Assembly (NCBI GenBank): GCA_963834845.1
Contig: CAWICY010000004.1
Location: 2,969,530-3,033,529 of the forward strand
DNA: 64,000 nucleotides
Source: an uncultured Pseudomonadota bacterium
GTDB lineage: Bacteria; Pseudomonadota; Gammaproteobacteria; Burkholderiales; SG8-39
Direction: 5' to 3'
In this document: piece after piece, positions 1-64,000 of the stretch
Numbering within the stretch: the stretch's first letter is position 1
Layout: every line of letters begins with the position of its first letter
The notes under the pieces: model-generated
What the model was told of the DNA's origin: nothing
Databases searched by the model: none
The model's input: only the letters and a program-made list of their open reading frames with translations
Made by a program: the position numbers and the translations under genes

Positions 1-1143
1 CACTTCCTCGGGCGAATATCCAAGCGCCGGCAGGACCGGCCCGATGTGCGGGTATTGCTCGTAGACCCGAAGGATTTGCCGCGGCGCGGAAGCGCGCGGA
101 TCGACGATTGCCGCGGCGCCGGCGCGTTGCGCCGCAACATAGCCCGCGCCGTAGGGCATGCCGCCGTGGGTAATCGTCGGCCCGTCCTCGACCACCAGGA
201 CGCGCTTGCCGCGCACCGCGTCGGGATCGTCGAGCCGGATCTCGAGCGCGGCATGCAGCACCGGGGCGCGCGGGTTCGCGGCCCGGGCGCTGCGCGTCAC
301 CGCGGCGACCGCCTCGGCGCTCGCCGAGTCGACCTTGGACACGACGATCACGTCGGCCATGCGCAGGCAGGTCTCGCCGGGGTGGTAAAGCGTCTCGTCG
401 CCCGCGCGCAACGGGTCGACCAGCACGATGTGCAGGTCGGGGCGCACGAACGGGAAGTCGTTGTTGCCGCCGTCCCACAGGATCAGGTCGGCCTCGCGCT
501 CGGCGAGCGCGATCACGCGCGCGGTGTCGACGCCCGCGTAGACCGTGCTGCCAGCGGCCAGGTGAGGCTCGTATTCCTCGCGCTCCTCGAGCGTGCAGCG
601 CGCCGCTTCGAGGTCGGCGCGCGTCGCGAAGCGCTGCACCGCCTCGCGCTCCAGCTCGCCGTAGGGCATGGGATGGCGCACCACCGCGACGCGCCGTCCG
701 CGCGCGCGCAGCCGCGCCGACAGCCAGCGCGCCAGCGGCGACTTGCCGGCGCCGGTGCGCACCGCCGAGACCGCGATCACCGGCACGCGCGCCCGGATCA
801 TGGTGCGGCGCGGGCCGAGCAGGGCGAAATCGGCGCCCGCGGCGAGCGCGCGCGAGGCGCGGTGCATCACCTCGGCGTGCGGCAGGTCGCTGTAGGCGAG
901 CACCACCAGGTCGATGGCCTCCGCGCGAATGCGCGCTTCGAGTTCGTCCTCGGGCACGATCGGGATGCCCTGCGGGTAGAGCGCTCCGGCGAGCGAAGGC
1001 GGGTAGCGGCGGCCGGCGATGCCGGGGATCTGCGCCGCCGTGAATGCCACCACCTCGCAGCGCGGGTCGTCGCGGTACGCCACGTTGAAGTTGTGGAAGT
1101 CTCGCCCAGCGGCACCCATGATCAGGATGCGTTTGCGCGTCAT
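1..1143 (-). CDS. COG2403-type predicted P-loop GTPase related to cyclic 2,3-diphosphoglycerate synthetase (partial; C-terminus lies beyond the window edge)
   Basis: Absent from the ORF track because it runs off the edge. My minus-strand translation from ATG 1143..1141 reads MTRKRILIMGAAGRDFHNFNVAYRDDPRCEVVAFTAAQIPGIAGRRYP...AVRTGAGKSPLARWL...ILWDGGNNDFPF. ATGA overlap with the rtcA stop. The plus ORF 46..1293 is its Arg/Ala-rich antisense shadow. Confidence 0.7.
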   Translation of the reverse strand, partial: MTRKRILIMGAAGRDFHNFNVAYRDDPRCEVVAFTAAQIPGIAGRRYPPSLAGALYPQGIPIVPEDELEARIRAEAIDLVVLAYSDLPHAEVMHRASRALAAGADFALLGPRRTMIRARVPVIAVSAVRTGAGKSPLARWLSARLRARGRRVAVVRHPMPYGELEREAVQRFATRADLEAARCTLEEREEYEPHLAAGSTVYAGVDTARVIALAEREADLILWDGGNNDFPFVRPDLHIVLVDPLRAGDETLYHPGETCLRMADVIVVSKVDSASAEAVAAVTRSARAANPRAPVLHAALEIRLDDPDAVRGKRVLVVEDGPTITHGGMPYGAGYVAAQRAGAAAIVDPRASAPRQILRVYEQYPHIGPVLPALGYSPEEV

Positions 1144-2177
1144 CGGACATCGACCCTGGTGAGGCGCGCGCCCTGCGCGGCGGCGTCGAAGCGCGCCGGC
1201 AGGAACTGCTCGATCAGCCACATCGCGGTGCGCGCATGGCTCGATAGCGCGCGCGTGGTGAAAACCGATCGGCCTCCCGCGAGCGCCAGGTAGACGAGAA
1301 GCTGGTCGGCGGCGTGCACGTCGAGCGAGGCGCCCGCCTCGAGATCGTCGCGCAGCGACGCGCCGACGCGCTCGCCGAGCGTCTCGGCGGGCACGCCGCG
1401 CTGCGCCACCTCGCCGGCGCCGAGCACGCTCGCCTCGGTGTCCGCCCAGGCGACAATCGCGCCGCCGCTGCCCTGCGCGGCGTCCGCACCGAGCGTTTCA
1501 ATCCAGATTTCCGCTTCCTCGCAGGCTACCGGTCCCAGCGCCTCGAACGTCGCCGAGCGCATGCGCTCGGCGATGTGCGAGGGGAGGTTGGCGACGTGCG
1601 CCGCGCCGCGCACGTCGAGCAGCCGGCCCGGCGTCGGCGCGGTGAACGGACGCAGGCGCGCGCCGTGTTCGAGCGCCAGCTCCACCTCGCCGCCGCCCTG
1701 CGGGAAATAGCCGCGCCGGCGCACGGCGAGGCTCAGGCGCGCGCCCATGCGCTCGAGCAGTCGCAGCAGCACCGCGCGGAAATAGTCGAGCGGCGGCGCG
1801 GCGCGCACGTCGGTGCCGCCTGCGACGAGCACGCGGCACGCGCGGCCGCTCGCGAGCATCACCGGGACGAGCGCCTGCAGCACCAGCGTCACGCTGCCCG
1901 CGGTGCCGACGTCGAAACGGAACTCGCCGCCGCGCGGCGCGCCGGGAACCACGTGCAGCTCGCGCGCGCCGAGCGCCAGGCCTTCGATGCGCGCGCTGCA
2001 CAGCTCGCCGACCGCGCGTACCGCGGTGAGGTGCTGCGCGGCGAGGCCCGGCTTCTTGCGCCGCGCGCGGATGTTGCGGATCTGCGCCGGCTGCCCGGTG
2101 ACCGCTGCCAGCGCGACCGCCGTGCGCAGCAGCTGGCCGCCGCCTTCGCCATGGGAGCCGTCGATATCGAGCATCAT
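1140..2177 (-). CDS. rtcA: RNA 3'-terminal phosphate cyclase
   Basis: 345-aa ORF with an RtcA-like pattern along its full length (LDIDGSHGEGGGQLLRTAVALAAVTGQP.IRNIRARRKKPGL; GGTDV..APP.DY; HAADQLLVYLALA). Its start abuts the PRTase stop and its stop overlaps the next start (ATGA). Confidence 0.9.
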   Translation of the reverse strand: MMLDIDGSHGEGGGQLLRTAVALAAVTGQPAQIRNIRARRKKPGLAAQHLTAVRAVGELCSARIEGLALGARELHVVPGAPRGGEFRFDVGTAGSVTLVLQALVPVMLASGRACRVLVAGGTDVRAAPPLDYFRAVLLRLLERMGARLSLAVRRRGYFPQGGGEVELALEHGARLRPFTAPTPGRLLDVRGAAHVANLPSHIAERMRSATFEALGPVACEEAEIWIETLGADAAQGSGGAIVAWADTEASVLGAGEVAQRGVPAETLGERVGASLRDDLEAGASLDVHAADQLLVYLALAGGRSVFTTRALSSHARTAMWLIEQFLPARFDAAAQGARLTRVDVR

Positions 2178-2855
2178 TCAGCGCGCGAGCAACGCGTCGA
2201 GCTCTTCGTCGCCGACGTCGTGCCAGGCTTCATAGGCATCGGCGACCGCGTAGCGCCGCGCACCGCGCACGTTGGCGCAGTAGACCGCATCGGCGAGCGG
2301 CGCCAGGGTCGCGAGCGCGTCGGCATGGCCGGTGGGCACGGCAATCGCGATGTCCGTCGCGCCCGCGCGGCGCAGCGCGGCGAGCGCGGTGCGCAGCGTT
2401 GATCCGGCAGCGACGCCGTCGTCGACCACGATCACCGTGCGCGCCGCGAGCACGGGCAGGGGACGCGCGCCGCGCAGACGCGCCACGCGGCGCCGCACTT
2501 TGGCGAGCGCCGCGTCGGTCTGGCGGCGCACATCGTCCTTGCGCAGGCCGAAATCGGCCACGCGCGCCTCGTCGATCCACACGCTGCCGTCGAACGCGAC
2601 GGCGCCGAATCCTGCCTCGGTGGTCCACGGCAGAAGAATCTTGCTCACCATCGCGACGTCGAGCTCGAGCTTGAGCCGCGCGGCGATCTGCGCTGCCACC
2701 GGCACGCCGCCCGCGGGCACCGCGAGCACCAGCGCGTTGCCGCCGCGGTAGGCCTCGAGCATGCCGGCGAGCACTTCGCCCGCATGCGCGCGGTCGCGGA
2801 ACACCGGCGCGCGGTTGCGCAGCGCCTCGAGCTCGTGGACCCGCTCAGACGGCAT
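2178..2855 (-). CDS. phosphoribosyltransferase-family protein (paralog 1)
   Basis: 225-aa ORF with the PRPP-binding loop [14 protein letters not shown]. Paralogous to 38031..38675. Its start overlaps the 3' end of the upstream UvrA-like gene by 11 nt. Confidence 0.8.
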
Positions 2856-5499
2856 GCGCGGCGCTGGCGCGCTCGGCGAGGAACGCGGAGAGCACGCGCG
2901 CGGTGTGCGAGTCGGCGCCCGCGGCGGCCTCCGGCGGGCCCTGGAACACGATGCGCCCGCCGCCGGCGCCGCCCTCGGGGCCGAGGTCGACGATCCAGTC
3001 GGCCTCGGCGATGACGTCGAGGTTGTGCTCGATCACGAGCACGCTGTTGCCGGCGTCGACCAGCCGGTGCAGCACGCGGATCAGCTTCTCGACGTCGGCC
3101 ATGTGCAGGCCGACGGTGGGCTCGTCGAGCACGTAGAGCGTATGCGGTCGTGCGCCGCGGGCCGGCGCACCTTGGAAAGCTCGGTGACCAGCTTGATGCG
3201 CTGCGCCTCGCCGCCCGAGAGCGTCGGGCTCTGCTGGCCGAGCGTGAGGTAGCCCAGGCCGACGTCCTGCAGCAGCCGCAGCGCGTGGTGGATCGACGGG
3301 TGCGCGCCGAAGAACTCGACCGCCTCGTCGACGCTCATCGCCAGCACCTCGCCGATGGTCCTGCCGCGCCAGCGCACCGCCAGCGTCTCGGGGTTGAAGC
3401 GCGCGCCGCCGCAGGCTTCGCAGGGCACCTTCACGTCGGGCAGGAAGCTCATCTCGATGCGTCTTCAGGCCCTGGCCCTCGCAGGCTTCGCAGCGCCCGC
3501 CCTTGGTGTTGAACGAGAAGCGGCTCGCGCTCTAGCCGCGCATGCGCGCCTCGCTGGTGTCGGCGAACAGCCTGCGGATCTGGTCCCAGAAGCCGACGTA
3601 GGTCGCCGGGCAGGAGCGCGGCGTCTTGCCGATCGGCGTCTGGTCGACTTCGAGCACGCGCTCGACCGCTGCCGCCGTGATGCCCTTGCAGCCGAGCCGG
3701 CGCTTCCTGTGCGCTGCCGACGGCTGCGCGGTTCGAGCAGCACGTCGCGCGCCAGCGTGGACTTGCCCGAGCCCGACACGCCGGTCACCGCGACCAGCCG
3801 CGCCGAGCGGCACGCGCAGGTCGATCTCCGCGAGGTTGTGCAGGAAGGCTGCCTTCGACCTCGACCGCAGCGCCCCGCGCCGCGACCGGGCGGCGCGGCT
3901 GCAGCGGATGGCGCAGCGGGTGGGCGAGAAAGCGCCCGGTGACCGAATCGGGCAGTGGCCATCAGCTCCTCGGCCGTGCCCTCGCCGATCACGCGGCCGC
4001 CGAGCTTGCCGGCGCCCGGTCCGAGGTCGATCACGTGGTCGCGCGCGGCGGATGGTGTCCTCGTCGTGCTCGACCACCACCAGCGTGTTGCCCTTCGCTT
4101 CGAGCTTCTCCAGCGTGTCGAGCAGGATGCGGTTGTCGCGCGGGTGCAGGCCGATGGTCGGCTCGTCGAGGATGTAGCACACGCCGCGCAGGTTGGAGCC
4201 GAGCTGCGCGGCGAGCCGGATGCGCTGCGCCTCGCCGCCGGAGAGCGTCGGCGCCGAGCGGTCGAGCGCCAGGTAGCCGAGCCCGACCTCGCTCGAGGAA
4301 CTCCAGACGGCTCGACAGCTCGGCGAGCAGGTCGCGCGCGATCTCGCGCTCGCGTCCTTCGAGCGCGACGCCGGCGAACAGTGCGGCGAGCTCCTCGACC
4401 GGCCGCGCGCCGTAGTCGGCGATCGATTCGCCGCGGAAGCGCACCGCCAGCGCCTCGGGATTGAGGCGCCTGCCGTCGCAGCGGGGCAGGCCTCGTCGAC
4501 CTCGAGCCACTCGATCCAGGAATCGAGCACGTGGTCCTCCGCGCCGGTGCGTGCGCGCTCGTCGTTCCACTCGACCTCGGCGATCTTCAGCCCCGTGCCG
4601 TAGCAGGCGGCGCACCAGCCGTGCTTGGAGTTGTAGGAGAACAGCCGCGGGTCGAGCTCGGCGAAGCTGCGCCCGCACGAGGGCAGGCGCGCTTGGTCGA
4701 GTAGCGCGCCTGGTGCAGCACCATATCCACCAGGCCCTTCGCCTTGGAGGCGGCCTTCACCAGCGCATCGAGGTCGGAGAGCACGTGCACCACGCCCTTG
4801 CCGAATTCCAGCGCTTGCGACAGCTCGGCGCGCAGCGCGCGCTCGTTCGCAGGCAGTACGCGCAGATCGGCCACCGGCAGCTCGATGTTGTGCTCCTTGA
4901 ACCGGTCGATGCGCGGGAACGGATCGACCGGCAGGAACGCGCCGTCGACGCGCAGGCTGTTGTAGCCCTTCGCCTTGGCCCATTTCGCGAGGTCGGTGTA
5001 GTACGCCCTTGCGGTTCACGACCAGCGGCGCGAGCAGCCCGATGCGCTGGCCGCGGTACTCGCGCAGCAGGCGCGCGGCGATCGCGTCCTCGCTCTGCGG
5101 CTCGATCGGCACGTCGGCAGTCGGGGCAGTACTGGGTGCCGAGCTTGACGAAGAGCAGGCGCAGGAAGTGGTGGATCTCGGTGAGCGTGCCGACCGTGCT
5201 CTTCCTGCCGCCGCGGCTGGTGCGCTGCTCGATCGCCACCGTCGGCGGGATGCCGAAGATGGCGTCGACGTCGGGGCGCGAGGCGGCTGCACGAACTGGC
5301 GCGCGTAGGCGTTGAGCGACTCGAGGTAGCGGCGCTGGCCCTCGGCGAACAGGATGTCGAAGGCGAGCGTCGACTTGCCCGAGCCCGACACGCCGGTGAT
5401 CACGGTGAAGCGGTTGCGCGGGATGTCGACGTCGATGTTCTTCAGGTTGTGCTCGCGCGCGTTGTGGATCCGGATCGCATTGCCGAGATAGCGACGCAT
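2845..5499 (-). pseudogene. UvrA-family ABC ATPase, downstream copy, disrupted by many frameshifts and one in-frame TAG
   Basis: UvrA segments are spread over three frames. Examples: [61 protein letters not shown]; AIEQRTSRGGRKSTVGTLTEIHHFLRLLF; [37 protein letters not shown]; [19 protein letters not shown]; [15 protein letters not shown]; [41 protein letters not shown] count at least 12 frame changes. TAG at 3532-3534 replaces the Tyr of the conserved RGY..RFSFN motif. Confidence 0.85.
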
Positions 5500-5509
5500 G
5501 GCTTTCGCT

Positions 5510-8338
5510 TTACTCGCGGAGTTTGTTGTGTACAATGCTTTTTCGTAATCCCGCAACGCCCGCGCCGGTGTGCGAGGTCTCGTGGCGCATCACCTGCTCG
5601 GGCGTGCCTGTCGCAGACCAGCGCGCCGCCGGCGTCGCCGCCCTCGGGGCCGAGGTCGATGATCCAGTCGGAGGCGCGGATCACGTCGAGGTTGTGCTCG
5701 ATCACCACCAGCGAGTGCCCGGCGGCGAGCAGCCGGCGGAACGACTTGAGCAGCTTGGCGATGTCGTCGAAATGCAGGCCGGTGGTCGGCTCGTCGAACA
5801 GGAACAAGCTTATTCGAGCCTGGCCCCTTTATCGCTTCTGCCAGGTGGCCCGCAAGCTTCAGGCGCTGCGCCTCGCCGCCGGAGAGCGTCGGCACCGGCT
5901 GGCCGAGCCGCAGGTATTCCAGGCCGACGTCGGCGAGCGGCGCGAGGCGCGCCTCGACTTCGCGCTCGCCGGCGAAGAACGCGAGCGCCTCGGATACCGT
6001 CATCTCGAGCACGTCCGCGATGCTCTTGCCGCGCAGCGCCACCTCGAGCACCTCGGGGCGGAAGCGCTTGCCGTCGCAGTCCGGGCAGCGCAGGTAGACG
6101 TCCGACAGGAACTGCATCTCGACGTGCTCGAAGCCGTTGCCGCCGCAGGTCGGGCAGCGGCCGTTGCCGGCGTTGAAGCTGAAGGTGCCGGCGGTGTAGC
6201 GCGCGCTCCCTGGCGAGCGGCGCGCGCGCGTAGAGCGCGCGGATCGCGTCCAAGGCGCCGACGTAGCTCGCCGGGTTCGAACGCGTGGTCTTGCCGATGG
6301 GCGACTGGTCGACCATCACCACCTCGGCGATTCTCTCCGCGCCGCGCAGCGCGCGGTGCGCGCCGGCGCCTCGGTCGGCTTGCCCTTGGACTTGAGCAGC
6401 GCGGGATAGAGCACGTCCTGCACCAGCGTCGACTTGCCCGATCCGGACACGCCGGTGACGCATACCAGGCGCTGCAGCGGGATCGCCACGTCGAGGTCTT
6501 TCAGGTTGTGCTCGCTCGCGCCGTGGATTTCCAGGAAATCCTTTCCGGCCCCGGAACCGGCCACGCCTGCGTCGGCGCGCCTGCGCCCGGACAGGTACTC
6601 GGCGGTCAGCGTGTCGCGCTGCGTCAGTTCCTGCGGCGCGCCGAAGAACACCACCTCGCCGCCGCGCTCGCCCGGGCCCGGCCCCATGTCGAGAATGCGG
6701 TCGGCGGCGAACATGATCTGCGGGTCGTGCTCGACCACCACCAGCGAGTTGCCGGCGTCGCGCAGGCGCTGCATCACCTCGATCACGCGCCCCATGTCGC
6801 GCGGGTGCAGGCCGATCGACGGCTCGTCGAGCACGAACAGCGTGTTGACCAGCGAGGTGCCGAGCGCGGTGGTGAGGTTGATGCGCTGCACTTCGCCGCC
6901 CGAGAGCGTGCGCGACTGGCGGTCGAGGGTCAGGTAGGAAAGCCCGACTTCGCACAGATAGCGCAGCCGCGCACGGATCTCGGCGAGCAGCAGCTCGGTC
7001 GCCTCGTCCGCGGGCGCGGGCAGCGTGAGTGCGTCCATGAAGGCGCGCACGCGCTCGATCGGCAGCAGCATCAGGTCGTGGATCGAGTGCGGCCCGATGC
7101 GCCACAGCGTGGCGTCGGGCTTGAGACGGGCGCCGCCGCAGGCCTCGCACTCCGTGTACGCCCGGTACTTCGACAGCAGCACGCGGATGTGCATCTTGTA
7201 GGCCTTGGTCTCGAGCCACTTGAAGAAGCGCCGCACGCCGTACCAGGTGCCCGGCCAGCTCTTGCGCCAGCTCACCCAGTCGGACTCGCCTTCCAGGACC
7301 CAGGTTCTTTGTTGTTCAGAGAGTTCTCTCCACGGGGTATCCAGAGCGATGCCGCGTTTCTTGGCGTATTTCACCAGGTCGTCCTGGCACTCCTTGAAGC
7401 TCGCCGTCTGCCAGGGCCGCACCGCGCCCTCGCGCAAGGTCTTGCCCTCGTCGGGGACCACCAGGCCGAAGTCGACGCCGATCACGCGGCCGAAGCCGCG
7501 GCAGGTGTCGCAGGCGCCGAGCGGCGAGTTGAACGAGAACGCCGCCGGCGTCGGCTCGCGCGTAGTGGATGTCGCAGTCGGCGCAGTGCAGGTCGCGACG
7601 AGATAGCGTCCAGGCGGTTTCGCCGCGGCATCCGACTCGCCCACGAGTAGACGTTGACCTTTCCCTGGCCCACGCGCAGCGCCGCCTCCAGCGCCTCGAT
7701 GACGCGCGCGCGCTCGGCCGACGACATGCGCAGCCGGTCCTGCACCACCTCGAGCCGGTCCCTGGCGCGGGAATGGATGCGCGTATAGCCCTGGCGCTCG
7801 AGCAGCTGCAGCACTTCCTGCTCGCCGAAGTTCTTCGGCACCGGCACCGGGAAGGTGACGACCAGGCGCGGGTCGCCGGCCTGCGCGGCACGCGCGGCCA
7901 GCGCGCCGAAGATCGAGTCGGGCGTGTCGCGCGTCACCGGCTTGCCGCAACCGCGGCAGTAGAGCGTCGCGGCGCGCGCATACAGCAGCTTCAGGTGGTC
8001 GTTCAGCTCGGTCATGGTGCCGACCGTAGAGCGCGAGGTGCGCACCGGATTGGTCTGGTCGATGGCGATGGCCGGCGGAATGCCCTCGATCGCGTCGACC
8101 TGCGGCTTGTCCATGCGGTCGAGGAACTGGCGCGCGTACGGGCTGAGAAGGTCTCGACGTAGCGCCGCTGGCCCTCGGCATACAGCGTGTCGAAGACGAG
8201 CGACGACTTGCCCGAGCCCGACACGCCGGTGACCACGACCAGCTCGCCAGTCGGAATCGCCAGGGACAGATTCTTGAGGTTGTTCTGCCGTGCGCCGCGA
8301 ACGACGATCGCCTCGGCGGGGAAGGATTCGGGTTTCAC
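5510..8338 (-). pseudogene. UvrA-family ABC ATPase, upstream copy, disrupted by about 8 frameshifts
   Basis: GTG start at 8338: [62 protein letters not shown]. Later pieces lie in other frames: [35 protein letters not shown]; FSFNSPLGACDTCRGFG; [37 protein letters not shown]; [17 protein letters not shown]; [15 protein letters not shown]; [15 protein letters not shown]. The frame-corrected stop is TAA 5510-5512, 10 nt before the next copy's ATG at 5499. Confidence 0.85.
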
Positions 8339-8403
8339 GGATACGCAATGCCGGAAGGAGGCGTATTGTTATAGTGTTGGAACGAGCGCGCAAGGAGAAG
8401 GCC

Positions 8404-9756
8404 TTGAATCTGCGCAAACTGGTGTTGCTGACGGCGATTCTGCTCGTCCCGGCGCTCGCGCGCGCCGCGCCGGTGCTGGTGCTCACGATCGACGGCCCGA
8501 TCGGGCCGGCGACCGCCGACTACGTGCACCGCGGGCTGGAAGCGCGCGGCGAAGGACGGCGCGCAGCTGGTGGTGCTGCAGATGGACACGCCGGGCGGCC
8601 TCGACACCGCGATGCGCGCGATCATCAAGGACATCCTCGCCTCGCCGGTGCCGGTGGCCGCCTACGTCGCGCCGTCCGGCGCGCGCGCCGCGAGCGCCGG
8701 CACCTACATCCTGTACGCGAGCCATTTCGCCGCGATGGCGCCGGCGACCAACCTGGGCGCGGCGACCCCGATCGCGATCGGCGCGCCGTCCGCGCCGGCG
8801 CCCGCCAAGACCGACAAGAAGGACAAGAAGGGCAAGGCGGAGGATTCCGGCAGCACGCTGGAGCACAAGATGGTGCACGACGCCTCGGCCTACATCCGCG
8901 GCCTGGCGCAGCTGCGCGGGCGCAACGCCGACTGGGCCGAGCGCGCGGTGCGCGAGGCGGTCAGCCTGTCCGTCGAGCGAGGCGGCGAAGATCAAGGTGA
9001 TCGACTTCGTCGCCGACGAGCGTGCCGGCGCTGCTCGAGAAGCTCGACGGGCGCAAGGTCAAGGCGGCGGGCGTCGAGCACACGCTGCGCGTCGCCGGCG
9101 CCAAGGTCGACGAGTTCGAGCTCGGCTGGCGCACCAAGCTGCTCGGCGTGATCACCAACCCGAGCGTCGCCTACCTGCTGGTGCTGCTCGGCATCTACGC
9201 GCTGCTCTTCGAGTTCTCCAACCCGGGCCTGGTGCTGCCGGGCGTGGTCGGCGCGATCTGCATCCTGCTCGCGATGTACGCGTTCCAGCTGCTGCCGGTC
9301 AACTACGCCGGGCTGGCGCTGATCCTGCTCGGCATCGCGTTCATGATCGGCGAGGCCTTCCTGCCCGCGTTCGGCTCGCTCGGCATCGGCGGGCTGATCG
9401 CGTTCGTCATCGGCTCGATCATCCTGATCGACACCGACGTGCCGGGCTTCGAGATTCCCTACGCGCTGATCGGCGGCATCGCGGCGGCGAGCGCCGCGTT
9501 CCTGATCCTGGTGATCGGCATGCTGGTGAGGGCGCCGCAAGCGGCCCGGTGGTGAGCGGCCGCGAGGAGATGATCGGCGCCAGCGGCGAGGCGCTCGAAG
9601 ACATCAGCGGCGAGGGCTGGGCGCGCGTGCACAGCGAGAACTGGCGCGTGCGCGCGAGCGAGCCGGTCAGGAACGGACAGCGCGCTGCGCGTCAAGGCGA
9701 TCGACGGCCTGGTGCTCGACGTCGCCGCCGAGCCAGGCAACGGCAACGGAGGCTAA
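8404..9756 (+). pseudogene. nfeD: NfeD-family membrane-bound ClpP-class serine protease, about 5 frameshifts
   Basis: TTG 8404 follows AAGGAGAAG. The signal peptide and [18 protein letters not shown] are in one frame. [48 protein letters not shown] is in a second frame. The membrane region [12 protein letters not shown]...[26 protein letters not shown] is in a third. The C-terminal OB part [35 protein letters not shown] then shifts again. Frame changes lie near 8547, 8985, 9022, 9545 and 9690. Confidence 0.8.
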
Positions 9757-9758
9757 CC

Positions 9759-10533
9759 ATGATATTCAACTTCGGCTTCAGTTTCGCCTACGGCGCGCTG
9801 ATCATCGTCATCCTGCTGGTGGTCGCGTCGCTGCGCATCCTGCGCGAGTACGAGCGCGGCGTGGTCTTCCTGCTCGGGCGCTTCTGGAGGGTCAAGGGGC
9901 CGGGCCTGATCATCATCATCCCGGGCATCCAGCAGATGGTGCGCGTGGACCTGCGCACGCTGGTGCTCGACGTGCCGAGCCAGGACGTGATCTCGCGCGA
10001 CAACGTCTCGGTCAAGGTCAACGCGGTGGTGTACTTCCGCGTCGTCGACCCGGAGAAGGCGATCATCCAGGTGGCCGACTTCCTCGGCGCCACCAGCCAG
10101 CTGGCGCAGACCACGCTGCGCGCGGTGCTCGGCAAGCACGAGCTCGACGAGATGCTGGCCGAGCGCGAGAAGCTCAATCTCGACATCCAGACGGTGCTCG
10201 ATGCGCAGACCGACGCCTGGGGCATCAAGGTGGCGAACGTCGAGATCAAGCACGTCGACCTGAACGAGTCGATGGTGCGCGCGATCGCGCAGCAGGCCGA
10301 GGCCGAGCGCGAGCGGCGCGCCAAGGTCATCCATGCCGAGGGCGAGCTGCAGGCCGCGGAGAAGCTGCTGCGAGGCGGCGCAGATGCTGTCGCAGCGTAC
10401 CGAGGCGATGCAGCTGCGCTACCTGCAGACCCTGACGCAGATCGCCGGCGACAAGACTTCGACCATCGTGTTCCCGGTGCCGATCGACCTGCTGTCCAAC
10501 GTCATGTCGGCGGTCAAGAGGCGCGGGGACTGA
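9759..10533 (+). CDS. SPFH/Band-7 (stomatin-like) protein, one frameshift near 10370
   Basis: [66 protein letters not shown]...[20 protein letters not shown], then the reading continues in the frame of ORF 10333..10533 ([37 protein letters not shown]). Classic nfeD-SPFH pair, 2 nt after the nfeD stop. Confidence 0.85.
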
Positions 10534-10553
10534 GCGCCGCCGCGAGCGGTTTC

Positions 10554-10567
10554 TTGAGTTAGATCAA
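10554..10567. promoter_or_regulatory. FNR/Anr-type box TTGAGTTAGATCAA upstream of phaC
   Basis: Match to the TTGA-N6-TCAA palindrome in the 67-nt SPFH-phaC spacer. The box centre is 41 nt before ATG 10601. Confidence 0.55.
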
Positions 10568-10600
10568 CTCTGTGCAGCGGGGGCGGCGCATGCTGGGACT

Positions 10601-12340
10601 ATGCGCTCTCCCGACCCGCTCGCCATTGCCGCGCAACCGGCCGACGCGCTGCTCAATTCGACGCTGGCGCGGCTGACGCAGGGCATCGCGCCGGCGTCGA
10701 TCGCCGGCGCCTACCTCGACTGGGCGACGCACCTCGCCGGCTCGCCCGCCAAGTGGCAGGAGCTCGCCGTCAAGGCGCAGAGGAAGTTCAGCCGCTTCGC
10801 CCTGTACGCGATGCAGCCCCCGGGCAGCTCGGAGCCGTGCATCGCGCCGCTGCCGCAGGATCGGCGCTTCGAGCACCGCGACTGGCAGGCGTGGCCGTTC
10901 AATCTGCTGCAGCAGGGTTTCCTGCTCACCCAACAGTGGTGGTGGAACGCGACCACCGGCGTGCGCGGCGTCGATGCGCACCATGAGTACGTCGTCGAAT
11001 TCATGACGCGCCAGTGGCTCGACATGTTCTCTCCCTCCAACTTTCCCTGGAGCAACCCCGAGGTGCTGCGCGAGACCGTGCACCGCGGCGGCGCCAACCT
11101 GGTGCAGGGCGCGATCAACTGGTGGGACGACGCGCTGCGCATCGCCGCCAACCGGCCGCACATCGGGCTGGAGCGCTGGCGCGTCGGCGAGAACCTGGCG
11201 CTCACGCCCGGCAAAGTGGTCTACCGCAACCACCTCATCGAGCTGATGCAGTACGCGCCGCAGACCGCGACGGTGCGCCCCGAGCCGCTGCTGATCGTTC
11301 CGTCGTGGATCATGAAGTACTACATTCTCGACCTGCAGCCGCAGGACTCGCTGGTGCGCTTCCTCGTCGAGCGCGGCTACACGGTGTTCCTGATCTCGTG
11401 GAAGAACCCGGGCGCACGCGAGCGCGAACTCGGCATCGACGACTACATCAAGAGCGGGGTGCTGGCGGCGCTCGAGGCGATCGGCAAGATCGTCCCCGGG
11501 CGGCGCGCGCACGCGCTCGGCTACTGCCTCGGCGGCACCCTGCTCGCGATGGCCGGGGCGCTGCTGGCGCGCGAGGGCGAGGAGCGGCTGGCGACGCTGT
11601 CGCTGCTCGCCGCCGAGACCGATTTCGAGGAGCCGGGCGAGCTGTCGCTGTTCATCGACGAGAGCCAGATCAGCTTCCTCGAGGACATGATGTTCACGCG
11701 CGGCTACCTCGACGGCAAGGAGATGGCGGGGGCGTTCGCGCTGCTCAACTCCAAGGACCTGGTGTGGTCGCGCATGGTGCGCGACTACCTGATGGGCCAG
11801 CGCGTCGAGGTGTCGGATCTCGCGGCGTGGAACGCCGACGCGACGCGCATGCCCTACCGCATGCACAGCGATTACCTGCGGCGCCTGTACCTCGGCAACG
11901 ACTTCACGGAAGGGCGCTTCATGGTCGACGGGCGGCCGATCGCGCTGTCGGACATCCGGGCGCCGATGTTCGTCGTCGGCGCCGAGCGCGACCACGTCTC
12001 GCCATGGCGCTCGGTGTACAAGGTGAACCTGTTCGCGGATACCGAAGTGACCTTCCTGCTGACGAGCGGCGGGCACAACGTCGGCGTCGTCAATCCGGCG
12101 TCCGGCCCCTATCCCGGCTCGAACTACCGAATGGCGGCGCGCGCGAGCGAAGACCGCTACGTCGATCCCGAGACCTGGCAGGAGGCGACGCCCGCGCACC
12201 CCGGCTCATGGTGGCCCGAGTACGCCGCCTGGCTCGACGGGCGCTCGGGCGCGCCCGCGGCGCCGCCGGCGATGGGCGCACCGGACAAGGGCCTGCCGCC
12301 GCTGTACGACGCGCCCGGGCGCTATGTCCTCGAGGACTGA
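10601..12340 (+). CDS. phaC: class I poly(3-hydroxyalkanoate) synthase
   Basis: Intact 579-aa ORF with the lipase-box GYCLGG, FLISWKNPG and typical PhaC N- and C-terminal regions. Confidence 0.9.
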   Translation: MRSPDPLAIAAQPADALLNSTLARLTQGIAPASIAGAYLDWATHLAGSPAKWQELAVKAQRKFSRFALYAMQPPGSSEPCIAPLPQDRRFEHRDWQAWPFNLLQQGFLLTQQWWWNATTGVRGVDAHHEYVVEFMTRQWLDMFSPSNFPWSNPEVLRETVHRGGANLVQGAINWWDDALRIAANRPHIGLERWRVGENLALTPGKVVYRNHLIELMQYAPQTATVRPEPLLIVPSWIMKYYILDLQPQDSLVRFLVERGYTVFLISWKNPGARERELGIDDYIKSGVLAALEAIGKIVPGRRAHALGYCLGGTLLAMAGALLAREGEERLATLSLLAAETDFEEPGELSLFIDESQISFLEDMMFTRGYLDGKEMAGAFALLNSKDLVWSRMVRDYLMGQRVEVSDLAAWNADATRMPYRMHSDYLRRLYLGNDFTEGRFMVDGRPIALSDIRAPMFVVGAERDHVSPWRSVYKVNLFADTEVTFLLTSGGHNVGVVNPASGPYPGSNYRMAARASEDRYVDPETWQEATPAHPGSWWPEYAAWLDGRSGAPAAPPAMGAPDKGLPPLYDAPGRYVLED

Positions 12341-12407
12341 GCAGGTCGGCGTCGTCGAGCAGGTGTCCGGACCGGTGATCGACGCGCCTCGCGTCGTCCG
12401 CAGCCCA

Positions 12408-12854
12408 CTACGGCCGGATGTAGGTCCAGCCGGCGCGCTGCTTGTCGGCGATCTCGATCAGGCCGCCCGGCGCGACGCGCACCCCGCCGATCAGGTCGTC
12501 CTTGGTGAGTTTCATCGCGCGCATGGTCTCGCCGCAGGCGACGACGTCGATGCTCTTGTCCAGCGCCTAGCCGATGCGGTCGGTGACTTTCGATTCGCTC
12601 TTGAGCATGTTCAACCCCGGCCCGATCGCGACGATCTCGATCTCCGAGTTGTCCTTGCCGATGTTGCGCTGGAAGGCGAACGCGTTGTTGAGCGCGAGGT
12701 TCCAGATCTGCGGATTGTTCTCGGTGACCTGGATCACGATCTGGTATTTGCCCTTCGCCCCTTCGCCCGCCGCCGCGGCGTGCGCGCTGGGCGTGACGCC
12801 GCCGGCGAGGAGCGTGGTAGCGAGAATGACCATCAGAGCGGCGAGTCGTTTCAC
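12408..12854 (-). pseudogene. secreted DsrE/DsrF-like (COG1416-type) protein, paralog B, with an in-frame TAG
   Basis: ORF 12567..12854 (signal peptide, YQIVIQVTENNPQIWNLALNNA) stops at TAG 12567-12569. The same frame continues ALDKSIDVVACGETMRAMKLTKDDLIGGVRVAPGGLIEIADKQRAGWTYIRP*, colinear with paralog A. Confidence 0.75.
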
Positions 12855-12869
12855 TTCGGGTTCCCTCCG

Positions 12870-13301
12870 TTACGGGCGGATGTACGCCCAGCCCTCGGAC
12901 TGGCGCTTCATGATCTCGATCACGCCGCCCGGCACGACCGTCGCGCCGCCGACCAGATCGGCCTTATCGATCTTGAACTTCTTCATCGTGGTGGCGCAGG
13001 CGGCCAACTCGACGTTGCTGTCGAGCGCGGCATTGAGGCGGGCGGCGACCTTGGAGTCGGCCTTGAGCATGTAGATGCCGGGGCCGTAGGCGACGATCTC
13101 GATCGTCACCTTATCCTTGCCCAGCGCCTCCTGCATGTTCTGAGCGTTGTTGAGCGCGAGGTTCCATTTCGCCGGGTCGTTGTCGCTGACCTGCAGGACA
13201 GCGTGCGTCAGCGCCTTTTCGCCCGCGGCCAGCGCGGCGGGGGCGGCGGCCAGACCGGCCAGTCCGGCGACCAGCGTGATTGCTGCAAGTGCTTGTTTCA
13301 T
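12870..13301 (-). CDS. secreted DsrE/DsrF-like (COG1416-type) protein, paralog A
   Basis: 143-aa ORF with a signal peptide, LQVSDNDPAKWNLALNNAQN, the conserved Cys in LAACATTMKKF and a C-terminal EGWAYIRP. RBS GGAGAGGAGA. Confidence 0.8.
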   Translation of the reverse strand: MKQALAAITLVAGLAGLAAAPAALAAGEKALTHAVLQVSDNDPAKWNLALNNAQNMQEALGKDKVTIEIVAYGPGIYMLKADSKVAARLNAALDSNVELAACATTMKKFKIDKADLVGGATVVPGGVIEIMKRQSEGWAYIRP

Positions 13302-13363
13302 TGTCTCTCCTCTCCGTTTTCTAATGGTCTGTTCGCGGCGCGCAATGCCCGCGACCGATATAA

Positions 13364-13389
13364 GACGCGCAACCGCCGGAAATTATTCC
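13364..13389 (-). promoter_or_regulatory. candidate ECF-type promoter (GGAATA-N16-CGTC) reading toward the DsrE-like genes
   Basis: On the minus strand, GGAATA (13389..13384) is followed after exactly 16 nt by CGTC (13367..13364). The -35 element is one arm of the palindrome ATTCCATGGAAT. Confidence 0.45.
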
Positions 13390-13391
13390 AT

Positions 13392-13417
13392 GGAATAAAC
13401 TCGCACCCAGGAGCGTC
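13392..13417 (+). promoter_or_regulatory. candidate autoregulated ECF-type promoter (GGAATA-N16-CGTC) for the sigma/anti-sigma operon
   Basis: GGAATA 13392-13397, 16-nt spacer, CGTC 13414-13417. It is the mirror image of the minus-strand element and lies about 10 nt before ATG 13427. Confidence 0.45.
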
Positions 13418-13426
13418 ATTGGGCAC

Positions 13427-13969
13427 ATGGGGATGAAAGGCCTGTTCGGCGTGTCGGCCCGGTTCCGCGGTCAGGTGGAGGCGCAGCGCGAGCCGCTGTA
13501 CCGGCTCGCTTTTTCATGGTGCCATGACGGATCGCTGGCCGACGACCTGGTGCAGGAGACGCTGCTGCGCGCGCTCGACCGCGCCTCGCAGCTGAACGAC
13601 GTCCAGCGCTTGAAGCCCTGGCTGTGCGCCATCCTCGCCAACTGTCTGAAGGATCATTTCCGGCGCGTGCGGCCGCTCGAGCCGCTCGACGACGACATGC
13701 CGTCGCACGGCGAGACGCCGGAAGGCGCGAGCGCGAGCAGCCAGCTCGCGGCGCGCGTGCGCGCCGAGATCGGGCGCCTGCCGCTCGGGCAGCGCCAGGT
13801 GGTGACCCTCGTCGACCTAGAGGGCTTCTCCTACGCCGAGGTCGGCGAGATCCTCGCGGTGCCGGCCGGCACCGTGATGAGCCGGCTGTGCCGGGCGCGC
13901 GAGGCGCTCAGGGCGCGGTTGCTCGACCTCGCGGCCGAGGGGAACAACAAGATCAGGAGCATCCGATGA
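13427..13969 (+). CDS. ECF (sigma-70 family group 4) RNA polymerase sigma factor
   Basis: 180-aa ORF. Region 2 (LYRLAFSWCHDGSLADDLVQETLLRAL) and region 4 (LPLGQRQVVTLVDLEGFSYAEVGEILAVPAGTVMSRLCRAREAL). ATGA overlap with the next gene. Confidence 0.9.
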   Translation: MGMKGLFGVSARFRGQVEAQREPLYRLAFSWCHDGSLADDLVQETLLRALDRASQLNDVQRLKPWLCAILANCLKDHFRRVRPLEPLDDDMPSHGETPEGASASSQLAARVRAEIGRLPLGQRQVVTLVDLEGFSYAEVGEILAVPAGTVMSRLCRAREALRARLLDLAAEGNNKIRSIR

Positions 13970-14649
13970 GCCAGGAACGGGAAGTCTCGCAGGAGATGCG
14001 AAACGCGTTCGTCGACGGTCAGCTCGATGCCGCCGACTGGACCGCCCTGGTCGAGCGCATGGGCAGCGACGAGGCGCTCAGGCGCGAGGTATGCGAGCTG
14101 CGCACGCTCAAGGACATGACCAGAAGCGCCTATCTGGAAGCACGCTCGCGGCGCGCGGCGCCCGCGGCGAACCGCCGGGGCTGGGCGCGGGTGGCCGGTG
14201 TTGCGCTCGTCTTCGCACTGGCGGGTTGGTTTGCTCACGACGCCGTCGAGCGCAGCCGTGCCGTTGCCGAGCTGCACGCGGTGGCGGCCGACCGCATCCT
14301 GGTGCACGTCGCCTCGTCGCGCGGCGAGGTGGTCGATTCGGCGCTGCAGGAGGTGGAAGACTACCTGCGCGACGCGCGCGCCGCCGGACGGCGCGTCGAG
14401 GTCGAGATCGTCGCCAACAACGCCGGCATGGACATCCTGCGCGCCGATACCTCCGCCTACGCCAAGCGGCTCGAGCGCCTGCGCGCCGCGTACCCGAACC
14501 TGACCTACATCGCCTGCAACCAGACCGCCGACCGGCTGCGCGAGAAGGGCGTGGCGGTCAGGCTGCTGCCTGGTGTGCACGTCGCGCCGACCGCGCTCGA
14601 CGAGATCGTCAAGCGCATGCAGCAGGGCTGGGTCTACATCCGCGCCTGA
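13966..14649 (+). CDS. anti-sigma factor with one TM helix and a C-terminal periplasmic DsrE-like domain
   Basis: Starts at Met115 of ORF 13624..14649. The N-terminus NAFVDGQLDAADWTALVERMGSDEALRREV matches the anti-sigma motif. TM helix WARVAGVALVFALAGWF. The C-terminus ILVHVASS...VEIVANNAGMDIL...YIACNQTADRL...QQGWVYIRA is colinear with the three free DsrE-like paralogs. Confidence 0.75.
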   Translation: MSQEREVSQEMRNAFVDGQLDAADWTALVERMGSDEALRREVCELRTLKDMTRSAYLEARSRRAAPAANRRGWARVAGVALVFALAGWFAHDAVERSRAVAELHAVAADRILVHVASSRGEVVDSALQEVEDYLRDARAAGRRVEVEIVANNAGMDILRADTSAYAKRLERLRAAYPNLTYIACNQTADRLREKGVAVRLLPGVHVAPTALDEIVKRMQQGWVYIRA

Positions 14650-14657
14650 GGCGCGCC

Positions 14658-15716
14658 TCAGGGCACGATGCGCTCGGCGCGGAAGCGCGCGAGCAGCCGC
14701 ACGAACATCTCCTCGCTGTCGACCACGTCGTGGAAGCCGTGCAGGCGCGACTTGGTCACGCTCGACATCACGTCCCAGTCGCAGCCGAACACGTAGTCGC
14801 CGAACGGCCACGCGACCAGCTCGTCGAAGCGGTACGCCCGCAGGCCGTGCTTGCGGACCATCGCGTCCCATAGCGGAGCCTTGTCCGCCATGTGCGCCAC
14901 GAGCGAAATCGTCTGCGGCTCGGCCCAGGGCATCTCGAACGCCTCGGCGATGCGCGGCCACAGGTTGCACCAGCGGAAAGTATCGCCGTTGGTGATGTTG
15001 TAGGCCTGGTTGGCGCAGCGCCGCTCGGTCGCCGCCCAAAGCGCGGCGCTCGCCATGTGCGCCGACTCGGTCACCTGGTACACCGAGCGCCAGGCGCCGG
15101 GCTTGCCGGGAAAGCGCAGCGGCAGGCCGAGCTCCTTCGAGATCGCCGCGTACACCGCGATGACCGGCACGATGCTCATCGCCGTGCCCGGCGCGAAGCC
15201 GCACAGCGTCTGCGGGCGCAGCTCGGTCCAGCTCCAGCGCTTGCCGCGCTGGAACGCCGTCAGCCAGTCGATCTGGTCGAAGTAGTAGTTCGGGCCGAGG
15301 TGGCGCGGATCGTCCTCGCGCGCCGGGGTGCGAAACGGCCCCAGATGCGAGCCGTAGTACTTGGTGCCGGTCACCAGCACCACGCGCGCGAGGCCGGGCG
15401 CGAGCGCGTCGAGCGCCGACACCGAGTTGACCAGCATGTCGCGGTTGGCGGCGATGTTCCGGGCGTAGTCGGCGGCGGCGCCGGCGGCGGCCTGAAAGGC
15501 GCAGTAGAAGACATGCGTCGCGCGCTGCAAGTCCTGCAGCTTGGCCCCGGTGTCGGCCGGATCGAGCAGGTCGACCGAGACGTAGCGCACGCGCTCGCGA
15601 TCCTCGCCCCTGCGGCGCGACAGGCCGATCACCTGCCAGTCGGGCAGGGACGCGAGGCGCTCCACGATGTAGCGCCCGATCACGCCGAGCGCGCCGACCA
15701 CCACCGCGGTGTTCAT
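14658..15716 (-). CDS. SDR-family NAD-dependent epimerase/dehydratase-like oxidoreductase
   Basis: 352-aa ORF with an N-terminal Rossmann motif VVVGALGVIGRYIVERL. Confidence 0.75.
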   Translation of the reverse strand: MNTAVVVGALGVIGRYIVERLASLPDWQVIGLSRRRGEDRERVRYVSVDLLDPADTGAKLQDLQRATHVFYCAFQAAAGAAADYARNIAANRDMLVNSVSALDALAPGLARVVLVTGTKYYGSHLGPFRTPAREDDPRHLGPNYYFDQIDWLTAFQRGKRWSWTELRPQTLCGFAPGTAMSIVPVIAVYAAISKELGLPLRFPGKPGAWRSVYQVTESAHMASAALWAATERRCANQAYNITNGDTFRWCNLWPRIAEAFEMPWAEPQTISLVAHMADKAPLWDAMVRKHGLRAYRFDELVAWPFGDYVFGCDWDVMSSVTKSRLHGFHDVVDSEEMFVRLLARFRAERIVP

Positions 15717-15719
15717 GGC

Positions 15720-16145
15720 TCAGGGTCGCGCGTAGGCCCAGCCTTCGAGCTGGCGCCGCATGACGTGCGCGAGGCCGGTCTTGACGAACTCCACCCCGCC
15801 CAGGATGTCGTCGCGCTTGAAGCCGAGCGTGGCCATGGTGTTCTCGCAGGCGATCACGCGGATCCCCTCGTCGATGACCTGGGTCACGCGGTCGCGCCAG
15901 TCCGAGTCGTCGAGCAGCATGCGGATCGCCGGCCCGTAGACGACGATCTCGATCTGCACCTTGTCGGGCCCGAGGTCGTTGCGCACGTTGCGCGCGTTGG
16001 CGAGCGCGAGTCCCCAGACCTTGGGGTTTTCGTCGCTGATCTGGATCAGCAGGCGCTGCGGCCTGGCGGGCGGTTGCGCGCGCGCGCCGCGCGGCAGCTG
16101 CAGCAGGCCGAGCGCGGCGAACGAGGCGAGGAAGCGTCGACGCAT
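15720..16145 (-). CDS. secreted DsrE/DsrF-like (COG1416-type) protein, paralog C
   Basis: Starts at the internal ATG 16145 of ORF 15720..16703 (MRRRFLASFAALGLLQL signal peptide). LLIQISDENPKVWGLALANARN, VIACENTMATLG and a C-terminal EGWAYARP. Confidence 0.8.
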   Translation of the reverse strand: MRRRFLASFAALGLLQLPRGARAQPPARPQRLLIQISDENPKVWGLALANARNVRNDLGPDKVQIEIVVYGPAIRMLLDDSDWRDRVTQVIDEGIRVIACENTMATLGFKRDDILGGVEFVKTGLAHVMRRQLEGWAYARP

Positions 16146-16169
16146 GTCGCAAAGTATCATGCCACGGTC

Positions 16170-16931
16170 ATGATCAAGACGCACGGTATCCTGCCCGCCC
16201 TCGCACTGCTGCTCGCGGCAGGCGGCGCGCGCGCGGCGCATCCCTTGATCACCGAGGACACCGGCACCGTGGGCACCGGCAACTACCAGCTCGAGCTGAC
16301 CACCGAGGTCGCGCGCCAGACCGACGACGGCAGCACGGTGCATGGCGTGCAGCCCGCGGCGATGTTCAGCTACGGCATGCTGCCGGATGCCGACCTGCAG
16401 CTCAGCCAGGCCTACCTCAGGATCGTCAGCGACGACGGTACCACGCGCGACGTGACCGACGGCCCGCTCGACACCGCGCTCGACCTCAAGTGGCGCTTCT
16501 ACGAGCGCGGCGCGCTCAGCCTGGGGCTGAAGCCCGGGATCACGCTGCCGACCGGCGACGACGCGCGCGGCCTCGGTGCGGGCGAAGCGACCTGGGGCGC
16601 GCTCCTGATCGGCTCCTACCAACCCGGGCCGCTCGCGTTCCACTCGCACCTGGGCTACCGGCGCTTTCGCAACACGCTCGGCTGGCGCGAGTCGCTCGCG
16701 CACATCTCGGGGGCGCTGGTGTACACGGAATCCGCCAAGCTCAAGCTGGCCGTGGACGTGAGCGCGGACACCAACCCGCTGCCCTCGGCCTACGGCACGT
16801 TGCGCTACGCGGTGCTCGGGCTGATCTACTCGCCGCGCGCCGACCTCGATATCGACTTAGGCGTCAAGTTCCGCCTGAACGGTGTCGTGTTCGACCGCAG
16901 CCTGCTGCTCGGCGCCACGCTGCGCTGGTGA
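16170..16931 (+). CDS. outer-membrane beta-barrel protein (phenol-degradation MetA-pathway / 'transporter' family-like)
   Basis: Starts at the internal ATG 16170 of ORF 14892..16931. Signal peptide MIKTHGILPALALLLAAGGARAA, then alternating beta-strand pattern with terminal ...LLLGATLRW. Divergent from paralog C with only 24 nt between the starts. Confidence 0.65.
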   Translation: MIKTHGILPALALLLAAGGARAAHPLITEDTGTVGTGNYQLELTTEVARQTDDGSTVHGVQPAAMFSYGMLPDADLQLSQAYLRIVSDDGTTRDVTDGPLDTALDLKWRFYERGALSLGLKPGITLPTGDDARGLGAGEATWGALLIGSYQPGPLAFHSHLGYRRFRNTLGWRESLAHISGALVYTESAKLKLAVDVSADTNPLPSAYGTLRYAVLGLIYSPRADLDIDLGVKFRLNGVVFDRSLLLGATLRW

Positions 16932-16942
16932 GCCTCGCCGCA

Positions 16943-17335
16943 CTAGCGGTCGCGCAACCCGACCACCGCCTCGATCTCGACCTTCATTCCCGGGATCGCG
17001 AGCGCCTGGACGCCGATCAGCGTGCTCGCCGGGCGCGCCTTGCCGAAGAACTCCTGCCGCACCGGATTGATCCTGGCGCGGTCCGCCACATCGGTCAGGA
17101 ACACGGTCACCTTGAGCACGTCGCCGAAATCCGCGCCCGCGGCGTAGAGCACCAGCTTCATGTTGCGGAAGATCTGGCGCGTCTGCGCCGCCGCGTCGTC
17201 GCCGCCGACCAGCTTGCCCTGATCGTCGAGCGGCGCGACGCCGGACACGAACAGCAGGTCGCCCCAGCGCACCGCGTCGCAGTAGTGGCTGATCGGGGCG
17301 GGCAGCCCCGCAGGCTGGAATTCCTCTCGCTTCAT
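16943..17335 (-). CDS. RidA/YjgF/endoribonuclease L-PSP family protein
   Basis: 130-aa ORF: PISHYCDAVRWGDLLFVSGV...AQTRQIFRNMKLVL...KVTVFLTD. Confidence 0.85.
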   Translation of the reverse strand: MKREEFQPAGLPAPISHYCDAVRWGDLLFVSGVAPLDDQGKLVGGDDAAAQTRQIFRNMKLVLYAAGADFGDVLKVTVFLTDVADRARINPVRQEFFGKARPASTLIGVQALAIPGMKVEIEAVVGLRDR

Positions 17336-17354
17336 AGGCGCCTCCTCGGTCGGA

Positions 17355-17369
17355 TTTACATAACTTTAC
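17355..17369. promoter_or_regulatory. CpxR/OmpR-type direct repeat (GTAAA-N5-GTAAA on the complementary strand)
   Basis: TTTACataacTTTAC, 68 nt upstream of the CpxP/Spy-like gene that precedes the OmpR-family regulator and kinase. Confidence 0.5.
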
Positions 17370-17436
17370 CGCGCCGAGAAACGGCCCTTACGCGCGCCGT
17401 GCAGACTGCCGATGCGTTCTCAACCAAGGAGCCATC

Positions 17437-17979
17437 ATGAGCGACACCACACAGCAACCCCGCCGCCGGTTCTTCAGGCGCGCAGCCATCGCCGCCATGA
17501 TCGCCGGCCTGGCCGGCGGCATCGGCGCCAAGGCTTTTGGCCACGGGGGCTACGGCGACGGGCACCGCGGCGGCGGCTTCATGAGCGGGCCGATCGACCC
17601 GGCGCAGATGGAAGCGCGCGTCAACCGCATGCTCGGGCACCTGTACGTCGACATCAACGCCACCGAGGAGCAAAAGCAGAAGATCGACCCGATCGTCAAG
17701 AGCGCGGCCAAGGAGCTGATCCCGCTGCGCCAGCAGATGCGCACGGCGCGCAAGCAGGCGATGGAGCTGTTCACGAAGGAGACCATCGACCGCGCGGCGA
17801 TCGAGAAGCTGCGCGAGGAGCAGATTAAGCTCGCCGAGCAGGCCTCGAAGCGCTTCACCCAGGCGCTGACCGACGTCGCCGAGGTGCTGACCCCCGCGCA
17901 ACGCACGGAGCTCGCCGAGCGCATGAGCCGCCGGTTCGGAAGATACGGCGGCTGGCACGGCCGTCACGGACGGGGATAG
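17437..17979 (+). CDS. periplasmic Spy/CpxP-family (LTXXQ) protein
   Basis: 180-aa ORF. Twin-arginine-like signal RRRFFRRAAIAAMIAGLAGG, Gly/His-rich stretch, helical body with INATEEQKQKI and LTPAQRTELAERM motifs. Confidence 0.75.
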   Translation: MSDTTQQPRRRFFRRAAIAAMIAGLAGGIGAKAFGHGGYGDGHRGGGFMSGPIDPAQMEARVNRMLGHLYVDINATEEQKQKIDPIVKSAAKELIPLRQQMRTARKQAMELFTKETIDRAAIEKLREEQIKLAEQASKRFTQALTDVAEVLTPAQRTELAERMSRRFGRYGGWHGRHGRG

Positions 17980-17992
17980 GTAAACTGCGCGC

Positions 17993-18679
17993 GTGGCCGC
18001 GCATATCCTGCTGATTGAGGACGATCCCCGCCTGGCCGAGATGGTGTCCGAATATCTCGGCGAGGCGGGGTTTCGCGTGGCGACCGCCGGCAGCGGCGAG
18101 GAGGGGCTCGCGACGTTCGCGCGCGAGCCCTGCGACGCGCTGGTGCTCGACTTGGCGCTGCCCGGCATCGACGGGCTCGAGGTATGCCGCCGGCTGCGCG
18201 CGTCGTCGGACGTCCCGGTGCTGATGCTGACCGCGCGCGGCGACGCCATGGACCGCGTCGTCGGCCTCGAGATCGGCGCCGACGATTATCTTCCGAAGCC
18301 GTTCGAGCCGCGCGAGCTGCTGGCGCGGCTGCGCGCCATCCTGCGGCGCAGGGGCGGGGCGGCGCGCGGCGACCTGCTGCGCTTCGGGCGCGTCGAGATC
18401 GACCGCGGCGCGCGCAGCGTGCGCGTCGACGGCGCAGAGAAGAGCCTCACGTCGCACCAGTTCGCGCTGCTCGTGGCGCTTGCCGAGAACGCGGGGCGCG
18501 TGATGTCGCGTGACGCGCTGATGGATGCGCTGCGCGGCGAGCCGCTCGAGGCCTTCGACCGCTCGATCGACGTGCACGTGTCGCGCATCCGCCAAGCCAT
18601 CGAGGACGATCCGAAAAAGCCGCGCCGCATCGTCACCGTGCGCGGCGCCGGCTACGTGTTCGCCAAGGCGCAGGACTGA
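17993..18679 (+). CDS. OmpR-family two-component response regulator
   Basis: 228-aa ORF with a GTG start. Receiver domain (ILLIEDD..., LVLDLALPGIDG) plus a winged-helix C-terminus (IVTVRGAGYVF). Confidence 0.9.
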   Translation: MAAHILLIEDDPRLAEMVSEYLGEAGFRVATAGSGEEGLATFAREPCDALVLDLALPGIDGLEVCRRLRASSDVPVLMLTARGDAMDRVVGLEIGADDYLPKPFEPRELLARLRAILRRRGGAARGDLLRFGRVEIDRGARSVRVDGAEKSLTSHQFALLVALAENAGRVMSRDALMDALRGEPLEAFDRSIDVHVSRIRQAIEDDPKKPRRIVTVRGAGYVFAKAQD

Positions 18680-19920
18680 TGCGCAGGCTGTACCTGCGCG
18701 TCTACCTCGCGGTGGTCGCGAGCCTGGTGGTGTTCGCGCTCGCCGCGGGATTCCTGTGGCGCCAGCTCGCCGACCCGGGGCTGGCGCGGCCCGCTTACGA
18801 GGCCGCCGAACGGCTGGCGCAGAACGCGCTGCCGCCGGTCGACGCGCCGCTCGGCGCGCAGCAGGCCGCGCTCGAGCGACTGGCTGCCGACTTGCGTGCC
18901 GACGTCGCGCTGTTCGACGCCGAGCGCAAGCCGATTGCGTTCGTCGGCCGCCCCTTGCGCCCGCCGCGCCCGGAGGTGCAGGAAAGCGGCTGGCTGCGGC
19001 GCTTCGGCGGCCCGCCGGCCTGGGGCATCAAGCTGCCCGACGGCCGCTGGCTGGTGGCGAGCGTCCCGCGCAACCGCCGGCACCCGGCCTGGGGACTGTT
19101 CTTCACGCTGGCGCTGCTGGCGATCGGCGTGGGCGTCGGTGCCTATCCGGTGGTGCGCCGCCTGACGCGCCGGCTGGAGAAGCTGCAGGTGGGGGTCGAG
19201 TCGCTCGGCTCGGGCGACCTGGCGGCGCGCGTCGAGGTCGAAGGCGGCGACGAGGTCGCGCGCCTCGCCGAGAGCTTCAACCGTGCCGCGGCGCGCATCG
19301 AGGCGCTGGTCGGCGCGCACAAGTCGCTGCTCGCCAACGCCTCGCACGAGCTGCGCACGCCGCTCACGCGCATCCGCATGGCGGTCGAGCTGATGAAGGA
19401 GGGCGCCGAGCCGAAGAGGAAGATCCAGTTCGAGCGCGACATCGCCGAGCTCGACCAGCTGATCGACGAGATCCTGCTCGCCAGCCGGCTCGATGCGGTC
19501 GACGGGCGCGAGGCCGACGAGGAGGTGGACCTGCTGGCGCTCGCGGCCGAGGAATGCGCGCGCTACGAGGGCGCCGACCTCGACGGCGAGCACGTCGTGC
19601 TGCGCGGGGACCCGCGGCTGCTGCGCCGGCTGATCCGCAACCTGCTGGAGAACGCGCGCCGCCACGGCGCCCCGCCGGTCGAGCTGCGCGTGCGCAGGAG
19701 CGTGGCCGGCGCCGAGATCTCGGTCTGCGACCGCGGCCCGGGAGTGCCCGAGGGCGAGCGCGAGCGCGTGTTCGAGCCGTTCTTCCGCCATGCCGCGGGC
19801 GCAAGCGGCGCCGGGCTGGGCCTCGCGCTGGTGCGCCAGATCGCGCGCCGCCACGGCGGCGACGCGCGCTGCCTGGCGCGCGCGGGCGGCGGCGCCTGCT
19901 TCGTCGCCGAGCTGCGCTAG
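18679..19920 (+). CDS. HAMP-domain sensor histidine kinase
   Basis: 413-aa ORF. Two TM helices, HAMP domain, H-box LLANASHELRTPLT, N/G boxes. TGATG overlap with the regulator gene. Confidence 0.9.
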   Translation: MRRLYLRVYLAVVASLVVFALAAGFLWRQLADPGLARPAYEAAERLAQNALPPVDAPLGAQQAALERLAADLRADVALFDAERKPIAFVGRPLRPPRPEVQESGWLRRFGGPPAWGIKLPDGRWLVASVPRNRRHPAWGLFFTLALLAIGVGVGAYPVVRRLTRRLEKLQVGVESLGSGDLAARVEVEGGDEVARLAESFNRAAARIEALVGAHKSLLANASHELRTPLTRIRMAVELMKEGAEPKRKIQFERDIAELDQLIDEILLASRLDAVDGREADEEVDLLALAAEECARYEGADLDGEHVVLRGDPRLLRRLIRNLLENARRHGAPPVELRVRRSVAGAEISVCDRGPGVPEGERERVFEPFFRHAAGASGAGLGLALVRQIARRHGGDARCLARAGGGACFVAELR

Positions 19921-20504
19921 TTCAGGTCGTCGTCCTTGTAGTACTTCGTTCCCTTGGCGGTGATCTCGGCCGCGAGCCCCGTGTCGGTAAGCTGGTAGAG
20001 CCACACGCCCGGCGACACGGACACCGCGCCGGCGTAGGCTGCGCCCTGCGCGCCCGATTTGGCCGCCGCGCTCGCCTGGCCGCCGAACTCGTAGCCCGCA
20101 TTGACAAAGGCGTTGAAGTCCTTGGCGTTCTCGAACACCCATACCAGCCTGAATTTCTTGGCGCCGAGCCCGAGGCCGGCCTGAACCTCGAGCATCTTCA
20201 TGTAGGTCGTCTTCTTGGCCTTGTTGTCGACCGCGACGCCCTCGCCCTTGCCGCTGCCGACAAAGAGGATCTTCATGCCGAAGTTGCTGAACACCGCGTA
20301 GCCCGCCGACTTCGCAACGGCGGCCTTGGCGCTAGGCTGCGCGCGGTACAGCCGGTCGAGCGTTTCGCTGGTCATCTTCTGTACTTCTGCGCGGGCCTGC
20401 TTCTTTTCCTTGTCGCTCATGGCGGCGGACGCACCCGTCGCGCCCGCCAGGCAAGCAGTGGCCACGACCGCAGCCACCATCAGCTTTCCGAGCCGCATTT
20501 TCAT
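19917..20504 (-). CDS. secreted SYLF (DUF500/Ysc84-like) lipid-binding domain protein
   Basis: Starts at the internal ATG 20504 (AGGAGA RBS) of ORF 19917..21371: MKMRLGKLMVAAVVATACLAGATGASA...GYAVFSNFGMKILFVGSGKGEGVAV...GGQASAAAKSGAQG. The family call is from memory. Confidence 0.7.
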   Translation of the reverse strand: MKMRLGKLMVAAVVATACLAGATGASAAMSDKEKKQARAEVQKMTSETLDRLYRAQPSAKAAVAKSAGYAVFSNFGMKILFVGSGKGEGVAVDNKAKKTTYMKMLEVQAGLGLGAKKFRLVWVFENAKDFNAFVNAGYEFGGQASAAAKSGAQGAAYAGAVSVSPGVWLYQLTDTGLAAEITAKGTKYYKDDDLN

Positions 20505-20565
20505 TCTCCTGTCGTTGTCACGGGGAAACCAGACAGGATTTCTACAGGGTTCGCGGCCGGGGGAC

Positions 20566-20579
20566 TTGACCAGCATCAA
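20566..20579. promoter_or_regulatory. FNR/Anr-type box TTGACCAGCATCAA upstream of the SYLF gene
   Basis: The palindrome is centred 68 nt before ATG 20504. TAGAAA lies at the expected -10 position on the minus strand (20544..20539). Confidence 0.55.
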
Positions 20580-20709
20580 AGCAACCCCCCCGGCGCCACG
20601 CAAGTTCAGGCGGCCTGCGCGGGCGCCGTCATCCTTTCGAGCGAGGCCTGATCCGGGCCGACGAAGGCCGGCGCGCCGCGGCGTCGGCCATTTCGGCGAT
20701 AATGGCGGC

Positions 20710-21009
20710 ATGAACCCGGAACAATCCGACACCGAACAGCCGAACGAGCCGCAAAGTACCGAGCAACGGCCCCAGGACCCCCGCCGCAGACTGCGAGAGC
20801 TGCTCGCCATTCCCGAGCGCGACCGCAGCGACGCGGTGTGGGACGAGATCATCGCCCTCGAAATCGACCTGGCTCCCGGAAACCGCGCCTCCGCGCCGAA
20901 CCCCGACGGCGACCGCCGCAACGACCAAGGCCGTTCGCAGCAGCCCTCGTCCGGCCCGAAGCAGGGCGGGCGCCCCTTCAAGAAGCAGCGGCGCCGCGGC
21001 GGCAGGTAG
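20710..21009 (+). CDS. hypothetical acidic/basic small protein
   Basis: Starts at the internal ATG 20710 of ORF 20326..21009: MNPEQSDTEQPNEP...LRELLAIPERDRSDAVWDEIIALEIDLAPGNR...KKQRRRGGR. No family recognised. Confidence 0.5.
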   Translation: MNPEQSDTEQPNEPQSTEQRPQDPRRRLRELLAIPERDRSDAVWDEIIALEIDLAPGNRASAPNPDGDRRNDQGRSQQPSSGPKQGGRPFKKQRRRGGR

Positions 21010-21026
21010 TCCCGGCGCGGCCACGG

Positions 21027-21970
21027 ATGGCGCTCGACCCGGTGCGCGTGGCGGTGTTCGGCGCCGGCGCGGTGGGCTGCTTCTACGGTGGCATGCTGGC
21101 GCGCGCCGGGCACGAGGTGGTGCTGATCGGCAGGCCGCTGCACGTCGAGGCGATCCGCGCGTCGGGGCTGCATTTCGAGGGACTCGCTTTCGACGAGCAC
21201 ATCCGCCTCGCGGCGAGCACCGACGCCCGAGGCGGTGCGCGGCGCGCGGCTGGTGCTGGTGTGCGTCAAGTCGACCGACAGCGAGCAGGCCGCGGCCGAG
21301 ATCGCGCCTTTCCTCGAGCCCGACAGCATCGTCGTCAACCTGCAGAACGGCGTCGACAACGCCGAGCGCATCCAGGCGCGGCTGTCGCGGCCGGTGATTC
21401 CGGCGGTCGTGTACGTGGCGACCGAGATGGCGGGCCCCGGGCACCTGAAGCACCACGGCCGCGGCGAGCTGGTGATCGGCGCGCTCGATGCGGCGCCAGC
21501 GCCGGCGCTGCGCGAGGCGCTCGTGCGCGTGCAGCGCTGGTTCGGCGAGGCCGGCGTGCCGGTCGGCGATCTCGGACAACGTCGCGGGCGAGCTGTGGGC
21601 CAAGCTGGTCGTCAACTGCGCCTACAACGCGATCTCCGCGATCTCGCAGCTTCCTTACGGCGAGATGATCGGCGGCGTCGGCGTGCGCGAAGTGATGTGC
21701 GACGTGGTCGCCGAGACGCTCGCGGTCGCCGCGGCGAGCGGCGTGCGCACCGCGCCGGAGCTGGTCGATAACGTGTACCGGATCGCGGAATGGATGCCGA
21801 CCCAGTATTCGTCCACCGCGCAGGACCTGCAGCGCGGCCGCCCGACCGAGATCGACCACCTGAACGGTTTGGTGGTGCGCCGGGGTGACGCGCTCGGCGT
21901 GCCGGTGCCGGCGAACCGCGTACTCTATGCGCTCGTCAAGTTGATCGAGTCGAAAGGAAATCCATCATGA
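21027..21970 (+). pseudogene. panE: 2-dehydropantoate 2-reductase, two frameshifts (about 21225 and 21568)
   Basis: VAVFGAGAVGCFYGGMLARAGHEVVLIGR is in frame 1. LVLVCVKSTDSEQAAAEIAPFLEPDSIVVNLQNGVDN is in frame 2 (ORF 21235..). SDNVAGELWAKLVVNCAYNAISAI...STAQDLQRGRPTEIDHLNG is in frame 3 (ORF 21488..21970). Confidence 0.8.
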
Positions 21971-22140
21971 GCAGACACGGCAGGGGCGGGCGTTTCGGGG
22001 CAATCGTGCTGATCCTGGTCGGGGTCGTCGGCCTGCTTGCTAACTTCGGCCTGATCGATAAGCAGACCCTGCACCAGCTGTGGAAACTGTGGCCGTTGAT
22101 CCCGCTCGCCATCGGGGTCGCCATGCTGATGCGACCGCGT

Positions 22141-22155
<15 letters not shown>
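21967..22155 (+). CDS. small two-TM membrane protein
   Basis: 62-aa ORF: FGAIVLILVGVVGLLANFGLI...LWPLIPLAIGVAMLM. ATGA overlap with the panE stop. Confidence 0.55.
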
Positions 22156-23805
<1,650 letters not shown>

Positions 23806-23807
23806 CT

Positions 23808-24725
23808 TCAGTCTCCTTGCATGATTTCGCGCAGCCGCTCGGGCGGCACGCGCACCGAGACGCCGGCGCGCTCCTCGGCGAGCGTCATCGCGATGCGCGC
23901 GTCGCGCTCGCCCCAGCCGCGCGCCATCGCTTCCTCGAGCGCGGCGAGCGCCTGCGCCGCCATCGGCAGCGGCACGCCGCTTTCCTCGGCGAGCGCGGTC
24001 ACCAGCGTCATGTCCTTGTGCGCGAGGCGCAGCGCATGCGCCGGCGGGTCGTAGTCGCCCGACAGGAAATGCTCCGGCAGCCGGTCGAAAGTCCGCTTGC
24101 GCCCGAGCGCGCCCTGGCGCAGCGCGGCGAACAGCGCCGCCGGCTCGACACCCGCCTTGACGCCCAGCGCGAAGGCCTCGGCGAGCGCCGTCTGCACGGC
24201 GAAGCTGGCGCAGTTGTGCACCAGCTTGGCGACCGAGCCCGCGCCGATCGGACCGACGTACAGCACCTGGTCGCCGATCGCGCGCAGCACCGGCAGGTGG
24301 CGCTCGAATTGCGCGCGCTCGCCGCCGACCCACAGCGCGAGCCGCGCCTCGCGCGCCCCCTGCGGCCCGCCGCTCACCGGCGCGTCGAGCAGGTGCACGC
24401 CGCGCCCCAGGAAGTCGGTATGCAGCCGGCGTACCGTCGAGGGCGCGTTGGTCGAGAGGTCGAACCACGCGGCGCCTGCGTGCATGCCCACAGCGAGGCC
24501 GAGCGCGACCTGCACCGTCTCGGCGGGACCGGGCAGCGAGGTGAATACCAGCTCGCACTCGCGCGCCGCCTCGGCCGGGCTGTCGGTCCATGTGGCGCCC
24601 GCGGCGAGCAGCTCGTCGGCTGCCTCGCGCTTGAGGTCGTGCACGGCGAGCGCGTGGCCGGCGCGCTGCAGGTTCGCCGCCATGTGGCGGCCCATCAGTC
24701 CGAGCCCGATGAAGGCGATGCGCAT
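23808..24725 (-). CDS. NAD-binding 3-hydroxyisobutyrate dehydrogenase-family oxidoreductase
   Basis: Starts at the internal ATG 24725: MRIAFIGLGLMGRHMAANL...LDAPVSGGPQGA...GAGSVAKLVHN. Confidence 0.85.
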   Translation of the reverse strand: MRIAFIGLGLMGRHMAANLQRAGHALAVHDLKREAADELLAAGATWTDSPAEAARECELVFTSLPGPAETVQVALGLAVGMHAGAAWFDLSTNAPSTVRRLHTDFLGRGVHLLDAPVSGGPQGAREARLALWVGGERAQFERHLPVLRAIGDQVLYVGPIGAGSVAKLVHNCASFAVQTALAEAFALGVKAGVEPAALFAALRQGALGRKRTFDRLPEHFLSGDYDPPAHALRLAHKDMTLVTALAEESGVPLPMAAQALAALEEAMARGWGERDARIAMTLAEERAGVSVRVPPERLREIMQGD

Positions 24726-24729
24726 GCCG

Positions 24730-25056
24730 CTAGCCGCGCTCGGCGAATACCTGCTTGGCGAGCTGCGCGGCGTGAATGCCGTTCGGCCAGCCGGCATAGA
24801 ACGCGAGGTGCGTCACCAGTTCGCAGATCTCTTCCCTGGTGACGCCGTTGTCGAGCGCGCGCCAGATGTGCCCGCGCAGCTGGTCGCTGCGGTACAGCGC
24901 GGTGAGCGCGGCGACGGTGATCAGGCTGCGGTCGCGCTTCGACAGGCCCTCGCGCGCCCAGACGTCGCCGAACAGCACGTCGTCGGTCAGCTCGCCGAGC
25001 TTGGGCACGATGTCGCGCACCTGGCTGATTCCGGATGGGGGCGGTTTCGCCGGCAT
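24730..25056 (-). CDS. carboxymuconolactone decarboxylase-family (AhpD-like) protein
   Basis: Starts at the internal ATG 25056 (AGGAGA RBS): ...FGDVWAREGLSKRDRSLITVAALTAL...LVTHLAFYAGWPN. Confidence 0.8.
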   Translation of the reverse strand: MPAKPPPSGISQVRDIVPKLGELTDDVLFGDVWAREGLSKRDRSLITVAALTALYRSDQLRGHIWRALDNGVTREEICELVTHLAFYAGWPNGIHAAQLAKQVFAERG

Positions 25057-25140
25057 GATGGTCTCCTGTGCGGGTTTCTCTGTTGTCCAATCGTCCAGTC
25101 GGAAAACTCTAGCACGGTGCGTATCCCGTAGAATCGCGCC

Positions 25141-26802
<1,662 letters not shown>

Positions 26803-26806
<4 letters not shown>

Positions 26807-27619
26807 AGCATCGCCCCCGGCCGGTCGACGGCGTACTGGCCCAGCCGGCCGACGATCCACTGGTAGGCCTCGTCCACCGAGTCGGTGCGGAACACCAGGT
26901 CGAGTCCGGCGCGCTGATGGTGCCGTGGCGCACCAGCGCGTCGAAGTCGATCACCTCCCGCCAGAAGCGGGTGCCGAACAGCACGATCGGCATCGGCTTG
27001 GTCATCTTGCGCGTCTGCACCAGCGTCAGCAGCTCGAACAGCTCGTCTAGCGTGCCGAAGCCTCCGGGAAAAACGATCACCGCCTTCGCCAGATAGGCGA
27101 ACCAGAACTTGCGCATGAAGAAGTAGTGGAAGTGGAAGGCGAGCTCGCGCGTGACGTACGCGGTTGTCGAACTCCTCCACCGGGAATCGAGATGGTGAGC
27201 CCGACGTTCATGCCGCGTGCTTCCGCCGCGCCGCGGTTGGCGGCCTCCATGATGCCCGGGCCGCCGCCGGTGCACACCACGAAGCGCCGCTCCTTCGAGT
27301 CGAGCGCCTTGGACCACTCGGTGAGCCGGAACGCGAGCTCGCGCGCCGCCTCGTAGTACTGCGACATTCCGAGGTCGGTGCGCGCGCGCTCGGGATCGCC
27401 TTCGTCGAGCTGCGCCTGGCGCAGGGCCGCCTCGGCCTGCTCGCGCGACTTGATGCGCGCCGAGCCCATGAAGACGATGGTGTCGTCGACGCGGTGATGC
27501 TCGAAGCGGCTGAGCGGCTCGAGGTACTCCGCCAGGATGCGCAGCGCGCGCGCATCCTTGCTCTTCAGAAAGCCCCGGTTGGTGTAGGCCTTGACCGGCC
27601 GACGTGGCTTTTCCTTCAT
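26803..27619 (-). pseudogene. LOG / TIGR00730-family Rossmann protein (cytokinin riboside 5'-monophosphate phosphoribohydrolase-like), 2-3 frameshifts
   Basis: The N-terminal part is in ORF 27077..27619 (VCTGGGPGIMEAANRGAAEARG). The middle is in ORF 26415..27317 ([42 protein letters not shown]). The end is in ORF 26803..27180 ([19 protein letters not shown]). Confidence 0.75.
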
Positions 27620-27665
27620 TTCGTGCTCCGTGCGCCGGAAGCCTCCGGCCTGCCCGGAGTCTAGC

Positions 27666-28196
27666 TCAGCGGCTCCAGGTCGCGCGCAGCAGCTGGTCTT
27701 CCTTGTTGTAGTGGAACTCGACCTCGCCCTTGTAGGCCTCGTGCACGCGCTCGGCGATGTCGCGCGCCATGTGCGTGCCGGTGGTGGTGACGAGCATCCC
27801 TTCGTCGGTGTCCTCGATCGCCATGATGCGCTCGAGCGGATGTCCGGACTTCTCCTTGCCCTCGCAGTTGCGCACCATGTGCGTGATCTCGTCGCGATGC
27901 GCCTTCAAGTACGGGCCCTTCAGCGTCACGGAGCCGGCGGGATACTTGTCGCGGATGCGGTGGCACGCGGGGCACAGCTGCTCGTGGGCGCCCGGGTCTG
28001 CGGCTTCCCATGTCCAGCGCCCCCGATGATAGGTCGCGCCGCAGCCGGGGCAGCGCGTCGGCTCGGGCAGCTTGCCCTTGGTCTTGTAGGTGTCGTGCAC
28101 GAGCTCCTGCAACAGCTGCTCCCTGCGGAGCATACGAAAACTTCCGCGATCCGGTTTCATGACCTGGCCTTCCATTGCGATTGATTTCTCGGACAT
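27666..28196 (-). CDS. four-Cys zinc-ribbon protein (resembles what I recall as the 'BCAM0308 family')
   Basis: In ORF 27666..28328. Candidate starts are 28196, 28175 or 28160. ...LLQELVHDTYKTKGKLPEPTRCPGCGATYHRGRWTW....LCPACHRIRDKYPAG.VTL.G....HRDEI..MVRN. Confidence 0.6.
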   Translation of the reverse strand: MSEKSIAMEGQVMKPDRGSFRMLRREQLLQELVHDTYKTKGKLPEPTRCPGCGATYHRGRWTWEAADPGAHEQLCPACHRIRDKYPAGSVTLKGPYLKAHRDEITHMVRNCEGKEKSGHPLERIMAIEDTDEGMLVTTTGTHMARDIAERVHEAYKGEVEFHYNKEDQLLRATWSR

Positions 28197-28197
28197 C

Positions 28198-28746
28198 TCA
28201 GGGCAAGGGCCCGTGCTTGCCGACGCTGACGCGCTTCGCCTGCGGCCCTTCGGCCGCCGCCTCTTCGATGAACTGCACCTCGGTGCCGACCGCGAGGCCC
28301 TTGAAATCCGGGTGCACCACGTTTGCACGGCTGAAATACAGCTCGCGCCCGTCCGGCGTCGCGATAAAGCCGTAGCCCTCGTCGGCGACGAGGCGCGCGA
28401 CGCGCCCGTGCTGCGGCACGTCGTGGAGCTTGACGTCGCCCCGTCGGACGCGCACGTCCTCCTCGAGCTGCCGCGTCACCGCCGCGAAGGCGTCGCGCAG
28501 CGCCACGTACACGTCCTCGTGATGGTCGCGGTTGGCGACGATCTCGCGTCCCGGTACGTGCGCGTCGATGCGCACCTGGAACTGGCGCCCCTGATGCTGG
28601 TGCTTGTCCTTTTCCTCGACCGTGACGCGGCAGCTGATGAGCTGCGGGTGGAATTCCTCCAGTTTCGCGGCCTGGTCGCGGATGCGCGCCTCGAGCGCGT
28701 CGGAAGCCGGCATGTGGCGGACCGTGATTTGCAGGGGTACTTGCAT
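28198..28746 (-). CDS. HPF/RaiA ribosome-hibernation domain fused to a C-terminal cold-shock (CSD/OB) domain
   Basis: 182-aa ORF. The N-terminus MQVPLQITVRHMPASDALEARIRDQAAKLEEFHPQLISCRVTVE... is HPF/RaiA-like. The C-terminus GRVARLVADEGYGFIATPDGRELYFSRANVV...GTEVQFIEE is CspA-like. Confidence 0.75.
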   Translation of the reverse strand: MQVPLQITVRHMPASDALEARIRDQAAKLEEFHPQLISCRVTVEEKDKHQHQGRQFQVRIDAHVPGREIVANRDHHEDVYVALRDAFAAVTRQLEEDVRVRRGDVKLHDVPQHGRVARLVADEGYGFIATPDGRELYFSRANVVHPDFKGLAVGTEVQFIEEAAAEGPQAKRVSVGKHGPLP

Positions 28747-28809
28747 GGGACCTTCTTTTGGGCGGGTTGAACCTCTGCTTTCAGAATAGCGGGAGGCCGA
28801 GGGCGGGAC

Positions 28810-28823
28810 TTGACCTTGATCAA
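28810..28823. promoter_or_regulatory. FNR/Anr-type box TTGACCTTGATCAA upstream of hpf-CSD
   Basis: Centred 70 nt before ATG 28746 and overlapping the DUF504 stop codon. TATTCT lies at the expected -10 position (28789..28784, minus strand). Confidence 0.55.
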
Positions 28824-29086
28824 ACCGGTCCCTTTGGCGCTCGCTGCCAGATGAGCTTGCCGTCGCGCCACACCTCGCGTATGCGGTGAAACGGTACCAT
28901 GTGCGTGCTGCCGTCGTCCTCGACTGCGTCGAACGCGAAATGTTCGCCGGGCTCCAGATTCAACCGCCTGAACGGCACGCGCACGTTGCGCCCGGCGACG
29001 CGATCCTCGTAGCCGATCTCGAACTCGCCCTTGCCGAATTCCGGGTCCCAGCGGATGCGGTGCAGCAGGTCCTGGATGGGCATCAT
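28820..29086 (-). CDS. DUF504 / MJ1316-type domain protein (proposed RNA 2',3'-cyclic-phosphate end recognition domain)
   Basis: 88 aa starting at the internal ATG 29086: MMPIQDLLHRIRWDPEFGKGEFEIGYEDRVAGRNVRVPF...HMVPFHRIREVWRDGKLIWQR. ATGA overlap with the PrimPol stop. The family call is from memory of the L..I.WD...Y.DR...IP.HRI...G..IW.R pattern. Confidence 0.65.
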   Translation of the reverse strand: MMPIQDLLHRIRWDPEFGKGEFEIGYEDRVAGRNVRVPFRRLNLEPGEHFAFDAVEDDGSTHMVPFHRIREVWRDGKLIWQRAPKGPV

Positions 29087-29896
29087 GGTCGCTGCGCATC
29101 GCGTTCGCCGAGGTGCAGGCGCGCGATGCTGTCGACCACGCTCGCCACTTCGGCGTCCTCGAGCGGCGGGCTGCAGCGCGCGCGGTTCCACGCCAGCAGC
29201 AGCTCGAGCACCACCTCGGGATCGACCTCGTGCCACAGCAGGTGGCCGGCGAGCGAGGCGAGCGTGGCGTTGCGCTCGCCTTCGCCGACGCCACGGCGGA
29301 CCAGCTCGCGCCAGTGGGCGAGCGGGTGTCCGGCGCGCTTCGCGCCGGCGTCGCGCAGCAGCCAGGTCGGCAGCGGCGCGAGCGGCGCCTCCTGCGGCGC
29401 CCGCCCGCCCGCCCAGGCATAGCGGCGGCCGGTCGGATGGATCGACGGCGGCGCGACGACGCAGCCGCCGTCGCCGCGCAGGTCGATGCCGGGCAGCAGG
29501 CCGACGCGGTTGCCGACCCGGCCGCCCGGGTGCGCGAAGTACAGGTGGCGTCCGCCGCCGCCGGTCAGCGCCTCGACAGTCTCCGGCAACGGGCCGTGAG
29601 CGGCTTCGAGCCGGGCGAGGCTCGCGTCGCCGCCGTGCCCGACGTCGACATCGACCACCACCAGCCCGGAGATGCGTCCGGTGACGATGCCGAGATTGGC
29701 CTCCGGCCAGCGCGCGATCCACGCCTCGAGGTCGTCGGGCGTCGCCAGTCGATCCTGGAACTCGAGCCACGCGATCAGCGGGCGCTTGCCGCGGCGCTCG
29801 ATCGGGATCACCGACCAGCCGCGCCGCAGGTAGCCTAGTGCCGCCTCGCGGTTGCTTGGTGCCGAAGCGCGCTGCGTTGCGTCCCCTCGTCGTCAT
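29083..29896 (-). CDS. bifunctional DNA primase/polymerase (archaeo-eukaryotic Prim-Pol) with a PriCT-like C-terminal domain; frameshift near 29850
   Basis: ORF 29083..29811 carries GLVVVDVDVGHGG (metal-binding DxD), GGGRHLYF and GDGGCVVAPPSIHPTG, then GERNATLASLAGHLLW. The in-frame upstream stretch ...NREAALGYLRRGWSVIPIE has no start codon. ATG 29896 (MTTRGRNAARFGTKQ) is one frame off. Confidence 0.75.
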
Positions 29897-29939
29897 GCGT
29901 AGTCGAGTACGCATTGTTGGGCGAGTTCCCGTGCGCAGT

Positions 29940-29953
29940 TTGATTTACGTCAA
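29940..29953. promoter_or_regulatory. FNR/Anr-type box TTGATTTACGTCAA between PrimPol and a small plus-strand ORF
   Basis: Centred 50 nt before PrimPol ATG 29896 and 41.5 nt before ATG 29988. Confidence 0.5.
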
Positions 29954-29987
29954 GAGACGCTCCCCCGGGCGGCGCGAACATCGCGGC

Positions 29988-30176
29988 ATGGGTCATATGG
30001 AAAAATTCGTGCGTACGCGGCTCCGTCGCGACGGCGCCGAAGACGTGACGGTGCTGCTCGAAAGTGCGGACGCCTTCGAGCCGCGCGTACTCGAACTGCT
30101 GCGCAACCTCAGCGCGCGCTCGGTCCGCTGCAGGCTGCGCCTGGTGGGCGACGGCAGGAAGACGAAACGGACCTGA
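29988..30176 (+). CDS. hypothetical small basic protein (tentative)
   Basis: Inner part of ORF 29838..30176: MGHMEKFVRTRLRRDGAEDVTVLLESADAFEPRVLELLRNLSARSVRCRLRLVGDGRKTKRT. Third-position G+C is high in this frame. No family recognised. Confidence 0.3.
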   Translation: MGHMEKFVRTRLRRDGAEDVTVLLESADAFEPRVLELLRNLSARSVRCRLRLVGDGRKTKRT

Positions 30177-30276
30177 GCTGCGCCACGCGGCATCGACGTG
30201 CAGCAGCTCATCCTCGGGCGTCTCCGTGTCAATCACGACGCTCGAAGCGATGTTGGACGCGCGCCCGCGCCGGCGC

Positions 30277-30290
30277 TTGACGTACGTCAA
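30277..30290. promoter_or_regulatory. FNR/Anr-type box TTGACGTACGTCAA (perfect 14-bp palindrome) upstream of capA
   Basis: Centred 47 nt before ATG 30331. Confidence 0.5.
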
Positions 30291-30330
30291 CCCGGATCCC
30301 GCTTGCGGCGTCAACATGCTCACAATCCCC

Positions 30331-31428
30331 ATGAGAGTGGTCACGTTGTTCCTCGCAGGAGACGTCATGACCGGGCGCGGCATCGACCAGATCCTGCCGC
30401 AGCCGGGCAAGCCCGGGCTGTTCGAGCCGTGGGTGCGCTCGGCGCTCGATTACGTTGCGCTGGCCGAGCGCGCGAGCGGGCCGCTCGCGCGACCCGTGGC
30501 GTTCTCCTACGTGTGGGGCGACGCAATGGCGGAACTGGAACGCGCGAAGCCGGACGCGCGCATCGTCAACCTCGAGACCGCGGTGACGACGAGCGACGAC
30601 GCCTGGCCGGCGAAGGCCATCCACTACCGCATGCATCCGGGCAACGTGCCGTGCCTGACCGCGGCCGGGCTCGATTGCTGCGTGCTCGCCAACAACCACG
30701 TGCTCGACTGGGGCGGGGCGGGTCTCGCGGAGACGCTCGCAACGCTGCACGCCGCGGGGCTGCGCACCGCCGGCGCGGGGCGCGACGCGGCGGAGGCGCA
30801 GGCGCCCGCGGTGATCGAGTGCCGCCGCGGCGGCCGCGTGCTGGTGTTCGCCTTTGCCAGCGAGACGAGCGGCGTGCCGCGCGCCTGGGCCGCCGGGCCG
30901 CAGCATGCGGGGGTGAGCCTGCTCGAGGACCTGTCGGCGCGCAGCGTCGCTGCCGTCGCGCGGCGCATCGGCGCCGAGCGGCGCAGCGGCGACATCGTGG
31001 TCGCCTCCATACACTGGGGCGGCAACTGGGGCTACGGCATCGACTCGGCGCAGCGCGCCTTCGCGCGAGACTTGATCGACAGCGCGGGCGTCGACGTGGT
31101 GCACGGCCATTCGTCGCACCACCCGAAAGGCATCGAAGTGCACCGCGAGCGCCCGATCGTGTACGGCTGCGGCGACTTCATCACCGACTACGAGGGCATC
31201 GGCGGGCGCGAGGAATTCCGCCCCGAGCTCTCGCTGATGTACTTTCCCACGCTAGATGCGGACAGCGGCCGGTTGCTGAAACTCGCGCTAACGCCGATGC
31301 GGCTGCGCCGCATGCGGCTCGAACGCGCCGCACAGGGCGATGTCGCATGGCTGTGCGACGCGCTCGAAAAGCTCGGCACGCGGCTCGAGCCTCAGGCCGA
31401 TCGCACGCTGTCGCTGCGCTGGCACTAG
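30331..31428 (+). CDS. CapA-family (PGA_cap metallophosphatase-like) protein
   Basis: In ORF 30064..31428: [19 protein letters not shown]...[11 protein letters not shown]...[11 protein letters not shown]...[14 protein letters not shown]. An alternative start is ATG 30316. Confidence 0.8.
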
Positions 31429-31435
31429 GGGCGCC

Positions 31436-33847
31436 ATGACGGAGCTCATCGTCAACGGCAGGACGCACCAGGTGCAGGCCGACGCGGACAAGCCGCTGCT
31501 CTGGGTGCTGCGCGACCAGCTCGGGCTGAAGGGAACGAAGTACGGCTGCGGCGTCGGCCTATGCGGCGCCTGCGTGGTGCTGCTCGACGGCGCGCCCAAC
31601 CATGCCTGCATGGTGCCGCTGGCGCGCGTCGGCGCGCGCCGGGTGACCACGATCGAGGGCCTTGCCGCGGACCACCCGGTGCGGCGCGCGTGGGTCGACG
31701 AGCAGGTGCCGCAATGCGGCTACTGCCAGCCGGGGCAGATCCTGAGCGCCGCCGCGCTGCTGGCGACGGCGGCTGCGCCTTCGGACGGCCAGATCGACGA
31801 GGCAATGTCGGGCGTGTTGTGCCGCTGCGGCACCTATGCGCGCATCCGGCGCGCCGTGCATGCCGCGGCCGCCGGCAAGCCGCGGGGCGCCGCGCGTGCA
31901 AAGCTTCCCGACCTCCTTAGCGACCTGCCGCCGGACGCGGGCGCGCAGATGAACGACTGGATCTGGATCGATGGCGCCGGCACGGTCACGTTGATGATCA
32001 ACCATTCGGAGATGGGCCAGGGCGCGCTCACGGGGCTGGCCGCGCTCGCGGCCGAAGAGCTGGAGGTTCCTCTCGCGCGCGTGCGCACGGTTTTCGCGCC
32101 GGCCGATGCGCGCTACCGCAACGGCTACTGGGGCGAGCAGTTCACCGGCGGCTCGAGCAGCATGCGCGGCGAATGGACCCCGCTGCGCGAGGCGGCGGCG
32201 CGGACCCGCGTGCGCCTGGTGCGCGCCGCCGCGCGCCGCTGGGGCGTCGCGGCCGCGGCATGCCACGCCGCGGACGGCGAAGTGCTGCACCCGCCGAGCG
32301 GCCGGCGCCTCGGCTACGGCGAGCTGGGCGCCGAGGCCGCGCGGCTGGCCGAGCCGCGCCGCGCACCGCTCAAGGCGCGGGCCGATTGGCGCACCATCGG
32401 CAAGCCGCTCGCGCGCCTGGACATTCCAGCGATGTGCCTCGGGCAGACGCGCTACGGCATCGACGTCGCGCCCGCGGGCGCGCTGGTGGCGGTGGTGGCG
32501 CGCAGCCCGGTATTCGGCGGGCGCCCGAGGCGCTTCGACGACCGCGCGGCGCGCGCGATTCCCGGCGTGCGGCAGGTGCGCGCCATCGCAAGCGGCGTCG
32601 CGGTGGTGGCGGACGACTTCTGGTCGGCGCAGCGCGGGCGCGAAGCGCTGCGCATCGCGTGGCAGGCGGGCAGGCACGCGCGCCTGAGCGGCGCGCAGAT
32701 CGAGCGGCGCCTGCGCGCAGCGCTCGGGCGGGGCGGCAAGGCCGCGATCGAGGCCACCTACCACACGCCCTACCTCGCGCACGCCACCATTGAGCCGATG
32801 AACTGCGTCGCCGAGGTGCGGCGCGATGGCTGCGACGTATGGACCGGCACGCAGCACCAGGCCGAGACCCAGGCGGTGGCGGCGCGCATCGCCGGCATCG
32901 CCAAGGCAAAAGTGCGCGTCCATACCCAATTCCTCGGCGGCGGCTTCGGGCGGCGGCTGGAAACCGACTTCGTCGCCGAGGCGGTGGAACTGTCCAAGGC
33001 GCTCGGCAGCGCGGTGCAGGTGGTCTGGACGCGCGCCGACGACCTGCAGCACGACTTCTACCGTCCCGCGCACGCGGCGCGGATGCAGGCGAGCCTCGCC
33101 GAGAACGGGCTGCCCGCCGCCTGGCGCGTGCGCGTCGCCGGCCCGGAGCTCGCGCTCGACGGCATCAACGTGCCGTATGCGGTGCCGGGCCTGCGCGAGG
33201 AGCGTGTCGAGGTCGCGTCGCCGCTGCCGACCGGGCCGTGGCGCTCGGTCGGCGCGTCGAACAACGCCTTCGCCATCGAGTGCTTCATCGACGAGCTCGC
33301 GCACCGCGCCGGGCGCGATCCGCTCGAGTACCGGCTCGCGCTGCTCGCCAACGCGCCGCGCCACGCCGCCGTGCTGCGGCTGGCGGCCGCGCGCGCCGGC
33401 TGGGGCGCGCCCCTCGAGCCCGGCCGTGGCCGCGGCGTCGCGGTGTACGAATCCTTCGGCAGCGTCGTCGCACAGGTGATCGAGGCGCGCGCCGCCGGGC
33501 GGGCGATCCGCGTCGAGCGCGTGGTGTGCGCGATCGATTGCGGTATCGCCGTGCTGCCCGATGCGGTGCACGCGCAGCTCGAAGGCAGCGTCGCGCTCGG
33601 CCTGTCGGCGGCGCTGAAAGAGCAGATCCGCGTGGCATCGGGCCGCGTGCGGCAGGCGAGCTTCGCCGACTACCCGATCCTGACGCTCGCCGAAATGCCG
33701 CCGGTCGAGACGCACATCCTTGAAAGCAGCGCCGAGCCGGGCGGCGTCGGCGAGCCGGCGGTGCCGGTCGTCGCACCGGCGCTGGCGAACGCGGTGTTCG
33801 CGGCGAGCGGGCGGCGGCTGCGCCGCCTGCCGCTGCGCCTACGATGA
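31436..33847 (+). CDS. fused (2Fe-2S)-binding subunit and molybdopterin-binding subunit of an IorAB/aldehyde-oxidase-type oxidoreductase
   Basis: Starts at the internal ATG 31436. The N-terminus [13 protein letters not shown]...[16 protein letters not shown]...[10 protein letters not shown]...[10 protein letters not shown] is IorA-like. It continues without a stop into ...[21 protein letters not shown]...[15 protein letters not shown]...GGGFGRR...[28 protein letters not shown], which is IorB-like. Confidence 0.8.
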
Positions 33848-33862
33848 GCAAAGGAGGCAACC

Positions 33863-34165
33863 ATGCCAAGCTTCGTCATGTTGACCAGGATCGATCCCGG
33901 GGCGCTCGGCAGCGCCCGTGCGCTCGAGGAGCTCGAGCAACGCGCGGCCCAGAGCATCCGCAAGCAGTGCCCGCAGGTGAAGTGGCTGTGGAGCTACGCG
34001 GTACTCGGGCCGTATGACTACGTGGATGTGTTCGAGGCGCCGGACATCGAGACCGCAGCCAAGGTCTCGACGCTGATGCGCGTCAGCGGCCGGGCGCATT
34101 CGGAAATCTGGGCGGCAACGGAATGGTCGAAGTTCAAGAAAATGATCCACGACATGCCGTCCTGA
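33863..34165 (+). CDS. GYD-domain protein
   Basis: 100-aa ORF: [12 protein letters not shown]...[27 protein letters not shown]. Confidence 0.75.
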
Positions 34166-35031
34166 GCGCGCGGCTGCAGCGCCACGTGGAGTGGCTCGCC
34201 GGCTGCATCGGCGAGCGCAACGTGTGGCGGCCGGCGGCGCTGGCGGCCGCCGCGGCCTACATCCGCGGCGAATTCGAGGCGCTCGGCTGCGAGGTCGCCG
34301 CGCAGCGCTATCGCGCCGCCGACGTCGACTGCGACAACCTCGAGGTCGTTATGCCTGGAAGCGCGTTGCGGGGCGAGATCATCGTCGTCGGTGCGCACTA
34401 CGACACCGTGCAGGGCAGTCCCGGCGCCGACGACAACGCGAGCGGCGTCGCGGCGCTGCTCGAGATCGCACGCGCCCTGCGCGGCGCGCGGCTCCGGCGC
34501 ACGGTGAAGCTGGTGGCGTTTGTCAACGAGGAGCCTCCTTTCTTCTACTGGGGCGAGATGGGCAGCAAGGTCTATGCGCGCGCGGCGCGCCGCCGCGGCG
34601 ACGACATCCGCGTCATGCTGTCGCTGGAGATGCTCGGCTGCTACGACGACCGGCCCGGCAGCCAGGCCTACCCGCCGTTGCTCAAGTGGCTCTACCCGGA
34701 CCGCGGCAACTTCATCGCCTTCGTCTCCAACCTCGCGTCGCGCCGCGCGCTGCGCGAGGTGGTGGCGGCGTTTCGCGCGCGCAGCGACTTTCCGGCCGAG
34801 CGGCTCGCCGCCCCGGCGCTGGTGCCCGGCGTTTCGTGGAGCGACCAGATATCGTTCTGGCGCGCCGGCTATACGGCGGTGATGGTCACCGACACTGCGT
34901 TCTACCGCAATCCGCACTATCACAGCGCCTCGGACACCCCCGACCGGCTGCGCTATCCCGAGATGGCGCGCGTCGTCGAGGGGCTCGCCGCCACCGTCGC
35001 GGCGCTCGCCGAGGCGCCAAAGAAGGAGTGA
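34123..35031 (+). CDS. M28-family aminopeptidase-like protein
   Basis: 302-aa ORF: [34 protein letters not shown]...[12 protein letters not shown]. The start is uncertain; the ORF overlaps the GYD gene by 43 nt. Confidence 0.75.
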
Positions 35032-35036
35032 GCGGC

Positions 35037-35243
35037 ATGCACGCGCACGGCAAGAGACGTGTGCTGCGGCTCGCCGAGCGCGTGTTCGGCGAGCCGGCCA
35101 AGGCGCGCCAGTGGCTCAGCCGGCCGAGCGTGCAGCTCGGCGGGCGCACGCCGCTCGAGGTGCTCGGCAGCGAGGACGGCGCGCGGCGCGTCGAGGAGCT
35201 GCTCGCCCAGATCGATGACGACGACCGCCTCGGCATCGACTAG
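35037..35243 (+). CDS. stand-alone DUF2384 (MbcA/ParS/Xre antitoxin-type toxin-binding) domain protein
   Basis: 68 aa from the internal ATG 35037: ...AERVFGEPAKARQWLSRPSVQLGGRTPLEVLGSEDGARRVEELLAQID. Confidence 0.6.
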   Translation: MHAHGKRRVLRLAERVFGEPAKARQWLSRPSVQLGGRTPLEVLGSEDGARRVEELLAQIDDDDRLGID

Positions 35244-36168
35244 CGCCGAGAGCGCCTTCGCTCCGGCCTACCTCGCCTTGCTCGCAACCGGCGGGCTGGC
35301 GCAGCGCGCCGCTGACGCGCACGAGCACCTGCAGGACTGCGACCTGTGCGCGCGCTACTGCCGCGTCGATCGTCTCGCCGGCATCGAGGGCGCGGTGTGC
35401 CGTACCGGCGAGCGCGCCGTGGTGGCGAGCTACGGCGCGCACCGCGGCGAGGAGGACCCGCTGCGCGGCTGGGGCGGGTCGGGAACGATCTTCTTCGGCT
35501 GGTGCAACCTGCGTTGCGTGTACTGCCAGAACTGGGACATCTCGCAGCGTGCCACCGGGCGCGAGGTGGGTCCGGCCGAGCTCGCCGACATGATGCTCGC
35601 GCTGCAGGCGCAGGGCTGCCACAACATCAACCTGGTCTCGCCGAGCCACGTCGTGGCGCAGATCATCGCCGCGGTGCTCGACGCGGCCGGCCGCGGGCTG
35701 CACCTGCCGCTGGTGTACAACACCGGCGGCTACGACAGCCTCGAGGCGCTGCGCCTGCTGGACGGCATCGTTGACATTTACATGCCGGACATGAAGTACG
35801 GCGACTCGGCGCGCGCGCGCAAGTACTCCAAGGTGCGCGACTACGTCGAGGCGAACCGCGCCGCGGTCAAGGAGATGCACCGCCAGGTCGGCGACCTGGT
35901 GATCGACGCGCAGGGCATCGCGCGGCGCGGCTTGCTCGTGCGCCACCTGGTGCTGCCACACGGCATCGCCGGGACCGGCGCGGTGCTCGCCTTTCTCGCC
36001 GGCGAAGTCTCGCGCAATACTTACGTCAACCTTATGGACCAGTACCGTCCATGCTACCGCGCGGACGAATACCCCGAGCTTGACCGGCCGGTCGGCCCGG
36101 CCGAATACCGCGAGGCGCTCGCCAGCGCCGCGCGCCACGGCCTGGCGCGCCTCGACCGGCCCCATTGA
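35215..36168 (+). CDS. radical SAM protein (PflX/COG1313-like activase)
   Basis: In ORF 35059..36168: PAYLALLATGGL...LQDCDLCARYCRVDR...GTIFFGWCNLRCVYCQNWDIS (CxxxCxxC). The assigned start ATG 35215 overlaps the preceding ORF by 29 nt and is uncertain. Confidence 0.8.
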   Translation: MTTTASASTSAESAFAPAYLALLATGGLAQRAADAHEHLQDCDLCARYCRVDRLAGIEGAVCRTGERAVVASYGAHRGEEDPLRGWGGSGTIFFGWCNLRCVYCQNWDISQRATGREVGPAELADMMLALQAQGCHNINLVSPSHVVAQIIAAVLDAAGRGLHLPLVYNTGGYDSLEALRLLDGIVDIYMPDMKYGDSARARKYSKVRDYVEANRAAVKEMHRQVGDLVIDAQGIARRGLLVRHLVLPHGIAGTGAVLAFLAGEVSRNTYVNLMDQYRPCYRADEYPELDRPVGPAEYREALASAARHGLARLDRPH

Positions 36169-36250
36169 CGCCTGCCGATCTCCGGCATATGGTACTTTTG
36201 TACTAACAAGGAACGCCCATCGCGTTGATCCGAACGTCCAGTTGCGCTGA

Positions 36251-36649
36251 ATGACAAGCAGCCTGTTCGTTTCGTTCGAGCTCCATTCGCCGGCGGCGAA
36301 CTATCACGCCGTGGAGGACGCGATCGCCGCGCTCGGGCAGACGGTTCGCGTTCACACGTGCTTCTGGTACGTGGAATCGGGACTGGGCCCTCAGGAGGCC
36401 GCCGCGAAATTGTGGCAAGTGATGGACGAACGCGACTCGGTCATCGTCGTCGATGCGAGCCATCATGAAGCCGGCTGGAAGCACGTGTCGATGGACGTGG
36501 CGGAATTCATCAAGACGCATTGGCGCCCCGAGGGGCGGCCGGCGGGAGGGCAAGAGCTTCCCAGAATCCTGGTTTCGCGCATGCGTCCGCAGGACGCCGC
36601 ACTGTTGCGCCCTCGACAGCCCGCTCAGGGAGAGGACGCAGAGCTCTAA
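36251..36649 (+). CDS. hypothetical protein
   Basis: 132-aa ORF. The first ~90 residues look globular (SLFVSFELHSPAANYHAVEDAIAALGQTVRVHTCFWYVES...VIVVDASHHEAGW). No family recognised. Confidence 0.5.
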   Translation: MTSSLFVSFELHSPAANYHAVEDAIAALGQTVRVHTCFWYVESGLGPQEAAAKLWQVMDERDSVIVVDASHHEAGWKHVSMDVAEFIKTHWRPEGRPAGGQELPRILVSRMRPQDAALLRPRQPAQGEDAEL

Positions 36650-36849
36650 CCCGTTCGCAGGCGTGCGAGCGCGAGCTCGAGCAGCTGGTGGATCGCGCTG
36701 CTGTAGACCAGAGTCTTCACCGCGAGCGCGAGCGTGGTGGACGCGAGGAAGCGCACGAGTGGCAGCCGCAAGGTCCCCGAGGCGTAGTTGATCGGCGGCC
36801 ACGCCGCGGCGAGGCGCAGTGTTTGCGGCGGAGCGCACTTGCCGTTCAT
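36646..36849 (-). CDS. hypothetical small protein (tentative)
   Basis: 67-aa ORF 16 nt after the SAM-synthetase stop. Third-position G+C is very high in this frame. No family recognised. Confidence 0.3.
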   Translation of the reverse strand: MNGKCAPPQTLRLAAAWPPINYASGTLRLPLVRFLASTTLALAVKTLVYSSAIHQLLELALARLRTG

Positions 36850-36865
36850 TTCGTTCGTGTCGCGC

Positions 36866-38056
36866 TCACCAAACCTGCTGCGGGCCCTCGAGCAGCTCGC
36901 GCCACAGCTCGCCGAGGCGACTCAAATGGTCGCCGGCCAGTTCGGCGACGCGCGGCCGCAGCGCCGCGAGCGCGGCGGGCTCTGCGAGCCGCAACTTCAG
37001 GTCCATGAGCTGCGGCTCGGTGATCGGGCGGCCGATGCGGCTCACCAGGTAGCAGTAGGCTTCTTGCACGCCGGCGATCTCGGCGACCAGCGCGCGCGCG
37101 ATGCGGTTGGCGAGCAGGTTGTACAGCTTGCCGACGTGCGTCACGGGGTTCTTGCCCGCGGCCGCTTCCAGGCTCATCGGGCGGTACGGCGTGATCAGGC
37201 CATTGACGCGGTTGCCGCGACCCACCTGGCCGTCGTCGCCCGCCTCGGCCGACAGGCCGGTCACCGTCAGGTACACGCTGTCGGCGGTGTCGCCGTCGGC
37301 TGTGTTGACGGCGATCTCGGCCCCGCCGCCGGCCGCCGCGGCCGCGATCTCGCGGATGCGCGCTTTCTTGCGGCGGTAATCGTCGAGGCTGGCGACGTGC
37401 CGTCCGACCAGCGCGCAGGCGATGGTAAGCACCATGTCGCCGCTGCTGCGCACGCCCATGACCTTGATGTCCTCGCCGACCTCGGGCTGCGCGGCCTTGA
37501 CCTCGGGCGAGTTGAGCCTGCGCTCGACTGCGAGCACCGCGCGCTCGAGCGGGTCGAGCGGCGCGAAGCCGACGCCGAGCGAGGTGTCGTTGGCGAGCGG
37601 CGCGCCGCCTTCGCGCCGGCGCAGGAACAGCGCCGCGAGGTCGGGCGAGGCGGGGCGGATGCGCGGGTGGATGCGGACCTGGTGCTCGGAGTCGAGGTGG
37701 CGCAGGTTCTCACGCAGCCAGCGGTGGCTTTCCTCGATCGCGATCTCGTCCACGGGAATCGTCACGCCCTCGAACTGCGCGGTGGCGCGCCCGGCCAGGT
37801 AGATGTCGATCGGTTCGATGACCTCGCCGCCGCCGAACGCGGGCCGCGCCGCGCCGCCGCACAGCAGCGCCTTGTCGACGTTGTGGTGCAGGATCACGCC
37901 GCAGCGCAGGAGGTAGAAGCGCGAAAGAGCGCGGCTCAGGTTCTCGGTGAGCGCATCGCAAATGGTGTCGGGATGCCCGAGTCCCTTGCGCTCCACGATT
38001 TCGAGTGGCAGCGATGCGGGCGAGGGCGCTTCAAGAAGGCTGATGACGGGCTTCAC
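36866..38056 (-). CDS. archaeal-type S-adenosylmethionine synthetase (methionine adenosyltransferase, PF01941 type)
   Basis: In ORF 36866..38248, with a GTG start at 38056. EIVERKGLGHPDTICD, ILHHNVDKALL, PLANDTSLGVGFAPL, GEDIKVMG, YLTVTGLSAEAGDDGQVGRGNRVNGLITPYRPMSLEAAAGKNPVTHVGKLYNLLAN are colinear with the Methanocaldococcus MAT as I remember it. Confidence 0.85.
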   Translation of the reverse strand: MKPVISLLEAPSPASLPLEIVERKGLGHPDTICDALTENLSRALSRFYLLRCGVILHHNVDKALLCGGAARPAFGGGEVIEPIDIYLAGRATAQFEGVTIPVDEIAIEESHRWLRENLRHLDSEHQVRIHPRIRPASPDLAALFLRRREGGAPLANDTSLGVGFAPLDPLERAVLAVERRLNSPEVKAAQPEVGEDIKVMGVRSSGDMVLTIACALVGRHVASLDDYRRKKARIREIAAAAAGGGAEIAVNTADGDTADSVYLTVTGLSAEAGDDGQVGRGNRVNGLITPYRPMSLEAAAGKNPVTHVGKLYNLLANRIARALVAEIAGVQEAYCYLVSRIGRPITEPQLMDLKLRLAEPAALAALRPRVAELAGDHLSRLGELWRELLEGPQQVW

Positions 38057-38675
38057 CGAGCAGCCTGACCACCTCTTCGTCCTCGACCTGCGGAAATTCG
38101 CGGTAGAACTGACCGACCGCGTAGAACTCGGCCGGCGCAGCCAGGCAGACGACCTTGTCGGCGTACGGGCGCACGCGCTCCAGGCTGTCCGGCGCCGCGA
38201 CCGGCACCGCGCAGACGAGCTCCTGCGGCCCCTTTGCGCGTACGGCATGCAGCGCCGCGATCATGCTGGCCCCGGTGGCGAGCCCGTCATCGACCACGAT
38301 CGCGATGCGTCCGGCGAGATCGAGCGGCGGGCGGGCCGGCGTATAGCGCGCGCGCCGCTCGCGCAGCGTCTGGAGCTGCAGCTGCTTTTCGCGCTCGATG
38401 TGCGCCGGGTCGGCGCCGACGCTCGCGGCATGCGGGGCGACGTAGGTCCACCCCGTCTCGTCGACCGCCCCGACGGCCAGCTCGGGGTTGCCCGGCGCGC
38501 GCAGCTTGCGCACCAGCACGACGTCGAGCTCGCCTTGGAGCGCCTCGGCGAGCACGGCAGCCATGCCCACGGCGCCGCGCGGGATCGCCAGCACCAGCGG
38601 GTTGCGCCCGCGATACTGCGCCAGCGCCTCGGCCAGCTGGCGCGCAGCGTCGATGCGCGTTGCGAATTTCTTCAT
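38031..38675 (-). CDS. phosphoribosyltransferase-family protein (paralog 2)
   Basis: 214-aa ORF with the PRPP loop IAIVVDDGLATGASM. Same architecture as 2178..2855. Confidence 0.8.
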   Translation of the reverse strand: MKKFATRIDAARQLAEALAQYRGRNPLVLAIPRGAVGMAAVLAEALQGELDVVLVRKLRAPGNPELAVGAVDETGWTYVAPHAASVGADPAHIEREKQLQLQTLRERRARYTPARPPLDLAGRIAIVVDDGLATGASMIAALHAVRAKGPQELVCAVPVAAPDSLERVRPYADKVVCLAAPAEFYAVGQFYREFPQVEDEEVVRLLGEARHQPS

Positions 38676-38690
38676 TGAGCCGAGCTCGAG

Positions 38691-39188
38691 CTACTCGAAG
38701 CGGATCAGCGGCTCCGCCGGCGCGTTCGCACCGTGACGCCGGATCAGCTCGTCGATCTCGCCGAGCAGGGTGACCTCTTCGTCCTCCTCGAGCGTGCCCT
38801 CGCCGACGAGCCGCGCCATCAGCCCCGCGCTCATCGCCCGGCGCACGGCGCCGAGGGTCGGCGAGTCGAGCAGCGTGGGATCGTTCATCGCCTCCTCGAT
38901 CACCCGCGACAATCCCTCGCTCGCGCGCTTCAGCACGAAATCGAGCGCCAGCGCCTCGGGGCCGAACTCCGCGATCAGCGCATCGAGCTCGACCAGCAGC
39001 GACTCCTGGTCCTGCGGGTGGAGGTACTCGGTCTCGCGCACCTTCGGACGGCTGTGCGCGAGCATTGCGGCGCGCGCTTCGCCAAGTGTCTGCGGCGGCG
39101 CCTCGCCCTGCTCGGTGAGCTTCTCGATGGCCGCCGAAAGCCTGGCGCTGACTCGGGTCGCGACGTCGATGGAGGGTCTGATCGTCAT
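38691..39188 (-). CDS. hypothetical all-helical protein
   Basis: 165-aa ORF. ATGA overlap with the methyltransferase stop. No family recognised. Confidence 0.55.
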   Translation of the reverse strand: MTIRPSIDVATRVSARLSAAIEKLTEQGEAPPQTLGEARAAMLAHSRPKVRETEYLHPQDQESLLVELDALIAEFGPEALALDFVLKRASEGLSRVIEEAMNDPTLLDSPTLGAVRRAMSAGLMARLVGEGTLEEDEEVTLLGEIDELIRRHGANAPAEPLIRFE

Positions 39189-39895
39189 GGACGCAATGTT
39201 GCTACCGCTCCGCGCCGGCCGGTTTGACCGGGATCAAGCTGCGGCGCCGATGCGGCCGCCGCGGCGTGCGACGCGCGGTTGACGCACGCGAGCAGCGTGG
39301 CGTAGCCGAACAGGTTGGTGCGGCGCGTTTCGACCACGTCGAGCTGTGCGGCGGCGAGGAAGCGCTCGAGATCCATGTCGCCGCGGTAGCGCAGCACGCG
39401 GTACACCGGCTCGAGCAGCGTCTCGCACAGGCGCAGCAGGAAGCTGCGCGTACGGAAGTGCTGCACGATGACGATGGTCCCGCCGGGGCGGCACACGCGC
39501 CGCATCTCGTTCACGGCGCGCACCGGATGGGGCAGGCCCGAGAGCGCGAACATCAGCGCTACCTTGTCGAAACTGCCGTCCGCGAACGCCAGGCGACCGG
39601 CGTCCATCTGCACCAGCGCCTCGACCTGCGCCAGGCCACGCGCGGCGACGCGCGCCGCGGCCTTGGCGAGCATCTCGCGCGACACGTCGATGCCGGTGAC
39701 GCGCACCTCGCGCGGGTACAGCGGCAGCGACAGGCCCGTGCCCACGCACACTTCGAGCACCCGGTCGCCGGGACGGCAGTCGAGCGCCTTGAGTGCGGCA
39801 CGGCGCCCGGGCGCGAGGCTCGCGCCGAACACCAGGTCGTACAGCGGAGCGAAGCGGCGATAGCCACGCTGGCTGAGTTCGATCGCTGATTTCAT
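39185..39895 (-). CDS. class I SAM-dependent methyltransferase (UbiE/PmtA-like)
   Basis: 236-aa ORF: YDLVFGASL...GDRVLEVCVGTGLSLPLY (motif I)...DKVALMFALSGL...RVCRPGGTIVIV. Confidence 0.8.
   Translation of the reverse strand: MKSAIELSQRGYRRFAPLYDLVFGASLAPGRRAALKALDCRPGDRVLEVCVGTGLSLPLYPREVRVTGIDVSREMLAKAAARVAARGLAQVEALVQMDAGRLAFADGSFDKVALMFALSGLPHPVRAVNEMRRVCRPGGTIVIVQHFRTRSFLLRLCETLLEPVYRVLRYRGDMDLERFLAAAQLDVVETRRTNLFGYATLLACVNRASHAAAAASAPQLDPGQTGRRGAVATLRP
39224..39237. promoter_or_regulatory. FNR/Anr-type box TTGACCGGGATCAA inside the 3' tail of the methyltransferase ORF
   Basis: Centred 42 nt before ATG 39188 of the 165-aa ORF. Identical 14-mer to the box at 41479. Confidence 0.45.
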
Positions 39896-39986
39896 CTCAG
39901 GTCAGGTATTCGATTCGGGAAAGCTTAGCACCACGCATTCCGGCACCGAGGCACCACCCAGTGTCGCTGTTGCGGCGCGCCCGGTC

Positions 39987-40000
39987 TTGATCGCGGTCAA
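39987..40000. promoter_or_regulatory. FNR/Anr-type box TTGATCGCGGTCAA in the divergent methyltransferase / M50 protease spacer
   Basis: Centred 64 nt before ATG 40058 and 98 nt before ATG 39895. Confidence 0.5.
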
Positions 40001-40057
40001 ATCGCCGGGCATTCGATCGACGACAATGACCCTGAACATGACTGAACCACGAGCCCG

Positions 40058-41173
40058 ATGATCCGACAAGGCGTTCCGCTGGGCCGGATCCTCGGCATCC
40101 CGATCCGGCTGGACTACTCGTGGTTCCTGATTCTCGGCTTGCTGACCTGGATGCTCGCGGGCAGTTACTTTCCCGCGGAGTTCGGCGGCTGGCCGCCGGC
40201 GCTGTACTGGTTGATGGGTGCGCTCACGGCGGTCGCGTTCTTCGCCAGCCTGCTGCTCCACGAGCTCGGGCACTCGGTGGTCGCGCTGCGCTACAAGGTG
40301 CCGGTGCGCAGCATCACGCTGTTCGTTTTCGGCGGGGTCGCCCAGATCGGCGGCGAGCCGCCGAGCGCGAAGGCCGAGTTCGCCATCGCGGTCGCCGGCC
40401 CGATCGTCAGCCTGGCGCTGGGGCTCGCGTGCTACGCACTGCAGCCGATCCTCGGCGCCGTGGAGCCGCTGCTCGGCCTGGCGCAATATCTGACCTACAT
40501 GAACCTGGCGGTAGCGCTGTTCAACCTGATACCCGGCTATCCGCTCGACGGCGGGCGCGTGTTGCGCGCCATCCTCTGGGCGTTCATGCGCGACATGCGC
40601 CGGGCCACCGTGATCGCCGCCAACGTGGGTCGAGCCTTCGGCCTGGCATTCATCCTGGTAGGCGTATGGCAGGTGCTCGGCGGCAATTTCGGCGGCCTGT
40701 GGCTCGCCTTCATCGGCTGGTTTCTGGAAAGTGCGGCGAGCGCGCAGATCCTGCAGACCACGTTTCAGGACCTGCTGGCCGGACACAAGGTGTCGCAGGC
40801 CATGGGCGCGCGCTGCCCGGCCATCGCCGAGGATGCCACGCTGCAGCGGCTCGTCGACGAGCACGTCCTGGCGCGCGGGGAACGCTGCTTTCTCGTCAAT
40901 CGCGGCGAGCGCACCGTCGGCCTGATGACGGTCCATCAGATCACCGCCGTGCCGCGCGCAGAATGGCCCGCCGTGACGGCGGCGCGGGTCATGCTGCCGC
41001 TCGAGCAATCGCGTCGCGTCGGCCCGGACACCGCGCTCTCGGCCGCGCTGCAGCTGATGGATCGCGACGGCGTCAACCAGCTGCCAGTGATGGCCGGCGG
41101 CAGCGTGCTCGGCATGCTGAATCGCGAGGACGTGATCAGCTTCCTGCGCACGCTACAGGAGTTGCATGCCTAG
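40058..41173 (+). CDS. M50 (site-2 protease family) zinc metalloprotease with tandem C-terminal CBS domains
   Basis: 371-aa ORF with HELGH in a TM helix, a later NLIPGYPLDGGR motif and a C-terminal CBS pair (..VSQAMGARCPAI.. / ..ALQLMDRDGVNQLPVM..). Confidence 0.85.
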   Translation: MIRQGVPLGRILGIPIRLDYSWFLILGLLTWMLAGSYFPAEFGGWPPALYWLMGALTAVAFFASLLLHELGHSVVALRYKVPVRSITLFVFGGVAQIGGEPPSAKAEFAIAVAGPIVSLALGLACYALQPILGAVEPLLGLAQYLTYMNLAVALFNLIPGYPLDGGRVLRAILWAFMRDMRRATVIAANVGRAFGLAFILVGVWQVLGGNFGGLWLAFIGWFLESAASAQILQTTFQDLLAGHKVSQAMGARCPAIAEDATLQRLVDEHVLARGERCFLVNRGERTVGLMTVHQITAVPRAEWPAVTAARVMLPLEQSRRVGPDTALSAALQLMDRDGVNQLPVMAGGSVLGMLNREDVISFLRTLQELHA

Positions 41174-41424
41174 CCGCTCATTCCCAGGGCCTCTCTGATC
41201 TCGGCCTCGGCCTCGAGCCAGTCATCGAGCTCGTGCCCCGCGGCGAACGCGCGCTGCTCCGCGCGCCGGTACGCCGCTTGCGCAACGAGCTGGTGCAGCT
41301 CTTCATCGCTGAATTCGGTGCCGGAATTGGCCGTATGCGCCGTGGGGCGCGAGAGCACCACCTTGGCGGCCTCGCCGGTCCCGACCCGGGTGGATGTGGC
41401 AGGTGTCGTTTCGCGTGCTGGCAT
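41170..41424 (-). CDS. DUF2934-domain protein
   Basis: 84-aa ORF with the C-terminal motif LVAQAAYRRAEQRAFAAGHELDDWLEAEAEI. Confidence 0.7.
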   Translation of the reverse strand: MPARETTPATSTRVGTGEAAKVVLSRPTAHTANSGTEFSDEELHQLVAQAAYRRAEQRAFAAGHELDDWLEAEAEIREALGMSG

Positions 41425-41478
41425 GGCGTCCTCCTTGCGTGACCTCGCGCCATGATGCCGCCGGCGCGCGCCGGCGGC

Positions 41479-41492
41479 TTGACCGGGATCAA
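41479..41492. promoter_or_regulatory. FNR/Anr-type box TTGACCGGGATCAA upstream of the DUF2934 gene
   Basis: Centred 61 nt before ATG 41424. Confidence 0.55.
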
Positions 41493-41508
41493 ACCTGGGC
41501 CCATCCGT

Positions 41509-42330
41509 TCACGCGCCGCTCTTGCGGTAGGTCGCGCGCAGCCCCGGCCAGGGCGCCAGCTGCTCGAGCGCCGCGGGCAGCGCCTCGTGCAGGCCGACCA
41601 CCAGCGCACCGCCCGGCCTCAGGTGCTCGATGATCCGGTGCATCGTCTCCTCCTGCAGCCGCGGCTCGAAATAGGTGAGCGCGAGATTGCGGCACAGGAT
41701 CAGGTCGAAGCTGCCCGCGGGCAGCTCGATGCGGATGTCCTGGCGCGCGAACTCGACGCAGGCGCGCGGCTCCGGCTGCACGCACCGCAGCTCGCCGGAA
41801 CGGTCGAAGGCCTGCGCCAGCAGCTCCGGCGGCAGCTCCCTGAGGCTGCTCGCGCGGTAGCAGCCGCGCGCCGCGCGCTCGAGCGGGGGCGCATCGACGT
41901 CGGTCGCCAGCACGCGCAGGCGAAGCCCGGGAAATCCTGCCTGCAGCCGGAAGCGCCACAGGATCGCCAGCGTGTAGGGCTCCTCGCCGCTCGCGCAGCC
42001 CGCGCTCCAGCAATCGAGCGCCGCGCGCCCGGCCGCGCTCGCGGCCTGCGCCAGCGCGGGCAACACCACACGCCCGAGCTCCTCGAACACGGCGCGGTCG
42101 CGCCAGAAGCGCGAAATCGGGATCGGGCACAGGCCCTCGAGCGCAGGCCACTCCGTGGCATCGCGCTCGAGCAGCGCGCGATAGGCGTCGAGGTCGGGCA
42201 GGCCGAGCGCACGCAGCCTGCGCGCGACGCGCTTGCACACCACGCCGCGCACTTTGCGAAATCCCGGCCAATGCAGGCGCAGGCGCGGCAGCGCCCATTG
42301 CAGGAACCGGACGCACTCGGCGTCCCTCAC
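41509..42330 (-). CDS. CheR-family SAM-dependent protein-glutamate methyltransferase-like protein (orphan)
   Basis: In ORF 41509..42417. GTG 42330 gives a GTGA overlap with the upstream 74-aa ORF. ..RFWRDRAVFE...WSAGCASGEEPYTLAI...VLATDVD...YRASSLRELP...FDLILCRNLALTYF. Confidence 0.75.
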   Translation of the reverse strand: MRDAECVRFLQWALPRLRLHWPGFRKVRGVVCKRVARRLRALGLPDLDAYRALLERDATEWPALEGLCPIPISRFWRDRAVFEELGRVVLPALAQAASAAGRAALDCWSAGCASGEEPYTLAILWRFRLQAGFPGLRLRVLATDVDAPPLERAARGCYRASSLRELPPELLAQAFDRSGELRCVQPEPRACVEFARQDIRIELPAGSFDLILCRNLALTYFEPRLQEETMHRIIEHLRPGGALVVGLHEALPAALEQLAPWPGLRATYRKSGA

Positions 42331-42551
42331 GCGGTGCGCGTGAACGCGGCGAGGTCCCACTCGCCGGTGTTCTCGTCGTGGCGCAGGATGTAGGTGTTGC
42401 CGTCGCTCGCACGGCACTTGAACCAGCGGCGCTCGGGCTCCATCCAGCGGTCGACGATCTCAACTACGTCCAGGCGTCGCTCGCCGAGGCGGAAGGCGCG
42501 CGGCTCCTGCTCGCTGCGATACCCGGCATGGCATTCGACGTGGAGGCCCAT
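42327..42551 (-). CDS. hypothetical 74-aa protein translationally coupled to the CheR-like gene
   Basis: MGLHVECHAGYRSEQEPRAFRLGERRLDVVEIVDRWMEPERRWFKCRASDGNTYILRHDENTGEWDL. No family name recalled. Confidence 0.55.
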   Translation of the reverse strand: MGLHVECHAGYRSEQEPRAFRLGERRLDVVEIVDRWMEPERRWFKCRASDGNTYILRHDENTGEWDLAAFTRTA

Positions 42552-42614
42552 GGATCAGCGACGGCGCAGCGCGCGCAGCCGCTCCCACAGCCTACGCTCC
42601 TTGGCGCCGCCCAC

Positions 42615-42628
42615 TTGAGCTACGTCAA
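42615..42628. promoter_or_regulatory. FNR/Anr-type box TTGAGCTACGTCAA in the divergent 74-aa/CheR versus hsp20 spacer
   Basis: Centred 70 nt before ATG 42551 (minus) and 95 nt before ATG 42717 (plus). Confidence 0.5.
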
Positions 42629-42716
42629 TATTGTGCCGCGGGCCTCTGGCAGCATGGTTCCCCACGGCGGAGACTCTTCGCCAACCGTTCACCGGAATAT
42701 TTTCAGGAGGTGCCAA

Positions 42717-43211
42717 ATGGCTGCAGAGAAGAAGGAAGTCACTGTCAGGAAAGGCGAAATCCAGAAGGCCCCGCCAAGAGTGGTCGGCAGCCCCTTCGAG
42801 AGCATGGAGCGCATGTTCGACGATTTCCTCGGACGCGGCTGGCTGCGGCCGTTCCGGCGCGACTGGCCGGCGTTTCCCGAGATCGACTTGACCATGCCGA
42901 AGGTCGACGTCATCGACCGCGACGACGATGTGGTGGTGCGCGCCGAGGTGCCAGCGGTCAAGAAGGAGGACATCGAGGTTTCGATCTCGGGCAACACGGT
43001 GACCATCAAGGGAGAGAGCAAGCACGAGGAGAAGGAAGAGAAGGGCGACTACTACCGCGCCGAGATCTCGCGTGGCGCATTCTCGCGCATGGTGACGCTG
43101 CCGGCGGAGGTCGACGAGTCCAAGGCAAAGGCCGCGCTCAAGGACGGCGTCCTCGAGCTGACTCTGCCCAAGGTCCAGAAGGCCAAGCGGCGCACGATCA
43201 AGGTAGCCTGA
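42717..43211 (+). CDS. Hsp20/alpha-crystallin family small heat-shock protein
   Basis: Starts at the internal ATG 42717 (AGGAGG RBS): ...PKVDVIDRDDDVVVRAEVPAVKKEDIEVSISGNTVTIKGE...GAFSRMVTLPAEVDESKAKAALKDGVLELTLPK. Confidence 0.9.
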   Translation: MAAEKKEVTVRKGEIQKAPPRVVGSPFESMERMFDDFLGRGWLRPFRRDWPAFPEIDLTMPKVDVIDRDDDVVVRAEVPAVKKEDIEVSISGNTVTIKGESKHEEKEEKGDYYRAEISRGAFSRMVTLPAEVDESKAKAALKDGVLELTLPKVQKAKRRTIKVA

Positions 43212-43511
43212 TTGCGCCCAGAGTCGCAGGACATCTGGACGGTGCGCGAGGCGGCCGAGCGCATCCTGCATCAACTTTGCTCGCGCACGTTCGGTTATTC
43301 GGTCGAGGCACGGGATAGCGGCTGGACGCTGCGCGTCGAATGCGCGACCGACGAGGGGTGGCAGACGGTCTTGCTGCCGATCGGCCCGGCCGAGCTTGGC
43401 ACCAGCCTGGACGACCCGGGCGTGCGTGACAGGCTGGTCGCGGCAGGGAACCGGCAGCTGGGCGCCTGCGTGACCCGAACAACTGATCCGCTCAGCCTCC
43501 CGGCGCCCTGA
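43212..43511 (+). CDS. hypothetical small protein, tandem paralog 1
   Basis: 99-aa ORF with a TTG start directly after the hsp20 stop: ..IWTVREAAERILHQL..FGYSVEARDSGWTLRVECATDEGWQTVLLPIGPAELGTSLDDPGVRDRL. Confidence 0.55.
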   Translation: MRPESQDIWTVREAAERILHQLCSRTFGYSVEARDSGWTLRVECATDEGWQTVLLPIGPAELGTSLDDPGVRDRLVAAGNRQLGACVTRTTDPLSLPAP

Positions 43512-43548
43512 GGTGGCTGCCGGCTCGTGGCCGGCGGCGAGCCATTCC

Positions 43549-43824
43549 ATGACCCCTCCTGCACCGGACATTCGCGCCGCGCGCGTCGCGGCCGAACGCA
43601 TTCTGGACGAGCTCGAGCTCGGGTCCTACGCGTTCACGGTGGAGGCGAAGGAAGACGGCTGGGTGCTCTCGGTGGAGTGCGCGGCCGGGGAAGACTGGCA
43701 GGTGGTGTCCTTCCCGGTGGATCCGGCAAGGCTGCGTGCGAGCCTGGACGATCCGGGCGTCAGGCGCGAGATCGGCGCGGCCTGGGGGCCGCACCTCGAA
43801 GCATGCGCGAAGAAGAAGCTCTAG
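43549..43824 (+). CDS. hypothetical small protein, tandem paralog 2
   Basis: In ORF 43513..43824. ATG 43549: MTPPAPDIRAARVAAERILDEL..YAFTVEAKEDGWVLSVECAAGEDWQVVSFPVDPARLRASLDDPGVRREI is colinear with paralog 1. Confidence 0.55.
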   Translation: MTPPAPDIRAARVAAERILDELELGSYAFTVEAKEDGWVLSVECAAGEDWQVVSFPVDPARLRASLDDPGVRREIGAAWGPHLEACAKKKL

Positions 43825-43872
43825 GCGGGCGAGGGCTCGCGGCGCTGGGCGTCCAGTCGATGGTGAGCCTCG

Positions 43873-44103
43873 CTAATCCGGCCGGATCTCTCCCTTGCGC
43901 ACCCACACGCCGCGCTCCTCGCAGTGCAGCAGCTCGCTGCCGCTCACTACGTAGTCGCCGAGCGAATAGGCGACATCGTTGAAGTAGCACACGCCGGTCT
44001 CGAGCTCCAGCTCGAAATCGATCTCCTCGTCCTCCACGTCGAGGATCGGCGAGGTCCTGCGCTCGGGATCGGGGGCACCGACTTGCGGGATGCTGCGCGC
44101 CAT
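43873..44103 (-). CDS. hypothetical 76-aa protein
   Basis: Acidic N-terminal half, then GVCYFNDVAYSLGDYVVSGSELLHCEERGVWVRKGE. No family recognised. Confidence 0.45.
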   Translation of the reverse strand: MARSIPQVGAPDPERRTSPILDVEDEEIDFELELETGVCYFNDVAYSLGDYVVSGSELLHCEERGVWVRKGEIRPD

Positions 44104-44118
44104 GAGCTGCTCCTTGGT

Positions 44119-44337
44119 CTAGGTGTTGCCGTCGTCGGGCTTCTCGATGTCTCCGCCGCTGCGCTCGCGCAGCCAGCGGTCATCCTCGTCCTCGGGCCAA
44201 TCCTCCAGCGGATCCTCGACCGAGTCGGCCTCGCGCGGCCGGCGCGGCGGCTCGCGTTCCACGCCCGTAGGCGCGGGCGCGGGCGGCGCGGCCCGGCGCG
44301 CGGACTTGGCGCGGCGCTTGCGCTTCGCCTTGGGCAT
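44119..44337 (-). CDS. hypothetical 72-aa protein with a Lys/Arg-rich N-terminus and an acidic C-terminus
   Basis: The ORF starts 1 nt after the upstream lipoprotein stop. Low complexity, so coding status is uncertain. Confidence 0.35.
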   Translation of the reverse strand: MPKAKRKRRAKSARRAAPPAPAPTGVEREPPRRPREADSVEDPLEDWPEDEDDRWLRERSGGDIEKPDDGNT

Positions 44338-44338
44338 G

Positions 44339-44785
44339 TCAGGCCGCCTTCCAGCTGCCGTCGGGCTGGCGGCAGGCCGTGCCGTTGATGTTTTCGGATT
44401 TGCCGTCGATCACCGCCTGCGTCGTGAATTCGCGGCACGGTCCGGACGCCGTCTGGTAGGTGCGCGTCGGCGTGACGGTGTAGGTGGCGCCGGTATCCGG
44501 GTTGCGCCAGCCTGTCGGTGCGCCGGTGGGCGCGGTCTCCAGCGCCTGCGCCGCCTTCATCCGGTCCTTTTCGTCCATCGACGTGCCGATCCGGCTGCCG
44601 AGATAGGCGCCGGCGAGCGCGCCGGCGACGATCGCCACCGTCCGCCCGGTGCCGCCGCCGACCTGCGCGCCCAGCACACCGCCCAGCACGCCGCCGGCGA
44701 CCGTCCCGACCTGCTGTTTGGTCGGCTCCGCTTGGCACGCGGCGAGCGCCGCAGCAAGCAGCCCGATGATCACGATGCGTTTCAT
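44339..44785 (-). CDS. 17-kDa surface antigen / glycine-zipper lipoprotein with a C-terminal Cys-pair domain
   Basis: Starts at the internal ATG 44785: MKRIVIIGLLAAALAAC (lipobox), GGVLGGVLGAQVGGGTG glycine zipper, then ..WRNPDTGATYTVTPT..GPCREF......GTACRQPDGSW. Confidence 0.75.
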   Translation of the reverse strand: MKRIVIIGLLAAALAACQAEPTKQQVGTVAGGVLGGVLGAQVGGGTGRTVAIVAGALAGAYLGSRIGTSMDEKDRMKAAQALETAPTGAPTGWRNPDTGATYTVTPTRTYQTASGPCREFTTQAVIDGKSENINGTACRQPDGSWKAA

Positions 44786-44850
44786 TGCCGTTCTCTCCTT
44801 GCGCTTGTCGGCCCCGTCGCTGCCATGATTGGCCAGCGGGCGCGCGTTGT

Positions 44851-44864
44851 CTTGATCTCGATCA
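44851..44864. promoter_or_regulatory. FNR/Anr-type box TTGATCTCGATCAA (matches both consensus half-sites)
   Basis: Lies in the divergent spacer. Centred 72 nt before ATG 44785 (minus) and 85 nt before ATG 44943 (plus). Confidence 0.55.
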
Positions 44865-44942
44865 ACGTCAGGGGAACCTCGGCCGCTAGATTCGATCAAT
44901 CAACGGCCGCCGGGACGCAACCCGGCCCAGGGAGCCCCACAT

Positions 44943-45335
44943 ATGACACTGACCGCCAAGCAGATGGAAGAGTTCGGCCGCCTGATCCGCCAGCGCCGCG
45001 AGCAGCTGGTGAGCGAACTGCTCGAGGACGTGGCGCGCTCGCGCGACGAGAGCTACGCCAGCGTGGCGGGGCAGGTGACCGATCTCGGCGACGAGGCGCT
45101 CGCCGACCTGCTTTCGGATCTGGACAACGCCGAGGTTGCGCGCGACATGCGCGAGATCCGCGCGCTCGACGCGGCGCTGGCGCGCGTCGCGGACGGCAGC
45201 TACGGCAATTGCGCCGACTGCGGTGGCGACATCGGCCTGGAGCGGCTGCACGCCTTCCCTACGGCGTTGCGCTGCATCAGGTGCCAGGAGGTCTACGAGA
45301 AGACCCACGCGCACCCGGCGGAGCCGCGTCTCTAG
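44943..45335 (+). CDS. TraR/DksA-family C4 zinc-finger protein
   Basis: 130-aa ORF: ...YGNCADCGGDIGLERLHAFPTALRCIRCQ. Confidence 0.8.
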   Translation: MTLTAKQMEEFGRLIRQRREQLVSELLEDVARSRDESYASVAGQVTDLGDEALADLLSDLDNAEVARDMREIRALDAALARVADGSYGNCADCGGDIGLERLHAFPTALRCIRCQEVYEKTHAHPAEPRL

Positions 45336-46342
45336 CCGGGCGCTTTCCGCGCCCGCTCCAGCTCCGTGCGCAGCTCGGCTTCGCGCTCGGCGTAGCGCGG
45401 CGAGAAATGGAATGGCACCACCAGGCGCGCGCGCGCCACGCGTGCAATGTTGCCGGCCTGGCGCGCGGTGAGGTGGAACTTGCGCGCCGCGTGGTCCGCG
45501 TCCTCGTCCAGGAACACGCACTCGATGTATAGCTGGTCCGCGTCGGCCGCGAGCGCGGCGAGGCGCCGCTCGTTCTCGGCGCTGTGCAGCACGTCGGTCG
45601 CGTAGCACAGCTTCTCGCCGGGCACCAGCTCGAGCACGCGCGCCTTGAGCTCACCCAGGGAATGATGCTGCTCGTGCAGGCCGTCGCGGTCGTGCCACCA
45701 GGCGCGCTGCCGCGTGTCGTCGGGCGCGCCCTGCATCACCGCGCGCTTCAGCTCGGTGAGCCACGGCCCCGTCTGCAGGCCCATCTCGGCGAGCCGGTTC
45801 TTCCACACGTTGACGTGCGTCTTCTCTTCCAGCACGAAGGCGAGGCAGGTGATGTCGTGGTCGAGCGCCGCCGCCCGCACGCGAAACGCCGGCTCGTCGA
45901 GCAGCAATCCCGCAGGGGCGTCGCGCGGCGGCTGCGGCTCCCGCTCGAAGCGCGCGTGGCAGCGAAAGCGTGCGGCGCGCAGCCGCTCGCCGTCGAGCTC
46001 GTGCACCAGCAGCGCGAAGTCCGTCGCATAGTTCTGCACCAGGTTCCAGCTATAGGCGGCGAGCTTGTGCTCGACGCGGCCGATGAAGCCCGGCGGACCG
46101 TAGAGACGGACCGCGGTCTCGCGCCCCAGGCACACGCGCAGCAGCCGGTCGAAGCCGACGAAGTGGTCCATGTGGGCGTGCGACACGAAGACGTCGGTCA
46201 GGCGCAGGATCTTGCGCGGCGGGAGCGCCGCGATGTCGCCGAGGTCGAACAGCAGCGCGCGGCCCTCGAACTTGAAGTCGAGGTACAGGCAAGGATCGCC
46301 GAACGGGCCGTTGACGAGTTCCGGGGTGAAGATCGGGCGCAT
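45332..46342 (-). CDS. MBL-fold metallo-hydrolase (RNase Z-like)
   Basis: Starts at the internal ATG 46342: MRPIFTPELVNGPFGDPCLYLDF...LTDVFVSHAHMDHFVGFDRLLR. Confidence 0.8.
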   Translation of the reverse strand: MRPIFTPELVNGPFGDPCLYLDFKFEGRALLFDLGDIAALPPRKILRLTDVFVSHAHMDHFVGFDRLLRVCLGRETAVRLYGPPGFIGRVEHKLAAYSWNLVQNYATDFALLVHELDGERLRAARFRCHARFEREPQPPRDAPAGLLLDEPAFRVRAAALDHDITCLAFVLEEKTHVNVWKNRLAEMGLQTGPWLTELKRAVMQGAPDDTRQRAWWHDRDGLHEQHHSLGELKARVLELVPGEKLCYATDVLHSAENERRLAALAADADQLYIECVFLDEDADHAARKFHLTARQAGNIARVARARLVVPFHFSPRYAEREAELRTELERARKAPG

Positions 46343-46374
46343 GTCTGCAAGAATAGCCCCGAAAGGAGAACGCG

Positions 46375-47262
46375 ATGACAAAGCGCACGCTGGGATTCGT
46401 CGGCCTGGGCGTGATGGGCGAGCCGATGTGCAGGAACCTGAAGGCCAAGAGTGGGTGCAGGGTCGTCGCCCACGACATCGATTCCGCGCCGCTCGCGCGT
46501 GTCGCGGTGCACGGCGTCGAGCCGCTGGCGGATGCCGCCGCCGTGACGGCGGCGAGCGACGTAGTGTTCGTGTCCATGCCTTCGGGCAAGGTGCTGCAAG
46601 AGCTCGTCCACGCGGAAAAGGGGCTCCTCGGGAGGGCCCGCGGGGGACAGATCTTCGTCGATCTGGGCACCTCACCCGTGAAGCTGACGCGCCGGCTGGC
46701 GGCGGAATTCGCGTCGCGTGGCGCCCGCTATCTCGACGCGCCGGTCGCACGCACGCGCGCCGCGGCCGAAGCGGGCACGCTGTCGGTGATGGTCGGCGGC
46801 GACGCGGCGACCTTCGACGAGGTGAGGCCGCTGCTCGCGTGTTTCGCCACCGAGATTACGCATTGCGGCGCGCTCGGCAGCGGGCAGGTGAGCAAGATCC
46901 TCAACAACATGGTGCTGTTCGAGACGGTGGCAGCCCTGTCGGAAGCGTGGGCCATCGCACGGCGCTCGGGCATAGACGCGAAGCTGCTGTTCGAGACGCT
47001 CTCCAAGGGCTCCGCCGACAGCTTCGCGCTGCGCAACCACGGCCTGAAAGCGATCATCCCCGGGGAGTTCCCGCCGCGCGCGTTCTCGGTCGAGTACGCG
47101 CTCAAGGACCTGCAGTACGCCCTCGAGCTGGCCGAGGACGCCGGGGTCGACGCAGCGGGCGCGCGGCGCGTCGAGAAGCTGTACCAGGAAGCGATCGCGC
47201 GGGGCTTCGGCGCGCTGTACCACCCTGTGGTGAGCCGCCTGGTCGAGGGCGGCGCGGGATAG
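46375..47262 (+). CDS. NAD(P)-dependent beta-hydroxyacid dehydrogenase family oxidoreductase
   Basis: 295-aa ORF: LGFVGLGVMGEPMCRNL...YLDAPVART...GSGQVSKILNN. Confidence 0.85.
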   Translation: MTKRTLGFVGLGVMGEPMCRNLKAKSGCRVVAHDIDSAPLARVAVHGVEPLADAAAVTAASDVVFVSMPSGKVLQELVHAEKGLLGRARGGQIFVDLGTSPVKLTRRLAAEFASRGARYLDAPVARTRAAAEAGTLSVMVGGDAATFDEVRPLLACFATEITHCGALGSGQVSKILNNMVLFETVAALSEAWAIARRSGIDAKLLFETLSKGSADSFALRNHGLKAIIPGEFPPRAFSVEYALKDLQYALELAEDAGVDAAGARRVEKLYQEAIARGFGALYHPVVSRLVEGGAG

Positions 47263-47331
47263 CCGCCGGGCGGTTGAACCACGCGCGCGGGGCGCTGTCC
47301 ACGGCTGGGGTGGTTCGCTCCCGGGAGGGGC

Positions 47332-47766
47332 ATGCCCTACGCGTTCGCCTTCGGCGCGCTGCTGGTCGTAGCGAGCACGCTGCTGCACTACGAGGTCCTG
47401 CGCTTGCTTTCGGCCTGCGTGCCGTTGCTGCGCATCAGGCCGCGCGCGCGGCTCATCGCGATCATTTTCGGCACCTTCATCGGACACCTGGCGGGCATTG
47501 CGGTCTACGCATTCGCCTACTTCTATCTGCGCGACAGGTTCGGGCTGGGCAACTTCGGCGGCAAGTTCGTCGACAGCTTCGCGAGCTACTTCTACTTTTC
47601 CGCCGAGAGCTACACCTCGATCGGCCTGGGCGACATCTATCCCCTGGGGGCGCTGCGGCTGATCACCGGCATCGAGGCGCTGAACGGCCTGCTGCTCATC
47701 GGCTGGTCGGCGTCGTTCACCTATCTTGCGATGCAGCGCTATTGGCGCATCAGCGAGGGAGACTAG
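47332..47766 (+). CDS. two-TM ion-channel (Ion_trans_2-like) protein
   Basis: 144-aa ORF with a pore-loop-like YFSAESYTSIGLGDIYP between hydrophobic helices. Confidence 0.65.
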   Translation: MPYAFAFGALLVVASTLLHYEVLRLLSACVPLLRIRPRARLIAIIFGTFIGHLAGIAVYAFAYFYLRDRFGLGNFGGKFVDSFASYFYFSAESYTSIGLGDIYPLGALRLITGIEALNGLLLIGWSASFTYLAMQRYWRISEGD

Positions 47767-47882
47767 CCTGGGCCCGGGAACGGCGGAAGCGGGGCGGCAG
47801 GTCAGGAAGGTGTCAATGCTGCACTGCGGCGGGACACCGGGCCCGCGGAGTGGAATGATGCCCCGTCCAAGGGGAGGGGCAT

Positions 47883-49286
47883 ATGTCAACCAAGGAAGCG
47901 TGGGACGAGGGCGGCGAGGAGCCGCGTGTCGAGCAGGCCAAGGGGTGGCGCGAGCTGTACCTGAAGGAGGACTGGTGGGCGATCTGGCTGGGCCTCGGGA
48001 TCGTGGTCGTCGCGTTGCTGTTCTTCGCCGGGGGATCGAGCATCAAATGGATCGCCGTCACGCCGGGCAAGTGGTCGAACTTCGGCCAGCTGTCGTCGCA
48101 CTTCGGCGCGCACATCGGGCAATACGTCGCGCAATTCGTCATGTGGGCGATCGTGCTGGGCATTGCACTGCGCGCCATGGGCTACAAGCTGGGCGAATTC
48201 CTGCCGTCCTTCGTGTTCATTTACGTCGCGTCGATCGTAATCTTCATGATCGGCGCCTGGGACCAGGCATCGCACTACAACCTCGAGCCACCGCTCGTGG
48301 CGCTGATTCTCGGCATGCTGATCTCCAACGTGATCGGACTGCCCAAGTGGATGGATACCGGCTTCCGGGTCGAGTTCTACATCAAGACCGGGATCGTGCT
48401 GCTCGGCGCGACGCTGCCGTTTACGCTCATCGCGGTGGCGGGGCCGATCGCGATCTTCCAGGCCTCGATCGTGTCGCTGGTCACGTTCTTCGTGATCTAC
48501 TTCGCCGGCAAGAAGATGGGCCTGGACCGCAGGCTCGCCGCCACGCTCGGCGTCGGCGGCGCGGTGTGCGGCGTGTCGGGGGCCATCGCCGCCGCGGCCG
48601 CCGTGGGCGCGAAGAAGGAGCACGCGCCGATCGCGATCACCCTGGTGATTGTCTGGGCGATCATCATGATCTTCTTCCTGCCGCTGGTGTCGCGGGCGCT
48701 TTCCCTGCATACCGGCGTGGCCGGCGCATGGATCGGCACCTCCGAGTTCGCTGACGCGGCCGGTTTCGCGGCTGCTCAGGCCTACGGAAACCTCGCCGGC
48801 CAGGTCGCCGGCATCGCGGGCACGTCCGACCAGTCCGTCTGGTCGTTCACGCTGATGAAGGTCGTGGGCCGCGACATCTGGATCGGCATCTGGGCGTTCG
48901 TGCTGGCGATCGTCGCCACGACGCGCTGGGAGCTCAAGGCCGGCCAGAAGCCGAATCCCGCCGAGATCTGGTGGCGCTTCCCGAAATTCGTGATCGGCTT
49001 CGTCCTCGCCTCGGCGATCGTGACGGTGATCGCGAGCGGGTACAGCTACGCCGATTTCGGCAAGATCGTGAACCCGAAGCTGGTGGGCCCGATCAAGGAC
49101 CTGCGCACCTGGGCCTTCATCTTCTGCTTCTTCAGCATCGGGCTGACCACGCGCTTTCGCGAGCTCGCGGCAACCGGATCGAAGCCGTTCTGGGCCTTCA
49201 CCACGGGCGTCGTGGTGAACGTGATTCTCGGCTTCATCCTCTCGACCATGGTGTTCGCGAGCCACTGGTCGACCCTGTCGCGCTGA
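47883..49286 (+). CDS. YeiH/UPF0324-family putative sulfate exporter
   Basis: 467-aa polytopic ORF: ...YIKTGIVLLGATL...GVGGAVCGVSGAIAAAAAVGAKKE... Confidence 0.7.
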   Translation: MSTKEAWDEGGEEPRVEQAKGWRELYLKEDWWAIWLGLGIVVVALLFFAGGSSIKWIAVTPGKWSNFGQLSSHFGAHIGQYVAQFVMWAIVLGIALRAMGYKLGEFLPSFVFIYVASIVIFMIGAWDQASHYNLEPPLVALILGMLISNVIGLPKWMDTGFRVEFYIKTGIVLLGATLPFTLIAVAGPIAIFQASIVSLVTFFVIYFAGKKMGLDRRLAATLGVGGAVCGVSGAIAAAAAVGAKKEHAPIAITLVIVWAIIMIFFLPLVSRALSLHTGVAGAWIGTSEFADAAGFAAAQAYGNLAGQVAGIAGTSDQSVWSFTLMKVVGRDIWIGIWAFVLAIVATTRWELKAGQKPNPAEIWWRFPKFVIGFVLASAIVTVIASGYSYADFGKIVNPKLVGPIKDLRTWAFIFCFFSIGLTTRFRELAATGSKPFWAFTTGVVVNVILGFILSTMVFASHWSTLSR

Positions 49287-49314
49287 ACGCGGAATGCGCG
49301 CAGCTGGACCGCCG

Positions 49315-49527
49315 ATGCCGACGAAGCCGGTAAATCGCTGTCTGCGCTGCGTGCACTTCCGCAACTCGCCGGCCTACCTGGAGTCGGTGTTCAAGGGGCT
49401 TACGGCGCTCAGCTCGGCGCATGCGTCGGTGCGCGGGGACGACGGCATCTGCCTGTTGCGGGACCTGTACCTTTCGGCCGACGCGTGCTGCGAATCGTTC
49501 GAGCGCGAGGAGCGTTATTCTTCCTGA
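49315..49527 (+). CDS. hypothetical Cys-rich small protein
   Basis: Starts at the internal ATG 49315: MPTKPVNRCLRCVHFRNSPAYLESVFKGL...GICLLRDLYLSADACCESFE. No family recognised. Confidence 0.4.
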   Translation: MPTKPVNRCLRCVHFRNSPAYLESVFKGLTALSSAHASVRGDDGICLLRDLYLSADACCESFEREERYSS

Positions 49528-49566
49528 CGCGGTATATTCGCGCGGACTCACACTCGGAGACCGCCG

Positions 49567-50688
49567 ATGTCCGCGAACAAGCAGCCCACCTTCCGCGCCG
49601 AGCACATCGGCAGCTTCCTGCGGCCCGAGCGCATGATGGCCGCGGTGCGCCAGGCGCGCGACGGCAAGCTGACGCAGGAAGCGCTGCACGCGGTGCAGGA
49701 CGAGTGCATCCGCGAACTGGTGACGATGGAGGAGGCGGTGGGCCTGTCGTCGGTGACGGACGGCGAGTTCCGGCGGCGCGGCTGGTCCGCGGGCTTCATC
49801 GACGCGGTCGAGGGCTTCGGGCTGCGCGAGGGCACGCTGCTCGGCTTTCGCGACGAGAAAGGCGACAAGGGCGGTGCCGCCTCGCCCTACGCCAAGGCGC
49901 GGCTCAAGCGCACGCGCGGCATCGCCACCGACGAGTTCCGTTTCCTGAAGAGCGTGGTGAAGACCGGGCTGCCCAAGGTGACCATCCCGTCGCCCGACGT
50001 GATGCACTATTTTCTCGGGCCGCGCAGCGTCGATGAGAAGGTGTATCCGGACATCGAGCAGTACTACGCGGACCTGGTGTCGATCTACGCCGCCGAGATC
50101 AGCGAGCTCGCCGCGCTCGGCTGCAGCTACCTGCAGCTCGACAATACGGCGCTGCCGTGCAACTGCGACCTGCACGCGCGCGCCGACGTCAGCGCTCGCG
50201 GCGAGGACCCCGATGCGCTCACAGCGAGGTACGTGAAGCTGGTGAATGACGTGCTCGCGGCCTGCCCGCCCGGCATGGCCAGGGCCACGCACATGTGCCG
50301 CGGCAACCTCAAGGGCGCGTGGATGGCCGAAGGCGGCTATGAGCCGATCGCCGAGAAGGTGTTCGGCGGCATCGACGTCGACGCGTTCTTCCTGGAGTTC
50401 GATACGCCGCGCGCCGGCGATTTCCGCCCCTTGCGCTTCGTGCCGGCACCGAAGAGGGTGGTGCTCGGGCTGATCAGCACCAAGACGCCGCAGCTCGAGT
50501 CGGCCGACGAGCTCAAGCGGCGCATCGCCGAAGCCTCGAAGTTCGTGCCGCTCGAGCGGCTCGGGCTGTCGCCGCAGTGCGGCTTCAGCTCCGCGCCCGG
50601 CGCAGGCCAGCCGCTCACGGCGGACGACCAGAAGCGCAAGCTCGAGCTGCTGGTCAAGGTCGCGCGCGAGGTCTGGGGCGGCGCCTGA
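49567..50688 (+). CDS. cobalamin-independent methionine synthase (MetE C-terminal domain-like) family protein
   Basis: 373-aa ORF: FRAEHIGSFLRP...VTDGEFRR..W...LQLDN......HMCRGN...LSPQCGFSS. Confidence 0.8.
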   Translation: MSANKQPTFRAEHIGSFLRPERMMAAVRQARDGKLTQEALHAVQDECIRELVTMEEAVGLSSVTDGEFRRRGWSAGFIDAVEGFGLREGTLLGFRDEKGDKGGAASPYAKARLKRTRGIATDEFRFLKSVVKTGLPKVTIPSPDVMHYFLGPRSVDEKVYPDIEQYYADLVSIYAAEISELAALGCSYLQLDNTALPCNCDLHARADVSARGEDPDALTARYVKLVNDVLAACPPGMARATHMCRGNLKGAWMAEGGYEPIAEKVFGGIDVDAFFLEFDTPRAGDFRPLRFVPAPKRVVLGLISTKTPQLESADELKRRIAEASKFVPLERLGLSPQCGFSSAPGAGQPLTADDQKRKLELLVKVAREVWGGA

Positions 50689-50697
50689 GGCCGCCCG

Positions 50698-51612
50698 TCA
50701 GCGCGCGAGCGTCACGATCACCAGCCCCAGCGTGAGCAGGGCGATGCCGCCGAGCTCCAGCCGGCTGAGGCGCTCGCGGAACACGCGCCGCGACACCACG
50801 TAGCTGAACAGCAGCTCGATCAGCCCGAGCGTGCGCACGTGCGCCACGGGCTCGATCGCCATCGCCGTGAACCAGCCCGCGGACGCGGCGGCACCCATGA
50901 AGCCGGCGAACAACGACGCGCGCCAGGCGCGCAACACGCGCAGCACCGCGTCGAAGTCGCGCGCCACGAGCCAGCCGCCGAGCAGGATGGTCTGCACCAG
51001 CTGCGCGGCGGCGAGCGTGTAGGCTCCGGCCATCAGGAACTCGGCATGCAGCGCGAGCGTCGCCCCGCGATAGCCGACCGCGGCGAGTGCGAATCCCGCG
51101 CCCGACGCGAGGCCGAGCAGCGCCGTGTGCGAGGTCCAGCCGGTGAGCATGGTGCGAAAGGGACGCGCCTTGTCGGCGGGCGAGAGCAGCAGCACGCCGA
51201 GCGTGCCGCAGGCGATCGCGACCGCCGCCAGCGGTCCGATCGTGTCGCCGAGGAACACCAGCGCGAACAGCGCCACCTGGATGATCTCGGTCTTCGAGTA
51301 AGCGACGCCGAGCGCGAAGTTGCGCTCGGCCATCACGCGCAGCAGCAGCGCCGTGGCGACGATCTGGCTGACGCTCGCCAGCACCACCCAGAGCGCGAAG
51401 GCAAGGCCCGGGTCGGGCAGCGCGTAGCCGCCGACATGGCGCACGCCCCACAGCCAGGCGGCGGCGAACGGCAGGCCGTACAGGAACCGTACCAGCGTCG
51501 CACCGAGCGTGCCGAGCTCGGCGGTGAGGTGGCGCTGCGCGGCGTTGCGCAGCGTCTGCGCGAACGCCGCCCAGACGGTGATCGGAATCCAAAGCCACGC
51601 GGCGGGCGCCAC
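50698..51612 (-). CDS. DMT-superfamily (EamA-like) transporter
   Basis: 304-aa ORF with ten hydrophobic segments. GTG start directly after the upstream stop. Confidence 0.75.
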   Translation of the reverse strand: MAPAAWLWIPITVWAAFAQTLRNAAQRHLTAELGTLGATLVRFLYGLPFAAAWLWGVRHVGGYALPDPGLAFALWVVLASVSQIVATALLLRVMAERNFALGVAYSKTEIIQVALFALVFLGDTIGPLAAVAIACGTLGVLLLSPADKARPFRTMLTGWTSHTALLGLASGAGFALAAVGYRGATLALHAEFLMAGAYTLAAAQLVQTILLGGWLVARDFDAVLRVLRAWRASLFAGFMGAAASAGWFTAMAIEPVAHVRTLGLIELLFSYVVSRRVFRERLSRLELGGIALLTLGLVIVTLAR

Positions 51613-51978
51613 TCAGCCGCCGCCGGCCCTTTGCACCTTCTTCAGCACGTGGCGCCGGTTGCGCGTGTAGGGGCGTACCTGCGCCGGCCAGCGTCCGGAG
51701 TCGACGGCCGCGGCCCACGCGGGGCCGGTGAGCACGTCGGCGCTCTCCAGCTCGTAGATGGCGCTGTAGCGCGGCTCGCCCTCTGCGACGATGGTCTTCT
51801 TCTCGCCGCCCATCACCATCTCGAGCGGCGCGGTGGTGGCGCGCGTCACCGCGAGCACGCCGGGAACCTTCAGCAGCAGCGGCACGTGCTCGGTGTCGTA
51901 GACCTCGTTGAACAAGGCTTCCTTCTCCGGCGCCACGTCCATGCTGGCGATGAACACGTAACGGGTCTTCGGATGCAT
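51613..51978 (-). CDS. small alpha/beta-barrel (EthD/DUF4286-like) protein
   Basis: Starts at the internal ATG 51978 (GGAGG RBS): MHPKTRYVFIASMDVAPEKEALFNEVYDTEHVPLLLKVPGVL. The family assignment is weak. Confidence 0.55.
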   Translation of the reverse strand: MHPKTRYVFIASMDVAPEKEALFNEVYDTEHVPLLLKVPGVLAVTRATTAPLEMVMGGEKKTIVAEGEPRYSAIYELESADVLTGPAWAAAVDSGRWPAQVRPYTRNRRHVLKKVQRAGGG

Positions 51979-52242
51979 GTGTTCCTCCCGCGCGCATCGT
52001 AACCGAAGGCGGCGCGTCGGGCTGCGGCTACAGCGAAAGTGCTTTTCCTTCAGCGACTCGCGCTCGACGCGCGCGCAGGCGTCGCCCGCCTGCGACGTCA
52101 GGCATGCGCGCGCAAGGGTCTTTGCGCCTCGTAACTGCCTGAAGAACAAGGAACCGGCGTTCTGGCACGGCGATTGCAGCTCATCCGGCCTGCGGGGGCC
52201 GGAAGGTCCCCGCGCCGTTTCAACTCGTGAAAGGAGCAGTGC

Positions 52243-52701
52243 ATGAAACGCTCAGCTTTGTTTGCCCTGTTGTGCCTGTACGCGGCTGCCGGCCAGGCCG
52301 CGCCGCAAAACGCGCGCTTCCTCAAGCTCGACACGAACCGCGACGGCTACCTGTCGCAGGCCGAGACGAGCGGCATCCGCGGGTACGCGCCGGCGTTCGC
52401 GCAAGCCGACGCCAACCACGACGGCAAGCTTGATCCCGACGAATTCATCAAAGCGGAGTCGCTGCACGACCGCATGATGGCGGGCAACTACGTCGACGAC
52501 AGCGTCATCACCGCGAAGGTCAAGGCCGAACTGCTGAAGAGCGTCGGCGCGAAGTCCCTCGACGTCGACGTAGAGACCGACGGCGGGCGCGTGCTGCTCT
52601 CCGGCTTCGTCGACAGCGACGTGCAGCGCCACAAGATCGTGCAGGTTGCCTCGGCGGTGTCCGGCGTGGTCGGCGTCAAGGACGGGCTGACGCTGCGCTA
52701 G
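52243..52701 (+). CDS. periplasmic protein with EF-hand-like loops and a BON domain
   Basis: 152-aa ORF: signal peptide, DTNRDGYLSQAE and DANHDGKLDPDEF loops, then a BON-like ITAKVKAELLKS...VETDGGRVLLSGFVDS. Confidence 0.75.
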   Translation: MKRSALFALLCLYAAAGQAAPQNARFLKLDTNRDGYLSQAETSGIRGYAPAFAQADANHDGKLDPDEFIKAESLHDRMMAGNYVDDSVITAKVKAELLKSVGAKSLDVDVETDGGRVLLSGFVDSDVQRHKIVQVASAVSGVVGVKDGLTLR

Positions 52702-54064
52702 CGGTCGCGGCTGCCCCGGTCAGGCGCGTCGCGACGACCCGCGTCCGGCGCGTCACGGGGTGCCGCGGTGCGCGGCTCACCCGTTGACCGCGATTCTCGC
52801 TGCGCGGGCGGCGCGCCGCGGCCCTGCGATTCGGGCCTGGAATGCGGCTGGCTTCGTTCGCCGCTCGGCGTTGAGCGCTGCTGCGTCTGAGGCATAGGCC
52901 GCTGCTGGGACTTAGGCGCAGGCCGCGGCTGCGTCTGGGCGCAGGCCGCTGCTGCGTTTGAGGCGCAGGCTGCTGCTGCGTCTGAGGCGCAGGCTGCTGC
53001 TGCGTCTGAGGCGCAGGCCGCTGCTGCGTCTGAGGCGCAGGCCGCTGCCGGAACTGCGGCGCCGGCTGGTGCTGGGGCGTTGCGCGCTGCTGTGGCGCAT
53101 CCCGACGCGGTTCGAACGTCCTTGGCTGAGGCCGTCCCGGTTGGGGCTCGTATCGCGGCGGCTCGGTGCGCCGCGGCTCCGTGCGCCGCGGCGCGGCGCG
53201 CGTGACGGGTTGCGGATAGCGCTCCCTGAGCTCCTCGTGGCGATAGTCGACGCCGCGGCGGTGCCGAACGTCGTGGCGCCACTGCAGGGGCACGTTGTGC
53301 GAGACCCGCGGACGATAGTAATAGTTGGTGACGTAGACGGTGTCGACGTGGCGCCGGTGCCAGTCGAAGGCGCCGAAGAAGAATCCCGTCGACAGCGAGA
53401 TGCCGCTGCCCCAGTAGATGCCGACCGAGACGCCCGGCCGCACCGCATAGCCGGGCCACGGCGCCCAGTACACCGGCGGATATCCCGGCCACCACCATGT
53501 GCCGTACACCACCCAGGGATCGTAGTAGGGCACGTACACGACGCGCGGATCGGCCGGCTGGACGACGAGCTGGTTGTCCTCCTGCGCCACCAGAACGTCG
53601 GCGTTGGACTCGAGGTTGCCGGCGGCGTAGGCGCGCCGGCGCAGCGCCTGCACCGTTTCGAGCACGTACGGCTCCTGCGCGAGGAACGCCTCGCCGAGCT
53701 GCTCGGTCCAGTCGATCCTTTCGTCCATCATGGCGAGCACGCGCGGAAACGCGACCAGCGACTTGACGCTCGGGTCCCAGTCCTCGTTCACGACCGCGCG
53801 CACCGCATCGTCGCCCTGCAGTTGGGGATACGCCCTCGACCAGCGCGCCGCCCTCACCACCTCGAGCGGGTAGGTCGACGCCATGAGGATTTGCGTCAGG
53901 AGCGGATCGGGATACAGCGCGATCGGCGCCAGCATCTGGTCGAGCTCCTGCTGGCTGTAGAAGCGCTCGGGCGCAGCGGGCTGCGGGGTCTGCGCCTGCG
54001 CCACTGACAACGCACAGGTGGCCAGAACCGATCCAATCAACCAGCTTTTGATCGTCCTCAACAT
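52698..54064 (-). CDS. DUF3300-domain secreted protein with a Pro/Gln/Arg-rich repeat tail; 1-nt deletion inside the repeat (about 52938)
   Basis: ATG 54064 (or 54070): MLRTIKSWLIGSVLATCALSVAQA...LDQMLAPIALYPDPLLTQILMASTYPLEVV... The repeat QRPAPQTQ occurs x4-5, then the frame changes to that of ORF 52698..53498 (...QTQPRPAPKSQQRPMPQTQQR...). Confidence 0.75.
52877..53043. repeat. seven tandem 24-nt units (GCTGCTGCGTCTGAGGCGCAGGCC-like) encoding (Q/R)PAPQTQQ
   Basis: Units begin at 52877, 52901, 52925, 52948, 52972, 52996 and 53020. The third unit is 23 nt, which is the frameshift site. Confidence 0.85.
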
Positions 54065-54236
54065 CGGCATCTCCTTTGCAACACGACCATTTGACCGTGT
54101 TCGATCTCGCGCAGGTTTGACAAATCGCAACCAGATGTAAAACGCGCGTGGATACAATTTGTTACTACCTCTGCGGCGAACTTGGGGCAGAGTGGAAGTG
54201 TCGAAACCTGAAGGGTTATTGCCAACGGAGGCAAAG

Positions 54237-54680
54237 ATGAAGACGGCAAGAGCATTGCTGGCGATTGCCGGGCTCGTCGCGTTGTCGCTTGCCGCGAGTG
54301 TGCCCGCGCAGGCGCGAAGCGGCGGACATGGCGGCTACAGCGGCGGACATGGCGGCCACAGCGGCGGACATGGCGGCTACTATGGCGGGGGCCATGGCGG
54401 CCACTACCACGGATATTCGGGCAGCTACGGATTCTATTTCGGCTGGCCGTTCTACAGCTCCTGGTATTACCCGCCGTATTACTACCCGTCCTACCCCTAC
54501 TACCCGCAAGCGGTGATTCCGAGTTCGCCGCCCGTGTACGTGGAGCGCGGTGACGAGCAGGCCGCGCCGCAGGCGCAGAGCTGGTGGTACTACTGCACCG
54601 AATCGAAGACCTATTACCCATACGTGAAGCAATGTCCCGGCGGCTGGCAGAAGGTCGCGCCGCAGCCGCCCGCGCAATGA
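54237..54680 (+). CDS. secreted Gly/His/Tyr-rich low-complexity protein with a C-terminal WWYYC...YYPYV..CPGGW motif
   Basis: Starts at the internal ATG 54237 of ORF 54159..54680: signal peptide MKTARALLAIAGLVALSLAASVPAQA, then SGGHGGY repeats. Confidence 0.7.
   Translation: MKTARALLAIAGLVALSLAASVPAQARSGGHGGYSGGHGGHSGGHGGYYGGGHGGHYHGYSGSYGFYFGWPFYSSWYYPPYYYPSYPYYPQAVIPSSPPVYVERGDEQAAPQAQSWWYYCTESKTYYPYVKQCPGGWQKVAPQPPAQ
54318..54380. repeat. three tandem 21-nt units (AGCGGCGGACATGGCGGC[T/C]AC) encoding SGGHGG(Y/H)
   Basis: Direct reading. Units begin at 54318, 54339 and 54360, followed by a degenerate copy. Confidence 0.85.
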
Positions 54681-54697
54681 GAGCAAGGAGCCGGGCC

Positions 54698-55201
54698 ATG
54701 AAATCCGCACTGCGGCTCGCGCCGCTCGCAGCGGCGCTGCTGTTGCTCGGCGCCTGCACCGTGATGCCTGCCGGCCCGAGCATCATGGTGCTGCCGGGCA
54801 CCGGCATGAGCTTCGACCAGTTTCGTCTCGATGACTACGAGTGCCGGCAGTACGCCAACGCGCAGATTGGCGGAGCGACCGCGCAGCAGTCGGCCACGCA
54901 GAGCGGCGTGACCAGCGCAGCGGTCGGCACGCTGGTCGGCGCGGCGGCCGGTGCGGCGATCGGCGGCAGTGAAGGCGCCGCGGTGGGAGCGGGCACGGGC
55001 CTGGCGGCGGGCGCGCTCGCCGGCACGGGTACTGCACAGCAGTCCGGCTACGATCTGCAATGGCGCTACGACATGGGCTATTCGCAGTGCATGTACGCGA
55101 AGGGGCACCGCGTGCCGGTGGCAGGAGGTTTCGAGTCCAGCACCGCACAGCCCAGCTACGCTGCGCCGCCCCCGCCGCCGCCACCCCCGCCGCCTCGCTG
55201 A
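54698..55201 (+). CDS. glycine-zipper lipoprotein with a poly-Pro tail
   Basis: Starts at the internal ATG 54698: MKSALRLAPLAAALLLLGAC (lipobox), VGTLVGAAAGAAIGGSEGAAVGAGTGLAAGALAGTG, ends APPPPPPPPPPR. Confidence 0.7.
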   Translation: MKSALRLAPLAAALLLLGACTVMPAGPSIMVLPGTGMSFDQFRLDDYECRQYANAQIGGATAQQSATQSGVTSAAVGTLVGAAAGAAIGGSEGAAVGAGTGLAAGALAGTGTAQQSGYDLQWRYDMGYSQCMYAKGHRVPVAGGFESSTAQPSYAAPPPPPPPPPPR

Positions 55202-55213
55202 GGCGCGCGCCGC

Positions 55214-55975
55214 TCAGGCCTGGATCGAATAGCCGCCGTCCACCGGGATCGCGGTGCCGGTGATGAAATCGGAGGCCGACGCGGCGAGAAACACCGCAAT
55301 CCCGCGGAAGTCGTCCATCGCACCCCAGCGCCCGGCAGGCGTGCGCCTGAGCACGCTGTCGTGCAGCCCCGGGATCTGCTCGCGCGCCTTCGCCGTGAGC
55401 TCGGTGTCGATCCAGCCCGGCAGGATGGCGTTGACCTGGATGTTGTCCTTCGCCCAGGCCGAGGCGCAAGCCCGGGTGAACTGCACGATGCCGCCCTTGC
55501 TCGCCGCGTAGGCGGGCGCGAAGCCGGCGCCGAAGATCGAAAGCATCGAGCCGATGTTGATCACCTTGCCGCCGCCGGCGTGCTTCAGCTGCGGATATGC
55601 GGCGTGCGAGCACAGGTACGCGCTGGTCAGATTGGTGTCGATCACGCGGCGCCATTCCTCGAGGGACACCTCGTGCGGCGGTTTCCTGATGTTGATGCCG
55701 GCGTTGTTGACCAGGATGTGCAGGCCGCCGCAGCGCTCGACGGTGCTGCGCACCAGCGCCTCGACCGAGCGCTCTTCGGTGACGTCGACCTCGATCGCGA
55801 GCGCGCTGCCGGCGCCGAGCGCGGCGAGCTGCTTCACGGCGGCGGCCGATTTCTCCTTATTGCGCGCGGCGACGACCACGCGCGCGCCCGCCGCCGCCAG
55901 TCCGCGCGCCATGCCCAGCCCGATGCCGCCGTTGCCGCCGGTGACGATCGCCACTTTTCCGCTCAGGTCGAACAT
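55214..55975 (-). CDS. SDR-family oxidoreductase
   Basis: 253-aa ORF: VAIVTGGNGGIGLG...NNAGI...YAASKGG. Confidence 0.85.
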   Translation of the reverse strand: MFDLSGKVAIVTGGNGGIGLGMARGLAAAGARVVVAARNKEKSAAAVKQLAALGAGSALAIEVDVTEERSVEALVRSTVERCGGLHILVNNAGINIRKPPHEVSLEEWRRVIDTNLTSAYLCSHAAYPQLKHAGGGKVINIGSMLSIFGAGFAPAYAASKGGIVQFTRACASAWAKDNIQVNAILPGWIDTELTAKAREQIPGLHDSVLRRTPAGRWGAMDDFRGIAVFLAASASDFITGTAIPVDGGYSIQA

Positions 55976-55985
55976 GCCCGCTCCG

Positions 55986-56591
55986 TCAGCGCTGCGGCGC
56001 GTGCTCGGCGCAGAACGAGGCCAGCTTGCCGAGCAGGCGCGCCAGCGCCCGGTTGGCGGCGGTGACGCCGCCGTAGGGATCGTCGCTCGACGCGGGCTCG
56101 AGCTCGTCGAACTCGCGCGCCGCGAGCACGCGCCGGTTGCGCAGGTCGACGAGCTGGGCGCGCAGCGTGAGCTCGATGCGGCTCGGCTGCACGGCGAAGT
56201 CCTGCTGCAGGCGCACCAGCTCGGTGTCCAGCCGCAGGTCAGCGGCCGCCGGGCTGCGCCCGCGCACCACGGCGCGAAAGCCTCCGGCCTGCTCGACGGC
56301 CTGCACGATGAGCGGCGCCAGCATTTGCGCGGGCGCGTCGGCCCAGCGATTCCTGGCGAAATGCTCGAGCTCGTTCGGCCTCCGGCTGTAGGCCATTGCG
56401 GACGTGTCGAAGCCGGGGCGCGCGTGCGTCTCGCCCACCGCCAGCACGAGGTCGCGGCGCGCCGGCTGCGCGGCGGCGGCAGGCTGCGCGTCGAGCAGGA
56501 AGGTGTTCTGGCTTGCGGGCTCGGGCAGCTTGAGCGCGGTGCAGGCCGAGAGCAGCGCGGCGGTGGCGAGCAATGCGGGCGTGAGTCTCAT
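55986..56591 (-). CDS. ABC-transport auxiliary lipoprotein (DUF330/PqiC-like)
   Basis: 201-aa ORF with the lipobox LLSAC. It directly follows the MCE gene with a 4-nt overlap. Confidence 0.7.
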   Translation of the reverse strand: MRLTPALLATAALLSACTALKLPEPASQNTFLLDAQPAAAAQPARRDLVLAVGETHARPGFDTSAMAYSRRPNELEHFARNRWADAPAQMLAPLIVQAVEQAGGFRAVVRGRSPAAADLRLDTELVRLQQDFAVQPSRIELTLRAQLVDLRNRRVLAAREFDELEPASSDDPYGGVTAANRALARLLGKLASFCAEHAPQR

Positions 56592-57514
56592 TCTCCGGGT
56601 CCCGGTTTGGCGGCGGGCCTGCCTTGCACCAGCAGGGCAGGATTTTCCTCCAGCTCGGCGCTGACGCGGGAGAGCGAGGCGCTCAGCTCGCGCAGCTCGA
56701 TGATCAGCGCGCGCGCCTCGGGCAGCGTCTCGCCGGTGACGCGGTGCACGTCGGTGCCCGCGGCGCGCACCGTGCCGGCCACATCCTCGCTGGCGCGGCT
56801 GACCTTGTCCGACATGCGGTCGAACCGGTCGGCGCTTTGTTCGACGCGCTTGGCGAGCCCGGACAGCTCGGCGCTCGCGCGGGCAAGGTTTTGCATTGCA
56901 ACTTCGGTGTTCGCAAGGCTGGCGTCGATTGCCTGCGAGCGCTGCGCCAGCGTGCGCGTCACGACCTCGAGGTTGCCGAGCGTCTGTGCGAGCGCCTTGC
57001 GGTTGTCCGTGTCGAGGACCGCGTTGAAGTTCTCGCTCGAGCGGTTGAGGTTTTGCAGCAGCTCGGTGATCGCGGTGTCCAGGCGCGTCAGCAGCGACGG
57101 CGCCGAGGGGATCACCGCGTACCTCTCACCCGCCTCGGCCACGAGCGGTGGCGAGCCGGGGCTGCCGCCGGAGAGCTCGACGTGCGCGATGCCGGTCAGC
57201 CCCTGGGTGCGCAGCGCCGCCACCGTGTCCTGCTTGATCGGCGTGCCGTGCTCCAGGTCGAGCGTCAGGCGCACCTGCTCGCCGTTGTCCTCGGCGAGCG
57301 CGATGGTCTTCACGCGGCCCACCTGCACGCCGCGGTACCTCACCGGCGCGTCCAGGCTGAGGCCGGACACCGATTCGGTCATGTAGACGACGTAGGTATC
57401 GTAGCTCTTGCGATAGGACTTGCCGCTGCTCAGCCACAGCACGCCGCCGATCAGCGCCGCGCCGAGCAGCAGCACGAAGGCGCCGACGATGGCGAAGCTT
57501 ACTTTCGATTCCAT
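56588..57514 (-). CDS. MlaD/MCE-family substrate-binding protein
   Basis: 308-aa ORF: N-terminal TM helix, MCE domain (..GLSLDAPVRYRGVQVGRV..), long helical tail. Confidence 0.85.
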   Translation of the reverse strand: MESKVSFAIVGAFVLLLGAALIGGVLWLSSGKSYRKSYDTYVVYMTESVSGLSLDAPVRYRGVQVGRVKTIALAEDNGEQVRLTLDLEHGTPIKQDTVAALRTQGLTGIAHVELSGGSPGSPPLVAEAGERYAVIPSAPSLLTRLDTAITELLQNLNRSSENFNAVLDTDNRKALAQTLGNLEVVTRTLAQRSQAIDASLANTEVAMQNLARASAELSGLAKRVEQSADRFDRMSDKVSRASEDVAGTVRAAGTDVHRVTGETLPEARALIIELRELSASLSRVSAELEENPALLVQGRPAAKPGPGE

Positions 57515-58275
57515 GCCTGCTCGCGCGCGGCGCGGCCACGCGGCCCGTAGAAGTACTCCCGAATCAGCGCATCGTCAGACTTCGACAGCTCGGTCATGGT
57601 GCCTATTCCGAGGATCCTGCCTTCGCCCAGCACCGCGACGCGGTCGGCGGTGCGCCATAGCAGGTCCAGGTCGTGCGTCACCATCATGATAGTCAAGCCG
57701 AGCGCATCGCGCAGGTAGCGCACCAGCTCGTCGATGCCGCTGGCGCTCAAGGGGTCGAGGCCGGCGGTCGGCTCGTCGAGGAACAGCAGCTCCGGATCGA
57801 GCGCCATGGCGCGCGCCAGCGCGGCGCGTTTGCGCATGCCGCCCGAGAGCTCGCTCGGGTACTTCGGGCCGGCGTCCGCCGGCAGCCCGGCGAGCGCGAT
57901 CTTCACCGCCGCGACCTCGGCGCGCAGCGCGGGGCTCAGGTCGGCGTGCTCCTCGAGCACCATGCAGACGTTCTCGCTCACCGTGAGCGCGCTGAACAGC
58001 GCGCCGCGCTCGAACATCACGCCCCAGCGGCGCCGCAACGGCAGCGCCTGCTCGTCGTCCATGCCGACGACCTCCCGGCCGAACACGCGGATCGAGCCCG
58101 ACTGCGGCCGCTGCAGCACGATGGTCTCGCGCAGCAGCGTCGACTTGCCGCAGCCGCTCGCGCCCACCAGCGCGAAGATCTCGCCGCGCTGCACCGCGAA
58201 GCCCACGTCGCGATGCACCACGTTGGCCCCGAAGCGCGTGTCGAGGTGCTCGATCTCGATGACGGCGTCGCTCAC
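57499..58275 (-). CDS. MlaF-like ABC transporter ATP-binding protein
   Basis: In ORF 57499..59694. GTG 58275 gives a GTGA overlap with the permease stop. GASGCGKSTLL, LSGGMRKRAALARA, LLFLDEPTAGLD. Confidence 0.85.
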   Translation of the reverse strand: MSDAVIEIEHLDTRFGANVVHRDVGFAVQRGEIFALVGASGCGKSTLLRETIVLQRPQSGSIRVFGREVVGMDDEQALPLRRRWGVMFERGALFSALTVSENVCMVLEEHADLSPALRAEVAAVKIALAGLPADAGPKYPSELSGGMRKRAALARAMALDPELLFLDEPTAGLDPLSASGIDELVRYLRDALGLTIMMVTHDLDLLWRTADRVAVLGEGRILGIGTMTELSKSDDALIREYFYGPRGRAAREQAWNRK

Positions 58276-59432
58276 AGGTCGAACCAGCTGAAGGCGATCG
58301 AGAACAGCGCGTCGGTCAGGATCACCAGGAAGATCGCCTGCACCACGCTCACCGTAGTCTGCCGGCCGACGCTCTCGGCGCTGCCGGTCACCTGGAAGCC
58401 CTGGTAGCAGCCGACCAGCGCGATGATCACGGCGAACACCGGCGCCTTGCCGACGCCGATCAGGTACGACGTCAGGCTGACGGCTTCGCCGAGGCGGTCG
58501 ATGAAGGTGCCGAAGCTCACGCCCAGCTGCGGGCGCGCCATCACCATGCCGCCGAGAATGCCCATGGCGTCGGTGTACACGGTGAGCAGCGGCAGCGCGA
58601 TTACCAGCGCCAGCACCTTGGGCATCACCAGCAGGTCGAGCGGGCCGACGCCGACGGTGCGCAGCGCGTCGATCTCCTCGGTCACCTTCATGGTGCCGAT
58701 CTGCGCCGCGTAAGCCGAGCCCGAGCGGCCGGCGACGATGATCGCGGTGATCAGCGGCGAGAGCTCCCGCACCATGGACAGGCCGACCAGGTCGGCGATG
58801 TAGATATTGGCGCCGACGCGCCTCAGCTGCTCGGCGCCCTGGTAGGCGATGACGATGCCGAGCAGGAACGACAGCAGCCCGGTGATCGGCAGCGCCTCGA
58901 AACCCGCGATCTGGATGTTGTACAGGATCGGCCGCCAGCGGATGCGCTGCGGGTTGGCGAGCGCGCGGGCGAGCGCCACCACGCCCTCGCCGACGAAGGC
59001 CAGCAGGCCGAAGGCGCTGCGCAGGCTCTCGAGGGTGGCCCGGCCGATGCGCTCGAGCACACCGGGCGCCGCGGCCTCGGGCCCTGGCCGCGCGCGCACG
59101 CGCGTCGCGATCAGCTTGAGCAGCGTCTCGAACTCGGGGCGCAGCCCCTCGAGCCGCACGCTCGCGCCGCGCGCCTCGAGCCCGCGCATGGTCCGGTGCA
59201 GCAGCCAGGCGCCCGAGGTGTCCATGGCCGAAATTGCCGAGGCGTCGATGCGCAGCTCGCGCTCGGCGGAAACGGGCAGGGCCGCGACGCGGCGCTCGAG
59301 CGCCGCGAGCGCGTGCAGCACCCAGGCGCCCGAGCAGCGCAGCTCGGCGGGCGCGGCACCCGGCCGGATGTCGGCGCTGTCGTTTGCTCGAGGGGTCGTT
59401 GCTGGCGTCATTGCCCTGGCCGTCGCTCGCAT
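58272..59432 (-). CDS. MlaE-like ABC permease with an N-terminal STAS-like domain
   Basis: In ORF 58272..59639, with ATG 59432 (or 59411). LRCSGAWVLHALAALE...IDASAISAMDTSGAWLL, then the MlaE core ...ELSPLITAIIVAGRSGSAYAAQIGTMKVTEEIDAL. Confidence 0.8.
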   Translation of the reverse strand: MRATARAMTPATTPRANDSADIRPGAAPAELRCSGAWVLHALAALERRVAALPVSAERELRIDASAISAMDTSGAWLLHRTMRGLEARGASVRLEGLRPEFETLLKLIATRVRARPGPEAAAPGVLERIGRATLESLRSAFGLLAFVGEGVVALARALANPQRIRWRPILYNIQIAGFEALPITGLLSFLLGIVIAYQGAEQLRRVGANIYIADLVGLSMVRELSPLITAIIVAGRSGSAYAAQIGTMKVTEEIDALRTVGVGPLDLLVMPKVLALVIALPLLTVYTDAMGILGGMVMARPQLGVSFGTFIDRLGEAVSLTSYLIGVGKAPVFAVIIALVGCYQGFQVTGSAESVGRQTTVSVVQAIFLVILTDALFSIAFSWFDL

Positions 59433-59454
59433 CGTACATGCGTATACTGCCGGA

Positions 59455-60300
59455 ATGAAAGTACGCACCGCGGCGGCCGCGGCGGGCGAGGTCTCGCTCG
59501 GCGGCCTGCACGTGCGCCGCATGGGCTTCGGCGCGATGCGCGTGTGCGGGCCGGGCGTGTGGGGCCCGCCGCGCGACCGTGCCGGCGCGCACCGCGTGTT
59601 CCGCCGCGCGATCGAGCTTGGCGTGAATTTCTTCGACACCGCCGACAGCTACGGCCCGCACGTCGACGAGGAAATGATCGCGGAGGCGCTGCACCCGTAC
59701 CCCGAGGGGCTAGTGATCGCCACCAAGGGCGGCCTGGTGCGGCCCAACCGCAACGCCTGGGACCCCGACGGCCGGCCCGAGCACCTGCGCCACGCGCTCG
59801 AGGGGAGCCTCAGGCGCCTGAAGCTCGAGCGCATCGACCTGTACCAGCTGCACGCGCCCGACCCGCGCGTGCCGTTCGCCGACTCGGTGGGCGCGCTCGC
59901 CGACATGCAGCGCGCGGGCAAGATCCGCCACATCGGCGTGTCCAACGTCTCGGTGAAGGAGCTCGAGGCGGCGCGCCGCATCGCGACCATCGTCTCGGTG
60001 CAGAACGAGTACAACCTCGGCGAGCGCTCGTCGGACGAGGTGCTCGCCGCCTGCGAGCGGCTCGGCATCGCCTTCCTGCCCTGGTACCCGCTGGGCGCAG
60101 GCGCGGTGCTGCGCGCGACGGGCGTGAAGAAAATCGCCAAGCGCCATGGCGTGGGTGCGGCGCAAGTGGCGCTCGCCTGGCTGCTGGCGCGCTCGCCGAT
60201 GATGCTGCCGATCCCCGGCACCGCTTCGCTCGAGCACCTCGAGGAGAACGTCGCCGCGGCGGCGCTGAAGATTCCAGGCGAGGAGCTCGCCGCGCTCTAG
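59455..60300 (+). CDS. aldo/keto reductase
   Basis: Starts at the internal ATG 59455 of ORF 58849..60300: ...GFGAMRV...FFDTADSYGP...IDLYQLHAPD...IGVSN. Confidence 0.85.
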   Translation: MKVRTAAAAAGEVSLGGLHVRRMGFGAMRVCGPGVWGPPRDRAGAHRVFRRAIELGVNFFDTADSYGPHVDEEMIAEALHPYPEGLVIATKGGLVRPNRNAWDPDGRPEHLRHALEGSLRRLKLERIDLYQLHAPDPRVPFADSVGALADMQRAGKIRHIGVSNVSVKELEAARRIATIVSVQNEYNLGERSSDEVLAACERLGIAFLPWYPLGAGAVLRATGVKKIAKRHGVGAAQVALAWLLARSPMMLPIPGTASLEHLEENVAAAALKIPGEELAAL

Positions 60301-60312
60301 GCGATCTTGCAG

Positions 60313-60326
60313 TTGACCTGGATCAA
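60313..60326. promoter_or_regulatory. FNR/Anr-type box TTGACCTGGATCAA upstream of the efflux operon
   Basis: Centred 61 nt before ATG 60381. Confidence 0.55.
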
Positions 60327-60380
60327 CCGCGAGTCGCAATTCTCGCGGATCCTATGCGGCACGCGGAACGTCCCTTGTTC

Positions 60381-61586
60381 ATGACCCTCAACCCCCGATG
60401 GAAGTGGGCGCTGATCGCCGTGCTCGCGCTCGCGGCGGCGTTGTTCGCGGGGCGCAACTTGATCCTCGGCAAGCCGGTCGAGACGGTCGAGGCGGTGCGC
60501 GGCGCGCTCGTGCAGACCGTGGTGGCGAGCGGCCGCATCATCACGCCGCAGCGCGTCTCGGTCGGCGCGACCATCACCGAGCGCGTGGCGCGCATCCCGG
60601 TGGAGGAAGGCCAGACGGTGAAGAGAGGCGATGTGCTGATCGAGCTCGACGCCACCGACGAGCGCGCGGCGCTCGCGCAGGCGCAGGCTGCCGTCGCGCA
60701 GGCCGAGGCGAAAATGCGCCAGATACGCGAGGTCTCGCTGCCAGCGGCCGAGCAGGCGCTGGCGCAGGCCCAGGCGAACGCGGTCCAGGCGCGCCAGAAT
60801 TACGAGCGCACCACGGCGTTGCGCGAGAAGGGCTTCGTCGGCCAAGCGCAGCTCGACGACGCCAGGCGCGCGCTCGACGTCGCCGAGAGCCAGCTGCGCG
60901 CGGCGCAACTCCAGGTGCAGACCAACAAGGCCACCGGAAGCGACTACGCGCTGGCGCGCACCGCGCTCGAGCAGGCGCGCGCCAACCTGGAGGCGGCGCA
61001 GGCGAAGCTCGCGCAGACCGTGATTCTCGCGCCCGTGGACGGCGTGCTGATCGGCCGCGGCGTCGAGCCCGGCAACGTGGTGCAGCCCGGCAAGGAATTG
61101 ATGGCGCTGGCGCCCGCGGGCGAGACGCAGATCGTGGTGCAGATCGACGAGCGTAACCTGGCGCAGCTCGCGCTCGGCCAGCAGGCGCTCGCCTCGGCGG
61201 ACGCTTTTCCCGGAAAGCGCTTCGCCGCCGAGCTGGTGTACATCAACCCGGGCGTCGACGCGCTGCGCGGCTCGGTCGAAGTGAAGCTGCGCGTGCCGAA
61301 GCCGCCTGAGTTCCTGCGCCAGGACATGACGGTGTCGGTCGACGTCGAAGTGGGGCGGCGCGCAGACACGGTGGTGGTGCCGAGCGATGCGGTGCGCGAG
61401 GCCACCGGGGCGCAGCCCTGGGTGCTCGTGGTGCGGGGCTGGCGCGCGGTGCGGCAGCCGGTCAAGCTGGGCTTGCGCGGCGACGGCCGCGTCGAGATCC
61501 TCGACGGCGTCGCGCCCGGCGACGAGCTGGTCCCGGCGGGCAATGCGCTGGTCAAGCCCGGCCAGCGGGTGCGCGCCATCAAGTGA
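60381..61586 (+). CDS. HlyD/MacA-type periplasmic adaptor subunit
   Basis: Starts at the internal ATG 60381 of ORF 59196..61586: TM anchor, lipoyl-like ..VEEGQTVKRGDVLIELD.., long coiled coil, ..ILAPVDGVLIGRGVEPG.. Confidence 0.85.
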   Translation: MTLNPRWKWALIAVLALAAALFAGRNLILGKPVETVEAVRGALVQTVVASGRIITPQRVSVGATITERVARIPVEEGQTVKRGDVLIELDATDERAALAQAQAAVAQAEAKMRQIREVSLPAAEQALAQAQANAVQARQNYERTTALREKGFVGQAQLDDARRALDVAESQLRAAQLQVQTNKATGSDYALARTALEQARANLEAAQAKLAQTVILAPVDGVLIGRGVEPGNVVQPGKELMALAPAGETQIVVQIDERNLAQLALGQQALASADAFPGKRFAAELVYINPGVDALRGSVEVKLRVPKPPEFLRQDMTVSVDVEVGRRADTVVVPSDAVREATGAQPWVLVVRGWRAVRQPVKLGLRGDGRVEILDGVAPGDELVPAGNALVKPGQRVRAIK

Positions 61587-62801
61587 ACCGCTACGAGCCC
61601 TTCGAGTGGATCGCCGCCGCGCGCTTCATGCGCGAGGGCCTTGCGCAGACGCTGCTCATCGTCGTCGGCGTGGCGCTCGGCGTCGGCGTGATCGTCTTCA
61701 TGTCGGCGCTGATCGCTGGGCTGCAGTCGAATATCATCCGCCGCACGCTCAACTACATGGCGCCGATCGTGATCGTGCCGCCGGAGCAGGTGGCGCGGCC
61801 GCAGCGGCCCGACGAGCCGGCCTCGGTCGCCGCGCTGGTGCAGCCGCGCTCGCAGCAGCTGCGCTCGATCGACCAGTGGCAGAAGGTGCGCGCGCGCGTC
61901 GATCGCATGCCCGGCATCGTCGCCGCCACGCCGGTGGTGTCGGGGCCGGGCTTCGCGCTGCGCGGCGACGCCAACAAGGCAGTCAGCATCACCGGCATCG
62001 AGCCCGAGAGCTACCTGCGCGTGATCGGGCTGGCGGAAAAGATCGTTGCCGGCAGGCTGGCGCTCGGCACCTCGGACATCGTCATCGGCACCGAGCTCGC
62101 CAAGGACCTCGGCGCCGGCATCGGCGACAAGCTGCGCCTCGCGACCGCCCGCGGCGCGGCCGAGACGCTCACCGTGGTGGCGGTATTCGACTTCGGCAAC
62201 AAGGGCGTGAACGAGCGCAATGTCTACATCGGCCTGCGCACCGCGCAGAACCTGCTCGACCTGGTGGGCGGCGTGTCGAGCATCGAGATCAAGATCGAGG
62301 ACCCGTTCGCGGCCGAGACGATCGCGCAGGAGATCCAGTCCGAGACCGGCCTGCAGGCCGACAGCTGGATCAAGACCAACGCGCAGTTCTTCACCGCGAT
62401 GGCGGCGCAGAGCCTGTCGAACACGCTGATCCGCTTCTTCGTCGGGCTCACCGCGGCGCTCGGCATCGCCAGCGTGCTGGTGGTGTCGGTGGTGCAGAAG
62501 TCCAAGGAGATCGGCATCCTGCGCGCCATGGGCGCCTCGCGCGGACAGGTGCTGCGCCTGTTCCTGCTGCAGGGCGCGTTCATGGGGCTGGTGGGCTCGT
62601 TGTTCGGCTCCGGCCTGGGCTGGGCGTTCCTGCTCGCGTGGCGCGGCGTGGCGCGCAACCCCGACGGCACGCCGATTTTCGTCATCGTCGTCGAGCCCAA
62701 GCTCTTCCTGATGGCCGCCGTGGGCGCGACGCTGGTCGGCACGCTCGCCGCGGTAATCCCGGCGCGGCGCGCAGCGCGGCTCGATCCGGCGGTGGCGATC
62801 C

Positions 62802-62809
<8 letters not shown>
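61583..62809 (+). CDS. FtsX-like ABC transporter permease (MacB/LolC type)
   Basis: 408-aa ORF. GTGA overlap with the adaptor gene. Large periplasmic loop between TM1 and TM2, FtsX domain ...[18 protein letters not shown]. Confidence 0.85.
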
Positions 62810-63545
<736 letters not shown>

Positions 63546-64000
63546 TGGTCATGAACTGCACGTTGGTGGCGAGCGGCAGGTTCGCCATGTGCAGCACGGC
63601 GGCGCCGACGTGGGCGACGTCCATCAGCGGCTCGACGCGGATTTCGCCGTCGGCCTGCGGCACGCCCTTGGCCATGCGCTCGGCCATCTCGGTGCGCGCG
63701 TTGCCGATGTCGATCTGGCCGCAGGCGATGTCGTACTTGCGCCCGTCGAGCGAGGCGCACTTGGTGAGGCCCGTGACGGCGTGCTTCGTGGCGGTGTAGG
63801 GCGTCGAGTTGGGGCGCGGCGCGTGCGCTGAAATCGAGCCGTTGTTGATGATGCGCCCGCCGCGCGGCGACTGGTCCTTCATGATGCGGAACGCTTCCTG
63901 GATGCACAGGAACATGCCGGTGAGGTTGATGTCGATGACGTTCTGCCACTGCTCGACGCTCAGGTCCTCGAGCGGGATGCCGGGCGCGTTGACGCCGGCG

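Follow-up and report, generated by a model that had tools for sequence, protein, structure and literature searches.

An array of FNR/Anr-type palindromes marks a candidate low-oxygen regulon in an uncultured Burkholderiales lineage

Are the palindromes scattered through this locus regulatory sites and, if so, what kind of protein would act on them? A sequence-only reading of the 64-kb window (the whole stretch of DNA analysed here) had reported thirteen copies of TTGA-N6-TCAA, eleven of them in promoter position, and had attributed them to a regulator of the FNR/Anr type. The count, the placement and the surroundings of these sequences were re-examined within the window and in related genomes.

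Number, placement and conservation of the palindromes

An exact pattern search of both strands for TTGANNNNNNTCAA recovered all thirteen palindromes, the TTGA-N6-TCAA core being present in 13 of 13 sites. Twelve of the start coordinates given earlier were correct; the site placed at 44851 actually starts at 44852. Because the GC content of the window is 0.68-0.74, A and T each make up about 15% of the bases, as had been stated. One hundred dinucleotide-preserving shuffles yielded a mean of 0.24 palindromes and a maximum of 2, against the 13 observed, an excess of about 50-fold; the initial estimate of about 0.1 expected by chance was of the right order of magnitude. Allowing one mismatch added only 7 sites, for a total of 20 against 4.8 expected. 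Thus, the excess consists almost wholly of perfect cores.

Nine of the thirteen boxes are fully or mostly non-coding, in a window that is about 91% coding (binomial P = 2.5e-7). Two more are found directly ahead of genes: the final codons of a Band-7 gene extend into box 10554, with the phaC ATG 33 nt beyond the box, and box 39224 lies within the 3' end of a methyltransferase ORF, 35 nt ahead of a 165-aa ORF. With these two, the number of promoter-positioned boxes comes to the eleven originally proposed, eight of which fall between 28.8 and 44.9 kb. The other two palindromes, 12601 and 54048, lie within coding sequence, lack a -10 element and are probably incidental.

Boxes of the same type recur in relatives. 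Eighteen metagenomic relatives (72-93% protein identity) contain 47 boxes in 153 kb versus about 0.2 expected, although many of these boxes come from related genomes and do not count as independent events; one Burkholderiales MAG holds 4 further boxes. The closest genome match is a Burkholderiales MAG with 75-89% protein identity. Gene order is rearranged among the relatives, yet the boxes remain with their genes or spacers: they are kept at HPF-CSD, in the CapA/PrimPol and M50/methyltransferase spacers, at the methyltransferase 3' end, and at DksA, DUF2934 and Hsp20. Alignment of spacers with those of one relative (L001) showed the box and the -10 element to be retained amid bases that have diverged or carry indels. 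Conservation in orthologous spacers had been named beforehand as a test on which the regulatory interpretation could fail; the test was run and the boxes proved to be conserved across relatives.

Promoter geometry and predicted transcription units

At class II promoters, E. coli FNR acts as a dimeric activator bound to a site near -41.5, in place of the -35 element. Such a geometry, formerly only assumed for the boxes of the window, is supported by the position of predicted -10 elements. Of 12 oriented sites in the window, 11 are followed at 21-22 nt by a -10-like nAnnnT hexamer, the offset being exactly 21 nt in nine sites and 22 nt in two more; the background for the hexamer at either offset is 4.5%. 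When the window and its relatives are pooled, the hexamer occurs at 21-22 nt in 59 of 63 boxes and the offset profile peaks at 21, with 54 counts versus about 2. No information content was detected beyond the box and the -10 in the pooled 63-box alignment. Box centres would lie at -39.5 to -41.5 relative to the predicted transcription starts, with about -40.5/-41.5 implied by the 21-22 nt offset in the window. The -10 elements, for which CAnCAT is a frequent form, are weak, and apart from the box no -35 can be recognised in the promoters examined.

The assignment of the half-sites to the FNR/Anr type also agrees with published data: nine of the eleven promoter boxes fit TTGA(T/C)-N4-(A/G)TCAA (Y5/R10), the consensus shared by Anr and Dnr in PRODORIC (PMC4860495). 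The perfect box at 44852, TTGATCTCGATCAA, is the same sequence as one proposed as a putative Anr box in B. cenocepacia H111 (PMC9104464). Four boxes (29940, 39987, 42615 and 44852) are predicted to be common to divergent promoters, an arrangement for which a single box serving both sides at -39.5/-41.5 is a documented precedent.

Pfam and NCBIfam bore out every gene label assigned earlier. At the left, the box at 10554-10567 (+; TTGAGTTAGATCAA) is the predicted promoter of phaC (10601-12340), encoding a class I-like PHA synthase; with a -10 CATGCT at 10589-10594, the transcript is predicted to be leaderless. The palindrome at 12601-12614 (TTGAGCATGTTCAA), inside a DsrE-like reading frame, lacks a -10 whichever way it is read, and both of its half-sites depart from the consensus. 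Box 20566-20579 (-) is the predicted promoter of a SYLF/Ysc84 lipoprotein gene (19917-20504, -; -10 TAGAAA, 20539-20544; predicted leader about 28 nt). Box 28810-28823 (-) overlaps the MJ1316 stop codon and is predicted to drive HPFcold (HPF+CSD; 28198-28746, -) from a -10 TATTCT at 28783-28788, the BCAM0308-family gene (27666-28133, -) being probably co-transcribed. The divergent box 29940-29953 would serve PrimPol (29083-29811, -; -10 AACAAT, 29913-29918) together with the MJ1316 gene (28820-29086, -) on one side and a 62-aa ORF (orf62; 29988-30176, +; -10 GAACAT, 29976-29981; predicted leaderless) on the other. Box 30277-30290 (+; TTGACGTACGTCAA) is the predicted promoter of the CapA-like gene (30331-31428; -10 CAACAT, 30312-30317; predicted leader about 7 nt) and probably drives the Mo-hydroxylase, GYD, M28 peptidase and radical-SAM genes as well, to position 36168.

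Box 39224-39237 (-), in the 3' end of the methyltransferase ORF, is a predicted internal promoter. Its -10 CAACAT (39196-39201) would give a leaderless transcript beginning with orf165, the 165-aa ORF (38691-39188, -), and continuing into the phosphoribosyltransferase gene (38031-38675, -) and that of an archaeal-type SAM synthetase (36866-38068, -). The methyltransferase itself (39185-39895, -; -10 GACACT, 39960-39965) and the M50-CBS protease (40058-41173, +; -10 GACAAT, 40022-40027) are the predicted divergent targets of box 39987-40000. Box 41479-41492 (-) is the predicted promoter of the DUF2934 gene (41170-41424, -), with a -10 CATCAT (41452-41457), a predicted leader of about 21 nt and an AAGGAGG ribosome-binding site; the box is the same 14-mer as box 39224. 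Hsp20 (42717-43211, +; -10 CAGCAT, 42650-42655) and, divergently, orf74 (42327-42551, -) with the CheR-like methyltransferase gene (41509-42459, -) are predicted to share box 42615-42628, the orf74 side having a weaker -10, TAGGCT, at offset 20. The perfect box at 44852-44865 would serve the DksA/TraR-like gene (44943-45335, +; -10 TAGATT) and the gene for a 17-kDa glycine-zipper lipoprotein (44339-44785, -; -10 AATCAT), the latter along with orf72 and a DUF1496 gene (-).

Further right, the palindrome at 54048-54061 spans codons 2-6 of a DUF3300 gene (ATG at 54064, - strand). Neither direction offers a -10 at the canonical distance; the palindrome is probably incidental and could at most be a site of a non-class-II kind. 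Box 60313-60326 (+; -10 GATCCT/TCCTAT, 60348-60355) is the predicted promoter of genes for a MacA-like protein (60381-61586), a MacB/FtsX-like permease (61583-62809) and an ABC ATPase (62802-63545). Judging from the -10 elements, predicted leaders range from 0 to 95 nt. The range of 0-57 nt suggested by the sequence-only reading holds at its lower end; the upper end is exceeded by PrimPol, the outlier.

The lxa precedent and the candidate activator

A motif of the same build is known from the hypoxia-induced, 50-gene lxa locus of B. cenocepacia J2315, where inverted repeats with 4-bp arms and a 6-bp spacer occur at 17 intergenic points and have TGA-N6-TCA in common with Anr/Fnr sites; at 6% O2, induction of the locus reaches up to 240-fold (Sass 2013, PMC3721108). 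The lxa regulator is itself only predicted, as the Anr-like BCAM0287 or FixLJ-FixK (2025 review). Common to lxa and the window are the 4+6+4 inverted repeat, the many intergenic copies in one cluster and the setting in Burkholderiales of about 70% GC. An lxa-type locus from Burkholderia sp. FXe9 (L164) contains 8 boxes in 40 kb versus 0.06 expected, and all eight have a -10-like hexamer at a distance of 21-22 nt on at least one side, so that box density and box-to--10 spacing equal those of the window. What is described here amounts in essence to the lxa motif system already known from Burkholderia and does not represent a novel type of element.

The gene at 27666-28133 is an equivalog-level member of the NCBIfam family lxa_BCAM0308 (209 bits versus a cutoff of 100). 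Other families shared with lxa are class I-like PhaC, Hsp20, an RNase Z-like MBL protein, a BON-domain protein and an ABC efflux set (the MacAB-like pump). In contrast, domain searches of the window found no counterpart to the six USPs of lxa, and FtsH, acetate kinase, alcohol dehydrogenase, B12-dependent RNR and PfkB, all characteristic of lxa, are absent from it; the overlap in gene content with lxa is thus only partial. The boxes of the window, unlike those of lxa, are not associated with two-component systems. Conversely, HPFcold, the M50-CBS protease, the CapA-like protein, PrimPol with MJ1316, the archaeal-type SAM synthetase, the methyltransferases and the DksA-like protein are extras relative to lxa, and the host belongs to an uncultured lineage, unlike B. 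cenocepacia J2315. By its annotation, L164 too differs from the window in gene order and in most of its genes. The presence of the same box with a different gene set indicates that the cis-element and the promoter geometry are conserved while the controlled genes vary.

The lxa locus includes an Anr-like CRP-family regulator gene (BCAM0287), whereas the window, as previously concluded, has no CRP/FNR-family gene detectable by Pfam on all called ORFs or by tblastn; tblastn found no regulator gene in any of 19 related loci either. Eleven of the thirteen palindromes are very probably operators for an activator of the FNR/Anr/FixK class at class II promoters, with a low-oxygen regulon as the most likely outcome. 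The activator would be a dimeric CRP/FNR-family protein of this specificity class, encoded outside the window. Each box would take the place of the -35, with a weak nAnnnT -10 at 21-22 nt, and the four symmetric boxes between divergent genes would probably fire in both directions. About 15 transcription units and 30 genes would come under such control. They would cover ribosome hibernation (HPFcold and the adjacent BCAM0308-family protein), chaperone function and proteolysis (Hsp20, M50-CBS, M28), RNA/DNA end processing (PrimPol with MJ1316), SAM metabolism and methylation (archaeal-type MAT, two methyltransferases, a radical-SAM enzyme), carbon storage (PhaC) and envelope or efflux functions (CapA-like protein, lipoproteins, MacAB-like pump), along with the DksA-like factor. 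[quoted passage not shown]

The window resembles Pseudomonas Anr and E. coli FNR systems in its consensus, in the predicted centre near -41.5 and in the replacement of the -35 by the box. Those regulons, however, are in their classic form built around anaerobic respiration, fermentation and high-affinity oxidases; domain searches of the window found none of these genes, terminal oxidase and fermentation genes included. Since the window lacks hallmark genes of lxa/Anr regulons, oxygen as the signal rests on analogy. It is conceivable, if distinctly less probable, that the CRP/FNR member binding the boxes is not a direct oxygen sensor but a FixK-type protein below a FixLJ haem kinase, or a nitric-oxide sensor of the Dnr/NnrR type. 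The class II mechanism at the DNA would then be unchanged; the signal would arrive through a haem kinase cascade or nitric oxide instead of the oxygen-labile Fe-S cluster of FNR/Anr. Both systems use the same or indistinguishable boxes and share them between divergent promoters at -39.5/-41.5: Dnr sites are reported to be indistinguishable from Anr boxes, Anr and Dnr have a common PRODORIC consensus, and the 2025 review proposes that lxa is activated in B. cenocepacia by way of FixL-FixJ-FixK. Moreover, many boxes read in the direction of the gene are TTGAT-N4-GTCAA, departing from a perfect ATCAA proximal half. The gene content of the window does not discriminate between subtypes, but domain searches detected in it neither the denitrification genes expected near Dnr/NnrR targets nor fixLJ, fix, nir or nor genes, and Sass 2013 (PMC3721108) prefers Anr-like regulators.

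Much less plausible is a blocking role, in which the palindromes would bind a repressor, or a regulator from an unrelated family that happens to recognise TTGA-N6-TCAA, and so shut the promoters off. A repressor could also act at the -35 region, which the box covers, and would be compatible with the lack of a regulator gene in the window and the 19 related loci; yet a weak -10 with no -35 besides the box is what characterises class II promoters that depend on an activator, the FNR class is matched in motif, spacing and position, and the lxa counterparts, silent in air, show up to 240-fold induction when oxygen is low (PMC3721108). Finally, a chance or compositional artefact, or fragments of dispersed repeats or mobile elements with no regulatory role, as the two coding copies devoid of promoter features (12601, 54048) and the 14-mer common to 39224 and 41479 might suggest, is effectively refuted by the excess over shuffles, the fixed distance to the -10, the lack of conserved sequence outside the 14-bp core and the -10, and the retention of boxes in orthologous spacers of relatives whose flanks have diverged.

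A possible dormancy programme

In functional classes, the window also parallels the DosR (DevR) regulon of Mycobacterium tuberculosis. Ribosome-stabilising Rv0079/RafH would correspond to HPFcold, the alpha-crystallin HspX to Hsp20, the metalloprotease Rv2625c/Rip3 to M50-CBS, the RNA-end enzyme Rv2631 RtcB to MJ1316 and RtcA, and Tgs1 to PhaC as a storage-lipid/polymer synthase; a CapA-like protein (Rv0574c) and a phosphoribosyltransferase (Rv0571c) are found as well. The lxa-DosR parallel was already made by Sass 2013 (PMC3721108). The DosR regulator itself is unrelated (a NarL/LuxR-type response regulator), with another DNA motif and in another phylum. The neighbourhoods of M50-CBS orthologues in other phyla contain no other island genes.

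We tentatively raise the possibility that the FNR/Anr-class activator governs an undescribed dormancy programme of uncultured high-GC soil or sediment Burkholderiales, a functional counterpart of DosR under a different regulator. One FNR-type factor would co-induce HPFcold and BCAM0308, PrimPol/MJ1316, the SAM synthetase and methyltransferases, and M50-CBS and Hsp20. The cold-shock domain of HPFcold may cap the anti-Shine-Dalgarno sequence, and the NMD3-like, structurally uncharacterised BCAM0308 protein could be its ribosome-silencing partner. The transcripts of phaC, orf62 and orf165 (and nearly that of CapA), predicted to be leaderless, would not need Shine-Dalgarno pairing.

The window reveals no new type of regulatory element. 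It extends the lxa/Anr-box paradigm to an uncultured lineage with a largely different gene set and offers about 15 precisely predicted promoters, divergent and leaderless ones included, that are open to direct test. Leads to the function of HPFcold, the uncharacterised BCAM0308 family, PrimPol/MJ1316 and the archaeal-type SAM synthetase follow from their placement under a single, presumed low-oxygen switch.

Boxes, genes and predicted promoters

A pattern search recovered exactly 13 matches to the FNR/Anr-type palindrome TTGA-N6-TCAA (hereafter boxes, designated by their start coordinates) in the window. The positions listed in the sequence-only reading agreed with the search except for one start, 44851, which becomes 44852. 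GC content ranges from 68 to 74% across the whole window, and 100 dinucleotide-preserving shuffles yielded a mean of 0.24 boxes and a maximum of 2. Allowing one mismatch added just seven sites, for a total of 20 against 4.8 expected, so that the excess is confined to perfect cores. Together, the shuffles and the one-mismatch count ruled out a chance origin of the boxes. A dispersed repeat or mobile element was also ruled out, as the information content is nil beyond the 14-bp core and the -10 element.

Since raw ORFs are mostly spurious at 70% GC, gene calling relied on a codon model trained on the window; start codons close to the boxes were then refined, and products were annotated with Pfam and NCBIfam. 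The gene labels proposed earlier all proved correct; tRNA and Rfam scans returned no tRNA gene and no Rfam family in the window. Nine boxes are wholly or mostly non-coding in a window that is ~91% coding (P = 2.5e-7), and boxes 10554 and 39224 are promoter-positioned while overlapping the 3′ end of the upstream gene; the refined map thus bears out the earlier count of 11 promoter-positioned boxes. Box 12601 lies within a DsrE-like reading frame, and box 54048 codes for residues 2-6 of a DUF3300 protein.

Box 10554 precedes phaC, box 20566 a SYLF lipoprotein gene, and box 28810 a gene for a fusion of HPF with a cold-shock domain (HPF-CSD; 28198-28746, minus strand). Box 29940 faces the PrimPol and MJ1316 genes in one direction and a 62-aa ORF (orf62) in the other. 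Box 30277 would serve a CapA-like gene together with the Mo-hydroxylase, GYD, M28 and radical-SAM genes that follow it, and box 39224 would serve orf165, a phosphoribosyltransferase gene and an archaeal-type SAM synthetase gene. Box 39987 is placed between an M50-CBS protease gene (40058-41173) and a methyltransferase gene (39185-39895), and box 41479 lies ahead of a DUF2934 gene. Two further boxes are divergent: 42615 (Hsp20 one way, orf74 and a CheR-like gene the other) and 44852 (a DksA-like gene one way, a 17-kDa lipoprotein operon the other). Box 60313 precedes MacA/MacB-like efflux genes.

Each box was read toward its gene, and the hexamer nAnnnT, which holds the two most conserved positions of the sigma-70 -10 element, was sought at offsets 0 to 33. 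Of 12 oriented sites, 9 have the hexamer beginning exactly 21 nt past the box and 2 more have it at 22 nt, against a background of 4.5% for offset 21 or 22; offsets 0 to 33 are otherwise unenriched. Boxes 12601 and 54048 lack the hexamer at 21-22 nt in both directions and are predicted to be non-functional. When the window was pooled with its relatives, 59 of 63 boxes were followed by the hexamer at 21 or 22 nt on one side or both. Counts over these 63 boxes peak at offset 21 alone (54, vs ~2 elsewhere), and the pooled information content is about zero save in the core and at the two -10 positions. Setting the transcription start 7 nt past the hexamer gives predicted box centres of -39.5 to -41.5 and leaders of 0-95 nt. 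With starts so inferred, the predicted layout is the class II FNR arrangement, in which the activator site takes the place of the -35 element. Fnr/Dnr sites of Dinoroseobacter have centres at -39.5 and -41.5, with single boxes common to divergent promoters (PMC5398030).

Transcription is predicted to begin at about 10601, 20532, 28776, 29988/29906, 30324, 39189, 40034/39953, 41445, 42662/42582, 44899/44818 and 60360. Four of these starts fall at, or no more than 7 nt from, the start codons of phaC (10601), orf62 (29988), orf165 (39188) and the CapA gene (30331), whose mRNAs would have no leader or almost none. At orf165, box, -10 and ATG alike are retained in a Burkholderiales MAG (L001) and in three other loci (L098-L100). 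Read gene-ward, the boxes mostly conform to TTGAT-N4-GTCAA (distal T5, proximal G10; ~8 of 11 promoters), an asymmetry that is not obvious in L164, an lxa-type locus of Burkholderia sp. FXe9; orthologous sites are not independent of one another, and the asymmetry may not be significant.

Several reading frames of the window showed irregularities. The DsrE-like frame (12408-12833, minus strand) has an in-frame TAG at about 12567-12569, reading ...DRIG*ALDKSIDVVACGETM..., which could reflect a pseudogene, a sequencing error or read-through. A ketopantoate-reductase-like gene (20838-21970, plus strand) is split between two frames, ApbA N-terminal at 20838-21668 and ApbA_C at 21488-21970, suggesting a frameshift or a pseudogene. 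At 3532-8181 (minus strand), two long ORFs match UvrA DNA-binding and ABC_tran domains in a stretch that the codon model scored poorly; they could represent a UvrA paralogue, possibly disrupted. A 7-codon upstream ORF (40038-40061, ATG at 40038) overlaps the M50-CBS start codon through its TGA, as ATGA. Relatives may differ in where the M50 gene truly starts, because the position aligned to the window's ATG is ATC in L001.

Conservation among relatives

A scan of the genome collection with the M50-CBS protein returned 80 loci, the closest being L001 (79% identity). Among the 80, L001 alone matches the window in how far a box lies upstream of the M50-CBS gene, and the box itself is identical; L001 contains four boxes in 6.7 kb. 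Three spacers were aligned between the two. In the methyltransferase/M50 spacer, 16 bp made up of the box and a single base at either end are invariant and adjoin a 32-bp indel. The -10 retains the form nAnnAT. In the spacer between the lipoprotein and DksA genes, the half-sites are retained and the inner bases altered.

Scanning metagenomes with the methyltransferase yielded 18 close loci at 72-93% identity and 62 more distant ones. The close loci hold 47 boxes in 153 kb vs ~0.2 expected, and the distant loci 12 boxes in 565 kb vs 3.3 expected. Despite differences in gene order, boxes of the close loci stay with the same genes: upstream of HPF-CSD, DUF2934 and Hsp20, in the spacers that separate CapA from PrimPol and M50 from the methyltransferase, at the methyltransferase 3′ end before orf165 or the SAM synthetase gene, and beside DksA. 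The sequence-only reading had named loss of the boxes from orthologous spacers as grounds for refutation; they are conserved in L001 and in the 18 close loci. Loci L082 and L083 encode the same Hsp20 and match the window at 99.8-99.9% identity, which makes them uninformative on conservation. The species of the window is also present in runs ERR11523651 and SRR28023715. Megablast of 18 kb of the window against plasmids produced just short, weak matches. B. stagnalis has CapA alone in common with the window, with one box ~350 nt upstream.

The box between the methyltransferase gene and orf165 is TTGATCCCGGTCAA in the window, in L001 and in seven relatives (L084-L086, L091, L092, L097, L101). In L098-L100 (at about 1063, 1371 and 770, respectively) it is TTGACCGCGATCAA, the same as the box upstream of the methyltransferase gene, and could result from local duplication or conversion of an operator.

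M50-CBS orthologues at 45-70% identity (L002-L080) occur in Acidobacteriota, Chloroflexota, Ignavibacteriota, Methylomirabilota and other phyla. Because this spread of identities is unusually flat, it suggests wide horizontal transfer of the gene. Neighbourhood analysis of these loci found neither a box upstream nor other genes of the island nearby, and the idea of a mobile cross-phylum "dormancy kit" is therefore not supported. The methyltransferase and HPF-CSD form the only co-occurring pair, in 9 of the 62 distant loci.

Relation to the lxa locus and the regulator

The lxa locus of Burkholderia cenocepacia comprises 50 genes activated by low oxygen; its motif, a 4-bp inverted repeat with 6-bp separation found at 17 intergenic points, has TGA-N6-TCA in common with Anr/Fnr sites (Sass et al. 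2013; PMC3721108). The window resembles it in a 155-aa gene downstream of HPF-CSD, an NF040826 "lxa_BCAM0308" equivalog (209 bits, cutoff 100), and in a class I-like PhaC, Hsp20, an RNase Z-type MBL protein, a BON protein and an ABC efflux set. Unlike lxa, it has no USPs, in-locus regulator, or lxa fermentation or RNR genes, and it adds HPF-CSD, M50-CBS, CapA, PrimPol/MJ1316, the archaeal-type SAM synthetase and methyltransferases. L164, annotated as lxa-type and retrieved via BCAM0308, contains eight boxes in 40 kb vs 0.06 expected, and every one of them is followed, on one side or both, by a -10-like hexamer at 21-22 nt; USPs, acetate kinase, ADH, MBL, BON, BCAM0308, FtsH, RNR and PfkB are among the products encoded there. 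In addition, box 44852 is the same as a putative Anr box of the cytochrome bd promoter in B. cenocepacia H111 (PMC9104464).

On plasmid p3 of Azospirillum brasilense Sp7 (L165), no TTGA-N6-TCAA box was found near the BCAM0308-locus genes. The cluster holds Hsp20, BCAM0308, nicotinate PRTase, PRPP synthetase and USP genes, with a Crp/Fnr gene ~12 kb away; Alphaproteobacteria may have a related gene set wired to a different operator.

Pfam detected no CRP/FNR domain in any called ORF of the window, and tblastn with approximate E. coli FNR and CRP queries gave a best E of 0.87 in the window and nothing in 19 close loci. These searches showed no CRP/FNR-family regulator gene hidden in the window, and the proposal that the regulator is encoded elsewhere stands. 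Candidates named for lxa are the Anr-like BCAM0049, BCAM0287 and BCAM1483 (PMC3721108); according to a 2025 review, the lxa regulator is still predicted only, as FixLJ-FixK or Anr-like (PMC12071387). The box alone does not reveal the type of sensor, since the PRODORIC consensus is common to Anr and Dnr (PMC4860495) and Dnr sites reportedly cannot be told apart from Anr boxes (PMC5398030).

Predicted function of the regulon

[quoted passage not shown] The BCAM0308-family gene that follows it (27666-28133, minus strand) has a weak NMD3-like Pfam match; a PDB sequence search gave no relative for its product and no meaningful match for orf165. As the pair is conserved in L090-L095, the two may form a ribosome-silencing module.

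The window is rich in RNA-end enzymes: RtcA (1140-2177, minus strand), which has no box; the PrimPol and MJ1316 cyclic-phosphate-end domain pair (28820-29811, minus strand), with box 29940; and the RNase Z-subfamily MBL protein (45332-46342, minus strand), convergent with the DksA-like gene. The archaeal-type methionine adenosyltransferase (36866-38068, minus strand; PF01941; NF003366, 539 bits) stands in a betaproteobacterial context and is kept at 83-97% identity in all close relatives, box 39224 being its predicted driver.

Compared by functional class, the gene set parallels the mycobacterial DosR regulon (PMC5309233), a likeness already noted for lxa by Sass et al. (2013; PMC3721108). The boxes first seen in the sequence-only reading are confirmed and their FNR/Anr-type interpretation is supported: they are predicted class II operator sites forming an lxa-like regulon, and their host belongs to an uncultured Burkholderiales lineage. 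This kind of system, lxa/Anr-type, is already known, and the window is a further instance of it. Its HPF-CSD, Hsp20, two proteases, PhaC, envelope proteins and DksA-like factor read as a putative programme for survival in the non-growing state.

Follow-up and report, generated by a model that had tools for sequence, protein, structure and literature searches.

Genes and predicted promoters at the locus

Within the 64-kb stretch of DNA that was analysed (hereafter the window), an ECF sigma gene and the gene of its anti-sigma factor are surrounded by three genes for free DsrE-like proteins (P1, P2 and P3). The reading frames named in the initial annotation were borne out by translation, and the region comprises the following features:

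12408..12854, minus strand: P2, second free DsrE-like paralog, GTG start (Pfam DsrE 36.2 bits after masking of the stop)
12870..13301, minus strand: P1, free DsrE-like protein of 143 aa with a signal peptide judged by eye, MTH1491/COG1416 subfamily (Pfam DsrE 39.8 bits)
13364..13389, minus strand: predicted ECF-type promoter facing P1-P2, GGAATAATTTCCGGCGGTTGCGCGTC, with -35 GGAATAA and -10 CGTC
13392..13417, plus strand: predicted ECF-type promoter of the sigma gene, autoregulatory, GGAATAAACTCGCACCCAGGAGCGTC
13427..13969, plus strand: ECF (group 4) sigma factor, 180 aa (Pfam Sigma70_r2 and Sigma70_r4_2; TIGR02937)
13966..14649, plus strand: single-pass anti-sigma factor, 227 aa (ATGA overlap with the sigma gene; AF2 model; 1L1S match)
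residues ~1-60 of the anti-sigma factor: N-terminal helical domain with an AFVDGQLD motif
14182..14241, plus strand: single TM helix of the anti-sigma factor, residues ~73-92
14287..14646, plus strand: predicted periplasmic DsrE-like domain of the anti-sigma factor, residues ~108-227
14515..14517, plus strand: codon of Cys184, the sole periplasmic Cys of the anti-sigma factor (IACNQT), invariant and the candidate sensing residue
14658..15716, minus strand: PRISE-like SDR, 352 aa, downstream of P3 (Pfam PRISE 117 bits; neighbour only)
15720..16145, minus strand: P3, third free DsrE-like paralog, 141 aa, first gene of the P3-SDR unit (Pfam DsrE 26.7 bits)
16170..16931, plus strand: Phenol_MetA_deg-family outer-membrane beta-barrel, transcribed away from P3 (PF13557 25 bits, cut-off 22; neighbour only)
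16943..17335, minus strand: RidA / L-PSP family protein (Pfam Ribonuc_L-PSP 112 bits; neighbour only)

The sigma protein matches Sigma70_r2 with 48.5 bits and Sigma70_r4_2 with 55.7 bits in Pfam, scores 73.8 bits on the TIGR02937 ECF model (cut-off 42.9) and has SigH, SigW, SigE and AlgU as relatives in the PDB. With its ~180 aa and regions sigma-2 and sigma-4 alone it has the make-up of an ECF group 4 sigma factor. It also shows the co-transcription with the anti-sigma gene that characterizes this group, as the sigma stop codon and the anti-sigma start codon overlap in ATGA (13427-13969 and 13966-14649), and autoregulation from a GAA...CGT-type promoter is predicted. The TIGR02937 score and the overlap with the gene of a single-pass anti-sigma factor support the ECF sigma/anti-sigma pair that the initial annotation had proposed.

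Between the sigma gene and P1 lie the two divergent predicted promoters, the -35 elements of which together form the palindrome TTATTCCATGGAATAA; the one facing the sigma gene ends 9 nt before its ATG. Exact GGAAT-N17-CGTC with GGAATAA occurs at two sites in the 64 kb, both of them here (0.34-0.44 expected), and a third GGAAT-N17-CGTC site, lacking GGAATAA, is found at 32537-32562. Among the free paralogs, the predicted sigma-type promoter covers P1-P2 alone and not P3, upstream of which the window contains no GGAATAA-N15-CGTC site.

All three free paralogs pass the gathering score of Pfam DsrE (PF02635, 22.7 bits), and their signal peptides were assigned by eye from a hydrophobic N-terminus followed by AxA. 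P1 contains a single Cys (Cys102, in LAACATT), matches PDB entry 1L1S (E=3.2e-17) and is related to P3 (BLASTP, E=7e-36). P2 is co-oriented with P1 and starts 15 nt behind it, and has an in-frame TAG at 12567-12569, where nine orthologs carry Gln (RIGQALD or RIDQALD). As sequenced, P2 is a nonsense-mutated gene, unless the stop codon is a sequencing error; of the three free paralogs annotated earlier this is the one with an interrupted frame. Among 63 free paralogs, 100% have a Cys at the position of Cys102, and in 57 of them it is the single mature Cys. Most likely, the free paralogs are periplasmic sulfur carriers.

The core of the system does not include P3, the SDR, RidA or the outer-membrane barrel. 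The last three adjoin it at 14658-17335, as had been annotated, as neighbours only: the SDR and RidA are syntenic in close relatives only, and the barrel is found in just some of them. P3 occurs near the pair in the closest relatives only and is likewise a neighbour that is not demonstrably in the regulon. The window and 12 relatives also have, next door, a CpxP-like/heavy-metal-resistance protein (Metal_resist/LTXXQ) together with an OmpR-type two-component system, a neighbourhood that is confined to the closest clade and would be consistent with a role in envelope or metal stress.

The anti-sigma factor and its periplasmic domain

The AF2 model of the anti-sigma factor has a pLDDT of 81 overall and ~90 in both domains, with three confident helices over residues 9-58. 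A profile of 24 anti-sigma N-termini weakly matches the N-domains of RseA/MucA (8Z6G and 6IN7, E=0.006-0.007), and the same N-termini match Pfam RseA_N (8/24) or zf-HC2 (5/24), in every case below threshold. The assignment to an RseA-like N-domain is statistically weak. Since the N-domain contains one Cys (C43, in VCELR) and no HxxxCxxC zinc motif (His-x3-Cys-x2-Cys), the anti-sigma factor is not a ZAS protein.

Taken alone, the C-terminal domain scores 14.6 bits with Pfam DsrE (E=0.039), which is below the gathering score of 22.7. Its assignment is based on matches in the PDB, namely to 1L1S, both in sequence (E=1.7e-6) and in structure (Foldseek with the AF2 model, E=1.5e-8, TM 0.82); the best Foldseek matches are 1L1S, 2PD2 and 8UJA, with no others at E<1e-3. 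Judged by these matches and by the predicted model, the periplasmic domain has an MTH1491-type DsrE-like fold, including the conserved Cys after the third beta-strand that is a trait of the DsrE family. By BLASTP, the anti-sigma factor matches P1 (E=1e-11, 36% over 85 aa) and P3 (E=6e-6).

These alignments agree with the initial annotation, which had described a colinear domain in four proteins, with the anti-sigma C-terminus as a copy of the free paralogs. Both the AC..T motif around the Cys and the terminal GW.Y.R motif were found in all four, and the proposed DsrE-like nature held up in profile, PDB sequence and predicted structure comparisons; neither a fold unrelated to DsrE nor a failure of the C-terminus to align was encountered. 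One detail has to be corrected: a start of the form hhhQhSD..P..W had been given for all four proteins, but the anti-sigma domain does not share it. Its sequence there is ILVHVASSRGEVV, in which an invariant His takes the position of the Gln.

In 115 anti-sigma homologs Cys184 does not vary, and neither do His114, Glu147, Asn151, Gly154 and G221-W222-x-Y224. The counterparts of Cys184 in the alignments are the invariant Cys in the free paralogs and the Cys in MTH1491. In total, 13 positions of the domain are invariant from Burkholderiales to Ectothiorhodospiraceae, indicating strong purifying conservation.

Related loci and sulfur genes

The family of the pair comprises 149 protein clusters at ~85 genomic loci, and wherever the sequence reaches far enough the sigma gene sits directly upstream of the anti-sigma gene. 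The family is concentrated among sulfur-oxidising Beta- and Gammaproteobacteria (Thioalkalivibrio, Thiohalobacter, Thiogranum, Sulfuricella, Sedimenticolaceae, Thiotrichales); the nearest relatives of this locus are soil Burkholderiales MAGs. Across ~80 related loci (0.99 Mb) the promoter motif occurs at 113 sites compared to 3.7 expected, and the genes downstream are those for sigma (60), free DsrE-like proteins (34) and soxX/soxY (9). Both motifs are present at four further loci, and the spacer upstream of the sigma gene varies in sequence among loci.

Several of these loci connect the pair with sulfur genes. Behind the motif, one carries a soxX-Y-Z-A-B-dsrE operon (L059), in which SoxY and SoxZ are above the Pfam thresholds and SoxA, SoxB and SoxX above the NCBIfam equivalog thresholds. 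Another has dsrE-soxYZAXB divergent from sigma-antisigma-yeeE-like (L086), and the first gene of this operon encodes a protein 54% identical to P1. In a third, yeeE-like and dsrE genes diverge from the pair and adjoin an sHdr-LbpA cluster and a cbb operon (L083). Moreover, yeeE-like genes follow dsrE-porin in four loci (L051, L054, L061, L076), and a persulfide-dioxygenase-like gene lies downstream of the motif in L040. YeeE mediates thiosulfate uptake. Altogether, sox, yeeE-like, sHdr and persulfide-dioxygenase-like genes adjoin the pair in several separate clades. Conversely, there is no sox, shdr or yeeE-like gene within the 64-kb window, many loci (e.g. L084, L085) have no sulfur gene within 10 kb of the pair, and a free dsrE gene is missing near it in ~20 loci.

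Because related genomes put the switch and its promoter before sox and sulfur-uptake genes, the sigma/anti-sigma pair probably represents a regulator of sulfur metabolism in bacteria that has not been described before; a literature search found no description of an ECF system with a DsrE-like anti-sigma sensor. The suggested link to sulfur is a comparative one, and for this organism it is a link by homology only.

Proposed mechanism, alternatives and known systems

We favour, with a probability of about 0.6, an ECF sigma/anti-sigma module that reports reduced sulfur compounds in the periplasm and controls DsrE-like carriers and, elsewhere, Sox. A sulfur/redox-sensing ECF system, in which free paralogs might compete with the sensor or pass a signal to it, had already been suggested in the initial annotation, and the sulfur link gains support from the motif before sox and dsrE-like genes, the yeeE-like and sHdr neighbours and the taxonomy of the sulfur oxidisers. 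In this model, the sigma factor would be held in the cytoplasm by the short RseA-like helical domain of the anti-sigma factor, which would cross the membrane once and expose the MTH1491-type DsrE-like domain with its one invariant Cys. A sulfur species, with thiosulfate, sulfane sulfur/persulfide and sulfite as candidates, may modify or occupy the sensor domain, the likeliest route being S-sulfuration or thiosulfonation of Cys184, either directly or with a free DsrE-like carrier as the donor. The anti-sigma factor would then be inactivated by a conformational change or regulated proteolysis, and the freed sigma factor could transcribe from GGAATAA-N15-CGTC promoters. Putative targets are the sigma factor's own operon and the divergent P1-P2 operon in this window, and soxXYZAB or dsrE-porin-yeeE-like operons in other genomes. 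The sensor domain may have arisen as a duplicated carrier that was recruited as a receptor.

It is unlikely, though worth considering, that the DsrE-like domain is a docking module for the free paralogs (e.g. in mixed trimers), as RseB docks on RseA, and not a chemical sensor. The system would then monitor the abundance, loading state or folding of the carriers, while the Cys of the anti-sigma factor itself would be unreactive to the signal. Such docking would be in line with the common fold of sensor and free paralogs, the resemblance of the N-domain to RseA/MucA and the oligomeric state that MTH1491 reportedly adopts in the 1L1S study. Free paralogs are, moreover, the commonest predicted regulon members, and the 34 motif sites before them would therefore result in a feedback loop. 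However, all 115 homologs keep the Cys of the sensor domain, which argues for chemistry and not docking alone, and the ~20 loci with no free dsrE gene nearby also speak against it. That the domain is instead a degenerate relic without a sensing role, attached to a generic autoregulated ECF pair with dsrE genes nearby through local duplication, appears highly improbable. Although its Pfam score is below threshold and the adjacent P2 is already a pseudogene as sequenced, this would be at odds with the 13 invariant positions, the confident fold (pLDDT ~90) and the conservation of the promoter motif in front of dsrE and sox genes.

Rather doubtful, too, is a role in sensing thiol-reactive envelope stress (HOCl-type oxidants, the soft metals Cu, Hg and Cd, or selenium) via an exposed Cys/His pair, with the free DsrE-like proteins as periplasmic thiol buffers. 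The one periplasmic Cys and invariant His114 of the sensor are compatible with this, as are the Metal_resist/LTXXQ protein and OmpR-type two-component system adjoining in the window and 12 relatives, and the lack of sulfur genes in the 64-kb window. Nevertheless, the two-component neighbour is limited to the closest clade, whereas sulfur genes recur in several separate clades; sox genes carry the promoter motif of the sigma factor, and among the genes seen behind the motif there was none for metal efflux or detoxification.

The closest known counterparts to the favoured sulfur-responsive module are RpoE1/EcfR1 and RpoE4/EcfR4 of Sinorhizobium meliloti (ECF26), which are activated by sulfite, thiosulfate or taurine and control sorT (PMC3511301, PMC6180224). 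Both systems consist of an autoregulated ECF sigma factor co-transcribed with a membrane anti-sigma factor, use essentially the same promoter and have a small regulon of periplasmic sulfur-oxidation genes. The core of the promoters predicted here is identical to the mapped RpoE1/RpoE4 promoters and agrees with the ECF26 specificity GGAATAA-N15-CGTCT (PMC6180224 Table 1); the rpoE4 promoter reads GGAATAAG-N14-CGTCT and that of sorT (sulfite oxidase) GGAATTT...CGTCT (PMC6180224). In contrast, the S. meliloti anti-sigma factor has a COG5662 domain (PMC3511301) in place of the DsrE-like one, dsrE-like, sox and yeeE-like genes replace sorT as the predicted targets, and the sigma factor is only ~40% identical to the best alphaproteobacterial or plasmid-borne ECF relatives found. 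Since its partner carries a DsrE-like domain, our sigma factor would at most form a divergent subgroup within ECF26.

With RpoE-RseA-RseB of E. coli and AlgU-MucA-MucB of P. aeruginosa, the system shares a single-pass anti-sigma factor with a putative sigma-binding helical domain at the N-terminus (a weak profile match, E ~0.006) and a periplasmic C-terminal domain that is possibly guarded by a soluble periplasmic partner. The periplasmic domain of RseA/MucA is, however, unrelated to the DsrE-like alpha/beta fold, and no RseB, DegS or RseP genes are linked to the pair; proteolytic release of the sigma factor is only an analogy. MTH1491 (1L1S) and ST0148 (2PD2) of the COG1416 branch, a subfamily for which our literature search found no demonstrated biochemical function, share the fold, the conserved Cys and the C-terminal GW.Y.RP motif, but they are cytoplasmic archaeal proteins, whereas at this locus the fold occurs in exported proteins or joined to a TM anti-sigma factor. 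The DsrE3A/TusA and DsrEFH sulfur relays also belong to the DsrE superfamily and use an active-site Cys, which in the DsrE3A/TusA study is said to carry persulfide or thiosulfonate sulfur, the chemistry proposed here for the sensor; they represent another, cytoplasmic subfamily that is not known to have a signalling role.

In Methylovirgula thiovorans HY1, MHY1_00068 is a DsrE-like gene in a sox operon, and its authors suspect a role in periplasmic sulfur transfer (PMC9371685). As in L059 and L086, a secreted DsrE-like protein is encoded within a sox operon; MHY1_00068 itself is uncharacterised, and no ECF link is noted in PMC9371685. The "membrane-bound DsrE-like" protein of the same paper is DsrE2A and no anti-sigma factor. 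Control of sox genes, as predicted for this sigma family elsewhere, is also exerted by SoxR, which in contrast is a cytoplasmic repressor, and work on Arcobacter shows that ECF sigma factors can influence sox expression.

The sigma/anti-sigma pair and its DsrE-like domain

The DNA around the ECF sigma factor gene and its anti-sigma partner ("the pair"), with a G+C content of ~70%, also encodes three free DsrE-like paralogs (P1, P2 and P3) and several neighbours:

Genes around the pair (positions in the window)
12408-12854, minus strand: P2, GTG start 15 nt past the P1 stop
12870-13301, minus strand: P1, 143 aa, in tandem with P2
13427-13969, plus strand: ECF sigma factor, 180 aa, divergent from P1-P2
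13966-14649, plus strand: anti-sigma factor, 227 aa, start overlapping the sigma stop codon
14658-15716, minus strand: PRISE-like SDR, after P3
15720-16145, minus strand: P3, convergent with the pair, upstream of the SDR
16170-16931, plus strand: outer-membrane barrel, Phenol_MetA_deg family
16943-17335: RidA

The sigma factor contains regions 2 and 4 and scores above the cut-off of the ECF superfamily model, and the gene of its partner is translationally coupled to it. Among the related genomic loci carrying homologs of the pair (L0xx below), an ECF sigma gene lies directly upstream of the anti-sigma gene wherever the sequence reaches that far. In an AlphaFold2 model of the partner, built on 115 homologs, residues 9-58 form three N-terminal helices, modelled with confidence; a basic stretch and a hydrophobic helix (~73-92) come next, so that the DsrE-like domain lies outside the cytoplasm. 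A profile of 24 N-termini gave weak matches to the RseA and MucA N-domains (E=0.006-0.007), individual N-termini matched Pfam RseA_N or zf-HC2 below threshold, and the protein has no zinc-binding HxxxCxxC motif. The 227-aa protein is thus assigned as an anti-sigma factor mainly by position, topology and conservation, with weak support from homology. Within the cytoplasmic N-domain, Cys43 (VCELR; window 14092-14094), which is not part of a zinc motif, is kept in at least 90% of the 115 homologs.

The initial annotation had described a DsrE-like sensor on the anti-sigma factor together with three secreted paralogs. This is essentially right, save for one interrupted paralog and one over-generalised motif. 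All free paralogs exceed the Pfam DsrE gathering score of 22.7 bits (P1 39.8, P2 36.2, P3 26.7), and P1 matches the solved archaeal protein MTH1491 (1L1S, E=3.2e-17) and ST0148 (2PD2, 6.7e-8) in a PDB sequence search. P2 is interrupted by an in-frame TAG (12567-12569, minus strand) that had been missed. As the codon at this position is Gln in nine orthologs (RIGQALD), the TAG reflects either a CAG-to-TAG nonsense change that makes P2 a genuine pseudogene, or a mistake in sequencing or assembly.

For the C-terminal half of the anti-sigma factor, Pfam DsrE reaches 14.6 bits, under the threshold, and searches of Pfam and NCBIfam with the anti-sigma factor alone gave nothing significant for the sensor domain, so that its identity was settled by PDB sequence search, pairwise alignment and the structure model. 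This half matches 1L1S (E=1.7e-6) and aligns with the free paralogs as proposed (P1 E=1e-11; P3 6e-6). Across residues 110-227 the pLDDT is ~90, and the only significant structural neighbours of the domain in the PDB are 1L1S (E=1.5e-8, TM 0.82), 2PD2 and a 2PD2-derived design. Of the sequence motifs said to be common to the four proteins, the AC..T cysteine and the terminal GW.Y.R are present in all of them, but the Q.SD..P..W start is missing from the anti-sigma domain, which carries an invariant His against the Gln of the free proteins.

The 115 anti-sigma homologs share 13 invariant positions, including His114, Glu147, Asn151, Gly154, Cys184 and Gly221-Trp222-x-Tyr224. Cys184 is the sole periplasmic cysteine of the anti-sigma factor; its equivalent is 100% conserved in 63 free paralogs from the same loci, and in 57 of these the mature part contains no other cysteine. 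The transmembrane partner of this ECF sigma factor therefore exposes a DsrE-like domain bearing one invariant Cys. The full-length architecture comprises 149 protein clusters and occurs in more than 80 genomes of a species-representative collection, with all members annotated as "hypothetical" or "DsrE/DsrF family" at most. Besides the closest relatives of the window, which are soil and groundwater Burkholderiales MAGs, many hosts are sulfur oxidisers, namely Thioalkalivibrio denitrificans and T. sulfidiphilus isolates, Thiohalobacter, Thiogranum, Sulfuricella and Gallionellaceae as well as Sedimenticolaceae, Thiotrichales, Woeseiaceae and Ectothiorhodospiraceae. Since the free, secreted MTH1491-type family, comprising at least 4,155 protein clusters (E<=1e-10), none of them named, is far bigger than the anti-sigma family, the sensor domain looks like a recruited copy of a free carrier.

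Promoter motif and predicted regulon

Within the 125 bp that separate P1 from the sigma gene lies the palindrome TTATTCCATGGAATAA, which provides the -35 elements of two divergent predicted promoters:

Predicted promoters in the P1-sigma gap
13389 to 13364: GGAATAATTTCCGGCGGTTGCGCGTC, facing P1
13392-13417: GGAATAAACTCGCACCCAGGAGCGTC, facing the sigma gene

Even with one mismatch allowed, GGAATAA-N15-CGTC occurs in the 64 kb only at these two sites (0.34 expected). No such motif was found upstream of P3 or of the outer-membrane barrel, and a scan of the whole window with a relaxed -10 gave no further site; P3, the SDR, the barrel and RidA were therefore left out of the core system. The predicted output within the window is thus restricted to the sigma operon and P1-P2. 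Synteny of the SDR, RidA and barrel genes with the pair is confined to the closest clade, and P3, which in some relatives shares a transcription unit with ridA instead, is best regarded as a paralog in the neighbourhood. The P3 N-terminus (window 16103-16145) reads MRRRFLASFAALG, a twin-arginine (Tat)-like signal, and P1 and P2 appear Sec-type. The Tat-like RRRFL was set aside as non-conserved, since only some P3 orthologs retain the RR motif. On the other side of the pair, a 579-aa ORF (window 10601-12340) resembles PHA synthase (PhaC), judged from a GYCLGG lipase-box-like motif seen by eye, and in L003 and L010, too, the C-terminal part of this ORF is found upstream of the locus.

Across 0.99 Mb of related loci, GGAATA-N15-17-CGTC occurs 113 times versus 3.7 expected from first-order Markov simulations, and the spacer sequence varies freely, as is the pattern of a phylogenetic footprint. 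When the two sites of the window are included (n=115), the first downstream gene is the sigma gene at 60 sites, a free dsrE-like gene at 34 and soxX or soxY at nine; the remaining sites precede a porin-like gene (1), a CpxP-like gene (1, most likely by chance) or nothing recognisable (10). A conserved ECF-type promoter motif hence precedes not only the sigma operon but also free dsrE-like genes and sox operons. Both divergent sites are also present in all four further loci added later, and the most distant members (Thioalkalivibrio, Thiogranum) carry the variants GGAATAAA-N15-CATCT or -TATCT.

Sulfur genes beside the pair in relatives

The 64-kb window contains no sox, yeeE-like or shdr homologs, and no sulfur genes were found within 10 kb in L084 and L085. 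Among the other relatives, the pair is repeatedly co-located with Sox, YeeE-like and sHdr genes. In L059, the motif is followed after 38 nt by the minus-strand operon soxX-soxY-soxZ-soxA-(103 aa)-soxB-dsrE-like; SoxY and SoxZ exceed the Pfam thresholds, and SoxX, SoxA and SoxB the NCBIfam equivalog cut-offs (SoxB 833 bits). The same arrangement is found in L051, L052, L058 and L061. In L031, soxY-soxZ comes after the motif, with soxX not detected there, and in L029, L032 and L077 (Sulfuricella) the divergent gene pair is soxYZ. In the Burkholderiales relative L086, the divergent operon is dsrE-soxY-soxZ-soxA-soxX-soxB, its first gene being 54% identical to P1, and the sigma operon runs on into a YeeE/YedE-type Sulf_transp gene. 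The divergent operon of the Burkholderiales-type locus L083 consists of dsrE and a Sulf_transp gene. Here, the pair is flanked on one side by a complete cbb operon of the Calvin cycle (RuBisCO, PRK, FBPase, transketolase) and on the other by an ArsR-type regulator followed by LbpA, HdrB2C2, HdrA, HdrB1C1, DsrE3 and LplA, a sHdr-type sulfur-oxidation cluster (flanking clusters at 844-7683 and 11159-20741).

Behind the divergent dsrE-like gene, 18 gammaproteobacterial loci encode a 470-aa outer-membrane porin-like family (for L044 at 111-1520) that has no match in Pfam or NCBIfam. In L051, L054, L061 and L076 (~3.5-7.2 kb; partial in L058), a Sulf_transp gene follows dsrE and the porin-like gene on the same strand. 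This order suggests a single trans-envelope sulfur-uptake operon, in which outer-membrane channel, periplasmic carrier and inner-membrane importer may act as one route. The placement in sox and porin-dsrE-yeeE operons also suggests that the secreted MTH1491-type proteins are periplasmic sulfur carriers, which gives this large orphan family a first functional context. In the Thiohalobacter MAG locus L040 (~1500-1750, minus strand), the divergent motif precedes an MBL-fold gene, which scores best, though below cut-off (114 bits), against the dioxygenase part of the sulfurtransferase/dioxygenase Blh. In six gammaproteobacterial loci (L051, L052, L054, L058, L059, L061), the next gene past the anti-sigma gene encodes an oxyanion-binding protein of ModA/CysP fold, with no adjoining ABC transporter genes. 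This periplasmic protein (L059, 2350-3306; SBP_bac_11 with weak similarity to ModA, CysP and Sbp) could act as a partner that presents a ligand to the sensor.

Sensing model and known systems

The sulfur/redox-sensing interpretation put forward in the initial annotation gains support and can be put in sharper terms, with all functional claims being computational. The signal would be a reduced sulfur species that modifies Cys184, which we infer because cysteines of the DsrE family are carriers of persulfide or thiosulfonate. This modification would release the sigma factor, in analogy to RseA-type systems, and the induced free paralogs would serve as periplasmic carriers and may load the sensor or unload it. 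In this proposal, an anti-sigma factor has taken over the DsrE sulfur-carrier fold as its extracytoplasmic receptor, which is switched by direct S-sulfuration or thiosulfonation of a single cysteine, possibly relayed from free periplasmic DsrE-like carriers. The system would then be a hitherto unnoticed regulator dedicated to periplasmic Sox thiosulfate oxidation and to porin-DsrE-YeeE sulfur uptake in many Beta- and Gammaproteobacteria. For all these parts jointly, we put the probability at roughly one in three.

Most of the data are also compatible with a sensor domain that serves as a docking module and monitors the free paralogs in the manner of RseB and RseA, but such a role accounts less well for the invariant Cys. 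The genes next door (window 17437-19920) suggest a more general role in the response to thiol, oxidant or metal stress; they encode a CpxP/Spy-like periplasmic protein that matches Pfam Metal_resist and LTXXQ and, after it, an OmpR-type response regulator and a histidine kinase. These genes are syntenic with the pair in ~12 close relatives, lie 8 kb off in L084 and show no such synteny in the wider family. Hence this synteny is clade-restricted, whereas the sulfur associations recur across several clades and involve the promoter itself; the CpxP-like protein and the two-component system were dropped as parts of the system, their synteny being confined to the closest clade. That the sensor domain is simply degenerate is unlikely because it is conserved.

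Extracytoplasmic sensing of reduced sulfur and the switching of sox genes are poorly understood in most sulfur-oxidising bacteria, and the characterised regulators that we know of comprise a few two-component systems and cytoplasmic repressors of the ArsR type. The family provides a concrete candidate, in which sensor domain and promoter motif are defined, a cysteine is invariant and a regulon is predicted, and offers a specific model of extracytoplasmic sulfur sensing that is testable, with homologs in culturable Thioalkalivibrio isolates. For ECF biology, it adds a new kind of sensor domain.

The closest functional analogue is RpoE4/EcfR4-sorT (ECF26) of S. meliloti. The promoters of the ECF26 sigma factors RpoE1 and RpoE4 have been mapped (rpoE4 promoter TGGAATAAGCGAGGCAGCTCGCTCGTCTC; sulfite oxidase sorT promoter GGGAATTTTCCGGGGCGTCAGTCGTCTC; PMC6180224), and both factors are activated by sulfite arising from thiosulfate or taurine (PMC3511301). 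Our motif equals these promoters, which widens the sulfur-associated GGAATAA-CGTC promoter class past the Alphaproteobacteria. Promoter class and sulfur-oxidation output are alike, but the anti-sigma factor of RpoE4 is described as a COG5662-domain protein (PMC3511301) and the one found here is DsrE-like. In addition, the sigma factor was assigned to no ECF group: all NCBIfam equivalogs stayed below cut-off, and a plasmid tblastn returned relatives at ~40% identity only, in an RpoE6-like context. The main text of the ECF reclassification paper mentions neither DsrE nor sulfur nor this architecture, and no description of it was found in the literature on DsrE with anti-sigma or ECF factors, MTH1491 or periplasmic DsrE-like proteins. 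We therefore rate the sensor-domain type on an ECF/anti-sigma pair and the predicted regulon as new. A "membrane-bound DsrE-like" protein of Methylovirgula was rejected as an anti-sigma factor since it is DsrE2A. A secreted DsrE-like gene inside a sox operon has received a single earlier remark, without characterisation (PMC9371685), and in Arcobacter, microarray data indicate that ECF sigma factors influence sox expression (PMC3445524).

In the window, 9 nt without a Shine-Dalgarno sequence separate the end of the -10 element CGTC of the sigma promoter from the annotated ATG (13417-13429), and in most Burkholderiales loci the motif starts at a constant spacing of -36 from the sigma ATG. The mapped S. 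meliloti promoters are likewise listed with 9 nt after CGTC (PMC6180224); if these sequences end at the start site, the sigma mRNA may be leaderless.

Follow-up and report, generated by a model that had tools for sequence, protein, structure and literature searches.

The closest described counterparts of the locus reported here are the lxa locus of Burkholderia cenocepacia and the DosR regulon of mycobacteria. The lxa locus (Sass et al. 2013, PMC3721108) is activated by low oxygen, carries FNR/Anr-type TGA-N6-TCA boxes before many of its genes, and encodes a BCAM0308-family protein, a LOG-type 'lysine decarboxylase', a PHA synthase, a metal-dependent RNase/MBL protein and BON-type proteins, as well as several universal stress proteins and Hsp20. 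The DosR regulon (PMC5309233), under the regulator DosR, responds to hypoxia, which induces all of the following members: the HPF-like RafH (Rv0079), Rv0574c of PGA_cap type, the phosphoribosyltransferase Rv0571c, and the RNA repair ligase RtcB (Rv2631). Hibernation-factor genes beside RNA repair genes are known from stress and hypoxia operons (PMC10901736, PMC5309233). The Rtc operon (RtcR-RtcB-RtcA), transcribed from a sigma-54 promoter, handles 3'-phosphate and 2',3'-cyclic-phosphate RNA ends under stress. Mycobacterial Prim-PolC/LigC and LigD-POL are chromosomal AEPs that serve DNA repair in non-growing cells, with ribonucleotide use possible. The plasmid and phage enzymes around pRN1 ORF904 (PDB 3m1m, 1rni, 9aam; NrS-1; RepB') combine a Prim-Pol domain carrying three catalytic motifs with a PriCT-1 helix bundle.

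The DNA analyzed here is a 64 kb stretch (64,000 nucleotides; the window) from a soil betaproteobacterium, with positions counted from its first nucleotide. It has the same type of box before many genes as the lxa locus and shares with it BCAM0308, LOG, the PHA synthase PhaC, a BON-domain protein and an MBL-fold hydrolase (45332-46330, minus strand; Pfam Lactamase_B_2). Its DosR-type genes are HPF, PGA_cap, PRT and RtcA, an RNA 3'-phosphate cyclase (1140 to 2177, minus strand; Pfam RTC at 2.6e-77, and RTC_insert). An initial annotation, made from the letters of the window, had already named RtcA and the MBL hydrolase, and both identifications hold. A scan of the full window for the FNR-type pattern TTGAYN4RTCAA found 9 perfect boxes against 0.04 expected, a count reached in 0 of 100 shuffles; the two boxes reported earlier were recovered. 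The perfect boxes are mostly intergenic and precede the genes for PrimPol, HPF-CSD, PGA_cap (ORF 30064-31428; box 3 at 30277 to 30290, plus strand), DksA/TraR and M50-CBS, and PhaC is preceded by a box with one mismatch.

The differences are as instructive as the likenesses. The accessible part of the published lxa tables (PMC3721108) lists no PrimPol, DUF504, RtcA or HPF-CSD, unlike the window, and the scan of ~75 ORFs of the window yielded no Usp or Hsp20, parts of the window being unreadable through frameshifts. Both loci are presumed to help an aerobe persist in anoxia; lxa is activated by low oxygen, and for the window a low-oxygen regulon is predicted from its boxes and genes. In place of DosR the window has an FNR-type box, and in place of the ligase RtcB the cyclase RtcA; the DosR regulon as published (PMC5309233) lists no AEP polymerase, unlike the window. 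The island is probably a betaproteobacterial counterpart of both. The locus would be neither a mobile element nor a known defence system: the scanned ORFs of the window include no helicase, integrase or phage gene, its GC content is uniform, and PADLOC matched none of PrimPol, DUF504, BCAM0308 or RtcA, a generic CSD model being its sole match. The reading we favor, as a fairly probable one, is that the gene string from PrimPol to LOG consists of two adjacent FNR/Anr-activated units in a low-oxygen survival island, with PrimPol, RtcA and DUF504 belonging to an end-handling module.

The PrimPol gene (29083 to 29877, minus strand) was characterised with Pfam, an AlphaFold2 model and a family alignment. 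Its product matches the Prim-Pol profile (PF09250) at 6.4e-41 and 140.9 bits (curated cut-off 22.8 bits), and its C-terminal part matches PriCT_1 (PF08708) at 5.2e-14 and 52 bits (cut-off 21.1 bits). The AEP catalytic motifs I (hhhDhD), II (sxH) and III (hD) are present as VVVDVDV, GGGRHLYF and IDLRGDGG. Across 57 homologues of 64-90% identity the catalytic Asp and His residues are invariant, which points to purifying selection; the metal-binding Asp pair, GGGRHLYF and DLRGDGG are among the family-invariant positions. The model (pLDDT 89.9) places helices at residues 178-252, C-terminal to the AEP domain, and its best Foldseek matches are pRN1 ORF904, NrS-1, RepB' and S-2L, with probability 1.00 and E values of 1e-8 to 1e-5 for pRN1 ORF904 and NrS-1 PrimPol. 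The alignments with 3m1m and 9aam extend over two domains and include the helix bundle. Sequence identity to pRN1 ORF904 and the related plasmid and phage enzymes is ~15-18%, and, unlike those enzymes, the protein is chromosomal, is conserved within a stress regulon, and is without helicase, winged-helix domain or mobile context; in its 242-264 amino acids no domain beyond Prim-Pol and PriCT-1, and no helicase, was found. On this model it is predicted to be a stand-alone, helicase-less, chromosomal primase-polymerase of the pRN1 type. The mycobacterial repair enzymes belong to another AEP clade that has no PriCT-1 (the LigD POL match to the model has an E value of 0.46), and the PrimPol locus, unlike them, has no Ku or ligase partner. 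The initial annotation had supposed an activity on RNA or ribosome-associated ends rather than in DNA priming; that exclusion finds no support in a protein which retains the PriCT-1 bundle and has a fold like that of the pRN1 DNA primase-polymerase.

The 5' end of the gene is less straightforward. The annotated start, GTG 29811, gives a protein of 242 aa (29083-29811, minus strand), and no canonical start codon was found upstream of it. A near-cognate ACG at 29877-29875 would yield 264 aa and restore a conserved N-terminal helix. Just upstream, GAGGGGA (29882 to 29888, minus strand) is the probable Shine-Dalgarno sequence, judged from its homology to GAGAGGA, which lies 7 nt 5' of a TTG start in relatives L092, L093 and L008. 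Because the start codon is non-canonical or unsettled, expression of the full-length enzyme in the source genome is not certain. A frameshift near 29850, suspected earlier, finds no support: six relatives run colinear with this 5' region, and L001, a separate assembly made independently, aligns to the window gap-free over 2207 bp.

Box 1 (TTGACGTAAATCAA; 29940 to 29953, minus strand, read 29953-29940) matches the FNR/Anr pattern perfectly and is followed after 22-27 nt by a -10-like AACAAT (29913 to 29918, minus strand), within which falls an out-of-frame 'ATG' at 29914. The element is kept as (C/G)AACAAT in the window, L086, L090-L093 and L008, and its position suggests a putative promoter element; box 1 would have class II geometry. 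Of the closest metagenome relatives, 8/8 have a box in front of PrimPol; over all loci strict boxes occur there in only 17/72, which weighs against the favored reading. Box 1 probably serves both PrimPol on the minus strand and a divergent small ORF of 62 aa on the plus strand (29988 to 30176), whose ATG lies 41.5 nt from the box centre, a distance that suggests a leaderless transcript. The small ORF matched no Pfam family, and homologues with 52-67% amino-acid identity occupy the equivalent position in L007, L009, L014, L020, L048 and L086-L089.

The MJ1316/DUF504 protein of 88 aa (28820 to 29086, minus strand) follows PrimPol so closely that the stop codon of the one and the start codon of the other share ATGA, as the initial annotation had noted; a second DUF504 ATG would give TGATG, so the genes overlap whichever ATG is used. 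The protein covers the full MJ1316 profile (PF04457) at 5.3e-25 and 88.4 bits (curated cut-off 26.3 bits) and reaches 42.4 bits against the NCBIfam equivalog PRK04257, below its cut-off of 92; by these scores it is assigned to the MJ1316 domain family and outside that equivalog. A first search returned 215 close homologues, every one single-domain, and a profile search 656 representatives, nearly all of 60-150 aa. In its model one helix precedes six strands, and the fold resembles Hfq/Sm and WYL domains only weakly (E 0.02-0.3). A prediction in the literature (PMC6514570) has MJ1316 recognise RNA 2',3'-cyclic-phosphate ends, and the conserved Arg, His and Trp residues of the family and its linkage to RtcA are consistent with it.

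The tie to 2',3'-cyclic-phosphate RNA biology is stronger than the initial annotation had claimed. In a survey of 80 genomes RtcA was the commonest gene immediately upstream of DUF504 (39/80); PrimPol held that place in 8/80, so the PrimPol-DUF504 adjacency does recur, as the initial annotation had required of it. Other arrangements in the survey were PrimPol-X-DUF504 (3 genomes), X being a Rossmann-like protein that lies between the two in some relatives, PrimPol-RtcA-DUF504 (3), and a divergent PrimPol next to RtcA-DUF504 (3). Seen from PrimPol, DUF504, X-DUF504 or RtcA is immediately downstream in 15 (~29%) of the ~52 metagenome loci that have at least 1 kb of downstream sequence; the other downstream genes are almost all mutually different, recurrence being limited to HPF-CSD in 3 loci and, in convergent orientation, an MBL hydrolase in 4. 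PrimPol is paired with DUF504 but not RtcA in the window, L086 and L089, and with RtcA but no detected DUF504 in L097, L102 and L109; the RtcA start overlaps the PrimPol stop codon in two loci. In the window, RtcA lies 27 kb from PrimPol and DUF504, adjoining the PRT gene, with no FNR box nearby and no DUF504 after it. The Rtc operon couples RtcA to RtcB and RtcR; in the present family the partner of RtcA is MJ1316, and relatives also place PrimPol, X or an M28 peptidase beside it. The PrimPol/DUF504 promoter would be of FNR type instead of sigma-54, the module includes no constant ligase, and neither RtcB, another ligase nor a sigma-54 activator was found among the ~75 scanned ORFs of the window. 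The distant, box-less RtcA and the lack of a ligase among those ORFs weigh against the favored reading.

The same survey bears on a competing account, in which PrimPol, DUF504, RtcA, HPF-CSD, BCAM0308, PGA_cap, PRT and M28 are independent hypoxia or dormancy genes that selection for co-regulation has made adjacent. PrimPol would then act alone on DNA in repriming or gap filling, DUF504 would act with RtcA on RNA, and the ATGA overlap would be mere packing. One dozen families, in changing order, do surround both PrimPol and DUF504, and about two thirds of close relatives have neither RtcA nor DUF504 next to PrimPol, so that a majority of PrimPol relatives is without the module. PGA_cap adjoins PrimPol about as often as either of them does, and adjacency may thus reflect regulon clustering and not joint action. 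The PrimPol fold itself is that of a DNA primase-polymerase, and among the best 150 of the 656 DUF504 representatives none is fused to PrimPol or RtcA. Against this account it can be said that same-strand stop/start overlaps of PrimPol recur with DUF504 and with RtcA, that PrimPol pairs with each partner separately, in several gene orders and at ~60-90% protein identity, and that RtcA, X and DUF504 form the sole recurrent downstream class apart from the few HPF-CSD and MBL loci. We regard it as a possible explanation, though not a likely one.

Behind DUF504, after a 73-nt gap, lies the 182-aa fusion of an HPF/RaiA hibernation domain and a cold-shock domain (28198 to 28746, minus strand; Pfam and NCBIfam). 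The HPF domain matches PF02482 at 6.6e-16 and 59.3 bits (cut-off 23.7) and TIGR00741 at 36.9 bits (cut-off 40.9), and the cold-shock domain matches PF00313 at 8.4e-9 and 35.6 bits (cut-off 27), with RNP1-like YGFI and RNP2-like LYFS motifs in the translation. With these matches and that of the zinc protein described next, all four assignments of the initial annotation (PrimPol with PriCT, DUF504, HPF-CSD and the zinc protein) are confirmed in Pfam. The fusion had been called unusual, yet HPF-Csp chimeras have been reported (bioRxiv 10.1101/2025.11.04.686544), and the architecture recurs in many relatives. The chimeric variants of that preprint join a short HPF without dimerisation domain to a cold-shock domain; the window protein is alike, its architecture is identical, and it is an instance of the published class.

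The CPGC...CPAC zinc protein that comes next (ORF 27666-28196, minus strand; probable extent 27666 to 28160) belongs by NF040826 ('lxa_BCAM0308') to the BCAM0308 family, with 3.6e-62 and 208.6 bits over the full 153-position profile (equivalog cut-off 100 bits); the region behind its zinc-ribbon motifs matches Pfam NMD3 at 1.2e-9, and the JGI name is 'NMD protein affecting ribosome stability'. Its place after HPF-CSD was correctly described, but not the 1-nt gap: since the family is almost uniformly 164 aa long, the start is probably ATG 28160, ~37 nt past the HPF-CSD stop. BCAM0308 adjoins an HPF gene in 23/33 loci, in either order, a conserved pairing of which the available part of the preprint (bioRxiv 10.1101/2025.11.04.686544) makes no mention. 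The third gene, of the LOG family ('possible lysine decarboxylase'; 26806 to 27619, minus strand; PF03641), is spread over three reading frames in this assembly; the three frames align with 82-95% identity to the L143 homologue, which is intact and 271 aa long, and LOG is also downstream of BCAM0308 in L007, L009, L048, L089-L092 and L143.

Box 2 (TTGATCAAGGTCAA; 28810 to 28823, minus strand, read 28823-28810) overlaps the DUF504 stop codon, and a box directly after DUF504 is kept at the equivalent position in L007, L009, L014, L020 and L048. Together with the spacer, these boxes point to a separate HPF-CSD promoter, and HPF-CSD, BCAM0308 and LOG would accordingly be a transcription unit of their own, with box 2 as its promoter element. 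There are also loci in which this unit has no PrimPol or DUF504 with it, and in L090, L091 and L093 HPF-CSD directly follows PrimPol with no DUF504 between. The four genes had been taken as one string: they are adjacent, but the box of the HPF unit argues against a single system, and LOG extends the string.

This neighbourhood invites a further account, in line with the initial annotation, in which an RNA-acting PrimPol repairs or extends rRNA or tRNA ends in hibernating ribosomes, guided by DUF504 to 2',3'-cyclic-phosphate ends that RtcA prepares. Bacteria would then have an RNA-repair system based on an AEP polymerase. Two of the three module members, RtcA and MJ1316, are RNA-end proteins by family, the module adjoins ribosome-hibernation genes, and there are precedents in RNA repair genes beside hibernation factors (PMC10901736), in RtcB within the DosR regulon (PMC5309233), and in eukaryotic AEP domains for which a part in RNA repair is reported as predicted (PMC5862659, PMC8211822). 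The nearest structures, however, are DNA-templated primase-polymerases with an initiation helix bundle; a cyclic or 3'-phosphate end is not extendable, and neither a phosphoesterase nor a ligase is a fixed module member; and the HPF genes would be transcribed from a promoter of their own. These points leave the account rather doubtful.

Finally, that PrimPol is a plasmid or prophage replication relic, arrived in the island by chance and possibly decaying, is very improbable even though bacterial AEPs are reported to be found almost exclusively on mobile elements (PMC5862659), PriCT-1 PrimPols typically serve plasmids and phages as replication proteins, and the gene lacks a canonical start upstream of GTG 29811, for the window shows neither integrase, helicase and phage genes among its scanned ORFs nor uneven GC content, synteny and the FNR box are kept across many genomes and metagenomes, the catalytic residues are invariant in the 57 homologues, and the mobile-element homologues are at most 40% identical. 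The plasmid and phage hits with this limit of 40% carry P4-family primase or VapE domains. Taken together, plasmid and phage relatives reach at most 40-58% identity; the closest is on a Rhizobium plasmid, where PRT-PrimPol-PEBP stands beside GroEL and Hsp20, that is, stress genes.

In the reading favored here, two co-regulated units, PrimPol-DUF504 and HPF-CSD with the NMD3-like BCAM0308 and LOG, would be neighbours because they are co-regulated and not because they form one machine. That PrimPol and DUF504 flank or adjoin RtcA or X in relatives suggests a loosely conserved nucleic-acid end-handling module, from which RtcA would have moved 27 kb away in the source genome. DUF504 may bind phosphate-blocked ends (2',3'-cyclic or 3'-phosphate), which RtcA may interconvert, and PrimPol may carry out template-dependent synthesis in growth-arrested cells with a poor dNTP supply, whether it reprimes, fills gaps or patches with ribonucleotides; its substrate may be DNA or RNA-containing ends. 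The second unit would silence and store ribosomes and trim nucleotide pools. The system had been thought undescribed; neighbourhoods of hibernation and RNA repair genes are known (PMC10901736, PMC5309233), and no description of a PrimPol/RtcA/MJ1316 module was found in the searchable literature. The new element is a hypoxia-linked cellular PrimPol tied to RtcA and MJ1316, and the recurrence of PrimPol with DUF504 in many relatives, often with RtcA, is a hint that primase-polymerases may have a so far undescribed role in cells that are short of oxygen and no longer growing.

Each of the four minus-strand genes reported between 29953 and 27666 is present, and Pfam backs every assignment above its curated cut-off. 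PrimPol (29083-29811, minus) matches Prim-Pol at 6.4e-41 and PriCT_1 at 5.2e-14, the 88-aa DUF504 protein (28820-29086, minus) matches MJ1316/DUF504 at 5.3e-25, and the 182-aa HPF-CSD fusion (28198-28746, minus) combines Ribosomal_S30AE (HPF/RaiA; 6.6e-16) with CSD (8.4e-9). The zinc protein (27666-28160, minus) is BCAM0308, scoring 208.6 bits for the NCBIfam equivalog 'lxa_BCAM0308' (cut-off 100), and it also matches an NMD3-like stretch in Pfam at 1.2e-9. The ATGA overlap of the PrimPol stop and DUF504 start exists as described, or as TGATG if the second ATG is used, and the gap of about 70 nt given between DUF504 and HPF-CSD measures 73 nt. The zinc protein was also said to begin 1 nt after HPF-CSD; because BCAM0308 family members are nearly all 164 aa long, ATG 28160, about 37 nt past the HPF-CSD stop, is the likely start. 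The string is also longer than first drawn. A LOG-family gene (26806-27619, minus) follows BCAM0308, as it does in eight relatives' loci (L007, L009, L048, L089-L092, and L143), and a divergent 62-aa ORF (29988-30176, plus) lies upstream of PrimPol. This small ORF has no Pfam family, and its product shares 52-67% amino-acid identity with counterparts in L007, L009, L014, L020, L048, and L086-L089. G+C content is ~70% throughout the window, an Rfam scan of the window returned no RNA family, and an exact-match look-up of the HPF-CSD protein returned no record.

The 5′ end of PrimPol required closer reading, as a frameshift near 29850 had been suspected. That frameshift finds no support. Nearby LOG and EttA carry single-base frameshifts, and the first candidate was one surplus G in the GGGG run close to 29885, which would join ATG 29896 to the frame. 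It was rejected because the promoter and 5′ alignment with six relatives (L086, L090-L093, and L008) is colinear through the coding part, because ATG 29914 falls in a -10-like element, and because GAGGGGA aligns with the relatives' ribosome-binding site. A conserved AACAAT element, 22-27 nt past the box, contains the out-of-frame ATG 29914; in a class II FNR promoter the -10 element is expected at this distance. GAGGGGA (29888-29882) aligns with GAGAGGA, 7 nt before a TTG start in L092, L093, and L008; in L086 the start is GTG. The PrimPol ATG of L007, L009, L048, and L089 sits a few nucleotides past the predicted FNR-dependent transcription start, so these mRNAs are probably near-leaderless, and the window class has instead a 47-nt insertion bearing a Shine-Dalgarno-like GAG(A/G)GGA. 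The Pfam Prim-Pol match starts at profile position 12. Homologs carry an extra conserved N-terminal helix, EAALGYLRRGW, and the window codes for the same helix in frame upstream of GTG 29811, with no in-frame ATG, GTG, or TTG between the preceding TGA and that GTG. The window, L090, and L091 have a conserved ACG (29877-29875), a downstream GTG common to all three, and no canonical start. Together with a single mismatch and no gap over 2207 bp against an independent assembly (L001), this colinearity indicates a gene that is not visibly broken and that may start at ACG (264 aa) or GTG (242 aa).

Elsewhere in the window, LOG aligns in three frames and needs two frame changes to match intact homologs, and EttA (ORF 25141-27096) needs one, its C-terminus being frame-shifted at ~26690-26700. 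By eye, a uvrA-like gene looks fragmented across 3.5-9 kb, with one fragment at 4587-5015. These single-base indels suggest errors in an assembly that was probably made from long reads, and not pseudogenes.

Both FNR-type boxes claimed for the string are genuine. Box 1, TTGACGTAAATCAA (29953-29940, minus), precedes PrimPol, and box 2, TTGATCAAGGTCAA (28823-28810, minus), shares bases with the stop codon of DUF504. The window contains TTGAYN4RTCAA nine times, against 0.04 in dinucleotide-preserving shuffles, and the boxes are therefore not chance occurrences. Others precede PGA_cap (30277), a unit of an unknown 165-aa protein, a phosphoribosyltransferase (PRT), and an archaeal-type AdoMet synthetase (39224), a divergent methyltransferase and M50-CBS protease pair (39987), and a DksA/TraR protein gene (44852), and a box with one mismatch precedes PHA synthase (10554). 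Two perfect boxes have no obvious target: one at 41479-41492, flanked by the 3′ ends of M50-CBS and the CheR-like gene, and one at 20566-20579, within a Ysc84-domain ORF that is over-extended and whose true start the box may precede. The ATG of the 62-aa ORF is 41.5 nt from the center of box 1, a spacing that would fit a leaderless transcript and activity of box 1 in both directions. Upstream regions of relatives without an FNR box were inspected and showed no common motif, and many of these continue from the upstream gene.

The surrounding genes resemble known low-oxygen regulons. RtcA, the RNA 3′-phosphate cyclase, and an MBL-fold hydrolase are both in the window as first reported, the former adjoining a second PRT gene, alongside genes for a BON-domain protein, a GYD protein, an M28 peptidase, and an EttA-like ABC-F protein. 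The family name BCAM0308 comes from the low-oxygen-activated (lxa) locus of Burkholderia cenocepacia, for which published accounts give a TGA-N6-TCA motif and genes that include a 'lysine decarboxylase', PHA synthase, a metal-dependent RNase, and phospholipid-binding proteins (PMC3721108, PMC4981469). The window's gene content, BCAM0308 included, parallels this list, and a similar mix is found in the mycobacterial DosR regulon, with HPF-like RafH, PGA_cap-like Rv0574c, the PRT Rv0571c, and RtcB Rv2631 (PMC5309233). No universal stress protein or FNR-family regulator was found among the ~75 scanned window ORFs, so that lxa-type membership rests on the motif and partial gene content. We infer that the island is induced by low oxygen. 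The archaeal-type S-adenosylmethionine synthetase (PF01941, 4e-148; 36866-38248, minus), downstream of the box at 39224 and the PRT gene, is part of this betaproteobacterial island and recurs near DUF504 or PrimPol in L002, L011, L014, L020, L048, and L090-L093.

A first search found 215 close DUF504 homologs, all single-domain and all from Betaproteobacteria, and 80 loci from species-representative genomes were searched with the window proteins. RtcA lies directly upstream of DUF504, often overlapping it, in 39 of the 80, a count that includes nine loci with the Nitrosomonas-typical order X-RtcA-DUF504-M28. PrimPol is directly upstream in eight; PrimPol-X-DUF504, PrimPol-RtcA-DUF504, and a divergent PrimPol beside RtcA-DUF504 occur in three each, DUF504 precedes PrimPol in one, and 31 have none of the query families directly upstream. 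In three loci the RtcA-DUF504 pairing is also seen in precomputed Pfam annotation, independently of these searches. Adjacency of PrimPol and DUF504, raised by the initial annotation as a matter of recurrence or chance, thus recurs in the surveyed genomes and metagenomes, and DUF504 has its firmest link with RtcA rather than with PrimPol. X (L009 6368-7216; L003 6097-6945; L087, L088, and L143) is a 282-aa Rossmann-like protein with at best a weak GFO_IDH_MocA match; absent from the window, it stands between PrimPol and DUF504 in relatives and before RtcA in Nitrosomonas-type loci, where an M28 peptidase follows DUF504. No fusion of DUF504 to PrimPol or RtcA appeared among the best 150 of 656 profile matches (1.84 billion representatives), in which the only long proteins were one of 518 aa with no other Pfam domain and a repeat protein of 4342 aa. 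The latter (P0363) has 31 matches to DUF504 profile positions 7-27 and no Pfam family, and is probably a repeat artifact rather than a true DUF504 relative.

Viewed from PrimPol, the linkage is looser. The family comprises 4676 matches at E 0.001 or better, most of them from Betaproteobacteria of soil and sediment, and all 120 matches listed are Prim-Pol+PriCT_1 proteins of 241-316 aa. Eighty metagenome loci were fetched, ~52 of which, by our own count, have at least 1 kb downstream. The gene directly downstream is DUF504 in six loci, X-DUF504 in three, RtcA with or without DUF504 in six (plus two on short-ended contigs), and HPF-CSD in three; two of the RtcA genes begin 3 nt before the PrimPol stop codon. 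Genes downstream in the other loci are heterogeneous and almost all unlike, the sole recurrent case being a convergent MBL-fold hydrolase in four (L128, L131, L137, and L157). This hydrolase is close to the window copy (45332-46330, minus), which adjoins the FNR-boxed DksA/TraR gene. Genes of nucleotide-pool metabolism share strings with PrimPol: in L097 and L102 the PrimPol-RtcA pair is directly preceded by what looks, by eye, like an RdgB/HAM1-like ITPase gene. A small uncharacterized protein with the motif ...VDRW.G...RY.RCR..DG..YVLRHDE....W.LAAFT is beside PrimPol in three loci (upstream in L026 and L028; L117 7100-7459). Most PrimPol relatives stand alone or beside other regulon genes, PGA_cap being as frequent as the RtcA/DUF504 class, a distribution compatible with genes that are merely co-regulated. 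Gene content and motif enrichment are observed together with a recurrent order of overlapping genes, and co-regulation as the whole explanation appears doubtful to us. We put the chance that PrimPol is truly coupled in function to DUF504 and RtcA at even or slightly better.

The catalytic residues of PrimPol are invariant in 57 homologs, and its catalytic core is intact. The AlphaFold2 model (mean pLDDT 89.9) predicts a fold like that of the pRN1 ORF904 primase-polymerase, the best PDB match, including its helix-bundle domain, followed by the NrS-1, RepB', and S-2L PrimPols; LigD polymerase is a marginal match. PDB sequence searches found no relative with PrimPol and nothing useful with the DUF504 profile. 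The primase architecture argues for DNA-templated initiation, and both partner families point to RNA ends; a PrimPol that acts on RNA, which overlaps the end-handling module favored here, is judged unlikely. The known bacterial archaeo-eukaryotic primases (AEPs) outside plasmids and phages are NHEJ and BER enzymes and CRISPR-associated PrimPols. Kazlauskas et al. (PMC5862659) report that mobile elements encode bacterial AEPs almost exclusively, which makes this chromosomal context unusual. A mobile-element origin was rejected, as no mobile-element genes occur among the scanned window ORFs and plasmid and phage homologs, with a fused or adjacent helicase, are at most 40% identical, and an anti-phage defense system was discarded on a negative PADLOC result. 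Two closer matches in a plasmid collection lie on very large replicons. One of them, a 57.6%-identical PrimPol on a 308-kb Rhizobium daejeonense plasmid, is likewise part of a stress cluster, as PRT-PrimPol-PEBP by GroEL and Hsp20, with prs also near (L166 8307-10269). PrimPol is thus placed in a chromosomal, helicase-less clade with the predicted architecture of a de novo primase.

The DUF504 (MJ1316) domain is predicted to recognize RNA 2′,3′-cyclic ends (PMC6514570), and its conserved Arg, His, and Trp fit phosphate and base binding. Its model (pLDDT ~80) has one helix followed by six strands, with weak best fold matches to Hfq/Sm and WYL domains (E 0.02-0.3). HPF-Csp chimeras are described in a 2025 preprint (bioRxiv 10.1101/2025.11.04.686544), and the window fusion is an instance of that class; hibernation-factor genes beside RtcB in stress and hypoxia operons have also been published (PMC10901736). 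BCAM0308 adjoins an HPF gene, either short HPF or HPF-CSD and in either order, in 23 of 33 loci (e.g., L002 10997-11891), a count biased by choosing loci via DUF504 or PrimPol. This adjacency and the NMD3-like region (COG1499) make BCAM0308 a candidate ribosome-binding or hibernation factor.

The explanation we favor, and consider probable overall, is one of two FNR/Anr units, the first an end-handling module. Two boxes would drive two transcripts under an FNR/Anr-type regulator at low oxygen, and the regulon and its two-unit division are very probable. The second unit (HPF-CSD, BCAM0308, and LOG) may store ribosomes. The first, PrimPol-DUF504, would form part of a variable PrimPol-(RtcA or X)-DUF504 module in which DUF504 may bind phosphate-blocked ends, RtcA may interconvert them, and PrimPol could carry out template-dependent synthesis while ordinary replication and the supply of dNTPs are switched off. 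Only tentatively can the hypoxia-induced chromosomal PrimPol be cast as the synthesis part of a dormancy end-repair module, with RtcA and the MJ1316 reader, that acts on RNA or ribonucleotide-containing DNA ends.

Much of this is already known: FNR/Anr low-oxygen regulons including lxa, the BCAM0308 family, HPF-Csp chimeras, hibernation factors beside RNA repair genes, RtcA, MJ1316 as a predicted end reader, and eukaryotic AEP domains with a predicted part in RNA repair. The searchable literature, which did not include Burroughs & Aravind 2016 (NAR 44:8525, on MJ1316 and RNA-acting Prim-Pols), holds no account of a large chromosomal PrimPol+PriCT-1 clade in a hypoxia or dormancy gene set, strung with RtcA and MJ1316, and none of the HPF-BCAM0308 pairing. 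Within that literature the initial description of an undescribed system stands for PrimPol with RtcA and MJ1316 and lapses for HPF-CSD and the hibernation and RNA repair neighbors, which are published. These comparisons suggest that the new element is a chromosomal, hypoxia-linked PrimPol clade recurrently beside RtcA/MJ1316.

If the tentative end-repair role is true, bacteria would have their first RNA or ribo-DNA repair pathway based on an AEP polymerase, and PrimPols would gain a new cellular function beyond mobile elements, NHEJ/BER, and CRISPR adaptation. The HPF-BCAM0308 pairing nominates the NMD3-like protein as a hibernation-factor candidate, which would then be a predicted new ribosome hibernation factor. 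Should the linkage prove functional, RtcA without RtcB would gain a context, the uncharacterized MJ1316 domain would gain a bacterial test bed, and the module would suggest how non-growing aerobes keep their nucleic acids intact without oxygen.
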